A stretch of 64,000 nt of DNA, taken from NCBI GenBank assembly GCA_964016885.1, contig OZ024745.1, positions 18,538,001 to 18,602,000 of the forward strand. The letters are read 5' to 3'. The stretch comes from Eledone cirrhosa (lineage: Eukaryota). Below the pieces are notes generated by a model. It was not told the origin of the DNA. It was given only the letters and a program-made list of their open reading frames with translations, and made no database searches. The position numbers were made by a program, and so were the translations under genes. This document shows positions 1 through 64,000 of this stretch, piece by piece (within the stretch, counting starts at the first letter, position 1; every line of letters starts with the position of its first letter).

Positions 1-149
1 GAAAAATGTATTATTTCTTCTTCTATTTCTGTTTTTTATGTCTGGTAATTTGTTTCCTTTAATGTTACTATGGTAATTTCTGTGGTGCGGGTTACTTTTG
101 TTGTTATCATCTCTATTAGTGTGTGTGTGGTTTCTATTCCTATTATTAA

Positions 150-870
150 ATTTTCCCATGGACATGTTGTGTGAAATAATGTTGTAGCTATGCGTTTTTG
201 TAGGTAGGAACTCTATCCCTGTATTATGTCCTGATCTAGCTAATGCCTGATTATAATACTGCGAGTTATTGTTAAATGTGTTTATGTCATAGGATAGATT
301 AGAGATTCTATTAGATACTCCCTAGAGATAGAGTTTAATATAGATCTAGGGTGGTTAGACTTGGTATCTACGTAGATGAGTTTTTCATTAGGTTTGTGGA
401 AAGGTGTATATATCATTGAGTCTAGGTAGAGTGTGGCGTCTAGGAAGTTGACGTTTTTGGTGTTTTTGTCCATGGTAATACTAAGGTTATAGTTTTTGAA
501 TGTTTTGTGCAATAGTTTTCTAGTTCTTTCTATATTGCATTTTTTATAATCTATAAGTAGAAGTGCATCGTCGCGATAGACTCCACTCTAATTTGTAGAT
601 AAGATACCTAATTTAATTTATATATGAGATGGGAGTTTATGTACTGCTTGATGGCCAGACTGGTGTCTTTATATGAGAGATTTGATCTCCAGACCACCCT
701 GGAGATATTTAGATTTACCAAGGATTCAGACATACAATGACCCAGAGCTTACCGGGAGTCATATATAATAATAGGACCATGCCAGGTTCTGCGGGTGGTA
801 TACACTTACAAAGAACATTGATTTGGGGGTCTGACTCTTCTTATAGAATGTTCAGATAGGACACCCCTTA
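150..870 (-). mobile_element. Decayed Penelope-like element (PLE) RT fragment
   Basis: Minus strand near 560-583 reads VYRDDALL. ORF 282-512 has NFLDATL...FHKPNEKLIYVDTKSNHP, the typical PLE RT C-terminal/thumb pattern. The frame is interrupted and the boundaries are approximate. Confidence 0.7.
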
Positions 871-1564
871 ATAGAAGGTAATCATCCTGATATATACACC
901 TTTAGTACCTCTTAATAGACAACACTGTAACCTATAGATAAGTAACATAATCTAGAAATTAGTTATAACAGCATATGATAGGCACTTATTTGAAACACCA
1001 TTAATGTAATTTAGGATAATAAATTTAACTAAGTAAACCAGCTAGTTACCTCGCCTACGCATTAACTCCCCTTGATCACGCACACACTTCCGGAATATAG
1101 TATCGTCACACAAAAGTAAACAACATGATCTATTAATTAAGAATCGACAAGATACGGTTTATAACTTGGTTATATGCCGAACCATCGTGAATTGTATGAT
1201 AGACCCGTGGTCTATATATTGCGTCTCATGGATTATGTGAGTGGTGGTGTGCGCGAAGACAGTGGTACTGTTTTGCTTACGATATAATATGTTTTATAAT
1301 ATGTTTGATATTTTTGATATTTTGGTATTTCTCCACATTTGGGACTGTATATCATACAGGTGTATGCGAAAAAATGATTTAATAATTCAGCCCACATAAT
1401 AATATCGATTGCCTGCTTCAACTGCCTGACCCTGCAAGTAACATTCTGACACACTCTAATCCTGTATAAATAAGACACGCGTGCATGCTACACGTGAGAT
1501 TGTTTCATACACTGACTACTCTAAACTTTCCTCTTGCTTTATCTTCAAAGACTGCCAATGCTTC

Positions 1565-1904
1565 ATTTTTATTTTTATTTTTATTTGTATTTTTATTTTT
1601 ATTTTTTTTATTTTTATTTTTATTTTTATTTTTATTTTTATTTTCATTTTTATTTTTATTTTTATTTTTATTTTTATTTTTATTTTTATTTCTATTTCTA
1701 TTTTTATTTTTATTTTTATTTTTATTTTTATTTTTATTTTTATTTTTATTTTTATTTTTATTTTTATTTTTATTTTTATTTTTATTTTTATTTTTATTTT
1801 TATTTTTATTTTTATTTTTATTTTTATTTTTATTTTTATTTTTATTTTTATTTTTATTTTTATTTTTATTTTTATTTTTATTTTTATTTTTATTTTTATT
1901 TTTA
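1565..1904. repeat. (TTTTTA)n hexanucleotide array
   Basis: Directly visible; source of the spurious FIFI/FLFL/FYFY ORFs. Confidence 0.98.
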
Positions 1905-2132
1905 TCTCTATCCTTTAACCTTTATATGTAAATTGCCATGCTATATCATTTTGATGGATGTCATCCCACTGTTGATCAATATGTGCATATGTTTTTATAT
2001 GTCTCTTGTGTTGAAAAGGAGGTCAAGTATGTTATAGATCACTAAATAGTTGCTCCGAAGAATCCAAACCTCGGTTTGGAGGAAACAATTGTAAGCAAAT
2101 AAATGATTTAAACTGAACTTTGATTATTGTAA

Positions 2133-2137
<5 letters not shown>
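1905..2137 (+). mobile_element. PLE-type terminal-repeat-like segment (inverted sibling at 9391-9616)
   Basis: Near-identical reverse-complement copy at 9391-9616. Both abut a (TTTTTA)n array on one side and dinucleotide repeats on the other, and both carry a hammerhead-like motif. Confidence 0.65.
2050..2098 (+). ncRNA. Minimal type-I hammerhead ribozyme-like motif (U4C core variant)
   Basis: TTGCT-CCGAAGA-aTCCAAAC ctcg GTTTGGAg-GAAA-CAATTG-TA-AGCAA: helix I, core, hairpin II and palindromic helix III. Confidence 0.55.
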
Positions 2138-2212
<75 letters not shown>

Positions 2213-2609
2213 GATGCGAGAAAAACCACAAACCCTCTATCTCAATTCTAATTTTGGAAAGCACAAGAACTGCGAATTTCACTCGTGTAGGACATCGCAT
2301 CTTTTTTCATTTTGTAAAAAGAACCTATTTTCTAATATATATATATATGTACATACATATATATTTAGTGAGAGAGAGAGGGGGAGAGAAAGAGAAAGAT
2401 AGATAGATAGATCCGTCTCTGTCCTATATGAGATTTGCCTTCCACTGATAACAAAAACACATACAATCTTATATATTTTGACGAACTTTGCCTTTTATCA
2501 ATCTCTTTTAATGTCTCTCTCTATATCTCTCTCTGTCTCTCCCTCTCCCTCTCTCTCTGTCTCTCTCTCTCTCTCTCTCCATATATATAGAGATATCTAT
2601 CTATCTAGG

Positions 2610-2760
2610 GCGGGTAAAATTCCCGACATCCATGGACGAGTTCTCTCCAGCGGTCTCTGTCCCTCATTATTGCTGCCATGTCCTGCGTGTCCAACAGACC
2701 AGTGTCTGTCCTTAGGGCATCAACATACGTTAACCTTGGTCTTCCTCTTCCAGAGTGTCC
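2610..2760 (-). mobile_element. RTE-clade LINE 3' fragment
   Basis: Minus strand translates SGRGRPRLTYVDALRTDTGLLDTQDMAAIMRDRDRWRELVHG, matching the RTE C-terminal GRP...DR..WR motif. Confidence 0.7.
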
Positions 2761-2864
2761 TACAGGAGCACTGAGTGCAATGTCAACTCCGGATGTTGGT
2801 GAGCATGTCCAACTAACCTCAGTTATATATCCCCCAACTAAAGCCCCCCACGACGAAAGTTTTA

Positions 2865-3145
2865 CCCATCTATAGCTATTTAAAACATTATATTTCCTTT
2901 GGCTATTTAAATGATTTATTCACCTATAGCTATTAAAAACGCCCTACCTATATATCTGTATAATGTTTTGCTCATCTATAGCTATTGAAAACGCCTTACC
3001 TATATATCTATATAAATGTTTTACTCATCTGTAACTAGTAAAATCGTCCTACCTACATATCTATATAAATAGTTCACTCATCTATAGCTATTAAAAACGT
3101 CTAACCTTCATATATATATAGAAAACCCACTTATAGCTATTTCAA
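2865..3145. repeat. Degenerate minisatellite (CATCTATAGCTATTAAAAACG...TATATATCTATA units)
   Basis: Several imperfect tandem copies are visible. Confidence 0.7.
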
Positions 3146-3949
3146 AGTTTTATCAACTATACTTATCTAACATGTTAGTAAATATCGGTAAATAGTAGAA
3201 AATGTTATTCACTTAAAAGAACCTAAAGTGATTCGACCTCTTATTAGGACTCATTCGTTCATGGCATAACACAATTGCTACATTTTACTTTTATTGTTTT
3301 TGCTGTCATAAACATGAATGCGATACATGACATCCATAAAGATACTTGAAGTTATGTAACAAATAGTTCAAGAAAACTATATAAGCGTATGCTAAATATA
3401 TGTCGGGAAAAAGCTAGTGGAAGTAGAAGAATTTAAATAACACTGGAATTCGTGTTATGGTGTACTGTTTAGCTTTTATATCCCCTTGATAAATTAGAAA
3501 ACAGCATTTCAAAAGATTCCTATTCATTCAACTGTTAAACTTATATTAAAAAAAACTTAGCATTGGGTGAAGTAAAGCGAAATATATCTTTCTTGTGAGA
3601 AACTGTTGTTTCGGATTTATTAGTTGTTTTATTTAGATCTAAGAAATATATGTCGGGAGAAAATTGTAGATAAGGAGAAAACTAGTTATGTTCTAAAGTT
3701 GAGACCTCAAATAGCCATAGCAGTTAATATTATATATAAAAAATGTAATATGTTTGTATAAGTGATAAAAAAATTCTTCTAAGAAGTCCTTTCTTCTAAA
3801 CGTCATGTTTACTGTTCTTTAAAGAGCACAAACTTATACTATTTCTTTTCAAAAATATCACATTATATTGTTTGAGGTGATATACTCAAATTGAAATCAA
3901 ATACACTAACTGTCGTAATGTGTTTACAGTTATAGAATATACGGATTAA

Positions 3950-4174
<225 letters not shown>

Positions 4175-4224
4175 AGAATGAAACGAAATTTCATTTCTCA
4201 CTCTTAGTACGGCACTTACTTAAA

Positions 4225-4703
4225 TGTAAGTATTTATGTATGTATACGTATATACATATATGTATACAGACGTACAGTAGTATGTATATATATACATACA
4301 TGCACACATATATATATATATGCACGTATCGGTTTACCGAACATTTATTATAATGCTCGGTTTGTTTGTTTGTAAACAAACAAACAGCCCGAATTACGCC
4401 GTACAGTGTTTAGGCAACCACCATCTGGCAGGAAGGTACTCGATGCTGACGATAGCTAATAAGCTTGAAACTAGTACATCGTTCCTGTGTCAGTGTTGAA
4501 CAAAAAGGTGACGTGGTTGCCTAAACACTGTACGGCGTAATTCGGGCTGTTTGTTTGTTTACAAACAAACAATCCGAGCATTATAATAAATGTTCGGTAA
4601 ACCGATACGTGCATATATATATATATGTATGCATGTATGTATATATATACATACTACTCTACGTCTGTATACATATATGTATGTACATATACATACATAC
4701 ATA

Positions 4704-4707
<4 letters not shown>
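4225..4707. repeat. Long inverted repeat (~190-bp arms, ~4225-4421 and 4513-4707) with a ~90-bp loop
   Basis: The arms are near-perfect reverse complements, which explains the near-identical ORFs 4191-4379(-) and 4555-4746(+). Confidence 0.92.
4441..4481 (+). ncRNA. Minimal type-I hammerhead ribozyme motif, canonical core
   Basis: CGATG-CTGACGA-tAGCT aata AGCTt-GAAA-CTAG-TA-CATCG. Helix I can extend with GGAA/TTCC. Confidence 0.7.
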
Positions 4708-4735
<28 letters not shown>

Positions 4736-4902
4736 GGTTTGCTTGAAGCATTGTGGAATAATAAAATTAGTCGTTTTGGAAGCGTCAACAATGCAGATGG
4801 GTAAATCTCCGAGTAACAGAATCAGGTGGTAATGAGAGAGATGTAAGAGGAAATGTAGAATGAGACGTATAGGGTGTAGAGGAACGTAGGAAAGAGTGTA
4901 AA

Positions 4903-5094
4903 AATAATAACTGTTTCTACTTTAGGCACAAGGCCAGCAATTACCCAGTGCATTACTGGTACTTTATTTTATCGACTCCGTAAGGTTGAAAGGCAAAGTC
5001 AACCTCGGCGGGATTTGAACTCAGATCGTAAAGGGACGTAACTATGCTGGAAAGCAAGGCGTCCGACCCTCTACCGATACTGCCAATCCACCAC
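4903..5094 (-). mobile_element. SINE family 1 (tRNA-like head, GCCTTTCATCC...GTCGATAAAA core, ATT tail)
   Basis: B-box-like GAGTTCAAATCCC. The core is shared with about 10 copies in the window and resembles Meta/Nin-type SINE cores. Ends in AGAAAC..TTATTATT. Confidence 0.8.
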
Positions 5095-5365
5095 GTGGCC
5101 TCTGTTGTCTATCGTGTGCGCACAATAGAAACAGAACATATATATATATATATATATACGTGTGTGTATGTGTGTGTGTGAGTCCCGATTTCAATTGTGG
5201 GTAACTACAGATAGTAAGGTACTCAATACATTAGTAGAGTTCAAACATCATGTTTAATATAGAAATGGGTTCTACAAGACTGGAACTGTTTCATTCAAAA
5301 CAAATCATTAGGTGCAAATCCCATGGTCATTCATGACCGAAGGGAGTCTTTAACCTTTACCATAC

Positions 5366-5416
<51 letters not shown>

Positions 5417-5809
5417 TATGTGTGTGTGTGTGGTAACGTTGATCAACTGCAGATAGACATATCTGATGTCTAAAGAATATGTCTGGACAGCGTTGATTAG
5501 ATAAGTAAATGATAAGAAAAGTCCAAGAAGTTGTCAAATATATAGGGGGGGCGGGTAACAATATCAATGAAGATAAATAAGACATTTTTTATGTTTGTCC
5601 TTAAATTAACTTATATTGTGACCAGGGCCTGTCAGGACGAGGGGTTGGGATTCGGCATCTTCATTTTACCAGGGTTTTAAGGACCAAGGAACGACTAGTA
5701 ATTATAGGACTTCTCTTCCTTAAACATCCCAATCATTTTAGAATTTCAGATTAGCTAGCCTCACGCTAAAAAGTTTCTGGTCTCGCAAGACCACTCGCTC
5801 TCTCTCTCT

Positions 5810-5898
<89 letters not shown>

Positions 5899-6434
5899 GC
5901 AAACACCATTGGCAATGGACGCACCACACTGCTCTCCTCTCAAAGCTATAAAAGGCACTACATTCAAACGTTGATCATTTTAGACATTTTGTTTTATTTC
6001 ATTATTCTCAATATTTCCTGAAATAACAGATACAGATTAGTAAAATGATCAAACATTATCGGATTTAATATGAATTAAATACAAGTCAATAAAGGTTAAT
6101 GAACAGCAATAGGAACAGCACATTACATTAGTATATTAGTTTTACGCTTCAAACGAAGAGATATGAGTGTCTCAAAGTTTCAGGTGGTTAACCCTTCACT
6201 GGAAAGGGAAACATGGAAGAGATGATTTTGTAAGGGACACGAAAAGGAACAGGTGAAACAAAAAAGCAAAATAGACGTAAAAAGGAAGAAAGAGAGAGAA
6301 AAGAACCACGTGATCAACTGTCATCTATGTTTATGTGACCCCATGTTAGTGTCAATAGATATCGGCATTAGATTAAATAGAAACCTCATGACTGTGTAGA
6401 GCAATAGATAACATTAAAGAGCAAGTCTAGAGCA

Positions 6435-6868
6435 GGTGATTATTGGTATCGGCAGAGCTTTGGACAACATGATTTGTGGTATAGAGTCACGTCCCTTAAC
6501 GTTCAGAGTCAAAATTTCCACCGAGGTTACATTTGTCTTTCTTCCTAACAGGATTCAATAAAAGGAAGTACCAATAACCTACTGGTGTCATTTCATCAAC
6601 TTTCAAAGTGTTTATTCTTGTTTGTAAATCAGAAACTATTAAGAGGGGATGGGTAGCAGTGTCGGTAGAGCATCGGCCAATATGTTTTGTGGTTTATAGC
6701 TACGGCTTTTACATTCTGAGTTCAACTTCCACCTAGGTTTGCTTTGCCTTTCATCCTTACGGGGTCGATAAAAGCGAGTACCAGTAACACACTGGAGTCG
6801 ATTTAATCGACTATCTCTTCCAAACAAAACATTGCTGTCCTCGTTCTTAAATCAGAAGCGATTATTTT
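6435..6868 (+). mobile_element. Two tandem SINE family 1 copies (~6435-6640 and ~6645-6868)
   Basis: Both carry head, core and ...AATCAGAA..ATT tail; the second starts right after the tail of the first. Confidence 0.72.
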
Positions 6869-7242
6869 ATCCGACATTTCCATATGTTTTATCTACGTTA
6901 AATAAAGAAAGCAGTTCGCTACTCTGCAGAAGCTATTACTACTTCAGAAATGTTCTGTTAACTATAAATGTCATGATAAAGAAACTTCTATAGCAAATTA
7001 TATTTGTTATAAAAGCTAACACAGACTGTACACTGGAATTTATAAAACTCATTAACCACGACTACTCACACATACATACATACAAAAACCACACACGTAC
7101 ACAGATATACACACGCTTCAATATATGGCTAAATACATATTCACACGCACAGACACACACACACACGTTCGAACAAATAAAGAGTATTTCATAATTATAT
7201 ATATATATTAATATATATTTATTTTCTTATCACTCATTGTCG

Positions 7243-7357
<115 letters not shown>

Positions 7358-7934
7358 TGTATTGATGTATGTGTATATATATATGTGAGTCTATGTATGT
7401 AATATGTACGTATTCATGATTATATAAATATATGTGTATATGTACATATAAATATATATATATATGCGTGTTTAGGTATGTGTATGCAGGTATGTATGTA
7501 AGTATGTATGTATGTTGGCATAAGTGTTTGTTTTCACTCCGGTAGATCTGTATTTATTATAGTTTATCAGATATATGTCCATCTTCCATATATGGAATGA
7601 TCTACTAACCAATTATAGTAGATTGTCTTGCATCTATTCAATTAATTCTTCTGAAAGAATTAGTTTTGAAAGACTCTTGTCTTGTGTATACGAAACAATT
7701 ATTGCTTGCCAGCTGCTATAATCGAACATTTATTGTTACTATTTCCAGATTCTTCTATTGCAAAGCAAGCCATGAACATCTAGCGACGTCTTATTGTTCA
7801 ACACCAACCAAAACAGTTGTATTTTTAGTCCAACTTTAGACAAAAAAGAAAGATTTAGATTTGCTCTACTTTCTTCCAATTCCTATTGATTGGGTTAGGT
7901 TTGTGTATTTATCTATAGCGACGTATATATATCT

Positions 7935-8583
7935 AAGTGTATATGTGTGTGTATGTACCTTCCTCTGTATGTTTATATGTAAGTGTGTACATACTTTCTT
8001 TTGTATGTAAGTGTGTATAAAGTTTTCTGTCTATGTATGTAAGCATATATGTATATACGTATGTAAGTTTTTTCTCTATGTATGTAAGCATATATTTTGA
8101 AAGCGTGTATATACATTTCTCTGTATGTAAATGTGTATACATGTTTCCCTGCATGTTTGTATGTGAGTGTGTATATATACCTTTCTTTGTACGTATACTT
8201 GAAACTGTGTATATACGTTTCTCTGTATGTATGTAAGTGAGTATACACTGTTCCCTGAAGGTATATATGTAAGGGCGTATATAACTTTCTCTGTATGTTG
8301 GTATGTTGTAGATACTTATTCATGTATGTTTGTGTGTAAATGTGTAAATATTTTTTCTCTATGTTTGTATGCAAGTATATATGTATACTTTTTCTCTCTA
8401 TGTTTGTATATACGTATATATATATATATGTAAGTATATACGTAATTTTCTCTTTTTTATGTTTATATGTGTGTGTATAGACTTTTTCTGTTTTTATGTA
8501 AGCATATATGTATATACGTTTATGTCTGTATGTACCTATATATGCCCTGACTTTTTGTACATTTGTGTGTTGTCTCCTTGAAC

Positions 8584-8622
<39 letters not shown>

Positions 8623-8700
8623 AATTGTGTATACACATTTCTTTGAAAGTTTTTATGTATATACGTATATACATGTAAATACTTTTCTCTGAGTTCATAT
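7935..8700. repeat. Degenerate ~30-35 bp tandem repeat (TTTCTCTGTATGTTTGTATGTAAGTGTGTATATA-like)
   Basis: The repeated unit is visible; overlapping ORFs are low complexity. Confidence 0.75.
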
Positions 8701-8772
8701 GAATGTATGTATATATGCATGTATGTATAAACTTTACTCTTGTTGAATATAAGAGTCTAGTTTTCTCTGTGT

Positions 8773-8815
<43 letters not shown>

Positions 8816-9345
8816 TTTGTTGGTTCACCACTGGATAGAACTGGTCATTCCGTATGGTCAATCTCGATGTAATATTATGGAGAGCACTCAACGTAATGCA
8901 ACTCACCCGTCTTCGTTTGTGTTGTTGGTGGTGCGAGTACGGAGTTAATTATTATAAAATAACCGGAGGCAAGGTTTATTATACTGTGAAAGGTTTATTA
9001 TACTGTGATTATTTCAATGACCGGGTTCAGTATGAATCCGGTGATATCATCAGGTATTCAAAATATAACAAAGGAATATAACAGATAAAATCCATGGGGC
9101 TGAAAATCAGAAACAAGAGGACGACCGACTATTTAGCAGCTTCTACCACACTCGGCCGCCCTCGAGTCAGAAGGTAGAAGGTGAGGTAGAAGCTGCTAAA
9201 TAATTTTTAGTCCAGAATTAGCCGTCGAAACGGCTTGAGCTCAGCCGTCGGGGTCCTACTCGTTCCTATTACCCACTCTACTACCCTAAGTATTGAGTAC
9301 TTTGGTGCGTTATGGTCCACCTGGTTCCTTACCACATTTCCTTCG

Positions 9346-9389
<44 letters not shown>

Positions 9390-9390
9390 A

Positions 9391-9762
9391 TAGAGATTAC
9401 AATAATCAAAGTTCAGTTTAAGTCATTTATTCGCTTACAATTGTTTCCTCCAAACCGAGGTTTGGATTCTTCGGAGCAACTATTTACTGATCTATAACAT
9501 ACTTGACCTCCTTTTCAACCCAAGAGACACATAAAACATATGCGCATATTGATCAACAGTGGGGTGACACTCATCAAATGATATAGCATGGCAATTTACA
9601 TGTAAAGGTTACAGGATAAAAATAAAAATAAAAATAAAAATAAAAATAAAAATAAAAATAAAAATAAAAATAAAAATAAAAATAAAAATAAAAATAAAAA
9701 TAAAAATAAAAATAAAAATAAAAATAAAAATAAAAATAAAAATAAAAATAAAAATAAAAATA
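9391..9762 (-). mobile_element. Second copy of the PLE terminal-repeat-like segment plus its (TAAAAA)n array; hammerhead-like motif at 9433-9478
   Basis: Reverse complement of 1905-2137 followed by (TAAAAA)n at 9617-9762. Confidence 0.7.
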
Positions 9763-9835
9763 AGTATGTATATATGTACGTATGTATGTTTCTATGTAGT
9801 TATGCATTTGTTTGTATTCATTATATATAGATTAG

Positions 9836-10050
9836 GGCAATGGATTGGCGGTATCGGTAGAGTGTCGGACAACCTGATTTGCGGCATATCTTTACGTCCC
9901 TTAACGTTATAGTTTCAAATCCCGCCGGGGTTTGCTTTGCCCTTTAAAGAGGTCAATAAAATAAAATACCAGTAATGCTCTGGTGTCGATTTAATTGATT
10001 TTCCTCTCCCCAAAAATTGTTGACCTTGTGCCTAAATCAAAACTCATTAT
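9836..10050 (+). mobile_element. SINE family 1 copy
   Basis: Head GGATTGGCGGTATCGGTAGAG, shared core, tail CCTTGTGCCTAAATCAAAACTCATTAT. Confidence 0.78.
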
Positions 10051-10997
10051 ATATAAACACAGCGGGGCCAAATGATTAAAAAGCCGGCTTCAGAATCATG
10101 AGTTTCTGGGTTCTATCCTATTACCAGATAGTTTGGAAGAGTGGAGAAGAAAAACTATTTGGAAGCCCATCAATTGCGAAGATGTAAGTATTTGAGACCA
10201 TCGAACACACAGGAGTGGAAAGGTCTGCTAATGTCTTTACCCAATTCAGTAATTTGATCAAGATGAAATTGTCTATCAGTAAAAACGTGGGTTGAATCAT
10301 GGAACGCGTTTCCCTCGCATTACTTCGAATGCCGATAAAATAAATACAAAGCATAGACTTAGTTTCATCAAATCGAGTTAAACAACCCCTTATTTTCCTG
10401 GGACCTATGTTATCAACTGTAGAACACTGTAGAACCAATCATATAATGTGATAATTCAAACGACTACATTGCCATTTAAAAATGTGTAACTTTTCTACTA
10501 ATACAAATCATTACTTTTCTTGATATTGCTGATATTGATGTTTCTCATATTGTTGTTGTCCTTGTTGCAATCATTCTTGTTATTGTTAGTCTTCTTTCTC
10601 TTTATGTTTTCATCGTTCACTTTTTTTCCTTCATTTTCTTTTCGTTTTCCTTATTTTCTTATTGTTTCTGTTGAACTTACTGGCGTTTATTTCATGTTAT
10701 TGCACTTAATTGTATCGACTCAGCCTGTTGTCTAGTAAAACAAAAATCAATACCAACAAAATTATCAGAACTACAACCACTAATAACAACCATAACTATA
10801 ATCTGTAGTAAACAACATTATATAACACTCTTCCATATAAATAAATTAACACTTCCAGTATTTGGAAAAATTAAATTACACATTCCTACATTTTTTACTC
10901 TGAAAATATTTTCCAGTCAACTACAATCGAATATATATATGAGCCTATCAAAATATAAAAGAAAAACAACTGCAATAACATCACCAACAATAACAAA

Positions 10998-11222
10998 AAT
11001 AATCATTGTTTCGACTTTAGGCAAAGCGCCAACAATTTGGAGGGAAGCGGAAGTCAATTAATTCGACCTCAATGCGTGATGCTACATTATTTTATCGCTC
11101 ACTTAAGGATGAAAGGTAAAGCTAACCTCAACAGGATTTGAAATCAGAACGTAAAGGGCCGTATCTACATACTAATAGCGTGGTGTCACATGCTCTACCG
11201 ATACTGTCAATCCACTGCCCTC
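10998..11222 (-). mobile_element. SINE family 1 copy (older)
   Basis: Diverged match to the adjacent 11238-11454 copy. Confidence 0.7.
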
Positions 11223-11237
11223 TCCAGCAGCAATAAT

Positions 11238-11454
11238 GGTTTCTTATATAGGCACAAGACCAGCAATTTTGGGGGAGGGGAAAGTCGATTAAATCGACCT
11301 CAGTGCGTGTCTGGTACTTTATTTTATCGACCCCGGACGGATGAAAGGCAAAGTTAACCTCGGCGGGATTTGAACTCAGACCGTAAAGGGCCGTAACTCC
11401 TTGCTGCAAAGCATGGCGTCCGACTCTCTACCGATACTGCCAATCCACCGCCCA
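11238..11454 (-). mobile_element. SINE family 1, full-length copy with 13-bp TSD
   Basis: Flanked by CAGCAGCAATAAT at 11225-11237 and 11455-11467. Confidence 0.88.
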
Positions 11455-11478
11455 CAGCAGCAATAATAGTATTGGGTT

Positions 11479-11795
11479 CAGGGTTGGATTTAGACTTTAG
11501 GGGGCCCTGGGCACTTCAGGTTTGGGGGCCCCTCATACATAAAAAAATTAGAATACTCAGTAAACTCATCAATTTTACATATCAAAGTTAGCTTGGCACA
11601 AGTAATTGGAATGGAAACGTTATATATACAGGTATTAAATTAAAAAATTATAAACACCCTAAAACTAAAAAGCCACTTGGGTGCACAATAAATTGTTACG
11701 GCCGTCGCTGGTGTGCCCCCCCCCCCCCCACACACACACACACTGCAAGGGGACGGGGCAATTGCCCCCTTTGCTCCCCATTAAATCCAGTTCTG
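11479..11795. mobile_element. Non-autonomous hAT-type DNA transposon (MITE)
   Basis: Imperfect TIRs CAGGGTTGGATTTA / TAAATCCAGTTCTG and a perfect 8-bp TSD ATTGGGTT at 11471-11478 and 11796-11803. Confidence 0.82.
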
Positions 11796-12140
11796 ATTGG
11801 GTTTATATAAGTAAATCCTTATGAAACACGTAAAGCTATTAGGAAATTTTAAATGTTTTACGATGCCATTTTAAAGATGAACGTGATGAAATTAGAACAG
11901 TCGAAATGTCTGATTGGTACAAGTGCCGGATTGGAAAGGTTCAAGAGCCTGATTGGAGTAATACAAGTTCTGGATCATATAAATGAAAATGTTCTTTTAC
12001 ATTTTGCTACTTTAAAACATAGTTTCGATAGCTGTCGATTGGAAAATATGTTTAGAGTAAAAAATGTAAAGATAAGTAATTTAATTTTTCGAATACATGA
12101 AAAGACTATATGTCGGTTAAAATTTTACAAAGCTTTTATG

Positions 12141-12184
<44 letters not shown>

Positions 12185-12618
12185 GTATAAATATATATAT
12201 ATAGTGCAAATGTATGTTCATATATATAAGCAGCATGCAGCAGCAACATATAATTTATCACTCCGATCCCAGGAAGAGCGATAAAACCTGTTGATAAACT
12301 GAATCCTACGTTCGATCACCAATACCATGAGCTTGCCTTTCTAGTAAGTCTCATATTTGATTTCAGATTCAAAGAAACACTTTAAACGATTGTTCGTTTA
12401 ATTTGTCCAAGTGTACTTTTCTCAACCTGATTAGTTCTATCGTTACTTTGGTATTGTGTGTTAGTTTAGCCTACCACAATGTTCGATTTGTCAAGCTATT
12501 TAAACGTATGTTATTACTCTAAGGCCCTACCTTATCGAGTGCTTTGCTAACTCATCACTTCATATAAGTAGGCCGAATTTACTTGCAAACCGCCAGAGAT
12601 TCGATTTTACTGATTTCC

Positions 12619-12668
<50 letters not shown>

Positions 12669-12696
12669 GCACATATTCACATACATATATATATAT

Positions 12697-13100
12697 ACTA
12701 GCAGAGGTTCCCGGCGTTGCTCGGGTATTAAATACCAGTTATGTATACCATTTATGTCAATACTTCAGTGCTGCTTCGAAAACTATACTTTTACAAAATC
12801 ATCGGCTTTTTACAAAAGGGGGTTCCTGCCCCCAAGCGTCCCCTACTCAATATGTGCCAATTCTGAGAGTTCACATTCATCTGTAGAACAAACGTAGCCC
12901 ATGTGTCAAGTTTTGTGAAAATCGGTTGCGAACTCCAGAAGTTATGATGTTTTGTTGCATTGCACTGCAGTTCATCAGTCGACTCCAAGGGAGGCCCTAT
13001 AATCAATATCTGGAAAAATGAAAGTGCCCATGACCATCCAGAGTACATAAGTAACCTATGTCTTAAGTTTGGTGAAAATACTGTAGAAATGCATAAGGTT
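12697..13100 (+). mobile_element. Possible non-autonomous Helitron/Helentron-like element
   Basis: Starts ACTAGCAGAGGTTCCCGGCGTTGCTCGGG; internal TGTCAAGTTTTGTGAAAATCGG-type repeats. Called on motif resemblance only. Confidence 0.45.
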
Positions 13101-13228
13101 TACACGCACACGTGTGTGTGTGGGGGGGGGGTATGTATTTGTGTGTGCGTATGTATATGTATGTGTATGTCCGTCGGCGCATACGAATGTACTGGCCTAA
13201 ATCTTCACTATTTACTTTTACTATTTTA

Positions 13229-13350
13229 AGGCAAAGTTAAAATCCCGTCGAGGTTAACTTTGCCTTTCATCCTACGGGGTCGATAAAATAAAGTACCAGT
13301 AATGTACTGGGTTTTTGCTGACCTTGTGCCAAAAGTAGAAACAACTATTT
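13229..13350 (+). mobile_element. SINE family 1, 5'-truncated
   Basis: Core TTTGCCTTTCATCCTACGGGGTCGATAAAATAAAGTACCAG and tail CCTTGTGCCAAAAGTAGAAAC. Confidence 0.75.
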
Positions 13351-13806
13351 TAATAACCTCTGTCATTTTCGTTTACAATTTTATTTACATCATTCTTAAA
13401 CTCCTAGGTGGAAATCATTCGGTTATTTTAAATAGAATATTCGTCTAACGACTCCATTTACACCATAAACTTGGTCTTGTCTTTGATGAAATAGTTCTTC
13501 TCGGTCCACATAACAACGTATTATCCTCACTTTTTTTCTGTTCATTACCAGGGAACGTCTTCACGAACCAAAATATCCTCTTCCTGTTTTACTTCGGTTG
13601 CAACGTTTCTCGAAATATTTAATTCTGCGTCCACAGATAGAATTTATTAGTTTCAGAAGATCCCGTTAATGTTGAAAGCAGCGATTCTTTGCTTAAACTT
13701 TCTTTCTTTCTCAACCCCTCTGCCTTTTTTCTACCCTCTCTCTCTCTCACTCATACCCCTCTCTCTCTCTCTCTTCCTCCTACAGAATGGAGAACAATAA
13801 AGAACG

Positions 13807-13845
<39 letters not shown>

Positions 13846-14519
13846 ATATATATATGTGTTTGTGTGTGTGTGTGAACCAGCGTTCGTCGCCATTCTCTCT
13901 CTCTCTGACTCTCTATCTGATTATCTTGTATCTCTCTCTGTATAACCACCTATCTCACTCTTTCTCTCTTTACATCCCCCTTTCTCTCTTTAGATGTATG
14001 TGTATATGTGTGTGTGATATATATAGAGAGAGAGTTGCAACATGTATGTAGTTTCATAGATTTTTGAGGGTATAAACAGAGCATATAAATAAATTTACAG
14101 TAGAATATAGTTTAAATATACACATAAACTACAATATTAAAGAAAATGCAAAGGAAGGGGTGAACAACGGAGCCAACACCAGGGCAAAAGACAGCAACGT
14201 CGCGAGTACTGGGCAACCTCTCTAATTTTGAGGCAAGCCAGCACACTGGCAGCGTTGCCTCGGTGATGGCGAGGCTGATGCGCTGAAATATTGTTTTTAA
14301 AGACTTTTTAATGGAAATGAAGCAAAATGAAAGCTTAATGTTGAAACTTCGAACTCGTGAATTTTGCAGGTTAAAATTTTGCTGGCCCGAAAACTGTTCG
14401 CGTATTTTTGTACTTTTGCACGTTTATTCGTAATGTAAATAGATAAAGAAATGACGCCATAAAAGGGAAATAACTCGTCTCTCATCTCTATTTATACATT
14501 TGAACTGAAAAATTAATAC

Positions 14520-14706
14520 ATTACAAATTCTATTTTTCCACTTGGCGTGGGTCGATTTGAAAAATCTTTTGACCGATGTCTCCGCCGGACCTTCATCTAT
14601 AAGTGTAGCAATTTCACTGAAATTTGAACGTACGGTTTAAGAGGAGATGTGTTTTAGTAGACAGACGGACAGACGGACAGAGAACCTCAGTTTTATATAT
14701 ATAGAT
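14520..14706 (+). mobile_element. Possible DINE-1/HINE-like Helentron derivative, 3' part
   Basis: AATTTCACTGAAATTTG...GGTTTAAGAGGAG, (CAGACGGA)n microsatellite and terminal TTTTATATATATAGAT. Confidence 0.45.
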
Positions 14707-15879
14707 ATATATAAGATTGATGAAACCTGGTATAAAAATTCAAAGTTTTAGAGCTCTCATTCAGGCTGAAAATTAAGTACCCATTAAGGGGTTTATTCGA
14801 TTGCATCAACTTGAATAAACATATTTCTAATTTGGTGCGTAATTTCTTGATCTCTGTATTACTAATACAATATTACACTCTAAAATATCACTAAAATACA
14901 CACTATATTTGAAATATATGTATTGAGGTTGATGTGCTCTACTGTACTTGACTAAACCCCCTTAGCGGCGATGCCCTAGTAATACCGCAGTCTAATCAAT
15001 AAAAACAGTAAAAGAATAGCAGAATAATATCCATGCCATTATACGTCATATAAACTAGTGGAGTTGGCCATCGCATTACTAGACCGTAGGTGTATCAATT
15101 ACTTAATGTCTTCCCATAACGCTAACTTAGTTTCCTATGTTTATCAATTTCCAGACTAATATTGTTTTCAAAGCGACACAAGTATGAAGAACCTATATTT
15201 ATTTGGGGGGAGGGAAATGTCATATTTGGACTCCAGCAAGTGAAACAATGTAAACAGAAGTATTATTTAAATCGTAAAATGCATCAGACGTAGAAATAGT
15301 ATAATTGAAATAACAAACACGATCCAAACAGTGCAAAAAAATAATAGAGAAAAGAAAGCTTGCTACTACATTATATTATATAGAAAAGATAAAAGTTATA
15401 AACAGAATTATAAACACGACAATATCTAAAGTAAGCAACAGTGGGAAAATATTGAAACTATGCACAAAAAACAAACAATCAAGTGAACCTTAACACACTT
15501 TCACTATTCTGAGAAAGCGAAGCCGTTTCATTCAAACAGCATTGACAAAATTCTCATTTCATACAGTAGAAATATAATGGGAAAAAAAAGATAAAAGACC
15601 AAAACTCTTTAGCAACCATAATTCTCATGACTAAAAACGAAACAAAAAAAATAATAATAGATTGAAATAGAATATCTTACTTTCCTGTCTAGTCTATAGA
15701 GAATTTGCAGCTATTCTTGCACATATATGACCAAGATAAAATCAATATGCTGTCAGAATACATGGGTTTACATAAAATTAATAGCCAAGGACTATACAGT
15801 ATATCGCTTTACGTTCAAATCACAGCATCGTTGTGGCCTTCATCCATTTGATGTCAATTCACTTGGTTGTAGTCCTCTT

Positions 15880-16035
15880 CGGGTGGCGAATTGACAGAGT
15901 TATTAGAACGTCGGTTAGAATGCTTTGCAATATTTGTTTTGGCTCTCTGTTCTCTGAGTTCAAATTCTGCCGAGTTCAACATTGTCTTTCATCAATCAGA
16001 TCGATAATAAAAGTACCAGACTCACACGGGGTTTG
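15880..16035 (+). mobile_element. SINE family 1-related copy (diverged)
   Basis: GTTCTCTGAGTTCAAATTCTGCCGAG...TTTCATC...TCGATAATAAAAGTACCAG. Confidence 0.65.
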
Positions 16036-17129
16036 ATTCTTCTTTATATATCTTTCTCGCTTCCTTTCTGTCACTTTCTATCCTTCTCTGGGAGAAATCT
16101 GTTGTATTCAGACCTGGAGAGGTGATGTGCTCCACCAAGTTTAGAATAAATACCCTAGAAATTCCTTATATCAATCCAGCGTCCCTAAGACACCCTCAGG
16201 GGTTAAGGAACCATCCTTCCATCCGTAGCCCTCTGCTGTTGATCCCTGTCATAATGCTAGTAACCTACGGGAGCTATTGCTGTTGTCCAAGGAAAGAGAT
16301 CAGGGGTAGAATACAGCACATCAGTGAGTCTGCGGTTGTAGATTGTTGATCAATGACTTTCTGCTAATGATCATGTCAATCTACAGTGCTTTTATGTTTT
16401 GTATAGCAGCAATAATTTACAAGGATTATGAGCAACATACGTATCTATTGTAACACCTGTAGATAGTTCGAAATTGATGAGAGGTATTGCCATTCCTTCC
16501 CTACTAAAGAGTAAATAAAATGCTGAGAAGGTTTTGTAGCATGAACTCAAGGAAGTACTCACTGGAGGTCCATAACACACGGAACTTTGTAGATTTCGAG
16601 GGGAAGGTGGGATTCTCGGTCTACCGGAAGGGAACCTCTTCAGATCACATAATTTCTCTCTTTCCTTATCTATCTTTAATTTTCTCACTTTCGTGGGGTT
16701 AAATTTTCTAGGATTGGGTGACGGCTTCTTTTTCTCAATTCCCTATACTGGCTGCAACAATGTGGCATGCCTGAAAGCTTTCTATGTCATCTTAATTGAT
16801 ACAAGATGATGGGCTGGACTGGTTGTGACAAGGAAGAAAATCCATGAGCTTTGACATAGGGTGCTCAGTGTAAAAGCTGTTTTCTACCATGTTTATAGTC
16901 GTTCTCAGTAATGGTACACGTAGATCTTTTGAGTGAGAAACCGCGAGATCTGTTAATATGCCTGATTCATCTCTCATTCACTTTCTCCATCTTCTGGAAG
17001 GATGAGAGAAGAGGTAGTGTGTGTGTGAATTTCTGTATTAATAATGGTGGCTGCAGCGGTGGCTGATTATACTGTTTTTATGCTAGTTGAATGCATAAAG
17101 TCTAATGTCTGTCTCGAGCATTCAACAGG

Positions 17130-17385
17130 CTGGTGCTCATACCGGATTCCATGACTTTAAGTAACTGAGAGTACAATACACCCATCTGAATTGGACACTA
17201 CTCCATTGCAGGATGGAACCTCCAGCTACTGTGGGAATTCATCTTCAGCTGAGCATACTGGAGCAACGTGAAATGAAGTGTTTTTCTCAAGAACACAACA
17301 CACAGGACCCAGTCCAAGAATCGAACACATGACGATGTGATCGTAGGTTCAACACACTTGCCACAAGGCCACGTACCTCTACTTG
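17130..17385 (-). mobile_element. SINE family 2 (tRNA-like head with CORE-like domain)
   Basis: Minus strand has GTTCGATTC (B-box-like) followed by GTGTTGTGTTCTTGAGAAAAACACTTCATTTCACGTTGCTCCAGT. Confidence 0.55.
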
Positions 17386-17668
17386 TTAGTATGCCATTGT
17401 GATGTATTTCCTTCAATTCTCTACCTGAAATCTTGCCATATCTCCACAAAACATTCCACTCCCCGTGGATTTCTCATGATTTCACTAATCAGCTCTTATT
17501 CATTGACAGCGCATAACATAGATTTTAATCATTCGTATAATATTATATATATACATATATATACTATATTAACAAATGGAAACTATATTTATAAAACCAT
17601 ATCTATTTTATTATACATATTTCAAGGATACCATGTTAAATTATGGTATGCTTTCATCAGACAAAATA

Positions 17669-17817
17669 CAATATATAGCAGTTTTATAAATAAATATTGA
17701 CATACCCTTTCAAAATGCAACCGTTACTTTTGGAAAACATCCCTGATGTCTTCCAAAAGTAACGGTTGCATTTTGAAAGAGTATGTCAATATTTATTTAT
17801 AAAACTGGTATATATTG
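17669..17817. repeat. Near-perfect ~150-bp palindrome with a 3-nt loop near 17743
   Basis: Arms of ~73 bp are reverse complements with a few mismatches. Confidence 0.92.
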
Positions 17818-18540
17818 GAAGGGGACCAGAACCAACTGGACGAAAGAATTGAATAGAACTGTTATGCAATGTTACCTGAAGAGTAAGCCCAAGGGAAAAG
17901 GCTATAGGAAACGGATGCATAACATCTGGAACGAGATTGGTCTATTTAAATTAGATGAACAAAAATTGGCCGGGCAGGCTCGGGTAATAAGAACTAATGG
18001 GTGAATAAGCAAGCTAGAACTGGAGGAACTGAGCAGAGAGATTAGGTTGGAAATGGAGAGTGGAGTATGCCAGGCAAACGAGCCAGTGGGAAATGAAGGT
18101 GAAAAGGTTGAGAGAATGAAGGAACCATCCGAAGCAGACAATGATCTGAATGCTGAAATAAATAATACCTGGAACAAAGATACGGCCATTGAGGAGATGA
18201 ATGCTGACGGGCTAGGACAAGATTTGGTTGATATCCTAAACTTAGTGGTAGATGAAATGAACAATGATAGTGGGAAACCTATGAACCTAAGATTGTAGAC
18301 AGGAAAAAGTTAAAAGAAACAACAGCTAAGGTAAACAAAGTCATCCCATACCTTGAGGCGAGGAGCCTTCACCAGTGCAACAATATCCTCAAAGCAACAG
18401 CAAATGCGGTGAGGAAATTACTTGGCATAAAGGCGAGAGGAAACAACAAACAAGAAAGATCACAACCTTGGTGGAAGAAACGTCTGATTGGTCAAATGAG
18501 GGAAATGAGAAATGACATTGGAAAGCTTGAAAGTGTAGTT
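17818..18540 (+). pseudogene. N-terminal fragment of an R4/Dong-like ORF
   Basis: NWTKELNRTVMQCYLKSKP..GYRKRMHNIW..FKLDEQKLAGQARVIRTNG*ISKLELEEL and downstream QPWWKKRL..MRNDIGKLE resemble the pre-RT region of R4/Dong-type ORFs. In-frame stops are present. Confidence 0.65.
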
Positions 18541-18972
18541 TCACTGAATTACTAAAGCTGATAGCAAAACAATTGATGCTTTGGATAGAATCAATTAGTG
18601 GTCGTTAGACATGCTCAAACAACCGTGACGCCTAAAGCAATCAGCTTTTGTAATTCAGTGAAACTACACACCGATTGGTCGAAATACAGTTTGCAAGATT
18701 TAGCATTCTGAAGACACTTTTCACTGTATATAAGGTACACAATTTACCCATCTCATTACAGTTAAAAATTGCAAACTTGACTGTCACCACACATTATGAA
18801 CCTGAAGATTGCGAAAGCATGAAAGTACTTGTTCAATTAACACTTAACATTTAATATTCTATCATACTATTTCATTATAATACCATTATAAATTTTAAAG
18901 GATTGTAAATAAAACAAGTAAATCAGACAAAATTGGAATTCCTCTTATTAATATATATATATATATATATAT

Positions 18973-19615
18973 ATTATGAAGAGAGAAGAAACATTTAGAT
19001 ATAATTAGTAATAAAATGTATCATACCTAAACTGTTCCTAAATTCCTCGACTACGTAGTTTCGTGGCATAAACAAAAACAATATATCAAAGATATAGAGT
19101 CCTTGCGAGGTCTGCCGACTTATCAAGAGGATACCTCATTTTACTAGTCTCAAGAACGCGTCTACACGACGTGAGAAAGAATCCCAAAAGGCGGAGGGGA
19201 GACAGTCACGCGATATAACGGTCGAGAAACAGAGCTAAGCCTCTTATAACCACGAAGAAAATACCACGGAGGCGGAGGGGGCATTCATATCGAGGCCGTA
19301 GAAGAGGTAGTGAAGAAGGCGAGAAGTATGAGTAATGGAAGCTTTCCAGTTGTCCCCACACTTCAAAGATTGCTCGACCAGAGGGAGTTATTAATATATT
19401 TAGAAACACACAGATACATGCGGACACACACATATATACATGAATGCATCCGCACCCAACTGTGAGTTAAGGGTGCCAACTTCACCGATGTTGCTCAATG
19501 AATGACTGGGACAGACCAATTCAGTTTGAACCAGACCGAACCAGTATCAGAGTTAAAAATACATTATGAAGAGAGAAGAAACATTTAGATATAATTAGTA
19601 ATAAAATGTATCATA
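18973..19615 (-). mobile_element. PLE terminal-repeat-like unit bounded by ~52-bp direct repeats; hammerhead-like motif at 19045-19130
   Basis: ATTATGAAGAGAGAAGAAACATTTAGATATAATTAGTAATAAAATGTATCATA occurs at 18973 and 19563. Minus strand: CCTC-TTGATAA-GTCGGCA...TGCCAC-GAAA-CTACGTAG-TC-GAGG. Confidence 0.6.
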
Positions 19616-19911
19616 TATATATATATATATATATATATAGTAATAATAATAAATTTGAAGACTAAAATCCAAAGAGAGCTCGATAAGGATAAATATATAT
19701 TAAATATATAAGAACCGTAGACCAAACATTTATTAAAATAACAGATTAAAGTTTAAGCAAAGAATCGCTGCTTTCACCCTTAACTTTAATCTGTTATTTT
19801 AATAAATATATATATATATATATATATTTATTCCTAACAAGCTCATATGTCCCAAGGCTCTGATACCATCAACACTATACACACAGAGCTGGCATATCTA
19901 AGAAATGACTA

Positions 19912-19967
19912 ACTGCCTGATGAGGTCATAGCCATTCAATGGCTATCATCGAAATATATATGGCAGT
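19912..19967 (+). ncRNA. Hammerhead-like motif (CTGATGA core)
   Basis: ACTGC-CTGATGA-..ATAGCCA ttcaa TGGCTAT..-GAAA-TATATA..-GCAGT; helix III register is imperfect. Confidence 0.5.
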
Positions 19968-20008
19968 AAATAAAGGATTAGGAGTTCATGCAATTGACTT
20001 ATGTTTCG

Positions 20009-20935
<927 letters not shown>

Positions 20936-22179
20936 CTCACCATATTTATGATAATGATTGTTCTTGTGGTGGTAAAGGTGTTATTGTTACTGTTGTTATT
21001 GTTTTATTTTTTTGTGATGGTTGTCGTGTTGTCAAAATTACAATTCGGTGTATTCATAATTTATTGCTTATTTCCTGAGTTTTGTTGTTGTTCTTCTTCT
21101 TCTTGTTGCAGTGATGGTGGCAGGAGCGTCGTCGGCATCGTTAGTCTTTTGTATTCTGGTTGTTATCTACAAAATCTAGCATGCTTTTTTGAGTAGTCGT
21201 ACGCTTTCACATTTCTGTTTGGTCCATTGTACGGAAAGCATCATCCACTCTGGAAATAGTTTGTAAATGTATGTTTCTGATAGAAAACCGTTTGATAAAT
21301 ATGATATATAATGGTAGATATCAGGGAAGCATAAACTAGAGTACAACAACACTGGGAAATTGTATTGGATAAAAGATATTTATTTTACTATAACATACTG
21401 TTGTAAATACGATCAAGACAATGTGATATCTGACATAATATAAATTGAAATAGAAATAAATAATTGTCTAATTATACTATAGATAAACCAAAGTGTCTCC
21501 TTTCTGTCATGTCTGACCATAGGTTTGCACGCGGGACTGACTGATCTTGGCTTGCCTCTCCAAAGCACAAGAAATGACAGGGTTTGCGGAGGAAGACCTG
21601 TAGTTACTGAAGGACAGAAGGTGTTGCTGAGACTGGAAATCATACTTATGACCTTACGATCGTGAACCCAGCATCTTAACCACTAAGCGCCGTTCTTTCG
21701 CATACCATACACCAATAAGATTAGTCTATAGTATTAGTATCATACGAGGATTATTGCAATGGTTTTATAAATCAGCGAAATGAATTATTATGCAAACAAA
21801 ATTACAAGATGATGTGTGAATAATCTCTCGCGTAATTTACCTCAGTTAGAAGGAAGTTGAAGTGATAATCAGTATATAGCTATAGAATATTTCTACAATT
21901 CTGTATCTGAGAATAATATCTTATCGATATAATACAACACGCTATTGCAACTGAACCATCTTGATAATTTATCATCAACAAGAGAATGTGTTACGTATAA
22001 TTTCCATCTCTAGAGGTTTGATAAGTAAAGCTAAACATTTCAGTAGGACTAGATTGTTTATCCGACATTCTTCCTAACATTCAGATAACGCATTTTCTTT
22101 CCCGCCGCCCTATTCTTCCTTTTCTCTCTCGTCCTCTTTTTCTGACACCCTTTGACTATATGTGTGTTTGTGAATTTAA

Positions 22180-22286
<107 letters not shown>

Positions 22287-22330
22287 TGTTTAAAGAGAGA
22301 GAGATAGTTATATATATATATATATATATA

Positions 22331-22835
22331 TTTAAAAGAAACCAAAGAACGCTTACATACTCAAACAGTTTTTATTTGCTTACAATGTTTCATCCATACC
22401 GTTTGGTAGAATTCCTCAGAGCTTAATAAACACAATGCTGAGTATAAGCTCCACAAAGCCTAGTCACACGAACAATCGGAATGCAATAGAGAGTAAAGAT
22501 AGGGAGATCGGAGATGGCGAACAAGGAGAGGTACATGATCAGGTTGTTAAGTACCACAGCTAAATGCCAGGGCACAAGCAGATTTCACATAATGCAGATA
22601 CAATTGATGGCACACAAAAACAAAAAATACAGGCAATGGTTAAAACATAATAAAAAATAATAATATAATAATAAAAAAATAAAATAAAAAATAAAAAAAA
22701 TAAAAGGAAGATAATATAAAGAGATAAAAAGTAAAAAGTTAACATTTATTTTTTTAAGATTTTAAAAAAAGAAAATGAAACGTTGTAAGCAAATAAAAAC
22801 TGAGTATGTAAGCGTTCTTTGGTTGCTTTTACATA
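22331..22835. mobile_element. PLE-like remnant with ~60-bp inverted ends; canonical hammerhead at 22378-22422 (-)
   Basis: 22331-22393 is the reverse complement of ~22775-22835. Minus strand: GCT-CTGAGGA-ATTCTACC aaac GGTATGGAT-GAAA-CATTG-TA-AGC. Confidence 0.65.
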
Positions 22836-23172
22836 TAATGGCTCTGTTCTTATACATTGAGCTAACACAATACTGTCATAATAGAACACGGTGCATGTGT
22901 GTTTATGCACATATGCTCCGTGCTATACGTAAATAAATATATATATATATATCATTTATGTTAGGTTATTTAACAATGGGTAGAACTGGTTGTTCGGGTT
23001 GGTAAAAGATGATGTCATAAATTAATTAAAGCACTCAACATTATGCAAACCATCCATCGTAGATGTGGTATCCAGTGGTTGGTGCAGGAACGGAGAAAAG
23101 TATTCATTAAAACAACTTTAGCACTGGGCCATCGAAATATGTGTCGGTATTTCGCGAGATTAAAATGCTAAA

Positions 23173-23212
<40 letters not shown>

Positions 23213-24329
23213 GTAATTTTGAAGAACAGTCAGACAAAATATATCCAATTGTTCTTCTCCCTAGTCCGTAGAAATTAACTAGATAAATAATCATTTAAAC
23301 GGAGCTAAGTTTAAAATGTAACTTCGAAGAAATAACAGACTATCCTCTGTGAGGAACATCCAGATAACATTTACCGAGTCTTTCCTCTTAGTCCGTAGAA
23401 ATTAACCAGACAAATAATCAATTAAACGTAGCTAAGTCGAAAATGCAAGTTTGAAGAAAAATTGTATATAAACTTTACCAAAATTCTTCTAGTTCTGACT
23501 ATCGATAGTTTCGCCCGTACTTTGTGGATATGTCCAATCCTGGTATTATCTATGAGTCTTCGAGCATCTCAAGAGACTCCCTCAGTAGGACTAACATTTC
23601 TACAGTGATCGCCGCCAGAAATGAATTTAAAAGTGGTAAGAATCATCATGTGGCTAGTGGTCAAAGTAGAGGTGTGTGAAGGGTAGGCCGGATGGCAGGT
23701 AGGTTCACTGCTAGAAGGAGCAGTTAGTTACCGCCTAAGGTTTACTCAACCGAAAGGAAGTATAGAATAAATTCATAAGGATATATCTGTATATATTTAG
23801 ACATAGTCACAGATACATATATGAGTGTAGCTACCTTCTATGGTATGACTCAATGAAAAAGTTAATTAAGCAAATAATTATTAATCAGAGCTATAAAAAA
23901 TTATAATTTTGATGAACATATATATATATAGTTCTAATTACAGATATCATTTCGAAATTATTGATTGATTTTTCAATGTAGTTTCAAAAGCGATAATGTA
24001 CTTTTTTTTCTTTTGAAAGTAGAATCAGTATTTTTTTCTTCGTAATTCAATGCGGAGGAAGGGAAATCAGCACAAAAATAGAATTGGAAATTGGAAACTT
24101 AGACAATAAAGTTCTAGTCGTGAGATGCATGCATGGTCCCACAACACCCGAGGGAGACATAGGGGAGCCGTATTGACATATGGCGTTTCTCAGGCCATTT
24201 TCAACCTGGTGGGGCCCATCTACTCACCAGGTCTGATACAGCAAATTTCTTCCAGTGAAGGATAGAGGGTCAGAGAATAGAAGTGAGAAAGAGATACATA
24301 GGAAGAATCTATGCCAATAATAGACTGTT

Positions 24330-24430
24330 AATTTTTATCTACCTCGACCGGATGAAAGGTAAAGTTAACCTCGATGGGATTTGAACTCAGAGAGCAGAGT
24401 GAAGAAACGAATACTTCAAAACATTCTATC
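24330..24430 (-). mobile_element. SINE family 1 fragment
   Basis: GGATGAAAGGTAAAGTTAACCTCGATGGGATTTGAACTCAG. Confidence 0.65.
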
Positions 24431-24994
24431 CGACTCTGGCATTTTGCCACCTTGTCGTGAGTTGAAACTAGTCAATTTACTTGATCTCAAACAGGGAATA
24501 CATAGGGAAATAGAAATAACTTTAGACATGGTAGTAATTTTCACAAGAGAAATTTCAGTGGAATTATCTATCTCACCATTTGAATTACGGTGATGCGGAA
24601 TTTATAGATTCATGTGTTCAATAAAACAAGTTAATTTTCATTATATTCACTTTTGTCTTCTTCGTTGCAATTCTCGTATCATCTTCTGTATGGCCAGGTC
24701 GGGCACGAAATACATTTCTCTTCCTTTGGAATTATAGTCTGGATTACTGAATGTCAACATGTCAACTATTCCTTGACCTAGTGATAAGTGATGGGAAGAC
24801 AGAGCTGGGAATATTTCATATTTTAGAAAAGGTCAATTTAATTGGTCGGTCGATAACTACAGGTCCTTTCTGGAAGGAGTAGAATACTTCTATGTCGGGA
24901 ACTCAATTCTGTTAACTATAATGTTTTTTCTCTCTCGTTTATTTATTTTACTAGATATATCAAAAGATTATCTTATCTTCTAATACAATGTTAA

Positions 24995-25336
24995 TGTATT
25001 GGCAGTATCGGTAGAATGTCGGATAACAGGCTTTGAGGGATATAATTAAGTTCCGTTACGTTCTGAGTTCAAATGCCGCCGAGGTTAGCTTTGTCTTTCA
25101 TCCATACAGTGTCGATAAAATAAAGTACCAGTAATGCACTGCGGTCGATTTAATCGACCCCCCCCCCCCCCACACACACACACACTAAAAAAAGTTGCTG
25201 GCCTTGAACCTATATTATAAATCATGATTACAGGGTCGATAAGATAAAATACCGGTAAGGCACTGGGGGCGATTTAATTGGCTTTCACCCGCCACAAAAA
25301 TTGTTGGCCGTATGCGTAAATCAAAAAGAATTATTT
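24995..25336 (+). mobile_element. SINE family 1 copy plus a second 3' half in tandem
   Basis: Full copy at ~24995-25228, then GGGTCGATAAGATAAAATACCGGT...AATCAAAAAGAATTATT. Confidence 0.75.
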
Positions 25337-25340
25337 TCTA

Positions 25341-25374
<34 letters not shown>

Positions 25375-26408
25375 CACATATATATATATATAATTGGTGT
25401 TGGATGCTTAAAACGCCCGTATGCGGTAGGCTCTTTGAGCACTCGATGCTCTCACAGAAAAAAAGAGAATCAGCGTTGCGACGAATGGAATTCATTGGAC
25501 ATATTACAACCGTTTCTCTGGCGATCAGCTCGAGGCACGATCGATGTGATGATCGAACCTGACTCTGAAAATCGCAAAGTCCTCAGATACGTCTTGATTC
25601 TACGATTCTAGAATCAAAACGTAACTCGTGATTCTCTACATGATGTCTATGACACTGTTCTGAATGACTAGGATTTTATTCACTTGTTTAGACATTCCCT
25701 ATGCTCCGATGATTCCAGACTTCCCTCTGGAAGAAACAATTGTCAGCAAATAAATGTATTAAACTAAGATTTGATTGTTTTAACACTTTGTATCTCGGCT
25801 CTGTAAAACACTTGATAATTTGCTTTGAGCCTTTTGTCATACCGGTAACCGGATAGTACTTAGTACTACCCTCCATATTTATAATTGTATATTAAACATA
25901 TATAAGTACTGTTATTATTACTATATATATATAAAACACGCACCTGTTGGTTTTCGCTTCCATTTATTATAAATTTCCGGTTGGTTGGTTGGTTGGTTCG
26001 ATAACCGGATGGTTGTTCATATATTATCACACATTCTGTGACCTCCTCAGTGATTAAGTTGTTATTTTCTGTCTCTCCTTTGTTCTGTCCTACACCATCT
26101 TGTTTTTGTGTGATGTGTCACAACCAACCAAACGGAAATTTGTAATAAATTGAAGTGAAACCCAACAGGTGCGTGTGTATTTATTGGCAGCATGACCCTC
26201 CCAAATTATAACAATATAAGTTTCAACACACGTTTCAGATAAGAAATCTTGCAAAACAAATTCAAGAACTAAGTGTATTATATATATATATTCGCGCGCG
26301 CGCGCGCGCGCGCGTGTGTGTGTGTGTTTACTTTCTTTCAGCATTTCCTGATAGAGCGTATAATTAATAAGACATTTTGTACCTGTTAGTTGTCTCCTTG
26401 AACTATAC

Positions 26409-26494
<86 letters not shown>

Positions 26495-27219
26495 CACCAC
26501 TGTCGATGTTGCAGATGTGCAACGAAAGATTTGTGTAAATTATGCAAACTATATATATGTGTTTGTGTCTATATTGTATCTGTATCATTTTTGACCGTCG
26601 GTCAGTCAATGGTAACATTGAGGACCGAGTAAGTTAGATCGCAGATATAAAAGACAGCGAGAAGCGAAAACCAACCAAACAGTGAGTGTGTTCTGTTATT
26701 AATTCTGGCAATATTACGCAAATATGACCCTCCCCAAGTATAACAATATATATATATATATATATATATTGACGAAATCATTCGCAATAATGAGGGATGT
26801 TTGTAATCAGGATCAGGTGTTTTTCACTCTCATCTTGGAACAACTCAAGTCTTCCTCATAATTGAAATATCAGACTGTTCAAATATTGTATCACACTGAT
26901 GCTGATCTGGAATCAGTTTAATGAATGAAATATATGTGGAATATTCCTCCATCATACTATTATTCCCAACAGATTGTACATGCAAATGAAAGATTTTGCG
27001 TTGTAGTATATCTTGATAATTATATTCAAGCTACACATAGATGGCATATTTAACCAGCTCCACTTTACTTTAATGAGCAAGACGTTATATTCATGGCATT
27101 AGAGTCCTTAATAGAACGAATTCCACTCCGACAAAACTGGCAATCTATATTAAGTAGAGCGCAGTACTTACCATCAACTGCTACATAATGCTGTAACTAA
27201 GGATTACCGTAAAACTAAT

Positions 27220-28514
27220 CGGAGCGTCATTAATGAAATCAACGATGCTGGGTTTAAATCACCTCTGATCTCAACATCCTGGACCGGACTGAACCTCTGG
27301 ACCCTATTTCTCCCCACTTTACCCTGAAGGATCACAAATCCAATTTCCCGAACAACCCCTCTATTCGGCTTATTAACCTCACGAAGTCCGATTTAGGTAG
27401 ACTTAGTAAAAGGATTTTAGATAGAATTATACCTGGAATTAGAAGTTTGGCCCCTCTTGCACTGTGGAATAATTCTTTCGCGTTGTTTCCAAAGGAATTT
27501 TTGTCCATTCTTCAGCTAAAACAGTCTCCAGTTCTTGTAGTGATGATTGAGGCAGGAGTAGAGGTGGTGAGTGTCTAGTGGTGTTTTATATATATAAACC
27601 AATGTAGGCAAAATATTTCTAGCCCTCTTAGATAGACACTTTCCCATAGGTCATAAATACCGCTCCATCTTTAACCGGCACAAAGTAAAACTAGGATACT
27701 CCTGCGCTAAGAACATGAAGGCCCTCATCACCAACAGCCCTAAGAGCAACACCCCACCAGGGTGGTCTTGCCGTAAGCCCGAAGCTTGTCACCTTCAAGA
27801 GAAAGGCAACACACCCGCTGTAGTTTATGAAGCCGTGGTGACTTCTAACCGACCAAATCAACCACAGAAGGTCAAATCCTATGTGGGTATGGCGGAAGGC
27901 CGATATAAGGAACGCTTCCTGAACCACGAGTCGACCTTTAGGTACCCGGACAGACGTTCATCCACAAAAACTCGGGAGCTACGTATGGCCCCTCAAGGAC
28001 TCAAGTATAGACTACTCCATTCAATGGAAAGCTATCACTAAGTCCAAGTCATACGCAAGGGGCAATCCGTCGTGTGGACTATGTATTTATGAACGAATAA
28101 ATATTCTAAAGAGATTACGCAATAGTGATTTTCTAAACACGAGCAATGAATTCTTCACACGTTTTCCACACGTCTGGATACACCTCTTGCATAATTACAA
28201 AGCTCCGGATTGAATTACAACAACATCCTAATTTTCTTATCAACTAGAAACTTTCGGACTTTCGCAGTTATCTCCCTTACACCTCTCTCACGCAATTCAG
28301 TATTGCCTGCGTGAAGGGATCGTTTCTGCGCATGCGCGTTCGTACAGTTGTCTTTCCTGTCCCGTATAACCATGTCCATTACGAGCTGACGATTCGCCAA
28401 GGTGAAACAATTGTTCTAGGTATGGTGAACGAACTGTTGTGTAACCACTTCTACCTAACTCGTCCCATTGACTGAATGCTCTACCATTACGGATATTACC
28501 TTCCAGTGTTCTAC

Positions 28515-28518
<4 letters not shown>
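27220..28518 (+). mobile_element. Internally deleted Penelope-like element (RT N-terminus, GIY-YIG endonuclease, terminal repeat with hammerhead-like motif at 28384-28417)
   Basis: LKDHKSNFP..SIRLINLTKSDLGRLSKRILDRI (~27325-27430); NVGKIFL..LDRHFP..SIFNRHKVKLGYSC; GIY-YIG-like VVYEAVV..SYVGMAEGRYKERFLNH (ORF 27715-28041); CTGACGA..GAAACAATTGTT. Confidence 0.85.
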
Positions 28519-28610
<92 letters not shown>

Positions 28611-28630
28611 TATATCTTTATATATAATAA

Positions 28631-28697
<67 letters not shown>

Positions 28698-28701
<4 letters not shown>

Positions 28702-29187
28702 GTATGAGCATAGGCCAGAGGCGGTGATGGAGAACAGTCAGGTGAAGGTGCTGTGGGATTTTAGGATACAGACGGACAAAAAACTGGAACACAATAGACC
28801 TGACCTGGTGGTTATGGACAAAGAAAAAAGATCGTGCCTGATTGTGGATGTGGCCTGCCCGTTCGACACGAGAGTGCAAGAGAAGGAGAGGGAGAAAATT
28901 AACCGATACCAGGACCTAAAGTGGGAGGTGAAAAGGATTTGGAACTGCCATGAAGTCAAAGTGATCCCGATTGTCATAGGCGCACTGGGGACTATCTCCA
29001 AAGGTTTCCAGGGATGGTTAAAGAAAATCGGCCCCTTCACGCTTTTTGGAACGCTTCAAAAGGCATGCTTGCTTGGAACAGCAAGAACCCTCCGATACGT
29101 CCTGAATATCTGAGGCTGCAGGTAGTGGCTTGATATTCAATCCAACGGACTTTCCAGTTAACCAACATCAATGACTGAGATTCAAGG
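28698..29187 (+). mobile_element. Copy 1: R4/Dong-like RLE LINE family A, 5'-truncated (endonuclease + 3'UTR)
   Basis: RPDLVVMDKEKRSCLIVDVACPFD..KINRYQDL (PD-(D/E)xK-type RLE); 3'UTR ends GAGATTCAAGG-AATAACAATAAC(AAT)n. Confidence 0.9.
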
Positions 29188-29199
29188 AATAACAATAAC

Positions 29200-29244
<45 letters not shown>

Positions 29245-29245
<1 letters not shown>

Positions 29246-31786
29246 TTTTCTTTATTAACCACAAGGGTTCACATAAAGTAGACATTAAGGACAGTACAGG
29301 ACAATACAGGACGGTACAAATGGGCATTTCTGCGTGTAAAAAAACAGAGGTTGAAATAAAATAACAAAGAAAAATTCCCCAATAGGGGGGAGACTTCCAA
29401 GGGACATTTGTGGAGAAAGCCCATTAAAAGACCACAGTGGCCCTGACCACCAGGGCAAGTGCCCTCTCCCAGTTTTCCACCTTTAATTTACAGATATATA
29501 CTCAGAGTAGGCCCATTCACTCGGGCCATTCTTGCTTCTCTCACCCATCTTTCAACAAAATGCTGGGAAGAGAGCACTTCCCTCTCTACTCTGATTTTCC
29601 TTTTCAAATGAAATTTGAAAAAGTCAATCAGAGCATCACCGAAGAGGTAAGTGCTCGTCTTCAGCCCTTTCAAACGTGTCCACCATACTATCTCTTTCGC
29701 CATGGCCACCAGACAGATAAAAACTGCCTGCCCTTCCCGGCTAAAGGAGGAGGGCGGGGCAATCCTCACGATGGACTCAGATGATAGCTGGATCCGTCCC
29801 AAACGCGACAGCAGGTGTTCGACATAAACCAATAAGTCAGCAATTTTCGGACACTGGACGAGTGCGTGCAGGACGGTTTCGTCGCCCTGCGCGCATCTCG
29901 GACATGCCCGGCTGACGGCACCTCCATGCCTGTAGAGTTTATCCCGAACTGGCAAGGCTCCTCGGTAGCACTGCCAGGCCAGAGATTTCTGGAAGTTGTC
30001 CATAGGCCCCGGCCCGAAAGTTCTTCCGAAGAGATTGGCTAGTTGATTTTCGTCGACGCCTAGAGTTTCCCCAAGTACGTCGTCGCTCTTACCCTCCACT
30101 AATCCTCTATAGAACGCCGAGGTGGAGTTTCCACCGATCACATTGCCCGATTGGTCGAGGGCTGTGAGCGCCTGAAGACATTCCAGTCTCCAGGCGCTCC
30201 CTCTCGGTCTTCGCTTGACCCAGGACTGCAGCTCCGTCAAGGAAACGAGCTGGGGAAATACGCGCCTAGCAAACGGCGACCACACCTGATCACCGTCGAG
30301 GAAGAGGTAGAGATGTCGTAGCCTGAGCGCGTGCCTGCGCATCACCAGCCACGGCATGCCCAGCCCTCCACGTAGCGGGTGTTGACAACAGATGGACCGC
30401 CTGACCATCGGAGCACGTCCCTTCCACAAAAAGCGAAAGAGCAAACGCTCCAGCGCAGTCAGGCGAGGCTTAGGACAAGGTACGACGGTCAGGCGGTAGC
30501 AGATGACAGACGCGATGTACGCGTTAGCCACCTCCGCTCGACCTTTCAGGGATAGCTTCCTCTCCGCCCATTTCTGGGTGAGAGAAGCCACCCTGCTCGT
30601 CACCTCGTCCCAGTTTTTGTCCGTCTGGAGGTCCAGACCGAACCAGACCCCTAGCAATTTAACCGGTCCGTCCGTCCAGCGTTCGACGACGCTGTTGGAC
30701 GGCATGGACCTGCCTCTCCAGGTGCCGAGCTGCAGGCCCACTGACTTTTCCTGGTTGATCATTGCTCCTGTCACCGCTTCGTATTCTCTTAGTGTAGTGC
30801 CGATCGCCTCGATGTGTTTGGCGTTCGACACCACTACGGTGACATCGTCCGCATATGCTGACACGGATCTTCCGCATCCTAGTTCGCGCGGGACTCCCCT
30901 CAACGTCTCCAGTTTGTGCAGTAATGGCTCGAGAGTCAATACGTACAAGAGGGACGAGAGGGGACATCCTTGGCGGACCGAGCGCATGATGTTGAACGGT
31001 TCCGACAGGTGACCGTTCACTCTCACCACAGAGCAGATGTCGCTGTGCATGGCAGCGATCCAGCCTCTGAAGACGGGCCCAAAGCCAGCCGCCCTCAGGA
31101 CTGCTGCTAGGTAACGATGGTCGACCCTATCGAAAGCTTTCGACTGATCTAAATTGATCAAGGACCCACCCGTGCCAGGTTCCCTAGCTACCCTCTCTAC
31201 GATGTATCGCATGAGGTGGAGGTTGTCGTGGATGGATCTGTCGGGAATGGCGCATGTCTGCGCCTCTCCCACCAGACCACCAACGACAAGCGCCAACCTC
31301 TTTGCTAGCACCTTGGCCAAAATCTTAAACTCTGTGTTTAGCAGAGTTATGGGCCGGAAATTTTCTATGTTATCCCCCTTGTTCGGATCCTTTCTCAGCA
31401 GTGCCACCGCTCCTCGGCTCACAGAACTGGGAATTCTCCCGTTCTGTTGCCAGTTGCAGTAGACGTCCGCCAAGAGGCCTCCGAACAAGTCTGGCATCTG
31501 TACGTAAAGTTCATAGGGTAGACCATCCAAACCAGGCGATTTACCCCTTGTGCAGCCAGTCATTGCCTCCCTTACTTCAGCGGCTGTTATCGGCTTTTCG
31601 CAACACTTCGCCTCAGTGGCCGAGAGCCGCGGCAGTCCGTCGAGGTAGACACTAAAGTCCATCCCTCTACCCGGCCCACCGCTGACCCCGAACAGCTGAG
31701 CGAAGTGTCGCTGAAAAGCTTCACACATTTGCCCGGGATCGAGTAGCATGCGCCCGTCGTGGTCCACCAAAGATCGTGGTCCACCA

Positions 31787-31787
<1 letters not shown>
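29245..31787 (-). mobile_element. Copy 2: Tx1-like LINE family A, 5'-truncated (RT + C-terminal zinc-finger-like region, ORF open to 29488)
   Basis: SPGLDGLP, FRPITLLN, DQSKAFDRV, QGCPLS, AYADD, GGLG, CPRC..ETVLHALVQC; AATAAA near the 3' end, then (ATT)n. Confidence 0.92.
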
Positions 31788-31846
<59 letters not shown>

Positions 31847-31847
<1 letters not shown>

Positions 31848-34391
31848 TTTTCTTTATTAACCACAAGGGTTCACATAAAGTAGACATTAAGGACAGTTTC
31901 AGGACAATACAGGACGGTACAAATGGGCATTTCTGCGTGTAAAAAAAACAGAGGTTGAAATAAAATAACAAAGAAAAATTCCCCAATAGGGGGGAGACTT
32001 CCAAGGGACATTTGTGGAGAAAGCCCATTAAAAGACCACAGTGGGCCTGACCACCAGGGCAAGTGCCCTCTCCCAGTTTTCCACCTTTAATTTACAGACA
32101 CATACTCAGAGAAGGCCCATTCATTCGGGCCATACTTGCTTCTCTCACCCATCTTTCAACAAAATGCTGGGAAGAGAGCACTTCCCTCTCTACCCTGATT
32201 TTCCTTTTCAAATGAAATTTGAAAAAGTTAATCAGGGCATCACCGAAGAGGTAAGTGCTCGTCTTCAGCCCTTTCAAACGTGTCCACCATACTATCTCTT
32301 TCGCCATGGCCACCAGACAGATAAAAACTGCCTGCCCTTCCAGGCTAAAGGAAGGGGGCGGGGCAATCCTCACGATGGACTCAGCTGATAGCTGGATCCG
32401 TCCTACACGTGACAGCAGGTGTTCGACATAAACCCACAAGTCAGCAATGCTCGGACACTGGACGAGTGCGTGCAGGACGGTTTCGTCGCCCTGCGCGCAT
32501 CTCGGACATGCCTGGCTGACGGCACCTCCATGCCTGTAGAGTTTATCCCGAACTGGCAAAGCTCCTCGGTAGCACTGCCAGGCCAGGGATTTCTGGAAGT
32601 TGTCCATAGGCCCCGGCCCGAAAGTCCTTCCGAAGAGATTGGCTAGTTGATTTTCGTCGACGCCTAGAGTTTCTCCAAGTACGTCGTCGCTCTTCCCCTC
32701 CACTAATCCCCTATAGAACGCCAAGGTGGAGTTTCCACCGATCACATTGCCCGATTGGTCGAGGACTGTGAGCGCCTGAAGACATTCCAGTCTCCAAGCG
32801 CTCCCTCTCGGTCTTCGCTTGACCCAGGACTGCAGCTCCGTCAAGGAGACGAGCTGGGGAAAAACGCGTCTTGCAAACGGCGACCACACCTGATCACCGT
32901 CGAGGAAGAGGTGGAGATGTCGTAGCCTGAGCGCGTGTCTGCGCATCATCAGCCACGGCATGCCCAGCCCTCCACGCAGCGGGTGTTGACAGCAGATGGA
33001 CCGCCTGACCATCGGAGCGCGTCCCTTCCACAAGAAGCGAAAGAGCAAACGCTCCAGCGCAGTCAGGCGGGGCTTAGGACAAGGTACGACGGTCAGGCGG
33101 TAGTAGATGACGGATGCGATGTACGCATTCGCCACCTCCGCTCGACCTTTCAGGGATAGCTTTCTCTCGGCCCATTTCTGGGTGAGAGAAGCCACCCTGC
33201 TCGTCACCTCGTCCCAGTTTTTGTCCGTCTGGAGGTCTGGACCGAACCAGACCCCTAGCAATTTAACCGGTCCGTCCGTCCAGCGCCCGACGACGCTGTT
33301 GGACGGCATGGACCTGCCTCTCCAGGTGCCGAGCTGCAGGCCCACTGACTTTTCCTGGTTGATCATTGCTCCTGTCACCGCTTCGTATTCTCTTAGTGTA
33401 GTGCCGATCGCCTCGATGTGTTTGGCGTTCGACACCACTACGGTGACATCGTCGGCATATGCTGACACGGATCTTCCGCATCCTAGTTCGCGCGGGAACC
33501 CCCCTCAACGTCTCCAGCTTGTGCAGTAATGGCTCGAGAGTCAATACGTACAATAGGGACAAGAGGGGACATCCTTGGCGGACCGAGCGCATGATGTTGA
33601 ACGGTTCCGAAAGGTGACCGTTCACTCTCACCACAGAGCAGATGTCGCTGTGCATGGCAGCGATCCAGCCTCTGAAGACGGGCCCAAAGCCAGCCGCCCT
33701 CAGGACTGCCGCTAGGTAACGATGGTCGACCCTATCGAAAGCTTTCGACTGATCTAAATTGATCAAGGACCCACCCGTGCCAGGTTCCCTAGCTACCCTC
33801 TCTACGATGTATCGCATGAGGTGGAGGTTGTCGTGGATGGATCTGTCGGGAATGGCGCATGTCTGCGCCTCTCCCACCAGACCACCAACGACAAGCGCCA
33901 ACCTCTTTGCTAGCACCTTGGCCAAAATCTTAAACTCTGTGTTTAGCAGAGTTATGGGCCGGAAATTTTCTATGTTATCCCCCTTGTTCGGATCCTTTCT
34001 CAGCAGTGCCACCGCTCCTCGGCTCACAGAACTGGGAATTCTCCCGTTCTGTTGCCAGTTGCAGTAGACGTCCGCCAAGAGGCCTCCGAACAAGTCTGGC
34101 ATCTGTACGTAAAGTTCATAGGGTAGACCATCCAAACCAGGCGATTTACCCCTTGTGCAGCCAGTCATTGCCTCCCTTACTTCAGCGGCTGTTATCGGCT
34201 TTTCGCAACACTTCGCCTCAGTGGCCGAGAGCCGCGGCAGTCCGTCGAGGTAGACACTAAAGTCCATCCCTCTACCCGGCCCACCGCTTACCCCGAACAG
34301 CTGAGCGAAGTGTCGCTGAATAGCTTCACACATTTGCCCGGGATCGAGTAGCATGCGCCCGTCGTGGTCCACCAAAGACCGTGGTCCACCA

Positions 34392-34392
<1 letters not shown>
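31847..34392 (-). mobile_element. Copy 3: Tx1-like family A, 5'-truncated at the same point as copy 2, frameshifted near 33497
   Basis: ORF2 is split (33263-34573 and 32092-33468) and has the same 5' junction as copy 2. Confidence 0.92.
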
Positions 34393-34421
<29 letters not shown>

Positions 34422-34422
<1 letters not shown>

Positions 34423-34720
34423 GGGAGAAAATTAACCGATACCAGGACCTAAAGTGGGAGGTGAAAAGGATTTGGAACTGCCATGAAGTCAAAGTGATCC
34501 CGATTGTCATAGGCGCACTGGGGACTATCTCCAAAGGTTTCCAGGGATGGTTAAAGAAAATCGGCCCCTTCACGCTTTTTGGAACGCTTCAAAAGGCATG
34601 CTTGCTTGGAACGGCAAGAACCCTCCGATACGTCCTGAATATCTGAGGCTGCAGGTAGTGGCTTGATATTCAATCCAACGGACTTTCCAGTTAACCAACA
34701 TCAATGACTGAGATTCAAGG
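34422..34720 (+). mobile_element. Copy 4: Dong-like family A 3' fragment
   Basis: REKINRYQDLKWEV...LRYVLNI* plus the same 3'UTR as copy 1. Confidence 0.9.
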
Positions 34721-34732
34721 AATAACAATAAC

Positions 34733-34765
<33 letters not shown>

Positions 34766-34767
<2 letters not shown>

Positions 34768-36660
34768 AAAGGACCAGTTGCTTATTGATAAGATGGTAAT
34801 GGGGAATTGCAGGAGGAGACACACTGATCTTGCCATGGGATGGATAGACTACAGAAAGGCATTTGACATGGTGCCTCATTCCTGGATCACCAAAAGCCTG
34901 GAGATCTTCAGGGTGGCGGATAACATCAGACAGTTGCTAGGCAGGAGTATGGGGTCCTGGGAGACAGAGCTGACATCAACTGGAGTATCCTTGGGAAGCG
35001 TGAAGATCAAGAGAGGTATCTTCCAGGGAGATAGCCTGTCCCCTCTGTTGTTTGTCCTTGCCCTGATGCCCTTGACCATTATGCTGCGAAAAGTGAGAGC
35101 AGGATACAAGTTGGGAAGGGGAGAGCTTACCATCAATCACCTCCTCTTCATGAACGATCTTAAGCTCTTCGGGAAAAGTGAGAAGGAGTTGGATGTGCTT
35201 GTTGACACTGTCCGTATTTTCAGCAGTGATATATGTATGCAGTTTGGTATTGGTAAATGTGGAGTCATTGTGATGAAGAGGGGTAGGTTGAGCAGAAGTA
35301 ACGGGATCCAGATACCAACAGGTGAGATGATAAAGGAAATTGACTCTGAGGAAGGATAGAAGTATTTGGGCGTTCTGGAGGCTGATGGCATAAACAACAA
35401 AAAAATGAAGGAATTGTTAAGAACTGAATACATTCGGAGAGTAAGGAGCGTATTGAAGTCACATCTGAACAGCAGAAATGCCATAAGCGCAGTAAATTCC
35501 CGAGCTGTGTCTATTATTAGGTACAGTGCGGGAATTCTGAGATGGAATGTTGCTGAACAAAAAGAAATGGATAGGAAGACTAGGAAACTATTGACTATCT
35601 ACAACATGTTCCACAAGAGGAGTGATGTCGATAGACTCTACCTAAGGAGATCTGAGGGTGGAAGAGGTCTTATCAGCATAGAGGACTGTGTTCAGATGGA
35701 GAAAAACAACCTATACAAATACGTGACCTATAGTAAGGAGCCAATGCTCAGAACTGTACTGAAGGAGGGGACAGTAGGCCAGGGGATGTCCAAGGAGGAA
35801 ATAACATCAAGGAGGAAGAGCAGCCTTAAGGGAAAATCCCTTCATAGTACCTTCTTTGAGAAAACTGAATTTAGAGATCCACAGACATGGAACTGGTTGA
35901 GAAGAGGAGACCTCAAAAAGGCTACAGAAGGAATGCTAATGGCTGCGCAGGAGCAGGCCCTCAAAACGAAGTGGTTGAAGCACCATATCTACAAGGAGGA
36001 GGCTAGCCCACTGTGCAGGATCTGTGGAGAGAGAGAGGAGACTGTGGCTCACATTGTGTCCGAGTGTAAACACCTAGCCCAGACCCACTATAAGGCCTGG
36101 AGACACGATGTGATGGGCAGGGTGATTCACTGGCACCTGTGCAAAGTAAACAATCTACCACATTCTGAGAAATGGTATGAGCATAGGCCAGAGGCGGTGA
36201 TGGAGAACAATCAGGTGAAGGTGCAGTGGGATTTTAGGATACAGACGGACAAAAAACTGGAACACAATAGACCTGACCTGGTGGTTGTGGACAAAGAAAA
36301 AAGATCGTGCCTGATTGTGGATGTGGCCTGCCCGTTCGACACGAGAGTGCAAGAGAAGGAGAGGGAGAAAATTAACCGATACCAGGACCTAAAGTGGGAG
36401 GTGAAAAGGATTTGGAACTGCCATGAAGTCAAAGTGATCCCGATTGTCATAGGCGCACTGGGGACTATCTCCAAAAGTTTCCAGGGATGGTTAAAGAAAA
36501 TCGGCCCCTTCACGCTTTTTGGAACGCTTCAAAAGGCATGCTTGCTTGGAACAGCAAGAACCCTCCGATACGTCCTGAATATCTGAGGCTGCAGGTAGTG
36601 GCTTGATATTCAATCCAACGGACTTTCCAGTTAACCAACATCAATGACTGAGATTCAAGG
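34766..36660 (+). mobile_element. Copy 5: Dong-like family A, 5'-truncated within RT, inactivated
   Basis: WIDYRKAFDMV, GIFQGDSLSP, LFMNDLK (catalytic D to N), in-frame TAG at 35357-35359, CCHC CRICGEREETVAHIVSEC, RHD and RLE. Confidence 0.92.
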
Positions 36661-36672
36661 AATAACAATAAC

Positions 36673-36728
<56 letters not shown>

Positions 36729-39483
36729 GATCAACATGTGACATAGACATGCTGATAGAAACAATCAAGCAAAAAGTGTCGGCCAAAGCTGCTCGTATAA
36801 GGCGCTTTGAAAAACGATCTAGATTCTATAAGGACAATAATATGTTCAAAAACAACCAAAGAAACTTCTACAGAAAAATTGGTAAGTCAACAATAACTGC
36901 TAAATCAATACCACCCAAGGAGGAAGTGCAAGAATTCTGGGAAAAGATCTGGGTCGAAGAAAAAGTTCATAACATACATGCCCCATGGATAGACAGACAA
37001 ATGAAAGAAACAGCTCACCTTGAAGAACAAACATGGGAAAATATAACAGTTGAACAGCTGCGCTTGGCTCTAAGAAAAACCAGCAAATGGAAATCCCCAG
37101 GAAAAGACAAAATACAAAACTTTTGGATAAATGCCTTCACAGAGTCTCATGAGCTGTTAGCCCAACTTTACAATGAAATAGTTAAGGAGCCAGAAAAGAT
37201 ACCATCATGGCTAGTTAACGGCATTACATTCCTGCTACCGAAGAATGATGAGACAAACAATCCCAAAAATTACAGACCGATAACCTGCTTGACCACAATG
37301 TATAAAATTTTAACATCAGTCCTAACTGAATACACATATGACCACCTGATAACAAATGACCTATTTCCCATTGAGCAGAAAGGGTGTAAACGAGGCTCAT
37401 ATGGCTGTAAGGATCAGCTTCTGGTTAACAAAATGATACTGGAAGATTGTCATAATAGACACAAAAATCTATCGATTGCTTGGATAGATTATAAAAAAGC
37501 ATTTGATAGTTTGCCACACAGTTGGATTGAAAAATGTTTAGAGATTTTCAAAATATCCCCCGTTATCAGGAGGTTTTTGTCATTCAGTATGAGGACATGG
37601 AGAACGACACTCCTTTTGAATAGTGAAACAAAATCACTGGAAGCTGGAGAAGTTAACATTAATTGTGGAATTTTTCAGGGTGACTCTTTATCACCGCTTT
37701 TATTCTGCATCGCACTTATACCATTAAGTAAAATGCTCAATGAAACAAAACATGGATATAGAGTCTATGACAAAACCATTAATCACCTGTTCTACATGGA
37801 TGACCTGAAACTATTTGCAAAAAATGATGAACAATTGCAAGGGCTATTATCCACTGTGAAGCAGTTCAGTGATGACATTAAAATGGAGTTTGGACTGGAT
37901 AAATGCGCCAAAGCAACGTTCACCAGAGGAAAGCTGCTGAAGAGTTCAGACATTAATCTTGATCGGGGGAACGTGATAAGAGAGCTTGATCAAGAACAAA
38001 CTTACAAATATCTAGGTGTTTGTGAAGGAGACGGAATCAAGCACTCGACAATGAGGGAAAGGATAAGGAAGGAATGTTACCGCAGAGTCAGAGCAATCTT
38101 AAGAACGGAATTGAATGCAAGGAATAGGATCGATGCCATAAACACGCTTGCCATACCAGTAGTAACCTACAGTTACAATGTCATCAACTGGTCAAGCACA
38201 GAGATCCGTAGGCTCGATACAAAAATCCGAAAATTCTTAACCATGCACAGAATGCATCACCCTAAGGCAGACATAGATAGAATATATCTCCCTAGGAAAG
38301 AAGGAGGACGTGGGTTAATCCAGTTAGACATTGCGTTGAAAACTGCAACAATTGGATTATCCACATATCTAAGGGAATCACATGATTGGATGATCAAACT
38401 CGTTTTGAAACACGAAAGCACCAAAAGATCATATTCCATTACAAAAGATGCACAAAGATACAGTAATGGACTACAAATTTCAGAAGCCCCATTTACTGCT
38501 GAAATGGAAAACACAGAAAAAGCAAAGCAGGTAAAAGTAACTGCAAAGAAAGAACTGCTACAGAAACTGGCTAAGAAATGGCAAGAAAAGCCTCTGTATG
38601 GAAAATACCCAGAGCGAGCTAACAATCCTGATGTTGACAAAACTTTAACCCATCAGTGGCTGGCATCCTCTGGACTGAAATCGGAGACTGAAGGACTGAT
38701 TATATCCGCACAAGATCAGTGTCTGCCAACAAAAAATTACCAAGCCAACATAATAAAAAATGGGTGCAGCCCATTATGCCGTGTATGCAAAAAACAACCA
38801 GAGACCATTGACCATATAATTTCAATGTGCAGTCCTATAGCTCCAACCGAATACCTAAACAGGCATGACAGAGCTGCACAATACATACATTGGATAATGT
38901 GCAAGCATTTTGACCTGCCCCATCAAAAGAATTGGTGGGAGCATCAACCACCTCCCATACTTGAAAAAGATCACATCTCAATCTTGTGGAACTTTAGCAT
39001 CCAAACAGACCGAAAAATAGATGCAAATAGACCTGATATAATATTGAAGGACTTTCAAAGGAGGGTATGCCTGCTAATTGATATGTCTGTTCCAATAGAC
39101 AAGAATGTATCTATAAAAACATTTGAAAAATTGAGCAAGTATAAGGACCTGGAGATAGAAATTGGAAAAATGTGGAAATTGAGAACTAAAACAATACCAG
39201 TGGTTGTAGGCGCTCTGGGAATGATACCTAAGGGGTCTAACGACTACTTATCGCAAATCCCAGGAAACCCGCGTATAGGAGAAATACAAAAGATAGTACT
39301 AATGGGAACTGCCCATATACTAAGGAAGATCCTGTCAATATAAGTACATCACAAGTCTAAACACTAAGGATGCATGTGTGAATATGTGTGTTCTTTCTTG
39401 AACATGGCGGACCTTGTTGTCTCTTGAGGTCACTGGTTGTGACTTGGTGATAACTCGTATAAACATAAAGCAAGATAAATGCA
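36729..39483 (+). mobile_element. Copy 6: Dong-like family B (distinct AT-rich family), 5'-truncated, with RT-CCHC-RLE in one open frame to 39343
   Basis: KSPGKDKI, NYRPITCL, WIDYKKAFDS, GIFQGDSLSP, FYMDDLK, CRVCKKQPETIDHIISMC, RHD, RPDIILKD..LIDMSVP..KLSKYKDL; 3'UTR differs from family A. Confidence 0.93.
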
Positions 39484-39519
<36 letters not shown>

Positions 39520-39521
<2 letters not shown>

Positions 39522-39711
39522 TCTCAAAAAGTTTCCAGAGATGGTTAAAGAAAATTGGCCCCGCCCCGCTTTTTGGTACACTTCAAAAGGCATGCTTGCT
39601 GGGAACAGCAAGTACCCTCCGATACGTCCTGAATATCTGAGGCTGCTGGTAGTGGCTTGATATTCATTTCAACAAACTTTCCAGTTAACTAACATCAATG
39701 ACTGAGACTCA
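39520..39711 (+). mobile_element. Copy 7: very short 3' fragment of Dong-like subfamily A'
   Basis: Matches the end of copy 13 (ATTGGCCCCGCC, CAAACTTTCC, GACTGAGACTCAA). Confidence 0.85.
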
Positions 39712-39747
<36 letters not shown>

Positions 39748-39749
<2 letters not shown>

Positions 39750-42484
39750 CTTCATTTATTAGCCACAAGGGCCGACATGTAGGGGACAATACAAAGACAG
39801 GGACAGTGCGGATTTACAATAAGGTCGAGTAAAAGTGCACAATGGCAAGACTAATTTAACAATGAAAATATAAAAATATAAAATAAACTATGTATAAATA
39901 TAACAAAATAAATTCCCCGATAGGGGGTGTACGACCCTGGGGTGCTTCAGGTACCCCCCCCCCCAATCCTGAACCACCCTGCGCTTCTAGGGCACCCAGG
40001 AGAGCACCCCTCTCCTCAAGTTAGCCAGCCTATAGGCGCATGGTCAGAGTAGGCCCATTCACACGAACCATTCTTGCCACATTCACCCACCTTTTAGCAA
40101 ATGTACTGGGGGGCAGCACTTCTCTCTCCACCCTCACCCTCCTTTCCAGGTGAAACTTGAAGAAGTTGATGAGGGATTGGCCGAAGAGAAAAGTGTCTGT
40201 CTTTAGTCCTTTCAACCTGGTCCACCATATAATCTCTTTCGCAACTGCCACCAGACAGAGGAAAATTTCCTGTTCTTCCTGACCTAAGGAAGGTGGCGGC
40301 TCGATCTTCACTATGGACTCGGCCGATAGCCGGATTCGTTCCACACGCGACAGTAGCTGTTCGACATAACTCCACAAGTCAGTAATGCACGGACATTGGA
40401 CAAGTGCGTGCAGAACGGTTTCGTCGTTCTGTGCGCATCTTGGGCAGGTCCGTCTGACAGCACTTCCGTGCCTGTAGAGTTTATCCCGAACCAGCAGTGC
40501 GCCCCAGTAGCACTGCCAAGCGAGGGATTTCTGGAAATTGTCCATCGTCCCCGGCTCAAAAGTCCTCCGGTACAGACTGGTCAGTTCGACTTCGTCGAGG
40601 CCCAAAGCTTCTCCGAGTGCGTCATCGCACTTGCCCACCACTAATCCTCTATAGAACTCGAGAATGGAAGTTCCACTGATCGCATTGCCCGCTTGGTAGA
40701 GGGCAGTGAGTGCCTGGCAACATTCCAGGTGCCAGTCACCCAGTCTCGGGCTCTTCTTGACCCAGGATTGCAGCTCAGTCAAAGAAATGAGCTGCGGAAA
40801 GGCCCGTCTGATAAACGGCGACCACACCTGTTCACCATTGAGGCAGAATATCTGGAGATGTCGCAGCCTCAACGCATGTCTGCGCATCATTAGCCACGGC
40901 ATGCCCAGCCCTCCGCGTAGAGGGTGCTGGCAGAAGATGGACCGCCTCACCAACGGAACTTGTCCCCTCCACAAGAATTTGAAGAGGAGCCGTTCCAACT
41001 TGACGAGGCGCGGACGGAGGCAAGGCATGACGGTTAGGCGGTAGTAGATGACGGACGCGATGTACGCATTCGCCACCTCCGCGCGACCTTTCAGTGATAG
41101 CTTCCTCCCAGCCCATTTTTGGGTGAGACTGGCTACTCTGCTCGTTACCTCGTCCCAATTCTTTTCCACCTGGAGGTCTGGTCCGAACCAAACTCCAAGC
41201 AACTTTACCGGTCCGTCCGTCCAGCGCCCCACGACGCTGTTGGACGGCATGGGCTTGCCTCTCCAGGTTCCGAGCTGCAAGCCCACCGACTTTTCAGGGT
41301 TAAGTTTGGCTCCTGTCAACCTTTCATATTCCTTCAATAAGGTGCCGACCACCTCGATTTCTGAGGTGTTCGACACCATCACGGTGATCGTCCGCATAAG
41401 CCGACACCGCCTTTCCACGTCCCGGTTCGAGCGGGATGCCCTGCAACAGCTCCAGCTTCCGCAGTAAAGGCTCTAGAGTCAATACGTACAGAAGGGAAGA
41501 GAGAGGGCACCCTTGACGGACCGATCGGGAGAGCCGAAATGGTTCCGAGAGGTGGCCATTAACCTTGACCACCGAGCGTGTGCCGCTGTGCATTGCAATG
41601 ATCCAGCTTCTGAAGACAGGGCCGAAGCCAGCTGCTTTGAGGACAAACTCCAGATACCGATGGTCGACCCTATCGAATGCTTTCGTTTGATGTAAATTGA
41701 TCAGTGTCCCACTGAAGCCAGGTTTACACCCTACCCTCTCTATGATGTATCGCATGAGGTGGAGATTGTCGTGTATGGACCTGGCTGGGATTGCGCAAGT
41801 TTGCGCCTCCCCAACCAAATCCTCGACGACAAGCGCCAATCTCTTTCCTAACACCTTGGCCAAAATCTTAAACTCTGTATTCAGCAGAGTTATGGGCCTG
41901 AAGTTGTCTAATGTATCCCTCTTATTCTCGTCTTTCCTTATCAGCGTCACCACTCCCCTGCTCACAGAACTGGGAATACTCCCATTCTGCTGCCAGTTGC
42001 AGTAGAGTGCTTCGAGGAGTTCGATGAACAAGTCTGGCATATTTAGGTAAAGCTCGTAGGGCAGGCCATCCAAACCGGGTGACTTGCGCCTCATGCAGCC
42101 GACAAGGGCGTCCTGAATTTCGGCTGAAGTAATCGGCCTTTCGCAGCGCTCAGCGTCGACCGTCGAGATGCGCGGCAAGCCGTCAAGGTAGGGACTGAAA
42201 TCCGCTACTCTCTCTGACTCGCCACTCTCCCTGAACAACCGAGCAAAGTGCTGGCGAAAGGCCTCACACATCCGCTTGGAATCGCTTATCTCGTGTCCGT
42301 CTCGGTCCGCCAAAGAGCGAATTGTGGTTTTATTACCACGCTGCGCCTCCACCACGCGGGCCCATCGAACAGCTTTAGTTCCCTCGTCTCTCAGGCACGC
42401 GCCTTAGCTCTGACAATGCAACCTTCGTGTTTAGCATTGAAGAAATGGTCTAATGCCATTCTCGCCGCTGGCACGTTAGTTGCG
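39748..42484 (-). mobile_element. Copy 8: Tx1-like family B (diverged from A), 5'-truncated, frameshift near YADD
   Basis: ORFs 41324-42355 and 40030-41418 are homologous to ORF2 55111-58530. The 3'UTR is distinct and ends CCTTGTGGCTAATAAATGAAGTC(ATT)n. Confidence 0.9.
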
Positions 42485-42532
42485 AATAATAATAATAATA
42501 ATAATGATAATAATAATAAAAATAATAATAAT

Positions 42533-42850
42533 GAGAGTGCAAGAGAAGGAGAGGGAGAAAATTAACCGATACCAGGACCTAAAGTGGGAGGTGAAAAGGA
42601 TTTGGAAGTGCCATGAAGTCAAAGTGATCCCGATTGTCATAGGCGCACTGGGGACTATCTCCAAAGGTTTCCAGGGATGGTTAAAGAAAATCGGCCCCTT
42701 CACGCTTTTTGGAACGCTTCAAAAGGCATGCTTGCTTGGAACAGCAAGAACCCTCCGATACGTCCTGAATATCTGAGGCTGCAGGTGGTGGCTTGATATT
42801 CAATCCAACGGACTTTCCAGTTAACCAACATCAATGACTGAGATTCAAGG
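42533..42850 (+). mobile_element. Copy 9: Dong-like family A 3' fragment
   Basis: RVQEKEREKINRYQDL...LRYVLNI* plus the family A 3'UTR. Confidence 0.9.
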
Positions 42851-42889
42851 AATAACAATAACAATAATAATTATAATAATAATAATAAT

Positions 42890-45800
42890 GTTTTCTTTAT
42901 TAACCACAAGGGTTCACATAAAGTAGACATTAAGGACAGTACAGGACAATACAGGACGGTACAAATGGGCTTTTCTGCGTGTAAAAAAACAGAGGTTGAA
43001 ATAAAATAACAAAGAAAAATTCCCCAATAGGGGGGAGACTTCCAAGGGACATTTGTGGAGAAAGCCCATTAAAAGACCACAGTGGCCCTGACCACCAGGG
43101 CAAGTGCCCTCTCCCAGTTTTCCACCTTTAATTTACAAACACATACTCAGAGAAGGCCCATTCATTCGGGCCATACTTGCTTCTCTCACCCATCTTTCAA
43201 CAAAATGCTGGGAAGAGAGCACTTCCCTCTCTACCCTGATTTTCCTTTTCAAATGAAATTTGAAAAAGTTAATCAGGGCATCACCGAAGAGGTAAGTGCT
43301 CGTCTTCAGCCCTTTCAAACGTGTCCACCATACTATCTCTTTCGCCATGGCCACCAGACAGATAAAAACTTCCTACCCTTCCCGGCTAAAGGAAGGGGGC
43401 GGGGCAATTCTCACGATGGACTCAGCTGATAGCTGGATCCGTCCTACACGTGACAGCAGGTGTTCGACATAAACCCACAAGTCAGCAAAGCTCGGACACT
43501 GGACGAGTGCGTGCAGGACGGTTTCGTCGCCCTGCGCGCATCTCGGACATGCCCGACTGACGGCACCTCCATGCCTGTAGAGTTTATCCCGAACTGGCAA
43601 AGCTTCTCGGTAGCACTGCCAGGCCAGCGATTTCTGGAAGTTGTCCATAGGCCCCGGCCCCAAAGTCCTTCCGAAGAGATTGGCTAGTTGATTTTCGTCG
43701 ACGCCTAGAGTTTCTCCAAGTACGTCGTCGCTCTTCCCCTCCACTAATCCCCTATAGAAAGCCAAGGTGGAGTTTCCACCGATCACATTGCCCGATTGGC
43801 CGAGGGCTGGGAGCGCCTGAAGACATTCCAGTCTCCAAGCGCTCCCTCTCGGTCTTCGCTTGACCCAGGACTGCAGCTCCGTCAAGGAGACGAGCTGGGG
43901 AAAAACGTGTCTTGCAAACGGCGACCACACTTGATCACCGTCGAGGAAGAGGTGGAGATGTCGTAGCCTGAGCGCGTGTCTGCGCATCATCAGCCACGGC
44001 ATGCCCAGCCCTCCACGTAGCGGGTGTTGACAGCAGATGGACCGCCTGACCATCGGAGCGCGTCCCTTCCACAAGAAGCGAAAGAGCAAACGCTCCAGCG
44101 CAGTCAGGCGGGGCTTAGGACAAGGTACGGCGGTCAGGCGGTAGTAGATGACGGATGCGATGTACGCATTCGCCACCTCCGCTCGACCTTTCAGGGATAG
44201 CTTCCTCTCGGCCCATTTCTGGGTGAGAGAAGCCACCCTGCTCGTCACCTCGTCCCAGTTTTTATCCGTCTGGAGGTCTGGACCGAACCAGACCCCTAGC
44301 AATTTAACCGGTCCGTCCGTCCAGCGCCCGACGACGCTGTTGGACGGCATGGACCTGCCTCTCCAGGTGCCGAGCTGCAGGCCCACTGACTTTTCCTGGT
44401 TGATCATTGCTCCTGTCACCGCTTCGTATTCTCTTAGTGTAGTGCCGATCGCCTCGATGTGTTTGGCGTTCGACACCACTACGGTGACATCGTCGGCATA
44501 TGCTGACACGGATCTTCCGCATCCTAGTTCGCGCGGGAACCCCCCTCAACGTCTCCAGCTTGTGCAGTAATGGCTCGAGAGTCAATATGTACAATAGGGA
44601 CGAGAGGAGACATCCTTGGCGGACCGAGCGCATGATGTTGAACGGTTCCGAAAGGTGACCGTTCACTCTCACTACAGAGCAGATGTCGCTGTGCATGGCA
44701 GCGATCCAGCCTCTGAAGACGGGCCCAAAGCCAGCCGCCCTCAGGACTGCCGTTAGGTAACGATGGTCGACCGTATCGAATGCTTTCGACTGATCTAAAT
44801 TGATCAAAGACCCACCCTTGCCAGGTTCCCTAGCTACCCTCTCTACGATGTATCGCATGAGGTGGAGGTTGTCGTGGATAGATCTGTCGGGAATGGCGCA
44901 TGTCTGTGCCTCTCCCACCAGACCACCAACGACAAGCGCCAACCTCTTTGCTAGCACCTTGGCCAAAATCTTGAACTCTGTGTTTAGCAGAGTTATGGGC
45001 CTAAAATTATCTATGTTATCCCCCTTGTTCGGATCCTTTCTCAGCAGCGCCACCGCTCCTCGGCTCACAGAGCTGGGAATTCTCCCGTTCTGTTGCCAGT
45101 TGCAGTAGACATCCGCCAAGAGGCCTCCGAACAAGTTTGGCATTTGTACGTAAAGTTCATAGGGCAGACCATCCAAACCAGGCGATTTACCCCTTGTGCA
45201 ACTAGTCATTGCATCCCGTACTTCAGCGGTTGTTATCGGCTTTTCGCAACACTCCGCCTCAGTGGCCGAAAGCCGCGGCAGTCCGTCGAGGTAGACACTA
45301 AAGTCCATCCCTCGATCCGGCCCGCCACTGCCCCCGAACAGTTGAGCGAAGTGTCGCTGAAAAGCTTCACACATTTGCCCGGGATCGAGTAGCATGCGCC
45401 CGTCGTGGTCCACCAAAGACCGGATCGTGGCTTTGTTGCCACGACGCGCCTCCGCCACTCGGGCCCATTGAACGGCTTTCGTCCCCTCGTGTCTGAGAGC
45501 ACGCACCCTAGCTCTGACAACGCAGCCTTCGTGCTTTGCATTGAAGAATTGATAAGGGCCAATTTCGCCGCAAGTACGTCGGTCGCGATGCCTATGCTAA
45601 GCGCCTCATCTAATTTTCTAACTAATTCTCCCTCTGCTCTATTTTTCTCTATTGCTAAAGTCTTACTAAACCTAATGGACTCTATTCTAATTGCTCTTTT
45701 CAGAGCAAACCACCACTTGTTGTTGACGATGGCCCCCGTCAACGCCCGCTTAACTAGTTCGCTAATCCGGTCTCTGTAGGCCTTGCGCGCTGGTAAGGAC

Positions 45801-48800
45801 GCGTTTAACTTCCAGTAGCCGGGTCCTCGTCTATGAAGCCTATCTAAGTCAAGCACACAGATCACGAATTTGTGGTCCGTGTAGCTGACTATCTTGAATT
45901 GTGGACAGCCTATGCTAGACCTATCTATTTCCCTACAAAATACTCTATCTAGATATGATCTGGATGACCCTATGCGATTTGTCCAAGTCCACATTGGTAC
46001 ATTCGGGAAATCCATTCGGTACCTGTCAGACAGTTCAAAACGTCTGAGCAGGTTGGTGAGACTCTTGCACCCTCCTTCTCTATCCACTAATCCCACACAA
46101 TCCCAGCGTGCATCTAAGATCCCGTTCCAGTCGCCCACTAACACTAAAGAGCGGGACGTTCCAAGAAAGGTCTCCAGACGCCGGAAGAAATCAGGCCGCC
46201 CTGCTCCTGTCGGGGCATAGACGGCCACTAACCTGAAAGCTTGCCCGTCTCCGCTGGTCACGTCCAGCACCACCAACTTACCTTCTGGGTCCAGGAAGAT
46301 GGCCCGTATGGCAAGATCCAAACCTCTCCGAAAAAGCACAGCAACTCCTCCCCCCGATCCCGGACGGCTGGGAGATGCGTACACATCGTAGCCGCCGAAG
46401 ATCGGTGCGAAAGCCTGTGCTTCGGAGATTCTGGTCTCGCTGATGGCCACTACATCTATGTTTAGTGACCTGAGGTCGTTGAGCAGGTGGCCCTGCTTCC
46501 ATGACGACCCCAAGCCACGCGCATTTATGCTGCCTATTCTGAGTGAGGTCATGTTGAAAAGGAGTGGAAAAGATGGGAAAAACCACTTACCTTACTTCTC
46601 GTAGGGGAAGGACGGCTTTTCCATCCTTTTCACTGCTTGTGGCCTCCTCAGGAAGGATGTCCTTATAAATCCTCCTGGAGAGTGCTTGTCGGAAGTCTCC
46701 GATGTCTTTGGGGAATTTTTGTTTTAGTGTCATGTACGTTTTCTGTGTGATGCGAGTGATTTGTATGTGTGGAGGTGGTGTGAATTTTGGGGTTGTTGTG
46801 TAGTCTTTTTCTGTGATGCTGGTGTTGTGTTGGATGTAGTGTAATAATTGCTTGTTGTTCAAATTTAATGCTGTGTAGTGTGTATCGTTTTGGTTGTTTT
46901 GTTTTGTTTGCGTTTGTTGTGGGTTTGTTTCTGTTTCGCTTTTTGGTGACTTTTGTGGTGTAGGTGATGGTGGTGCTGGGGATAATGATGGTGATGGTGT
47001 TGGTGTTTGAGTTGATGGGGTTGGTGATGCTGGTGTGGATGGTGGCATATCTGTCCTAACTTTTTTGTTTCTTAGTTTATTTGTTTCCCTCTGTATTTTG
47101 TTTTTGGAGGGGGAAGGAAGAGAATTTTTTCTTTTTTGGTTTCTTTTATTTTTCCGGATATCGTTTCCCACTCCTCGTCGTCACAATCTGTCTCCAGTTG
47201 TGATAGGCCGGGGAGTGGAAAATCCTCCACAGCCGTTAGTTTTGGTTGTGGTGTGGTGGATGGTGTAGGCGCTGGTGCTAGTTCTGAAGCGTTGGGTGGT
47301 GGTGGTGTTGGTTTTGCTGGTGGTGGTAGTGGTGTTGGTTTTGCTACTGTTGCTGGGGTTGTTGCTGTTATAGTTGCTTCTGTTGTTGCTGCTACAGTTG
47401 TTGCTGGCATCTCTGCTACTGGTGGTGTTGATGGTTGTGTCACTGGGGTGGGTAGGAGAGGTGGCCTCAACCTTTTAGCCTGAGGGCAGAAAGCCCTTAG
47501 GTGGGTTCCTTCACCACAAACGACACACCTAGGTCTTCTGCCCTCGACAATTACCGTGAGGTGGCTGCCGTCAGTGAGGTCTATTACCTCTGGGATCTCC
47601 TCAATGCTTTTTTGGTCCGCTTGGATCAGGAGCTCCATCCCAGATCCGGACCAGTTTTCCGGCTTTTCTTTTGCTATTGTTATTATTTTCGTGTTGGCCT
47701 CGATGCCGGCGATGACAGCCGCTATTAGCCAGGGAATTTCGATGGCCGGTGGAACGTGGGTCACCCTGATCTTTACGAGTCTCTGGCCACAATAGCTTGG
47801 GACGAGTGTGAAGTCCTCACTTTTTAATGGGGCCATGGAGTGTTCTCTAGCCTCCTCTGGTGTTTCAAAGAACACATCCACGGTTCCATACTTTTGCCCA
47901 CGCCTGATGTGGGTTTTTCTTGCCCACACATGTCCCAAAGCTTTTTGGATTTGGGACTCGGATGCCCGTTCCACTCGGCGCGATTTTACATTTATTGTTC
48001 TATACGACACGGTGCATAGGCGCCGATGCTCCATTTTATTAGGTGTGGGGGGGGGGGGGGGGTGAGGCTGACCCTGTACCCATCTTTCTTTACCATTTGT
48101 TTGGCATTTTCTAAATCTTCTTGAGTTACCGTGAACGCTTCGAATTGTTTTGCTACGATGGCGAAACTGAGGGTCGGTTTTATAATGTCATTGTTGTTGT
48201 TGTTGCTATCGTTATTTGTGTTAATATTAATTTTAGTTTCAGTTGTGGTGGTAGTGACGTCAGTCGTCTTTGGTGTGGAAGAGTCCATTTTGCTAAATTT
48301 CAATTCGACATCACGAGTTAATTTATTTTTTTCTTCTTTTGTTTCTGTTGTCGCGGTGGTGGTGGTGGTGGTGGTTGTCGCGGTGGTGGTGGTGGTGGAG
48401 GGTTTAACACCTGCAGTCATTGGTAATGGCGGGAAATGAATGTCTGCCTGAGACAAATTTAAAATATTGCTACTGCTTATATTTTTTTTTGTGTTGGCAA
48501 ACGTAGTAACATTTACAATGGTGGTGTCGGTGTGAGGTGTTATTTTGTGAGGAAGGCTTTCAGCTGCTTTGTGCAGAGGGGAATTAGCCATTTTTTTTCA
48601 AAGAAATTTTTGGATAATAATAAAAGTTAAAATTTTGGGCACAAGGCCCCAATCTTTTTGGGTGTCCTTTTCGGAAAACAATGTATGTGTGCTTATAAAC
48701 AGTTTACAATAAAATTTTCCATAAATGGCAATTTTTAAACAAACGGAAATAACAAACCTTTGCGGAGCTCACGATAATACGATTTCCTACGTAGGTCGCC
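42890..48800 (-). mobile_element. Copy 10: full-length Tx1-like family A with ORF1 type 1; inactivated
   Basis: 5'UTR 48592-48800. ORF1 46587-48591 has frameshifts near 48050 and 47150. ORF2 43133-46552 has frameshifts near 45551 and 44538 and a stop at 43373. Confidence 0.93.
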
Positions 48801-48869
<69 letters not shown>

Positions 48870-48871
<2 letters not shown>

Positions 48872-51800
48872 TGATTTCTTTATTAACCACAAGGGTTTAC
48901 ATAAAGTAGACATTAAGGACAGTGCAGGACAATGCAGGACGGTACAAATGGGCATTTCTGCGTGTAAAAAACAAAAACAGAGGATGTAACAAAAAATAAC
49001 AATGAAAAATTCCCCAGTAGGGGGCAGACTTCGGAGGGACATTTGTGGAGAAAGCCCAGTAAAAAGCCACAATGACCCTGACCACCAAGGCAAGTGCCCT
49101 CTCCCAGTTTTCCACCTTTAGTTTACAGATATATACTCAGAGTCGGCCCATTCACTCGGGCCATTCTTGCTTCTCTCACCCATCTTTCAACAAAATGCTG
49201 GGAAGAGAGCACTTCCTTCTCTACTCTGATTTTCCTTTTCAAATGAAATTTGAAAAAGTCAATCAGAGCATCACCGAAGAGGTAAGTGCTCGTCTTCAGC
49301 CCTTTCAAACGTGTCCACCATACTATCTCTTTCGCCATGGCCACCAGACAGATAAAAACTGCCTGCCCTTCCCGGCTAAAGGAGGAGGGCGGGGCAATCC
49401 TCACGATAGACTCAGATGATAGCTGGATCCGTCCTAAACGCGACAGCAGGTGTTCGACATAAACCCACAAGTCAGCAATTTTCGGACACTGGACGAGTGC
49501 GTGCAGGACGGTTTCGTCGCCCTGCGCGCATCTCGGACATGCCCGGCTGACGGCACCTCCATGCCTGTAGAGTTTATCCCGAACTGGCAAGGCTCCTCGG
49601 TAGCACTGCCAGGCCAGAGATTTCTGGAAGTTGTCCATAGGCCCTGGCCCGAAAGTTCTTCCGAAGAGATTGGCTAGTTGATTTTCGTCGACGCCTAGAG
49701 TTTCCCCAAGTACGTCGTCGCTCTTCCCCTCCACTAATCCTCTATAGAACGCCGAGGTGGAGTTTCCACCGATCACATTGCCCGATTGGTCGAGGGCTGT
49801 GAGCGCCTGAAGACATTCCAGTCTCCAGGCGCTCCCTCTCGGTTTTCGCTTGACCCAGGACTGCAGCTCCGTCAAGGAAACGAGCTGGGGAAAAACGCGT
49901 CTAGCAAACGGCGACCACACCTGATCACCGTCGAGGAAGAGGTGGAGATGTCGTAGCCTGAGCGCGTGCCTGCGCATCATCAGCCACGGCATGCCCAGCC
50001 CTCCACGTAGCGGGTGTTGACAACAGATGGACCGCCTGACCATCGGAGCACGTCCCTTCCACAAAAAGCGAAAGAGCAAACGCTCCAGCGCAGTCAGGCG
50101 AGGCTTAGGACAAGGTACGACGGTTAGGCGGTAGCAGATGACAGACGCGATGTACGCGTTAGCCACCTCCGCTCGACCTTTCAGGGATAGCTTCCTCTCC
50201 GCCCATTTCTGGGTGAGAGAAGCCACCCTGCTCGTCACCTCGTCCCAGTTTTTGTCCGTCTGGAGGTCCGGACCGAACCAGACCCCTAGCAATTTAACCG
50301 GTCCGTCCGTCCAGCGCCCGACGACGCTGTTGGACGGCATGGACCTGCCTCTCCAGGTGCCGAGCTGCAGGCCCACTGACTTTTCCTGGTTGATCATTGC
50401 TCCTGTCACCGCTTCGTATTCTCTTAGTGTAGTGCCGATCGCCTCGATGTGTTTGGCGTTCGACACCACTACGGTGACATCGTCGGCATATGCTGACACG
50501 GATCTTCCGCATCCTAGTTCGCGCGGGAACCCCCCTCAACGTCTCCAGCTTGTGCAGTAATGGCTCGAGAGTCAATATGTACAATAGGGACGAGAGGAGA
50601 CATCCTTGGCGGACCGAGCGCATGATGTTGAACGGTTCCGAAAGGTGACCGTTCACTCTCACTACAGAGCAGATGTCGCTGTGCATGGCAGCGATCCAGC
50701 CTCTGAAGACGGGCCCAAAGCCAGCCGCCCTCAGGACTGCCGTTAGGTAACGATGGTCGACCCTATCGAAGGCTTTCGACTGATCTAAATTGATCAAAGA
50801 CCCACCCGTGCCAGGTTCCCTAGCTACCCTCTCTACGATGTATCGCATGAGGTGGAGGTTGTCGTGGATAGATCTGTCGGGAATGGCGCATGTCTGTGCC
50901 TCTCCCACCAGACCACCAACGACAAGCGCCAACCTCTTTGCTAGCACCTTGGCCAAAATCTTGAACTCTGTGTTTAGCAGAGTTATGGGCCTAAAATTAT
51001 CTATGTTATCCCCCTTGTTCGGATCCTTTCTCAGCAGCGCCACCGCTCCTCGGCTCACAGAGCTGGGAATTCTCCCGTTCTGTTGCCAGTTGCAGTAGAC
51101 ATCCGCCAAGAGGCCTCCGAACAAGTTTGGCATTTGTACGTAAAGTTCATAGGGCAGACCATCCAAACCAGGCGATTTACCCCTTGTGCAACTAGTCATT
51201 GCATCCCGTACTTCAGCGGTTGTTATCGGCTTTTCGCAACACTCCGCCTCAGTGGCCGAAAGCCGCGGCAGTCCGTCGAGGTAGACACTAAAGTCCATCC
51301 CTCGATCCGGCCCGCCACTGCCCCCGAACAGTTGAGCGAAGTGTCGCTGAAAAGCTTCACACATTTGCCCGGGATCGAGTAGCATGCGCCCGTCGTGGTC
51401 CACCAAAGACCGGATCGTGGCTTTGTTGCCACGACGCGCCTCCGCCACTCGGGCCCATTGAACGGCTTTCGTCCCCTCGTGTCTGAGAGCACGCACCCTA
51501 GCTCTGACAACGCAGCCTTCGTGCTTTGCATTGAAGAATTGATAAGGGCCAATTTCGCCGCAAGTACGTCGGTCGCGATGCCTATGCTAAGCGCCTCATC
51601 TAATTTTCTAACTAATTCTCCCTCTGCTCTATTTTTCTCTATTGCTAAAGTCTTACTAAACCTAATGGACTCTATTCTAATTGCTCTTTTCAGAGCAAAC
51701 CACCACTTGTTGTTGACGATGGCCCCCGTCAACGCCCGCTTAACTAGTTCGCTAATCCGGTCTCTGTAGGCCTTGCGCGCTGGTAAGGACGCGTTTAACT

Positions 51801-54782
51801 TCCAGTAGCCGGGTCCTCGTCTATGAAGCCTATCTAAGTCAAGCACACAGATCACGAATTTGTGGTCCGTGTAGCTGACTATCTTGAATTGTGGACAGCC
51901 TATGCTAGACCTATCTATTTCCCTACAAAATACTCTATCTAGATATGATCTGGATGACCCTATGCGATTTGTCCAAGTCCACATTGGTACATTCGGGAAA
52001 TCCATTCGGTACCTGTCAGACAGTTCAAAACGTCTGAGCAGGTTGGTGAGACTCTTGCACCCTCCTTCTCTATCCACTAATCCCACACAATCCCAGCGTG
52101 CATCTAAGATCCCGTTCCAGTCGCCCACTAACACTAAAGAGCGGGACGTTCCAAGAAAGGTCTCCAGACGCCGGAAGAAATCAGGCCGCCCTGCTCCTGT
52201 CGGGGCATAGACGGCCACTAACCTGAAAGCTTGCCCGTCTCCGCTGGTCACGTCCAGCACCACCAACTTACCTTCTGGGTCCAGGAAGATGGCCCGTATG
52301 GCAAGATCCAAACCTCTCCGAAAAAGCACAGCAACTCCTCCCCCCGATCCCGGACGGCTGGGAGATGCGTACACATCGTAGCCGCCGAAGATCGGTGCGA
52401 AAGCCTGTGCTTCGGAGATTCTGGTCTCGCTGATGGCCACTACATCTATGTTTAGTGACCTGAGGTCGTTGAGCAGGTGGCCCTGCTTCCATGACGACCC
52501 CAAGCCACGCGCATTTATGCTGCCTATTCTGAGTGAGGTCATGTTGAAAAGGAGTGGAAAAGATGGGAAAAACCACTTACCTTACTTCTCGTAGGGGAAG
52601 GACGGCTTTTCCATCCTTTTCACTGCTTGTGGCCTCCTCAGGAAGGATGTCCTTATAAATCCTCCTGGAGAGTGCTTGTCGGAAGTCTCCGATGTCTTTG
52701 GGGAATTTTTGTTTTAGTGTCATGTACGTTTTCTGTGTGATGCGAGTGATTTGTATGTGTGGAGGTGGTGTGAATTTTGGGGTTGTTGTGTAGTCTTTTT
52801 CTGTGATGCTGGTGTTGTGTTGGATGTAGTGTAATAATTGCTTGTTGTTCAAATTTAATGCTGTGTAGTGTGTATCGTTTTGGTTGTTTTGTTTTGTTTG
52901 CGTTTGTTGTGGGTTTGTTTCTGTTTCGCTTTTTGGTGACTTTTGTGGTGTAGGTGATGGTGGTGCTGGGGATAATGATGGTGATGGTGTTGGTGTTTGA
53001 GTTGATGGGGTTGGTGATGCTGGTGTGGATGGTGGCATATCTGTCCTAACTTTTTTGTTTCTTAGTTTATTTGTTTCCCTCTGTATTTTGTTTTTGGAGG
53101 GGGAAGGAAGAGAATTTTTTCTTTTTTGGTTTCTTTTATTTTTCCGGATATCGTTTCCCACTCCTCGTCGTCACAATCTGTCTCCAGTTGTGATAGGCCG
53201 GGGAGTGGAAAATCCTCCACAGCCGTTAGTTTTGGTTGTGGTGTGGTGGATGGTGTAGGCGCTGGTGCTAGTTCTGAAGCGTTGGGTGGTGGTGGTGTTG
53301 GTTTTGCTGGTGGTGGTAGTGGTGTTGGTTTTGCTACTGTTGCTGGGGTTGTTGCTGTTATAGTTGCTTCTGTTGTTGCTGCTACAGTTGTTGCTGGCAT
53401 CTCTGCTACTGGTGGTGTTGATGGTTGTGTCACTGGGGTGGGTAGGAGAGGTGGCCTCAACCTTTTAGCCTGAGGGCAGAAAGCCCTTAGGTGGGTTCCT
53501 TCACCACAAACGACACACCTAGGTCTTCTGCCCTCGACAATTACCGTGAGGTGGCTGCCGTCAGTGAGGTCTATTACCTCTGGGATCTCCTCAATGCTTT
53601 TTTGGTCCGCTTGGATCAGGAGCTCCATCCCAGATCCGGACCAGTTTTCCGGCTTTTCTTTTGCTATTGTTATTATTTTCGTGTTGGCCTCGATGCCGGC
53701 GATGACAGCCGCTATTAGCCAGGGAATTTCGATGGCCGGTGGAACGTGGGTCACCCTGATCTTTACGAGTCTCTGGCCACAATAGCTTGGGACGAGTGTG
53801 AAGTCCTCACTTTTTAATGGGGCCATGGAGTGTTCTCTAGCCTCCTCTGGTGTTTCAAAGAACACATCCACGGTTCCATACTTTTGCCCACGCCTGATGT
53901 GGGTTTTTCTTGCCCACACATGTCCCAAAGCTTTTTGGATTTGGGACTCGGATGCCCGTTCCACTCGGCGCGATTTTACATTTATTGTTCTATACGACAC
54001 GGTGCATAGGCGCCGATGCTCCATTTTATTAGGTGTGGGGGGGGGGGGGCTGACCCTGTACCCATCTTTCTTTACCATTTGTTTGGCATTTTCTAAATCT
54101 TCTTGAGTTACCGTGAACGCTTCGAATTGTTTTGCTACGATGGCGAAACTGAGGGTCGGTTTTATAATGTCATTGTTGTTGTTGTTGCTATCGTTATTTG
54201 TGTTAATATTAATTTTAGTTTCAGTTGTGGTGGTAGTGACGTCAGTCGTCTTTGGTGTGGAAGAGTCCATTTTGCTAAATTTCAATTCGACATCACGAGT
54301 TAATTTATTTTTTTCTTCTTTTGTTTCTGTTGTCGCGGTGGTGGTGGTGGTGGTGGTTGTCGCGGTGGTGGTGGTGGTGGAGGGTTTAACACCTGCAGTC
54401 ATTGGTAATGGCGGGAAATGAATGTCTGCCTGAGACAAATTTAAAATATTGCTACTGCTTATATTTTTTTTTGTGTTGGCAAACGTAGTAACATTTACAA
54501 TGGTGGTGTCGGTGTGAGGTGTTATTTTGTGAGGAAGGCTTTCAGCTGCTTCGTGCAGAGGGGAATTAGCCATTTTTTTTCAAAGAAATTTTTGGATAAT
54601 AATAAAAGTTAAAATTTTGGGCACAAGGCCCCAATCTTTTTGGGTGTCCTTTTCGGAAAACAATGTATGTGTGCTTATAAACAGTTTACAATAAAATTTT
54701 CCATAAATGGCAATTTTTAAACAAACGGAAATAACAAACCTTTGCGGAGCTCACGATAATACGATTTCCTACGTAGGTCGCC
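48870..54782 (-). mobile_element. Copy 11: full-length Tx1-like family A, recombinant of copies 12 and 10; inactivated
   Basis: ORF1 52577-54573 is frameshifted near 53140. ORF2 49123-52542 has the same two frameshifts as copy 10. The 3' part matches copy 12. Confidence 0.93.
52577..54573 (-). pseudogene. Tx1-like ORF1 type 1 (gag-like, CCHC knuckle), split by a frameshift
   Basis: RPRCVVCGEGTHLRAFC; P/T-rich linker; C-terminal part continues in ORF 52577-53161. Confidence 0.8.
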
Positions 54783-54850
<68 letters not shown>

Positions 54851-55110
54851 TTTCTTTATTAACCACAAGGGTTTACATAAAGTAGACATTAAGGACAGTG
54901 CAGGACAATGCAGGACGGTACAAATGGGCATTTCTGCGTGTAAAAAAACAAAAACAGAGGATGTAACAAAAATAACAATGAAAATAACAATGAAAAATTC
55001 CCCAATAGGGGGGAGACTTCGGAGGGACATTTGTGGAGAAAGCCCAGTAAAAAGCCACAATGACCCTGACCACCAAGGCAAGTGCCCTCTCCCAGTTTTC
55101 CACCTTTAGT

Positions 55111-58100
55111 TTACAGATATATACTCAGAGTCGGCCCATTCACTCGGGCCATTCTTGCTTCTCTCACCCATCTTTCAACAAAATGCTGGGAAGAGAGCAC
55201 TTCCTTCTCTACTCTGATTTTCCTTTTCAAATGAAATTTGAAAAAGTCAATCAGAGCATCACCGAAGAGGTAAGTGCTCGTTTTCAGCCCTTTCAAACGT
55301 GTCCACCATACTATCTCTTTCGCCATGGCCACCAGACAGATAAAAACTGCCTGCCCTTCCCGGCTAAAGGAGGAGGGCGGGGCAATCCTCACGATAGACT
55401 CAGATGATAGCTGGATCCGTCCTAAACGCGACAGCAGGTGTTCGACATAAACCCACAAGTCAGCAATTTTCGGACACTGGACGAGTGCGTGCAGGACGGT
55501 TTCGTCGCCCTGCGCGCATCTCGGACATGCCCGGCTGACGGCACCTCCATGCCTGTAGAGTTTATCCCGAACTGGCAAGGCTCCTCGGTAGCACTGCCAG
55601 GCCAGAGATTTCTGGAAGTTGTCCATAGGCCCTGGCCCGAAAGTTCTTCCGAAGAGATTGGCTAGTTGATTTTCGTCGACGCCTAGAGTTTCCCCAAGTA
55701 CGTCGTCGCTCTTCCCCTCCACTAATCCTCTATAGAACGCCGAGGTGGAGTTTCCACCGATCACATTGCCCGATTGGTCGAGGGCTGTGAGCGCCTGAAG
55801 ACATTCCAGTCTCCAGGCGCTCCCTCTCGGTCTTCGCTTGACCCAGGACTGCAGCTCCGTCAAGGAAACGAGCTGGGGAAAAACGCGTCTAGCAAACGGC
55901 GACCACACCTGATCACCGTCGAGGAAGAGGTGGAGATGTCGTAGCCTGAGCGCGTGCCTGCGCATCATCAGCCACGGCATGCCCAGCCCTCCACGTAGCG
56001 GGTGTTGACAACAGATGGACCGCCTGACCATCGGAGCACGTCCCTTCCACAAAAAGCGAAAGAGCAAACGCTCCAGCGCAGTCAGGCGAGGCTTAGGACA
56101 AGGTACGACGGTTAGGCGGTAGCAGATGACAGACGCGATGTACGCGTTAGCCACCTCCGCTCGACCTTTCAGGGATAGCTTCCTCTCCGCCCATTTCTGG
56201 GTGAGAGAAGCCACCCTGCTCGTCACCTCGTCCCAGTTTTTGTCCGTCTGGAGGTCCGGACCGAACCAGACCCCTAGCAATTTAACCGGTCCGTCCGTCC
56301 AGCGCCCGACGACGCTGTTGGACGGCATGGACCTGCCTCTCCAGGTGCCGAGCTGCAGGCCCACTGACTTTTCCTGGTTGATCATTGCTCCTGTCACCGC
56401 TTCGTATTCTCTTAGTGTAGTGCCGATCGCCTCGATGTGTTTGGCGTTCGACACCACTACGGTGACATCGTCCGCATATGCTGACACGGATCTTCCGCAT
56501 CCTAGTTCGCGCGGGACTCCCCTCAACGTCTCCAGTTTGTGCAGTAATGGCTCGAGAGTCAATACGTACAAGAGGGACGAGAGGGGACATCCTTGGCGGA
56601 CCGAGCGCATGATGTTGAACGGTTCCGACAGGTGACCGTTCACTCTCACCACAGAGCAGATGTCGCTGTGCATGGCAGCGATCCAGCCTCTGAAGACGGG
56701 CCCAAAGCCAGCCGCCCTCAGGACTGCCGCTAGGTAACGATGGTCGACCCTATCGAAAGCTTTCGACTGATCTAAATTGATCAAGGACCCACCCGTGCCA
56801 GGTTCCCTAGCTACCCTCTCTACGATGTATCGCATGAGGTGGAGGTTGTCGTGGATGGATCTGTCGGGAATGGCGCATGTCTGCGCCTCTCCCACCAGAC
56901 CACCAACGACAAGCGCCAACCTCTTTGCTAGCACCTTGGCCAAAATCTTAAACTCTGTGTTTAGCAGAGTTATGGGCCGGAAATTGTCTATGTTATCCCC
57001 CTTGTTCGGATCCTTTCTCAGCAGTGCCACCGCTCCTCGGCTCACAGAACTGGGAATTCTCCCGTTCTGTTGCCAGTTGCAGTAGACGTCCGCCAAGAGG
57101 CCTCCGAACAAGTCTGGCATCTGTACGTAAAGTTCATAGGGCAGACCATCCAAACCAGGCGATTTACCCCTTGTGCAGCCAGTCATTGCCTCCCGTACTT
57201 CAGCGGCTGTTATCGGCTTTTCGCAACACTTCGCCTCAGTGGCCGAGAGCCGCGGCAGTCCGTCGAGGTAGACACTAAAGTCCATCCCTCTACCCGGCCC
57301 CCCGCTGCCCCCGAACAGCTGAGCGAAGTGTCGCTGAAAAGCTTCACACATTTGCCCGGGATCGAGTAGCATGCGCCCGTCGTGGTCCACCAAAGACCGG
57401 ATCGTGGCTTTGTTGCCACGACGCGCCTCCGCCACTCGGGCCCATTGAACGGCTTTCGTCCCCTCGTGTCTGAGAGCACGCACCCTAGCTCTGACAACGC
57501 AGCCTTCGTGCTTTGCATTGAAGAATTGGTCAAGGGCCAATTTCGCCGCAAGCACGTCGGTCGCAATGCCTTTGCTAAGCGCCTCGTCTAATTTTCTAAC
57601 TAGTTCTCCCTCTGCTCTATTTTTCTCTATTGCTAAAGCCTTACTAAACCTAATCGATTCTATTCTAATCGCTCTTTTCAGAGCAAACCACCACTTGTTG
57701 TTGACGATGGCCCCCGTCAACGCCCGCTTAACTAGTTCGCTAATCCGGTCTCTGTAGGCCTTGCGCGCTGGTAAGGACGCGTTTAGCTTCCAGTAGCCGG
57801 GTCCTCGTCTATGAAGCCTATCTAAGTCAAGCACACAGGTCACGAATTTGTGGTCCGTGTAGCTGACTATCTTGAATTGTGGACAGCCTATGCTAGACCT
57901 ATCTATTTCCCTACAAAATACTCTATCTAGATATGATCTGGATGACCCTATGCGGTTTGTCCAAGTCCACATTGGCACATTCGGGAAATCCAATCGGTAC
58001 CTGTCAGACAGTTCAAAACGCCTGAGCAGGTTGGTGAGGCTCTTGCACCCTCCACCCCTATCCGCTAATCCCACACAGTCCCAGCGTGCATCTAAGATCC

Positions 58101-58530
58101 CGTTCCAGTCGCCCACTAACACTAAAGAGCGGGACGTTCCAAGAAAGGTCTCCAGACGCCGGAAGAAATCAGGCCGCCCTGCTCCTGTCGGGGCATAGAC
58201 GGCCACTAGCCTGAAAGCTTGCCCGTCTCCGCTGGTCACGTCCAGCACCACCAGCTTACCCTCTGGGTCCAGGAAGATGGCCCGTATGGCGAGATCCAAA
58301 CCTCTCCGAAAAAGCACAGCAACTCCTCCACCCGATCCAGGACGGCTGGGAGATGCGTACACATCGTAGCCGCCGAAGATCGGTGCGAAGGCCCGTGCTT
58401 CGGAGATTCTGGTCTCGCTGATGGCCACTACATCTATGTTTAGTGACCTGAGGTCGTTGAGCAGGTGACCCTGCTTCCATGACGACCCCAAGCCACGCGC
58501 ATTTATGCTGCCTATTCTGAGTGAGGTCAT
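55111..58530 (-). CDS. ORF2, 1139 aa: APE endonuclease + reverse transcriptase + C-terminal zinc-finger-like domain (Tx1/L1 group)
   Basis: SINARG, AISET, AVYAP, LVGDWN, SYLDRVF, YTDH, GPGYWKLN, then RT motifs through AYADD and CPRC..HALVQC. Confidence 0.95.
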   Translation of the reverse strand: MTSLRIGSINARGLGSSWKQGHLLNDLRSLNIDVVAISETRISEARAFAPIFGGYDVYASPSRPGSGGGVAVLFRRGLDLAIRAIFLDPEGKLVVLDVTSGDGQAFRLVAVYAPTGAGRPDFFRRLETFLGTSRSLVLVGDWNGILDARWDCVGLADRGGGCKSLTNLLRRFELSDRYRLDFPNVPMWTWTNRIGSSRSYLDRVFCREIDRSSIGCPQFKIVSYTDHKFVTCVLDLDRLHRRGPGYWKLNASLPARKAYRDRISELVKRALTGAIVNNKWWFALKRAIRIESIRFSKALAIEKNRAEGELVRKLDEALSKGIATDVLAAKLALDQFFNAKHEGCVVRARVRALRHEGTKAVQWARVAEARRGNKATIRSLVDHDGRMLLDPGQMCEAFQRHFAQLFGGSGGPGRGMDFSVYLDGLPRLSATEAKCCEKPITAAEVREAMTGCTRGKSPGLDGLPYELYVQMPDLFGGLLADVYCNWQQNGRIPSSVSRGAVALLRKDPNKGDNIDNFRPITLLNTEFKILAKVLAKRLALVVGGLVGEAQTCAIPDRSIHDNLHLMRYIVERVAREPGTGGSLINLDQSKAFDRVDHRYLAAVLRAAGFGPVFRGWIAAMHSDICSVVRVNGHLSEPFNIMRSVRQGCPLSSLLYVLTLEPLLHKLETLRGVPRELGCGRSVSAYADDVTVVVSNAKHIEAIGTTLREYEAVTGAMINQEKSVGLQLGTWRGRSMPSNSVVGRWTDGPVKLLGVWFGPDLQTDKNWDEVTSRVASLTQKWAERKLSLKGRAEVANAYIASVICYRLTVVPCPKPRLTALERLLFRFLWKGRAPMVRRSICCQHPLRGGLGMPWLMMRRHALRLRHLHLFLDGDQVWSPFARRVFPQLVSLTELQSWVKRRPRGSAWRLECLQALTALDQSGNVIGGNSTSAFYRGLVEGKSDDVLGETLGVDENQLANLFGRTFGPGPMDNFQKSLAWQCYRGALPVRDKLYRHGGAVSRACPRCAQGDETVLHALVQCPKIADLWVYVEHLLSRLGRIQLSSESIVRIAPPSSFSREGQAVFICLVAMAKEIVWWTRLKGLKTSTYLFGDALIDFFKFHLKRKIRVEKEVLSSQHFVERWVREARMARVNGPTLSIYL

Positions 58531-58565
58531 GTTTAAAATAGAGTGGAAAAGATGGGAAAGACCAC

Positions 58566-60659
58566 TTACCGTACTTTTGGTAGAGGAGGGATGGTTTTTA
58601 CATCCCTTTTCACTTGATCGTCTGGTGAAGGGACCGTTGAATCGTCCCTTCGGCTGGTCGTCGGCTCTTCTAAGAGAATGTCTGAATATACTCTTCGATT
58701 AATGGTTCCTCCTAGGTCCCTGAAATCACCAACTGCGTTGGGGAATTTCGTTTTAATGTTTGTGTATTGTTTCTGTGCTATTTTTAGCAGTCTTATGTTA
58801 GTTGGCGTTTTGATTGGTGCTGGTATTATGTAGTCCTGTTGTGAAATGTCTGTGTGTTCAATTATGTAAGTCATTAGTTTCTTGTTGTGTGTGTTTATTG
58901 CCGTGCATTTGTTTTTCTGGGGGTGGGGTGTGGTTCTGCTAGTTTCTTGTCGTTGTTGCTGGGTGTGTGTGTTTTGTTGTTGTGTTTGCGATGTTGGTGC
59001 TTGTGGTGGTGGTGTTGAAGGTGTTGTTGGCGGTGGGGTTGTCGCCGGTGGTGATGGTGGTGCTGGTGTGGGTGGTGATGGTGTTGGTGGTGTTGCTGCT
59101 GTGGGTCTCTTTGCAGTAGACTTTACCCTTTTCTCATTTCTTTCCTCCCTTTTCAAAGGCGACGATGCGCTGCTTCTGCGTTTGTGCCTTCTTGCGACCT
59201 TTTGCCATCCCTCTCCCACCTCACACTCCATGTCTGATTCTGTAAGGTCGGGGAGGGGTACCAGCTCCACTCTTTCACTTGTTGTTGTTGGTGATGTTTG
59301 CACTGGAGTCTCTGTTGCAGCTGCATTTGGTATTGCTGTTGTTGTTGTTAATATTTCCACTGCTGCTGCTGTCTTTGATTTCCGTGGAGTGGGTATGGGT
59401 GCCACGGACCTATCGTTCCTGGTTGCCGCTTGTCCTGTTGCTGGTAGCCGTGGAGCCGGATTCGGAAGGAGGGGGGTTTTCTCCTTTCTCAGGGTCTTCT
59501 CGTTGCAGAAGGCCCTGAGGTGAGTCTTCGATCCACAGCGAAAGCATTTCGGGCGTTTGCCCTCAACACTTATGGGCAGTTGAGTGCCGTTATCGAAGTC
59601 TATCACATCCGGGATAGCTTCGATGCACTCCTGGTTGGTTTGGATTAGCATCTCAATGGAGGAGCCGACCCAATCTTCTCTTACTTTTTTCTGTACTTGC
59701 AGTACAGTTGTTTTGTCCTCGATTCCGACGAGGACAGACGCGGCCAGCCAAGAAGGGGTCATTCCGGGGGGGACGTGGGTCAGTTTGACCCTCACAATTT
59801 TTTGCCCGCAGTAGGAGGGCACCAACACCATTTCCTCGCTCCTTAGGGTCACTACTGATTGGGCCTTTGCCTCCTGGGGTGTGGCAAAAAGTACGTCTAC
59901 GGTGGCGTATTTTTTGCCTCGGGTGATGTGCGTTTTCCTCTGCCACACAGACCCCAAGGCTTTTTGTATTTGGGCCTCTGTGGCTCTTTCCACCCTACGG
60001 GATTTTGTACTTACTGTACGGTACGTGACCGTACAGTGCTCTTGGGTTTCGAAAAATTTGTTCGCTGCCTTGCAGATTGCTCGGTGTCCGTTCTTTGTCA
60101 CCATCTTCTTCGCTTCCTCTAATTCCTCATTTGTTATGAGGATTGTTTCCAAGTTTTTCGCAATACCTGCAAATGAGATTGGTTTTTCTCTGCTGTTGTT
60201 GTTGTCGTCAGAGCTGCTGGTACTTTTGTTGCTGCAGGTACTACGACTACTGCCTCCGCCGCTGTTGCTGTGGTTGTTGTTGGTGTTGCTGCTGCTAATG
60301 CTGTTGTTGTTTATGCTGCTGGTGATGCTGTTGCGGCTGCTACTGTTGTTTTCATTGTCACTGTTGCTGTTGTTATTACGGCTGCTACTGCTATTATTCC
60401 TGACGTCAGACGAATGAACTGGGTTTTCGTATTTCCCGCACACCTGTTTCGTCGCTGTCGTCGTCGTCGTGGAGAAACCTTGCACGCTTTGCACGAGACT
60501 TTTCTTTTCTTTCGTCGCTTGCGAAAGAGAAGGGAGGGAGAGAGACACATTTAAAGAAGGGAGGGAGAGAGACAATCTTCTCTCTGCTGTAGTGATGATT
60601 GAGGAAGAAGAAGACGGAATGAGTGGGAGTGACGTATGAAATTTCTTTTTGGTAGCCAT
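58566..60659 (-). CDS. ORF1 type 2, gag-like nucleic-acid-binding protein with CCHC knuckle
   Basis: First ATG at 60659 (MATKKKF); S/N-rich N-terminus; RPKCFRCGSKTHLRAFC; core homologous to ORF1 type 1 (CTV.YRT...KSRRVERA.E.QIQKALG.VW.RKTHI.RG.KY.TVDV). Confidence 0.88.
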   Translation of the reverse strand: MATKKKFHTSLPLIPSSSSSIITTAERRLSLSLPSLNVSLSLPSLSQATKEKKSLVQSVQGFSTTTTTATKQVCGKYENPVHSSDVRNNSSSSRNNNSNSDNENNSSSRNSITSSINNNSISSSNTNNNHSNSGGGSSRSTCSNKSTSSSDDNNNSREKPISFAGIAKNLETILITNEELEEAKKMVTKNGHRAICKAANKFFETQEHCTVTYRTVSTKSRRVERATEAQIQKALGSVWQRKTHITRGKKYATVDVLFATPQEAKAQSVVTLRSEEMVLVPSYCGQKIVRVKLTHVPPGMTPSWLAASVLVGIEDKTTVLQVQKKVREDWVGSSIEMLIQTNQECIEAIPDVIDFDNGTQLPISVEGKRPKCFRCGSKTHLRAFCNEKTLRKEKTPLLPNPAPRLPATGQAATRNDRSVAPIPTPRKSKTAAAVEILTTTTAIPNAAATETPVQTSPTTTSERVELVPLPDLTESDMECEVGEGWQKVARRHKRRSSASSPLKREERNEKRVKSTAKRPTAATPPTPSPPTPAPPSPPATTPPPTTPSTPPPQAPTSQTQQQNTHTQQQRQETSRTTPHPQKNKCTAINTHNKKLMTYIIEHTDISQQDYIIPAPIKTPTNIRLLKIAQKQYTNIKTKFPNAVGDFRDLGGTINRRVYSDILLEEPTTSRRDDSTVPSPDDQVKRDVKTIPPLPKVR

Positions 60660-60872
60660 GTTTTTTTGTTTAAAATGAAATTTTGGGTACAAAACCCCAA
60701 TAACTGGTTATTTAACCCCGAAGGGCCAAATAACGGACAGAAAGACCCCTCTCACGAGGAGGAGGGTGTCTTTATCAACAATTTGGTTCAAGTTTTAAAC
60801 AATTTACAATTGTTTTAACGGTTAAAAATTACTATACCTTACAGAGCCGAGCCTCCGTCAACCATGGCATTC

Positions 60873-60911
<39 letters not shown>

Positions 60912-62150
60912 CTGAATACATTCGGAGAGTAAGGAGCGTGTTAAAGTCACATCTGAACAGTAGGAATGCCATAAGTGCAGTAAATTCTCAAGCTGTGTCT
61001 ATTATTAGGCACAGTGCGAGAATTCTGAGATGGAATGTTGCTGAACAAAAAGAAATGGATAGGAAGACTAGGAAGCTATTGACTATCTACAACATGTTCC
61101 ACAAGAGTAGTGATGTCGATAGACTCTACTTAAGGATATCTGAAGGTGGAAGAGGTCTTATCAGCATAGAGGACTGTGTTCAGATGGAGAAATACAACCT
61201 ACACAAATACGTGACTGATAGTAAGGAGCCAATGATCAGAACTGTACTGAAGGAGAGGACAATAGACCAGGGGATGTCCAGGGAGGAAATAACAACAAGG
61301 AGAAAGAGCAGCCTTCAGGAAAAATCCCTTCATAGTACCTTCTTTGAGAAAACTGAATTCAGAGATCCACAGACATGGAACTGGTTGAAAAGAGGAGACC
61401 TTAAAAAGGCTACAGAAGGAATGTGACTGGCTGCGCAAGAGCAGGCCCTCAAAACGAAGTGGTTGAAACACCACATTTACAAGGAGGAGGCTAGCCCACT
61501 GTGCAGGATCTGTGGAGAGAGAGAGGAGACTGTGGCTCACATTGTATCCGAGTGTAAACACCTAGCCCAGACTCACTATAAGGGCTGGAGACATGATGTG
61601 ATGGGCAGGGTGATCCACAGGCACCTATGCAAAGTAAACAATTTACCACATTCTGAGAAGTGGTATGAGCATAAGCCAGAGGCGGTGATAGAAAACGATC
61701 AGGTGAAGGTGTTGTGGGATTTTAGGATACAGACGGACAAGAAACTGGAACACAATAGACCTGACCTGGTGGTTTTGGACAAAGAAAAAAGATCGTGCCT
61801 AATGGTGGATGTGGCCTGCCCATTCGACACGAGAGTGCAAGAGAAGGAGAGGGAGAAAATTAACAGATACCAGGACTTAAAGTGGGAGGTAAAAAGGATT
61901 TGGAACTGCCATGATGTCAAAGTGATCCCGATTGTCATAGGCGCACTGGGGACTATCTCAAAAAGTTTCCAGGGATGGTTAAAGAAAATTGGCCCCGCCA
62001 CGCTTTTTGGAACGCTTCAAAAGGCATGCTTGCTGGGAACAGCAAGAACCCTCCGATACGTCCTGAATATCTGAGGCTGCCGGTAGTGGCTTGATATTCA
62101 TCACAACAAACTTTCCAATTAACTAACATCAATGACTGAGACTCAAAGAG
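60912..62150 (+). mobile_element. Copy 13: Dong-like subfamily A', 5'-truncated, with in-frame stop
   Basis: ORFs 60938-61426 and 61463-62074 are collinear with copy 5; TGA at 61424-61426. Confidence 0.9.
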
Positions 62151-62157
62151 TAATAAC

Positions 62158-62240
<83 letters not shown>

Positions 62241-62243
<3 letters not shown>

Positions 62244-63074
62244 GGGAAAACCCCTTCATAGTACCTTCTTTGAGAAAACTGAATTTAGAGATCCACAGAC
62301 ATGGAACTGGTTGAGAAGAGGAGACCTCAAAAAGGCTACAGAAGGAATGCTAATGGCTGCGCAGGAGCAGGCCCTCAAAACGAAGTGGTTGAAGCACCAT
62401 ATCTACAAGGAGGAGGCCAGCCCACTGTGCAGGATCTGTGGAGAGAGAGAGGAGACTGTGGCTCACATTGTGTCCGAGTGTAAACACCTAGCCCAGACCC
62501 ACTATAAGGGCTGGAGACACGATGTGATGGGCAGGGTGATCCACTGGCACCTGTGCAAAGTAAACAATCTACCACATTCTGAGAAATGGTATGAGCATAG
62601 GCCAGAGGCGGTGATGGAGAACAATCAGGTGAAGGTGCTGTGGGATTTTAGGATACAGACGGACAAAAAACTGGAACACAATAGACCTGACCTGGTGGTT
62701 GTGGACAAAGAAAAAAGATCGTGCCTGATTGTGGATGTGGCCTGCCCGTTCGACACGAGAGTGCAAGAGAAGGAGAGGGAGAAAATTAACCGATACCAGG
62801 ACCTAAAGTGGGAGGTGAAAAGGATTTGGAACTGCCATGAAGTCAAAGTGATCCCGATTGTCATAGGCGCACTGGGGACTATCTCCAAAAGTTTCCAGGG
62901 ATGGTTAAAGAAAATCGGCCCCTTCACGCTTTTTGGAACGCTTCAAAAGGCATGCTTGCTTGGAACAGCAAGAACCCTCCGATACGTCCTGAATATCTGA
63001 GGCTGCAGGTAGTGGCTTGATATTCAATCCAACGGACTTTCCAGTTAACCAACATCAATGACTGAGATTCAAGG
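62241..63074 (+). mobile_element. Copy 14: Dong-like family A, 5'-truncated (CCHC + RLE + 3'UTR)
   Basis: ORF 62311-63000 is nearly identical to the C-terminus of copy 5. Confidence 0.92.
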
Positions 63075-63086
63075 AATAACAATAAC

Positions 63087-63123
<37 letters not shown>

Positions 63124-63288
63124 TTTATACTTATATATACACTATATATAGTTATAAACAGGAAAGGTCAGTAATTCATTACCAACTTAATACCAGTAAG
63201 AAAAAAGCTCAATGTAAATACATCAGATTTTTTACAGAGCCGAAATATAAATTACAGAATAATCAAATCTATGTTCAAAACATTTTAT

Positions 63289-63335
63289 TGCTGACAATCG
63301 TTTCTTCCAAACCTTCGTTTGGAATTATCGGAGCA
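63289..63335 (-). ncRNA. Degenerate hammerhead-like motif in a probable PLE terminal repeat
   Basis: TGCT-CCGATAA-TTCCAAAC gaag GTTTGGAA-GAAA-CGATTG-TC-AGCA, related to the 2050-2098 motif. Confidence 0.45.
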
Positions 63336-64000
63336 CTAGCAAAGTTTAGAGATATATTCCACAGAACAATTGTAAAGATACGTAGATGTTAGTGTTGTCA
63401 CTAACAGTGTCATATTTATAGAGTGAAGATGATGTGATCAGTTTCAGTGGATGCGACAAAGATTATGAAAGAATAATACAACAATTATAGAGGAATTAAA
63501 GAAGAAAGTTACTCGCAAAATGCGGACATTAGCGGTACATGTGGAAACGTATAGAAAGAGTTCAGATGTGTTAGGCATGTACAGAATAACCAGGTAAGAA
63601 ACAATCAATGGTACTAAGCATATATATCACAGTTTGGCAAAGGTATCACATAATACAATACAGGTGTAAAAGCATATTAAGCAGACAGAGATGCGTGGGT
63701 ATGAAAAGCAGTTTCTGGTGGATGCAATGTGATAATTGTTCCGGTAATGTTCAAATGTGCATGTGTTGTGAGTATTAATAGCAAGGTTTTCCTTTCCATT
63801 ACATTGGTTATATTTTAGTAAATGTTTATTAGTAGCTACAACGATGGATTGTATATTGGTCCTATTACAATCTTATCAAGGGTTCGAGTTGTTCTGGAGT
63901 AATCTGTCTAACGGTTTAATTACACTTCCTGTAATTTATCAGAATATACATAACGTCTCAATAAAAAGAAATCGCTAAAAAAAATGTCATTCAGAAAAAG

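Follow-up and report, generated by a model that had tools for sequence, protein, structure and literature searches.

Two groups of LINE in (AAT)n microsatellites of Eledone cirrhosa: opposite polarity, target renewal and a possible homology-based completion of 5' junctions

How do two unrelated kinds of LINE come to share one microsatellite, each in a single orientation, and were all the copies found there inserted independently? The question is raised by an array at 28632..63123 of a 64-kb window (the whole stretch of DNA analysed, 64,000 nucleotides of contig OZ024745.1), in which 14 LINE copies sit between 15 (AAT)n tracts with 739 nt of repeat in all. The tracts lie at 28632-28700, 29200-29244, 31787-31846, 34392-34422, 34733-34766, 36673-36728, 39484-39519, 39712-39747, 42485-42532, 42863-42889, 48801-48869, 54783-54848, 60873-60911, 62158-62243 and 63087-63123; AAT is on the + strand in 15/15, and two tracts (42485-42532 and 42863-42889) are imperfect. 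All 14 segments are collinear with their own family, nesting was observed in 0/14 and none has a match to the flanks of the array, which bears out the description in an earlier note of 14 consecutive non-LTR copies with (AAT)n alone between them. The strict polarity reported there also holds at the locus, with 8/8 RLE copies on + and 6/6 APE copies on −; by simple arithmetic the probability of this by chance is ~2 x 0.5^14 = 1e-4.

Composition of the array

The RLE copies, all on +, belong to three families. RLE-A is represented by S1 (28701-29199; 5'-truncated, with the RLE domain and 3'UTR), S4 (34423-34732; 310 nt), S5 (34767-36672; 1.9 kb, with partial RT, CCHC, RLE and an internal stop), S9 (42533-42862; 330 nt) and S14 (62244-63086; 843 nt), which are 99% alike, and RLE-A' by S7 (39520-39711; 192 nt) and S13 (60912-62157; 1.25 kb), which are 90-94% identical to RLE-A. 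The only RLE-B copy, S6 (36729-39483; 2.75 kb), carries an 871-aa open frame with RT (YMDD), CCHC and the RLE motif; it has no DNA match to RLE-A, and the full-length proteins are 39% identical over 950 aa. The domain order is RT (Pfam RVT_1), then CCHC and the restriction-like endonuclease motif; CCHC in both A and B and RPD..D..K..KY in B were found by pattern search, and the same RPD motif was recognised in A by eye. Full-length RLE-A has a single ORF of 1,141 aa without an N-terminal C2H2/CCHH motif, and its 3' end gives 3,995 exact pattern matches in the genome. The N-terminal region contains a conserved, helix-like W-T-x-E block with two invariant Trp (49 aligned rows), and Pfam Myb/SANT matches were obtained for 0/21 proteins.

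The best solved relatives of the RLE protein are R2 proteins, and homologue, cluster and atlas searches with RLE and APE proteins gave no named clade reference elements among the matches. Dong, of the R4 clade, is described in the passages cited as having RT and a C-terminal RLE, as lacking N-terminal zinc fingers and as targeting (TAA)n; it is recorded there from Bombyx, Anopheles, Biomphalaria and an ostracod, and Dong-R4 families are active in Octopus vulgaris (PMC7998251, PMC3812793, PMC13282606). A diverged SANT/Myb-like N-terminal domain is named as an R4/Dong feature (PMC7998251). The array copies agree with Dong in domain order, in the missing N-terminal zinc fingers and in the target, and the RLE half of the array is, by this likeness of anatomy, very probably of Dong type. 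Unlike Dong, two deep RLE lineages (39% aa) occur here together, in tracts common to an unrelated APE family and a SINE.

The APE copies, all on −, include three that are shorter: S2 (29245-31786; 5'-truncated APE-A with a 12-nt duplication at the 5' end), S3 (31847-34391; an APE-A mosaic of an S2-like 5' part, a short S10/S11 patch and a 3' part from another, older-type source) and S8 (39748-42484; 5'-truncated APE-B). Three APE-A copies are full-length, namely S10 (42890-48800; 5' variant A11, frames broken, older-type 3' part), S11 (48870-54782; a mosaic of an S10-like 5' part and a young-type 3' part of ~1.4 kb) and S12 (54849-60872; 5' variant A12, ORF1 and ORF2 both open, with AATAAA 8 nt short of the 3' end). 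ORF1 of S12 (58566..60659, −) encodes 697 aa, and its ORF2 (55111..58530, −) encodes 1,139 aa with APE, RT with YADD, and zf-RVT. The RT, APE and zf-RVT domains of the array copies were identified by Pfam, the APE domain itself in full-length S10-S12 only, since S2, S3 and S8 are truncated before it. APE-B is 77% identical to APE-A in nucleotides and 74% in amino acids. The division into RLE A, A' and B and APE A and B proposed in the earlier note stands, except that APE-A is not one uniform type: ORF1 of S12 shows 52% aa identity to that of S10/S11 over 244 aa and the 5'UTR also differs, so that APE-A occurs with two 5' variants.

ORF2, composed of APE, RT and a C-terminal cysteine motif, is closest to L1 ORF2p (E 1.5e-52 against human L1 ORF2p, residues 5-854; E 1e-21 against R2, RT only), and each of the two ORF1 variants has one CX2CX4HX4C knuckle. 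A CCHC zinc knuckle in ORF1 is a feature of the Tx1 clade, and placement of the APE family in Tx1 fits the anatomy. Microsatellite-specific APE families are known in this clade from Kibi, (TC)n, Koshi, (TTC)n, and crocodilian elements, (TTCC)n/(TTTC)n (PMC4494074, in the part cited). The array copies resemble these in being APE elements specific for microsatellites, but those families target pyrimidine repeats and the copies described here (ATT)n. No (ATT)n-specific Tx1/L1 family was found in the literature searched, a body of work lying outside Repbase and Kojima & Fujiwara 2004; among metagenome relatives of the APE family, which are distant, an AAT/ATT tract of at least 4 units was present at 0/80 loci.

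The array is preceded by a (TA)n microsatellite and a short TA-rich stretch (28518..28631) and followed by a dispersed repeat of ~800 nt (63124..63920), other copies of which begin with an (AAT)n tract, often directly after (TA)n. The start of this repeat has 51 exact matches, and TA-rich sequence immediately precedes the tract at 14/29 other loci read with it; the repeat is probably the seed of the target tract of the array. That the array or its near-identical neighbours arose in assembly, by a mis-join through AAT tracts or by two haplotypes placed in tandem, is very improbable: the window contains 0 N, the copies bear distinct SNPs, the flanks match the (TA)n-(AAT)n-repeat arrangement of loci elsewhere whose tract carries no LINE, and the duplications described below terminate exactly at ATT. 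In a 10-copy array elsewhere, with 9 full-length copies, each of the 8 adjacent pairs shows differences, a result incompatible with two haplotypes. In favour of an artefact stands that no read spans the array in the data placed on the left junction, where two contig sets and two RAD-seq runs gave only multi-copy pile-ups, uninformative on mis-joining or an empty allele.

Opposite polarity across the genome

Tabulation of flanks and orientation confirmed genome-wide that the two groups use (AAT)n as a common target with fixed opposite polarity. In unbiased 3'-flank samples, RLE-A was followed by AAT in 30/30 cases and APE-A by ATT in 27/30 and by AAT in 0/30. A junction census gave 85 AAT, 0 ATT and 3 other for RLE 3' ends, 74 AAT, 0 ATT and 23 other for RLE 5' ends, and 67 ATT, 0 AAT and 6 other for APE 3' ends; in a further count, RLE 5' ends were preceded by AAT in 28/30 and by ATT in 0/30. 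Genome-wide, (ATT)3 stands in register before 1,950/2,011 exact full-length APE 5' ends (421/447 + 1,529/1,564). Among truncated APE copies the 5' junction shows ATT in no more than 10/21 (junction census) and 4/13 (3'-flank sample set), so that targeting is less strict than the full-length copies would lead one to think, and part of the full-length 5' ATT could be RNA-derived. Both 1,950/2,011 and 10/21 exceed the value of >20% of flanks that Kojima gives for target specificity (PMC4494074, in the part cited).

Concerning the (ATT)n tails ascribed to the APE copies, ATT at the 3' end was verified; at imperfect sites elsewhere the tail may shrink to 0-2 triplets, and much of it is hence target DNA. 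RLE-A copies bear family-specific tail variants, e.g. AATAAC-AATAAC, and part of their tail is thus RNA-borne. At imperfect sites the duplicated target starts at ATTA, which agrees with a T^A cut of L1 type. From the scheme of target-primed reverse transcription, the RLE would place its first nick on the ATT strand and the APE on the AAT strand, the latter probably just 3' of TAAT.

SART1 and TRAS1 both belong to the R1 clade. In Bombyx mori these two LINE families are inserted in opposite directions into one simple repeat (SART/TRAS; PMC7265360, in the part cited). The array repeats this pattern of opposite orientation inside one tandem repeat; it differs in that SART1 and TRAS1 are both APE elements of telomeric (TTAGG)n, whereas here one partner is of RLE type and the target consists of thousands of interstitial (AAT)n microsatellites.

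Polarity might be set mainly by pairing of the RNA end with the repeat, with either enzyme nicking both strands but priming confined to the one complementary to the tail (AAU in RLE, AUU in APE). The RLE-A tail variants agree with this, as do the full-length APE 5' ends that meet ATT in exact register where truncated ones often do not; SART1 and R1Bm are also reported to benefit when the 3' end anneals to the target (PMC7265360, in the part cited). Nevertheless, APE copies and a SINE probably dependent on the same enzymes are inserted in the same sense at sites with only ATTA, where 0-2 triplets are pairable, and a swap of the endonuclease domain moves specificity between SART1 and TRAS1 (PMC7265360). 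RNA pairing as the main cause is therefore judged unlikely; it and the reading preferred here are not mutually exclusive. The latter, held to be slightly more probable than not on the sequence data, is that R4/Dong-like RLE and Tx1-like APE elements pile up in (AAT)n by strand-specific priming, and that some APE insertions are finished on the 5' part of the downstream copy.

Target renewal and shared 5' parts

The 739 nt of the 15 tracts correspond to ~246 triplets, or 16 per tract, against ~1 if one ordinary tract had been split 14 times; the suggestion that insertion renews the target is hence upheld. A full-length tract is left on either side of each insertion, and the number of targets grows. 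Array sizes do not serve as evidence of self-amplification, since the arrays retrieved had been picked for clustering and hot spots would imitate it. Long tracts are clustered across the genome: of 99 gaps from one to the next, 41 measure no more than 15 kb, where 5.3 would be expected, and 40/41 are on the same strand; a LINE end adjoins 22/30 sampled tracts. Young full-length APE copies number >1,500, and for roughly one in six the next lies no more than 7 kb away (17/99 gaps). Arrays of this type are thus common, and neither the locus nor its role as a self-renewing landing pad is exceptional: opposite polarity in one repeat and target renewal both have published precedents. For the latter, in the R1 satellite array the target survives an insertion and a further one is created, giving tandems that are expanded by unequal exchange (McGurk and Barbash 2018; PMC5932611), and tandem insertions around a duplicated target are described for SINEU-3 (PMC4494074). 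As set out in the part cited, tandem elements formed by double insertion have distinct 5' truncations, which mark independent insertions, and short duplications, 33 nt for R1 (PMC5932611). The array described here resembles the R1 system in that the target is kept and renewed and tandems form; it departs from it in the private 5' parts common to neighbours and in duplications that extend to kilobases and may take in another element.

The supposition of 14 independent insertions is not supported, as 2/14 copies bear the private 5' part of their neighbour; that the copies are not all independent is the new element relative to known arrays. The first ~3,980 nt of S11 equal those of S10 save for 1 substitution and one 8-nt indel; over 1,521 nt the two differ at 1 position, compared with 18 for the closest among 30 dispersed copies. 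S3 shares with S2 the 5' truncation, the 12-nt duplication and 2 private SNPs over the first ~680 nt, and the whole genome contains this 5' junction only 3 times, twice in the adjacent S2 and S3. In both pairs the 3' parts differ. A short patch including a frameshift is private to S3 and the non-adjacent S10/S11, which means that DNA exchange within the array does occur. An origin of S11 by simple crossover of S10 and S12 is rejected as unproven, as S11 is without the one private SNP of S12 and has 3 further 3' substitutions/indels relative to it. A crossover of S2 and S10 does not account for S3 beyond the short patch, the middle region showing 9 differences to dispersed copies vs 20 to S10.

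Elsewhere, 44 tandem APE pairs were compared, of which 19 have an unusually long shared 5' run and 6 such a 3' run. The first set, 30 pairs in 12 arrays and limited to full-length A12 copies of at least 97% identity, gave 5' runs in 14 and 3' runs in 3, judged against the 95th percentile for a background of 1,193 cross-array pairs; a fresh, unselected set of 14 pairs (3/17 junctions having been excluded for a truncated or older-family copy) was much weaker, with 5 and 3. Pairs shared at the 5' end only outnumber those shared at the 3' end only by 15 to 2 (one-sided p 0.001 if independent, and pairs within one array are not independent of each other), in the fresh set by 3 to 1. Array-private shared SNPs fall in the first kb in 27/46 cases; singletons are flat. 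Past the switch point, the best or equal-best match of the upstream copy lies in another array in 13/14, and the upstream 3' part is younger in 9/14, older in 4 and tied in 1 (counted against neighbour-copying). Spacers of up to 885 bp are duplicated along with the copy; sequences that stand on both sides of a new copy comprise imperfect spacers, an RLE-B copy of 808 nt and an APE fragment of 165 nt. Shared 5' ends were seen in 0/10 adjacent same-family RLE pairs, and in neither of two further tandem pairs of the A11 variant.

It is conceivable that the insertions are ordinary and independent, and that shared 5' parts and repeated spacers arise later by unequal crossover or gene conversion only. 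Unequal crossover accounts for at least 3 copies, plain hybrids of a downstream 5' and an upstream 3' part (two middle copies of the fresh set and one earlier copy). Two more fresh-set pairs are near-identical throughout, with only 5 and 10 differing sites over 6 kb, and the patch common to S3 and S10/S11 points the same way. R1 arrays, moreover, are reported to grow by unequal exchange (PMC5932611, in the part cited), and recombination of a resident copy with a new upstream copy on the homologue would give the same product as completion of cDNA. New copies land on both sides (among the 30 pairs the upstream copy is younger in 15, older in 10 and tied in 5), and crossover alone therefore predicts equal numbers of 3'-only and 5'-only pairs, in contrast to the excess of the latter. 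The copy at C1:55.44 Mb has an 885-bp duplication and yet is not a hybrid of its neighbours, and RLE neighbours should recombine too, contrary to the 0/10 above, although most RLE copies are short. Recombination as the sole source is hence considered unlikely.

A possible route of 5' completion and its meaning

Many tandem APE pairs have an upstream copy that holds the private 5' sequence of the downstream copy together with the spacer, and a 3' part usually closest to copies elsewhere. In the preferred reading, the nascent cDNA would pair with a resident copy of homologous sequence, or else with the ATT tract that follows, and copy DNA back to the nick. Some 3' ends meet the target with 0-2 ATT, in keeping with RNA priming. 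The outcome would be a target duplication of tens of bases to ~5 kb for which a precise second nick is unneeded. The long identities then undergo ordinary unequal crossover, as observed in 3 arrays.

Stated in full, the tentative proposal, put at slightly below even, is that an (ATT)n-targeting L1-group element routinely completes its 5' junction by homology. Its cDNA would invade the downstream resident copy, producing a kilobase-scale target duplication, inheriting the promoter and ORF1 of the neighbour and extending the array at its 5' side; together with opposite-strand Dong-like elements, this may turn thousands of microsatellites into growing, recombination-prone LINE arrays. Gilbert et al., in 2005, reportedly found chimeric human L1 insertions finished on endogenous L1 as rare events in cultured cells. 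The route proposed here is like these in that cDNA would recombine with a nearby resident copy and the intervening stretch be duplicated, but it would be a common germline route, with between about one third and one half of tandem pairs affected.

With >1,500 young full-length copies in the genome, the shared-5' pattern lends itself to a genome-wide count and to reconstruction in a plasmid assay, and, if the proposal is true, it would be a natural, high-count record of second-end formation in non-LTR insertion. The (ATT)n-specific L1-group endonuclease and the (TAA)n-specific RLE form a compact pair for the question whether enzyme or RNA tail chooses the strand. For the animal itself, the arrays are long, near-identical direct repeats at thousands of loci and bear on genome assembly, mosaic copies mislead age estimates and so matter for the dating of transposable elements, and the arrays matter for AAT microsatellite markers in this animal group.

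Composition of the array

The window, which corresponds to G000:C5:18538001-18602000 in an assembly of 3.0 Gb, carries an array at 28632-63123 in which 15 AAT tracts and 14 LINE copies (S1-S14, in order) were counted, matching the earlier note. Eight copies lie on the + strand and encode a reverse transcriptase (RT), a CCHC motif and a restriction-like endonuclease (RLE). These R4/Dong-like copies fall into families A, A′ and B, and the full-length proteins of RLE-A and RLE-B show 39% likeness over 950 aa. The six copies on the − strand (APE) belong to one L1-group family, composed of A, with two variants differing in 5′ UTR and ORF1, and B; APE-B and APE-A are 74% alike in amino acids. Similarity between the RLE and APE classes is confined to the RT (26% over 278 aa). 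Both frames are open in S12, broken frames are common to S10 and S11, and the APE protein gave a short match to an Octopus sinensis gene model.

The two APE-A variants (window 58566-60872 vs 52580-54782) share ORF2 (95-97% nt) and have a different 5′ UTR and ORF1 (52% aa), and their exact 5′ ends number 1,564 and 447 genome-wide. This amounts to an ORF1/promoter swap. Among full-length RLE copies at other sampled loci (L128-L130, L143-L144, L161), RLE-A and RLE-B have a near-identical 5′ start despite the low likeness of their proteins, and several further long 5′ UTR variants occur. A 147-aa frame at window 27598-28038 (+) resembles a Penelope-type RT-linker/GIY-YIG fragment; a Pfam search of this frame returned no matches.

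Insertion polarity and choice of strand

Genome-wide, exact matches amounted to 3,995 for the RLE-A 3′ end, 9,314 for the APE-A 3′ end, 1,141 for one type of RLE 5′ end and 21,665 for the starts of tracts with at least nine AAT. APE 5′ ends were preceded by (ATT)3 in exact register in 421/447 and 1,529/1,564 cases, and RLE 5′ ends by AAT in 28/30 and by ATT in 0/30. The 3′ flank of RLE-A was AAT in all 30 cases and that of APE-A was ATT in 27/30 and AAT in none. A junction census of sampled DNA, partly picked for AAT content, gave 67 ATT, 0 AAT and 6 other for APE 3′ junctions, 85 AAT, 0 ATT and 3 other for RLE 3′ junctions, and 74 AAT, 0 ATT and 23 other for RLE 5′ junctions. All 44 full-length APE 5′ junctions were ATT; truncated ones were divided into 10 ATT, 1 AAT and 10 other, the lone AAT coming from a rearranged, inverted locus. 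Because of these flank counts and the census, the claim that copies are bounded by repeat on both sides in a fixed orientation survives, although flanking repeat is much less frequent for truncated APE copies (4/13). This rule of polarity holds throughout the genome. Of the tract pairs and junctions that were inspected, the sole exception to it was a rearranged array in which pieces of APE are inverted (L147-L148, G000:C1:24.834-24.843 Mb).

In the model of target-primed reverse transcription (PMC2881922), the strand nicked first would be the complement of the element, namely the ATT strand for RLE and the AAT strand for APE. At imperfect sites the duplicated target begins at ATTA for APE copies, and SINEs within APE copies have 16-18-nt duplications that likewise begin at ATTA; since the duplicated targets begin in this way, the cut would lie on the 3′ side of TAAT and, in most cases, at a T^A step like that of the L1 cut TTTT/AA (PMC1950540). 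In another reading, polarity stems from pairing of the RNA tail; this is rather unlikely, and is compatible with the other readings.

The abundant SINE of the AAT tracts, presumably of the Nin-domain type, probably uses the APE enzymes. It was found at seven sampled loci (L053, L059, L074, L083, L089, L095 and L122) and as 10 partial matches in window 4912-25141. Its 3′ end is much like that of the APE family, and it occupies the same tracts in APE orientation.

Every ingredient has a precedent. The target of Dong is (TAA)n, in molluscs and cnidarians as well as in insects, and among molluscs R4-Dong is nearly restricted to cephalopods (PMC10294476). Recent activity of both Dong-R4 and L1-Tx1 has been described in O. 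vulgaris, in an annotation paper whose text does not contain the word 'target'. Within (TTAGG)n, SART1 insertions run opposite to those of TRAS1 (PMC7265360), and in Drosophila target renewal proceeds through double insertion, with unequal exchange later (PMC5932611). No (ATT)n-specific Tx1/L1 family was found in the literature searched, the scope of which left aside Repbase, Kojima and Fujiwara (2004) and figures (e.g. Fig. 3 of PMC4494074 with its target labels), any of which could hold one; the same literature gave no account of RLE/APE co-targeting or of neighbour-copied LINE tandems. That literature does not appear to describe the combination, the (ATT)n-specific L1-group family or frequent copying from neighbours at the 5′ end.

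Shared 5′ parts of neighbouring copies

Some copies of the array are not independent of one another. S2 and S3 have an identical start base and an identical 12-nt duplication, and their 5′ junction occurs at three sites genome-wide, namely S2, S3 and an internal deletion in another copy. Two SNPs are common to both and missing from 75-76 dispersed copies; beyond, the two diverge. Over their first 3,980 nt, a single substitution and an 8-nt indel separate S10 from S11. Among 30 dispersed copies, the closest has 18 differing sites in the first 1.5 kb, and pairs of dispersed copies show at least 7 differences there. In its 3′ 1.4 kb, S11 belongs to the young type, and the mosaic copy is the upstream member, in element sense, of both pairs. 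A private patch common to S3 and the non-adjacent S10/S11 may have come from conversion or serial template switching.

Among 51 full-length copies from other arrays, the 30 adjacent pairs, spread over 12 arrays, were set against 1,193 cross-array pairs. An identical run above the 95th percentile of the cross-array pairs occurred at the 5′ end in 14/30 adjacent pairs and at the 3′ end in 3/30, and the ratio of differences climbed from 0.27 over the first 500 nt to around 0.9 over the 3′ half. Three of the 12 arrays had prompted the idea that a new APE cDNA finishes its 5′ end by copying the downstream resident copy; the other nine gave 5/15 (5′) vs 1/15 (3′). Of the array-private shared SNPs, 27/46 lay within the first kb. 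A fresh set of 17 junctions, with both copies full in 14, was weaker (5/14 at the 5′ end, 3/14 at the 3′ end). For the combined sets the values were 19/44 (5′) vs 6/44 (3′), with discordant pairs at 15 to 2, pairs within an array not being independent. Adjacent RLE neighbours had no shared 5′ end (0/10), nor was 5′ sharing found in two pairs of the A11 type, the APE-A variant of S10/S11.

These shared parts are best accommodated, by a modest preference, if the end of the cDNA pairs with a homologous copy downstream of the nick and copies back to the nick. Gilbert et al. are said to have described in 2005 the chimeric completion of L1 on a resident copy. Imperfect spacers of 24-127 nt are repeated on either side of the new copy, as are a spacer of 232 nt that contains an APE fragment and one of 885 nt that contains a whole RLE-B copy; past the switch point, a copy from another array is the nearest match of the upstream copy, alone or in a tie, in 13/14 cases. 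DNA recombination alone is a possible source of the shared 5′ parts, at well below even chances; the fresh set included two hybrids clearly of the unequal-crossover kind, and two pairs whose members are near-identical.

Recurrence of arrays and renewal of the target

Long tracts cluster, with 41/99 gaps of at most 15 kb vs 5.3 expected; the strand is the same in 40/41 of these close pairs and in 22/44 distant pairs. A LINE end adjoins 22/30 sampled tracts, and mixed arrays with the same polarity are present in most sampled regions. The feature is real; that it was created by a faulty assembly is very improbable.

An APE-only array of 10 copies lies at G000:C1:441,086,000-441,143,000 (L193-L196, L155-L158). 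One imperfect spacer recurs at nearly every junction, the most diverged copies are at the downstream end, and the upstream-most copy ends within ORF1 at an ATT-like site. A microsatellite-rich dispersed repeat with an internal AAT tract (L109, L110 and L119 vs G000:C1:441.09 Mb) was found both empty and LINE-filled, which provides a paralogous empty-site comparison.

Another dispersed repeat, of about 800 nt (window 63124-63920; L344-L373), begins with (AAT)n, which frequently follows (TA)n, and is a source of ready-made AAT targets. At several loci it carries part of itself a second time, in inverted form, and seven copies on C3:89.3-90.3 Mb have a common upstream flank.

Target renewal by insertion, as proposed in the earlier note, is borne out by the amount of repeat left, 739 nt in 15 tracts with a mean of 16 triplets. 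Tract size at the array is about that of LINE-free tracts (9-19 units, the threshold for sampling being 9). The locus is an ordinary one for the genome of Eledone cirrhosa.
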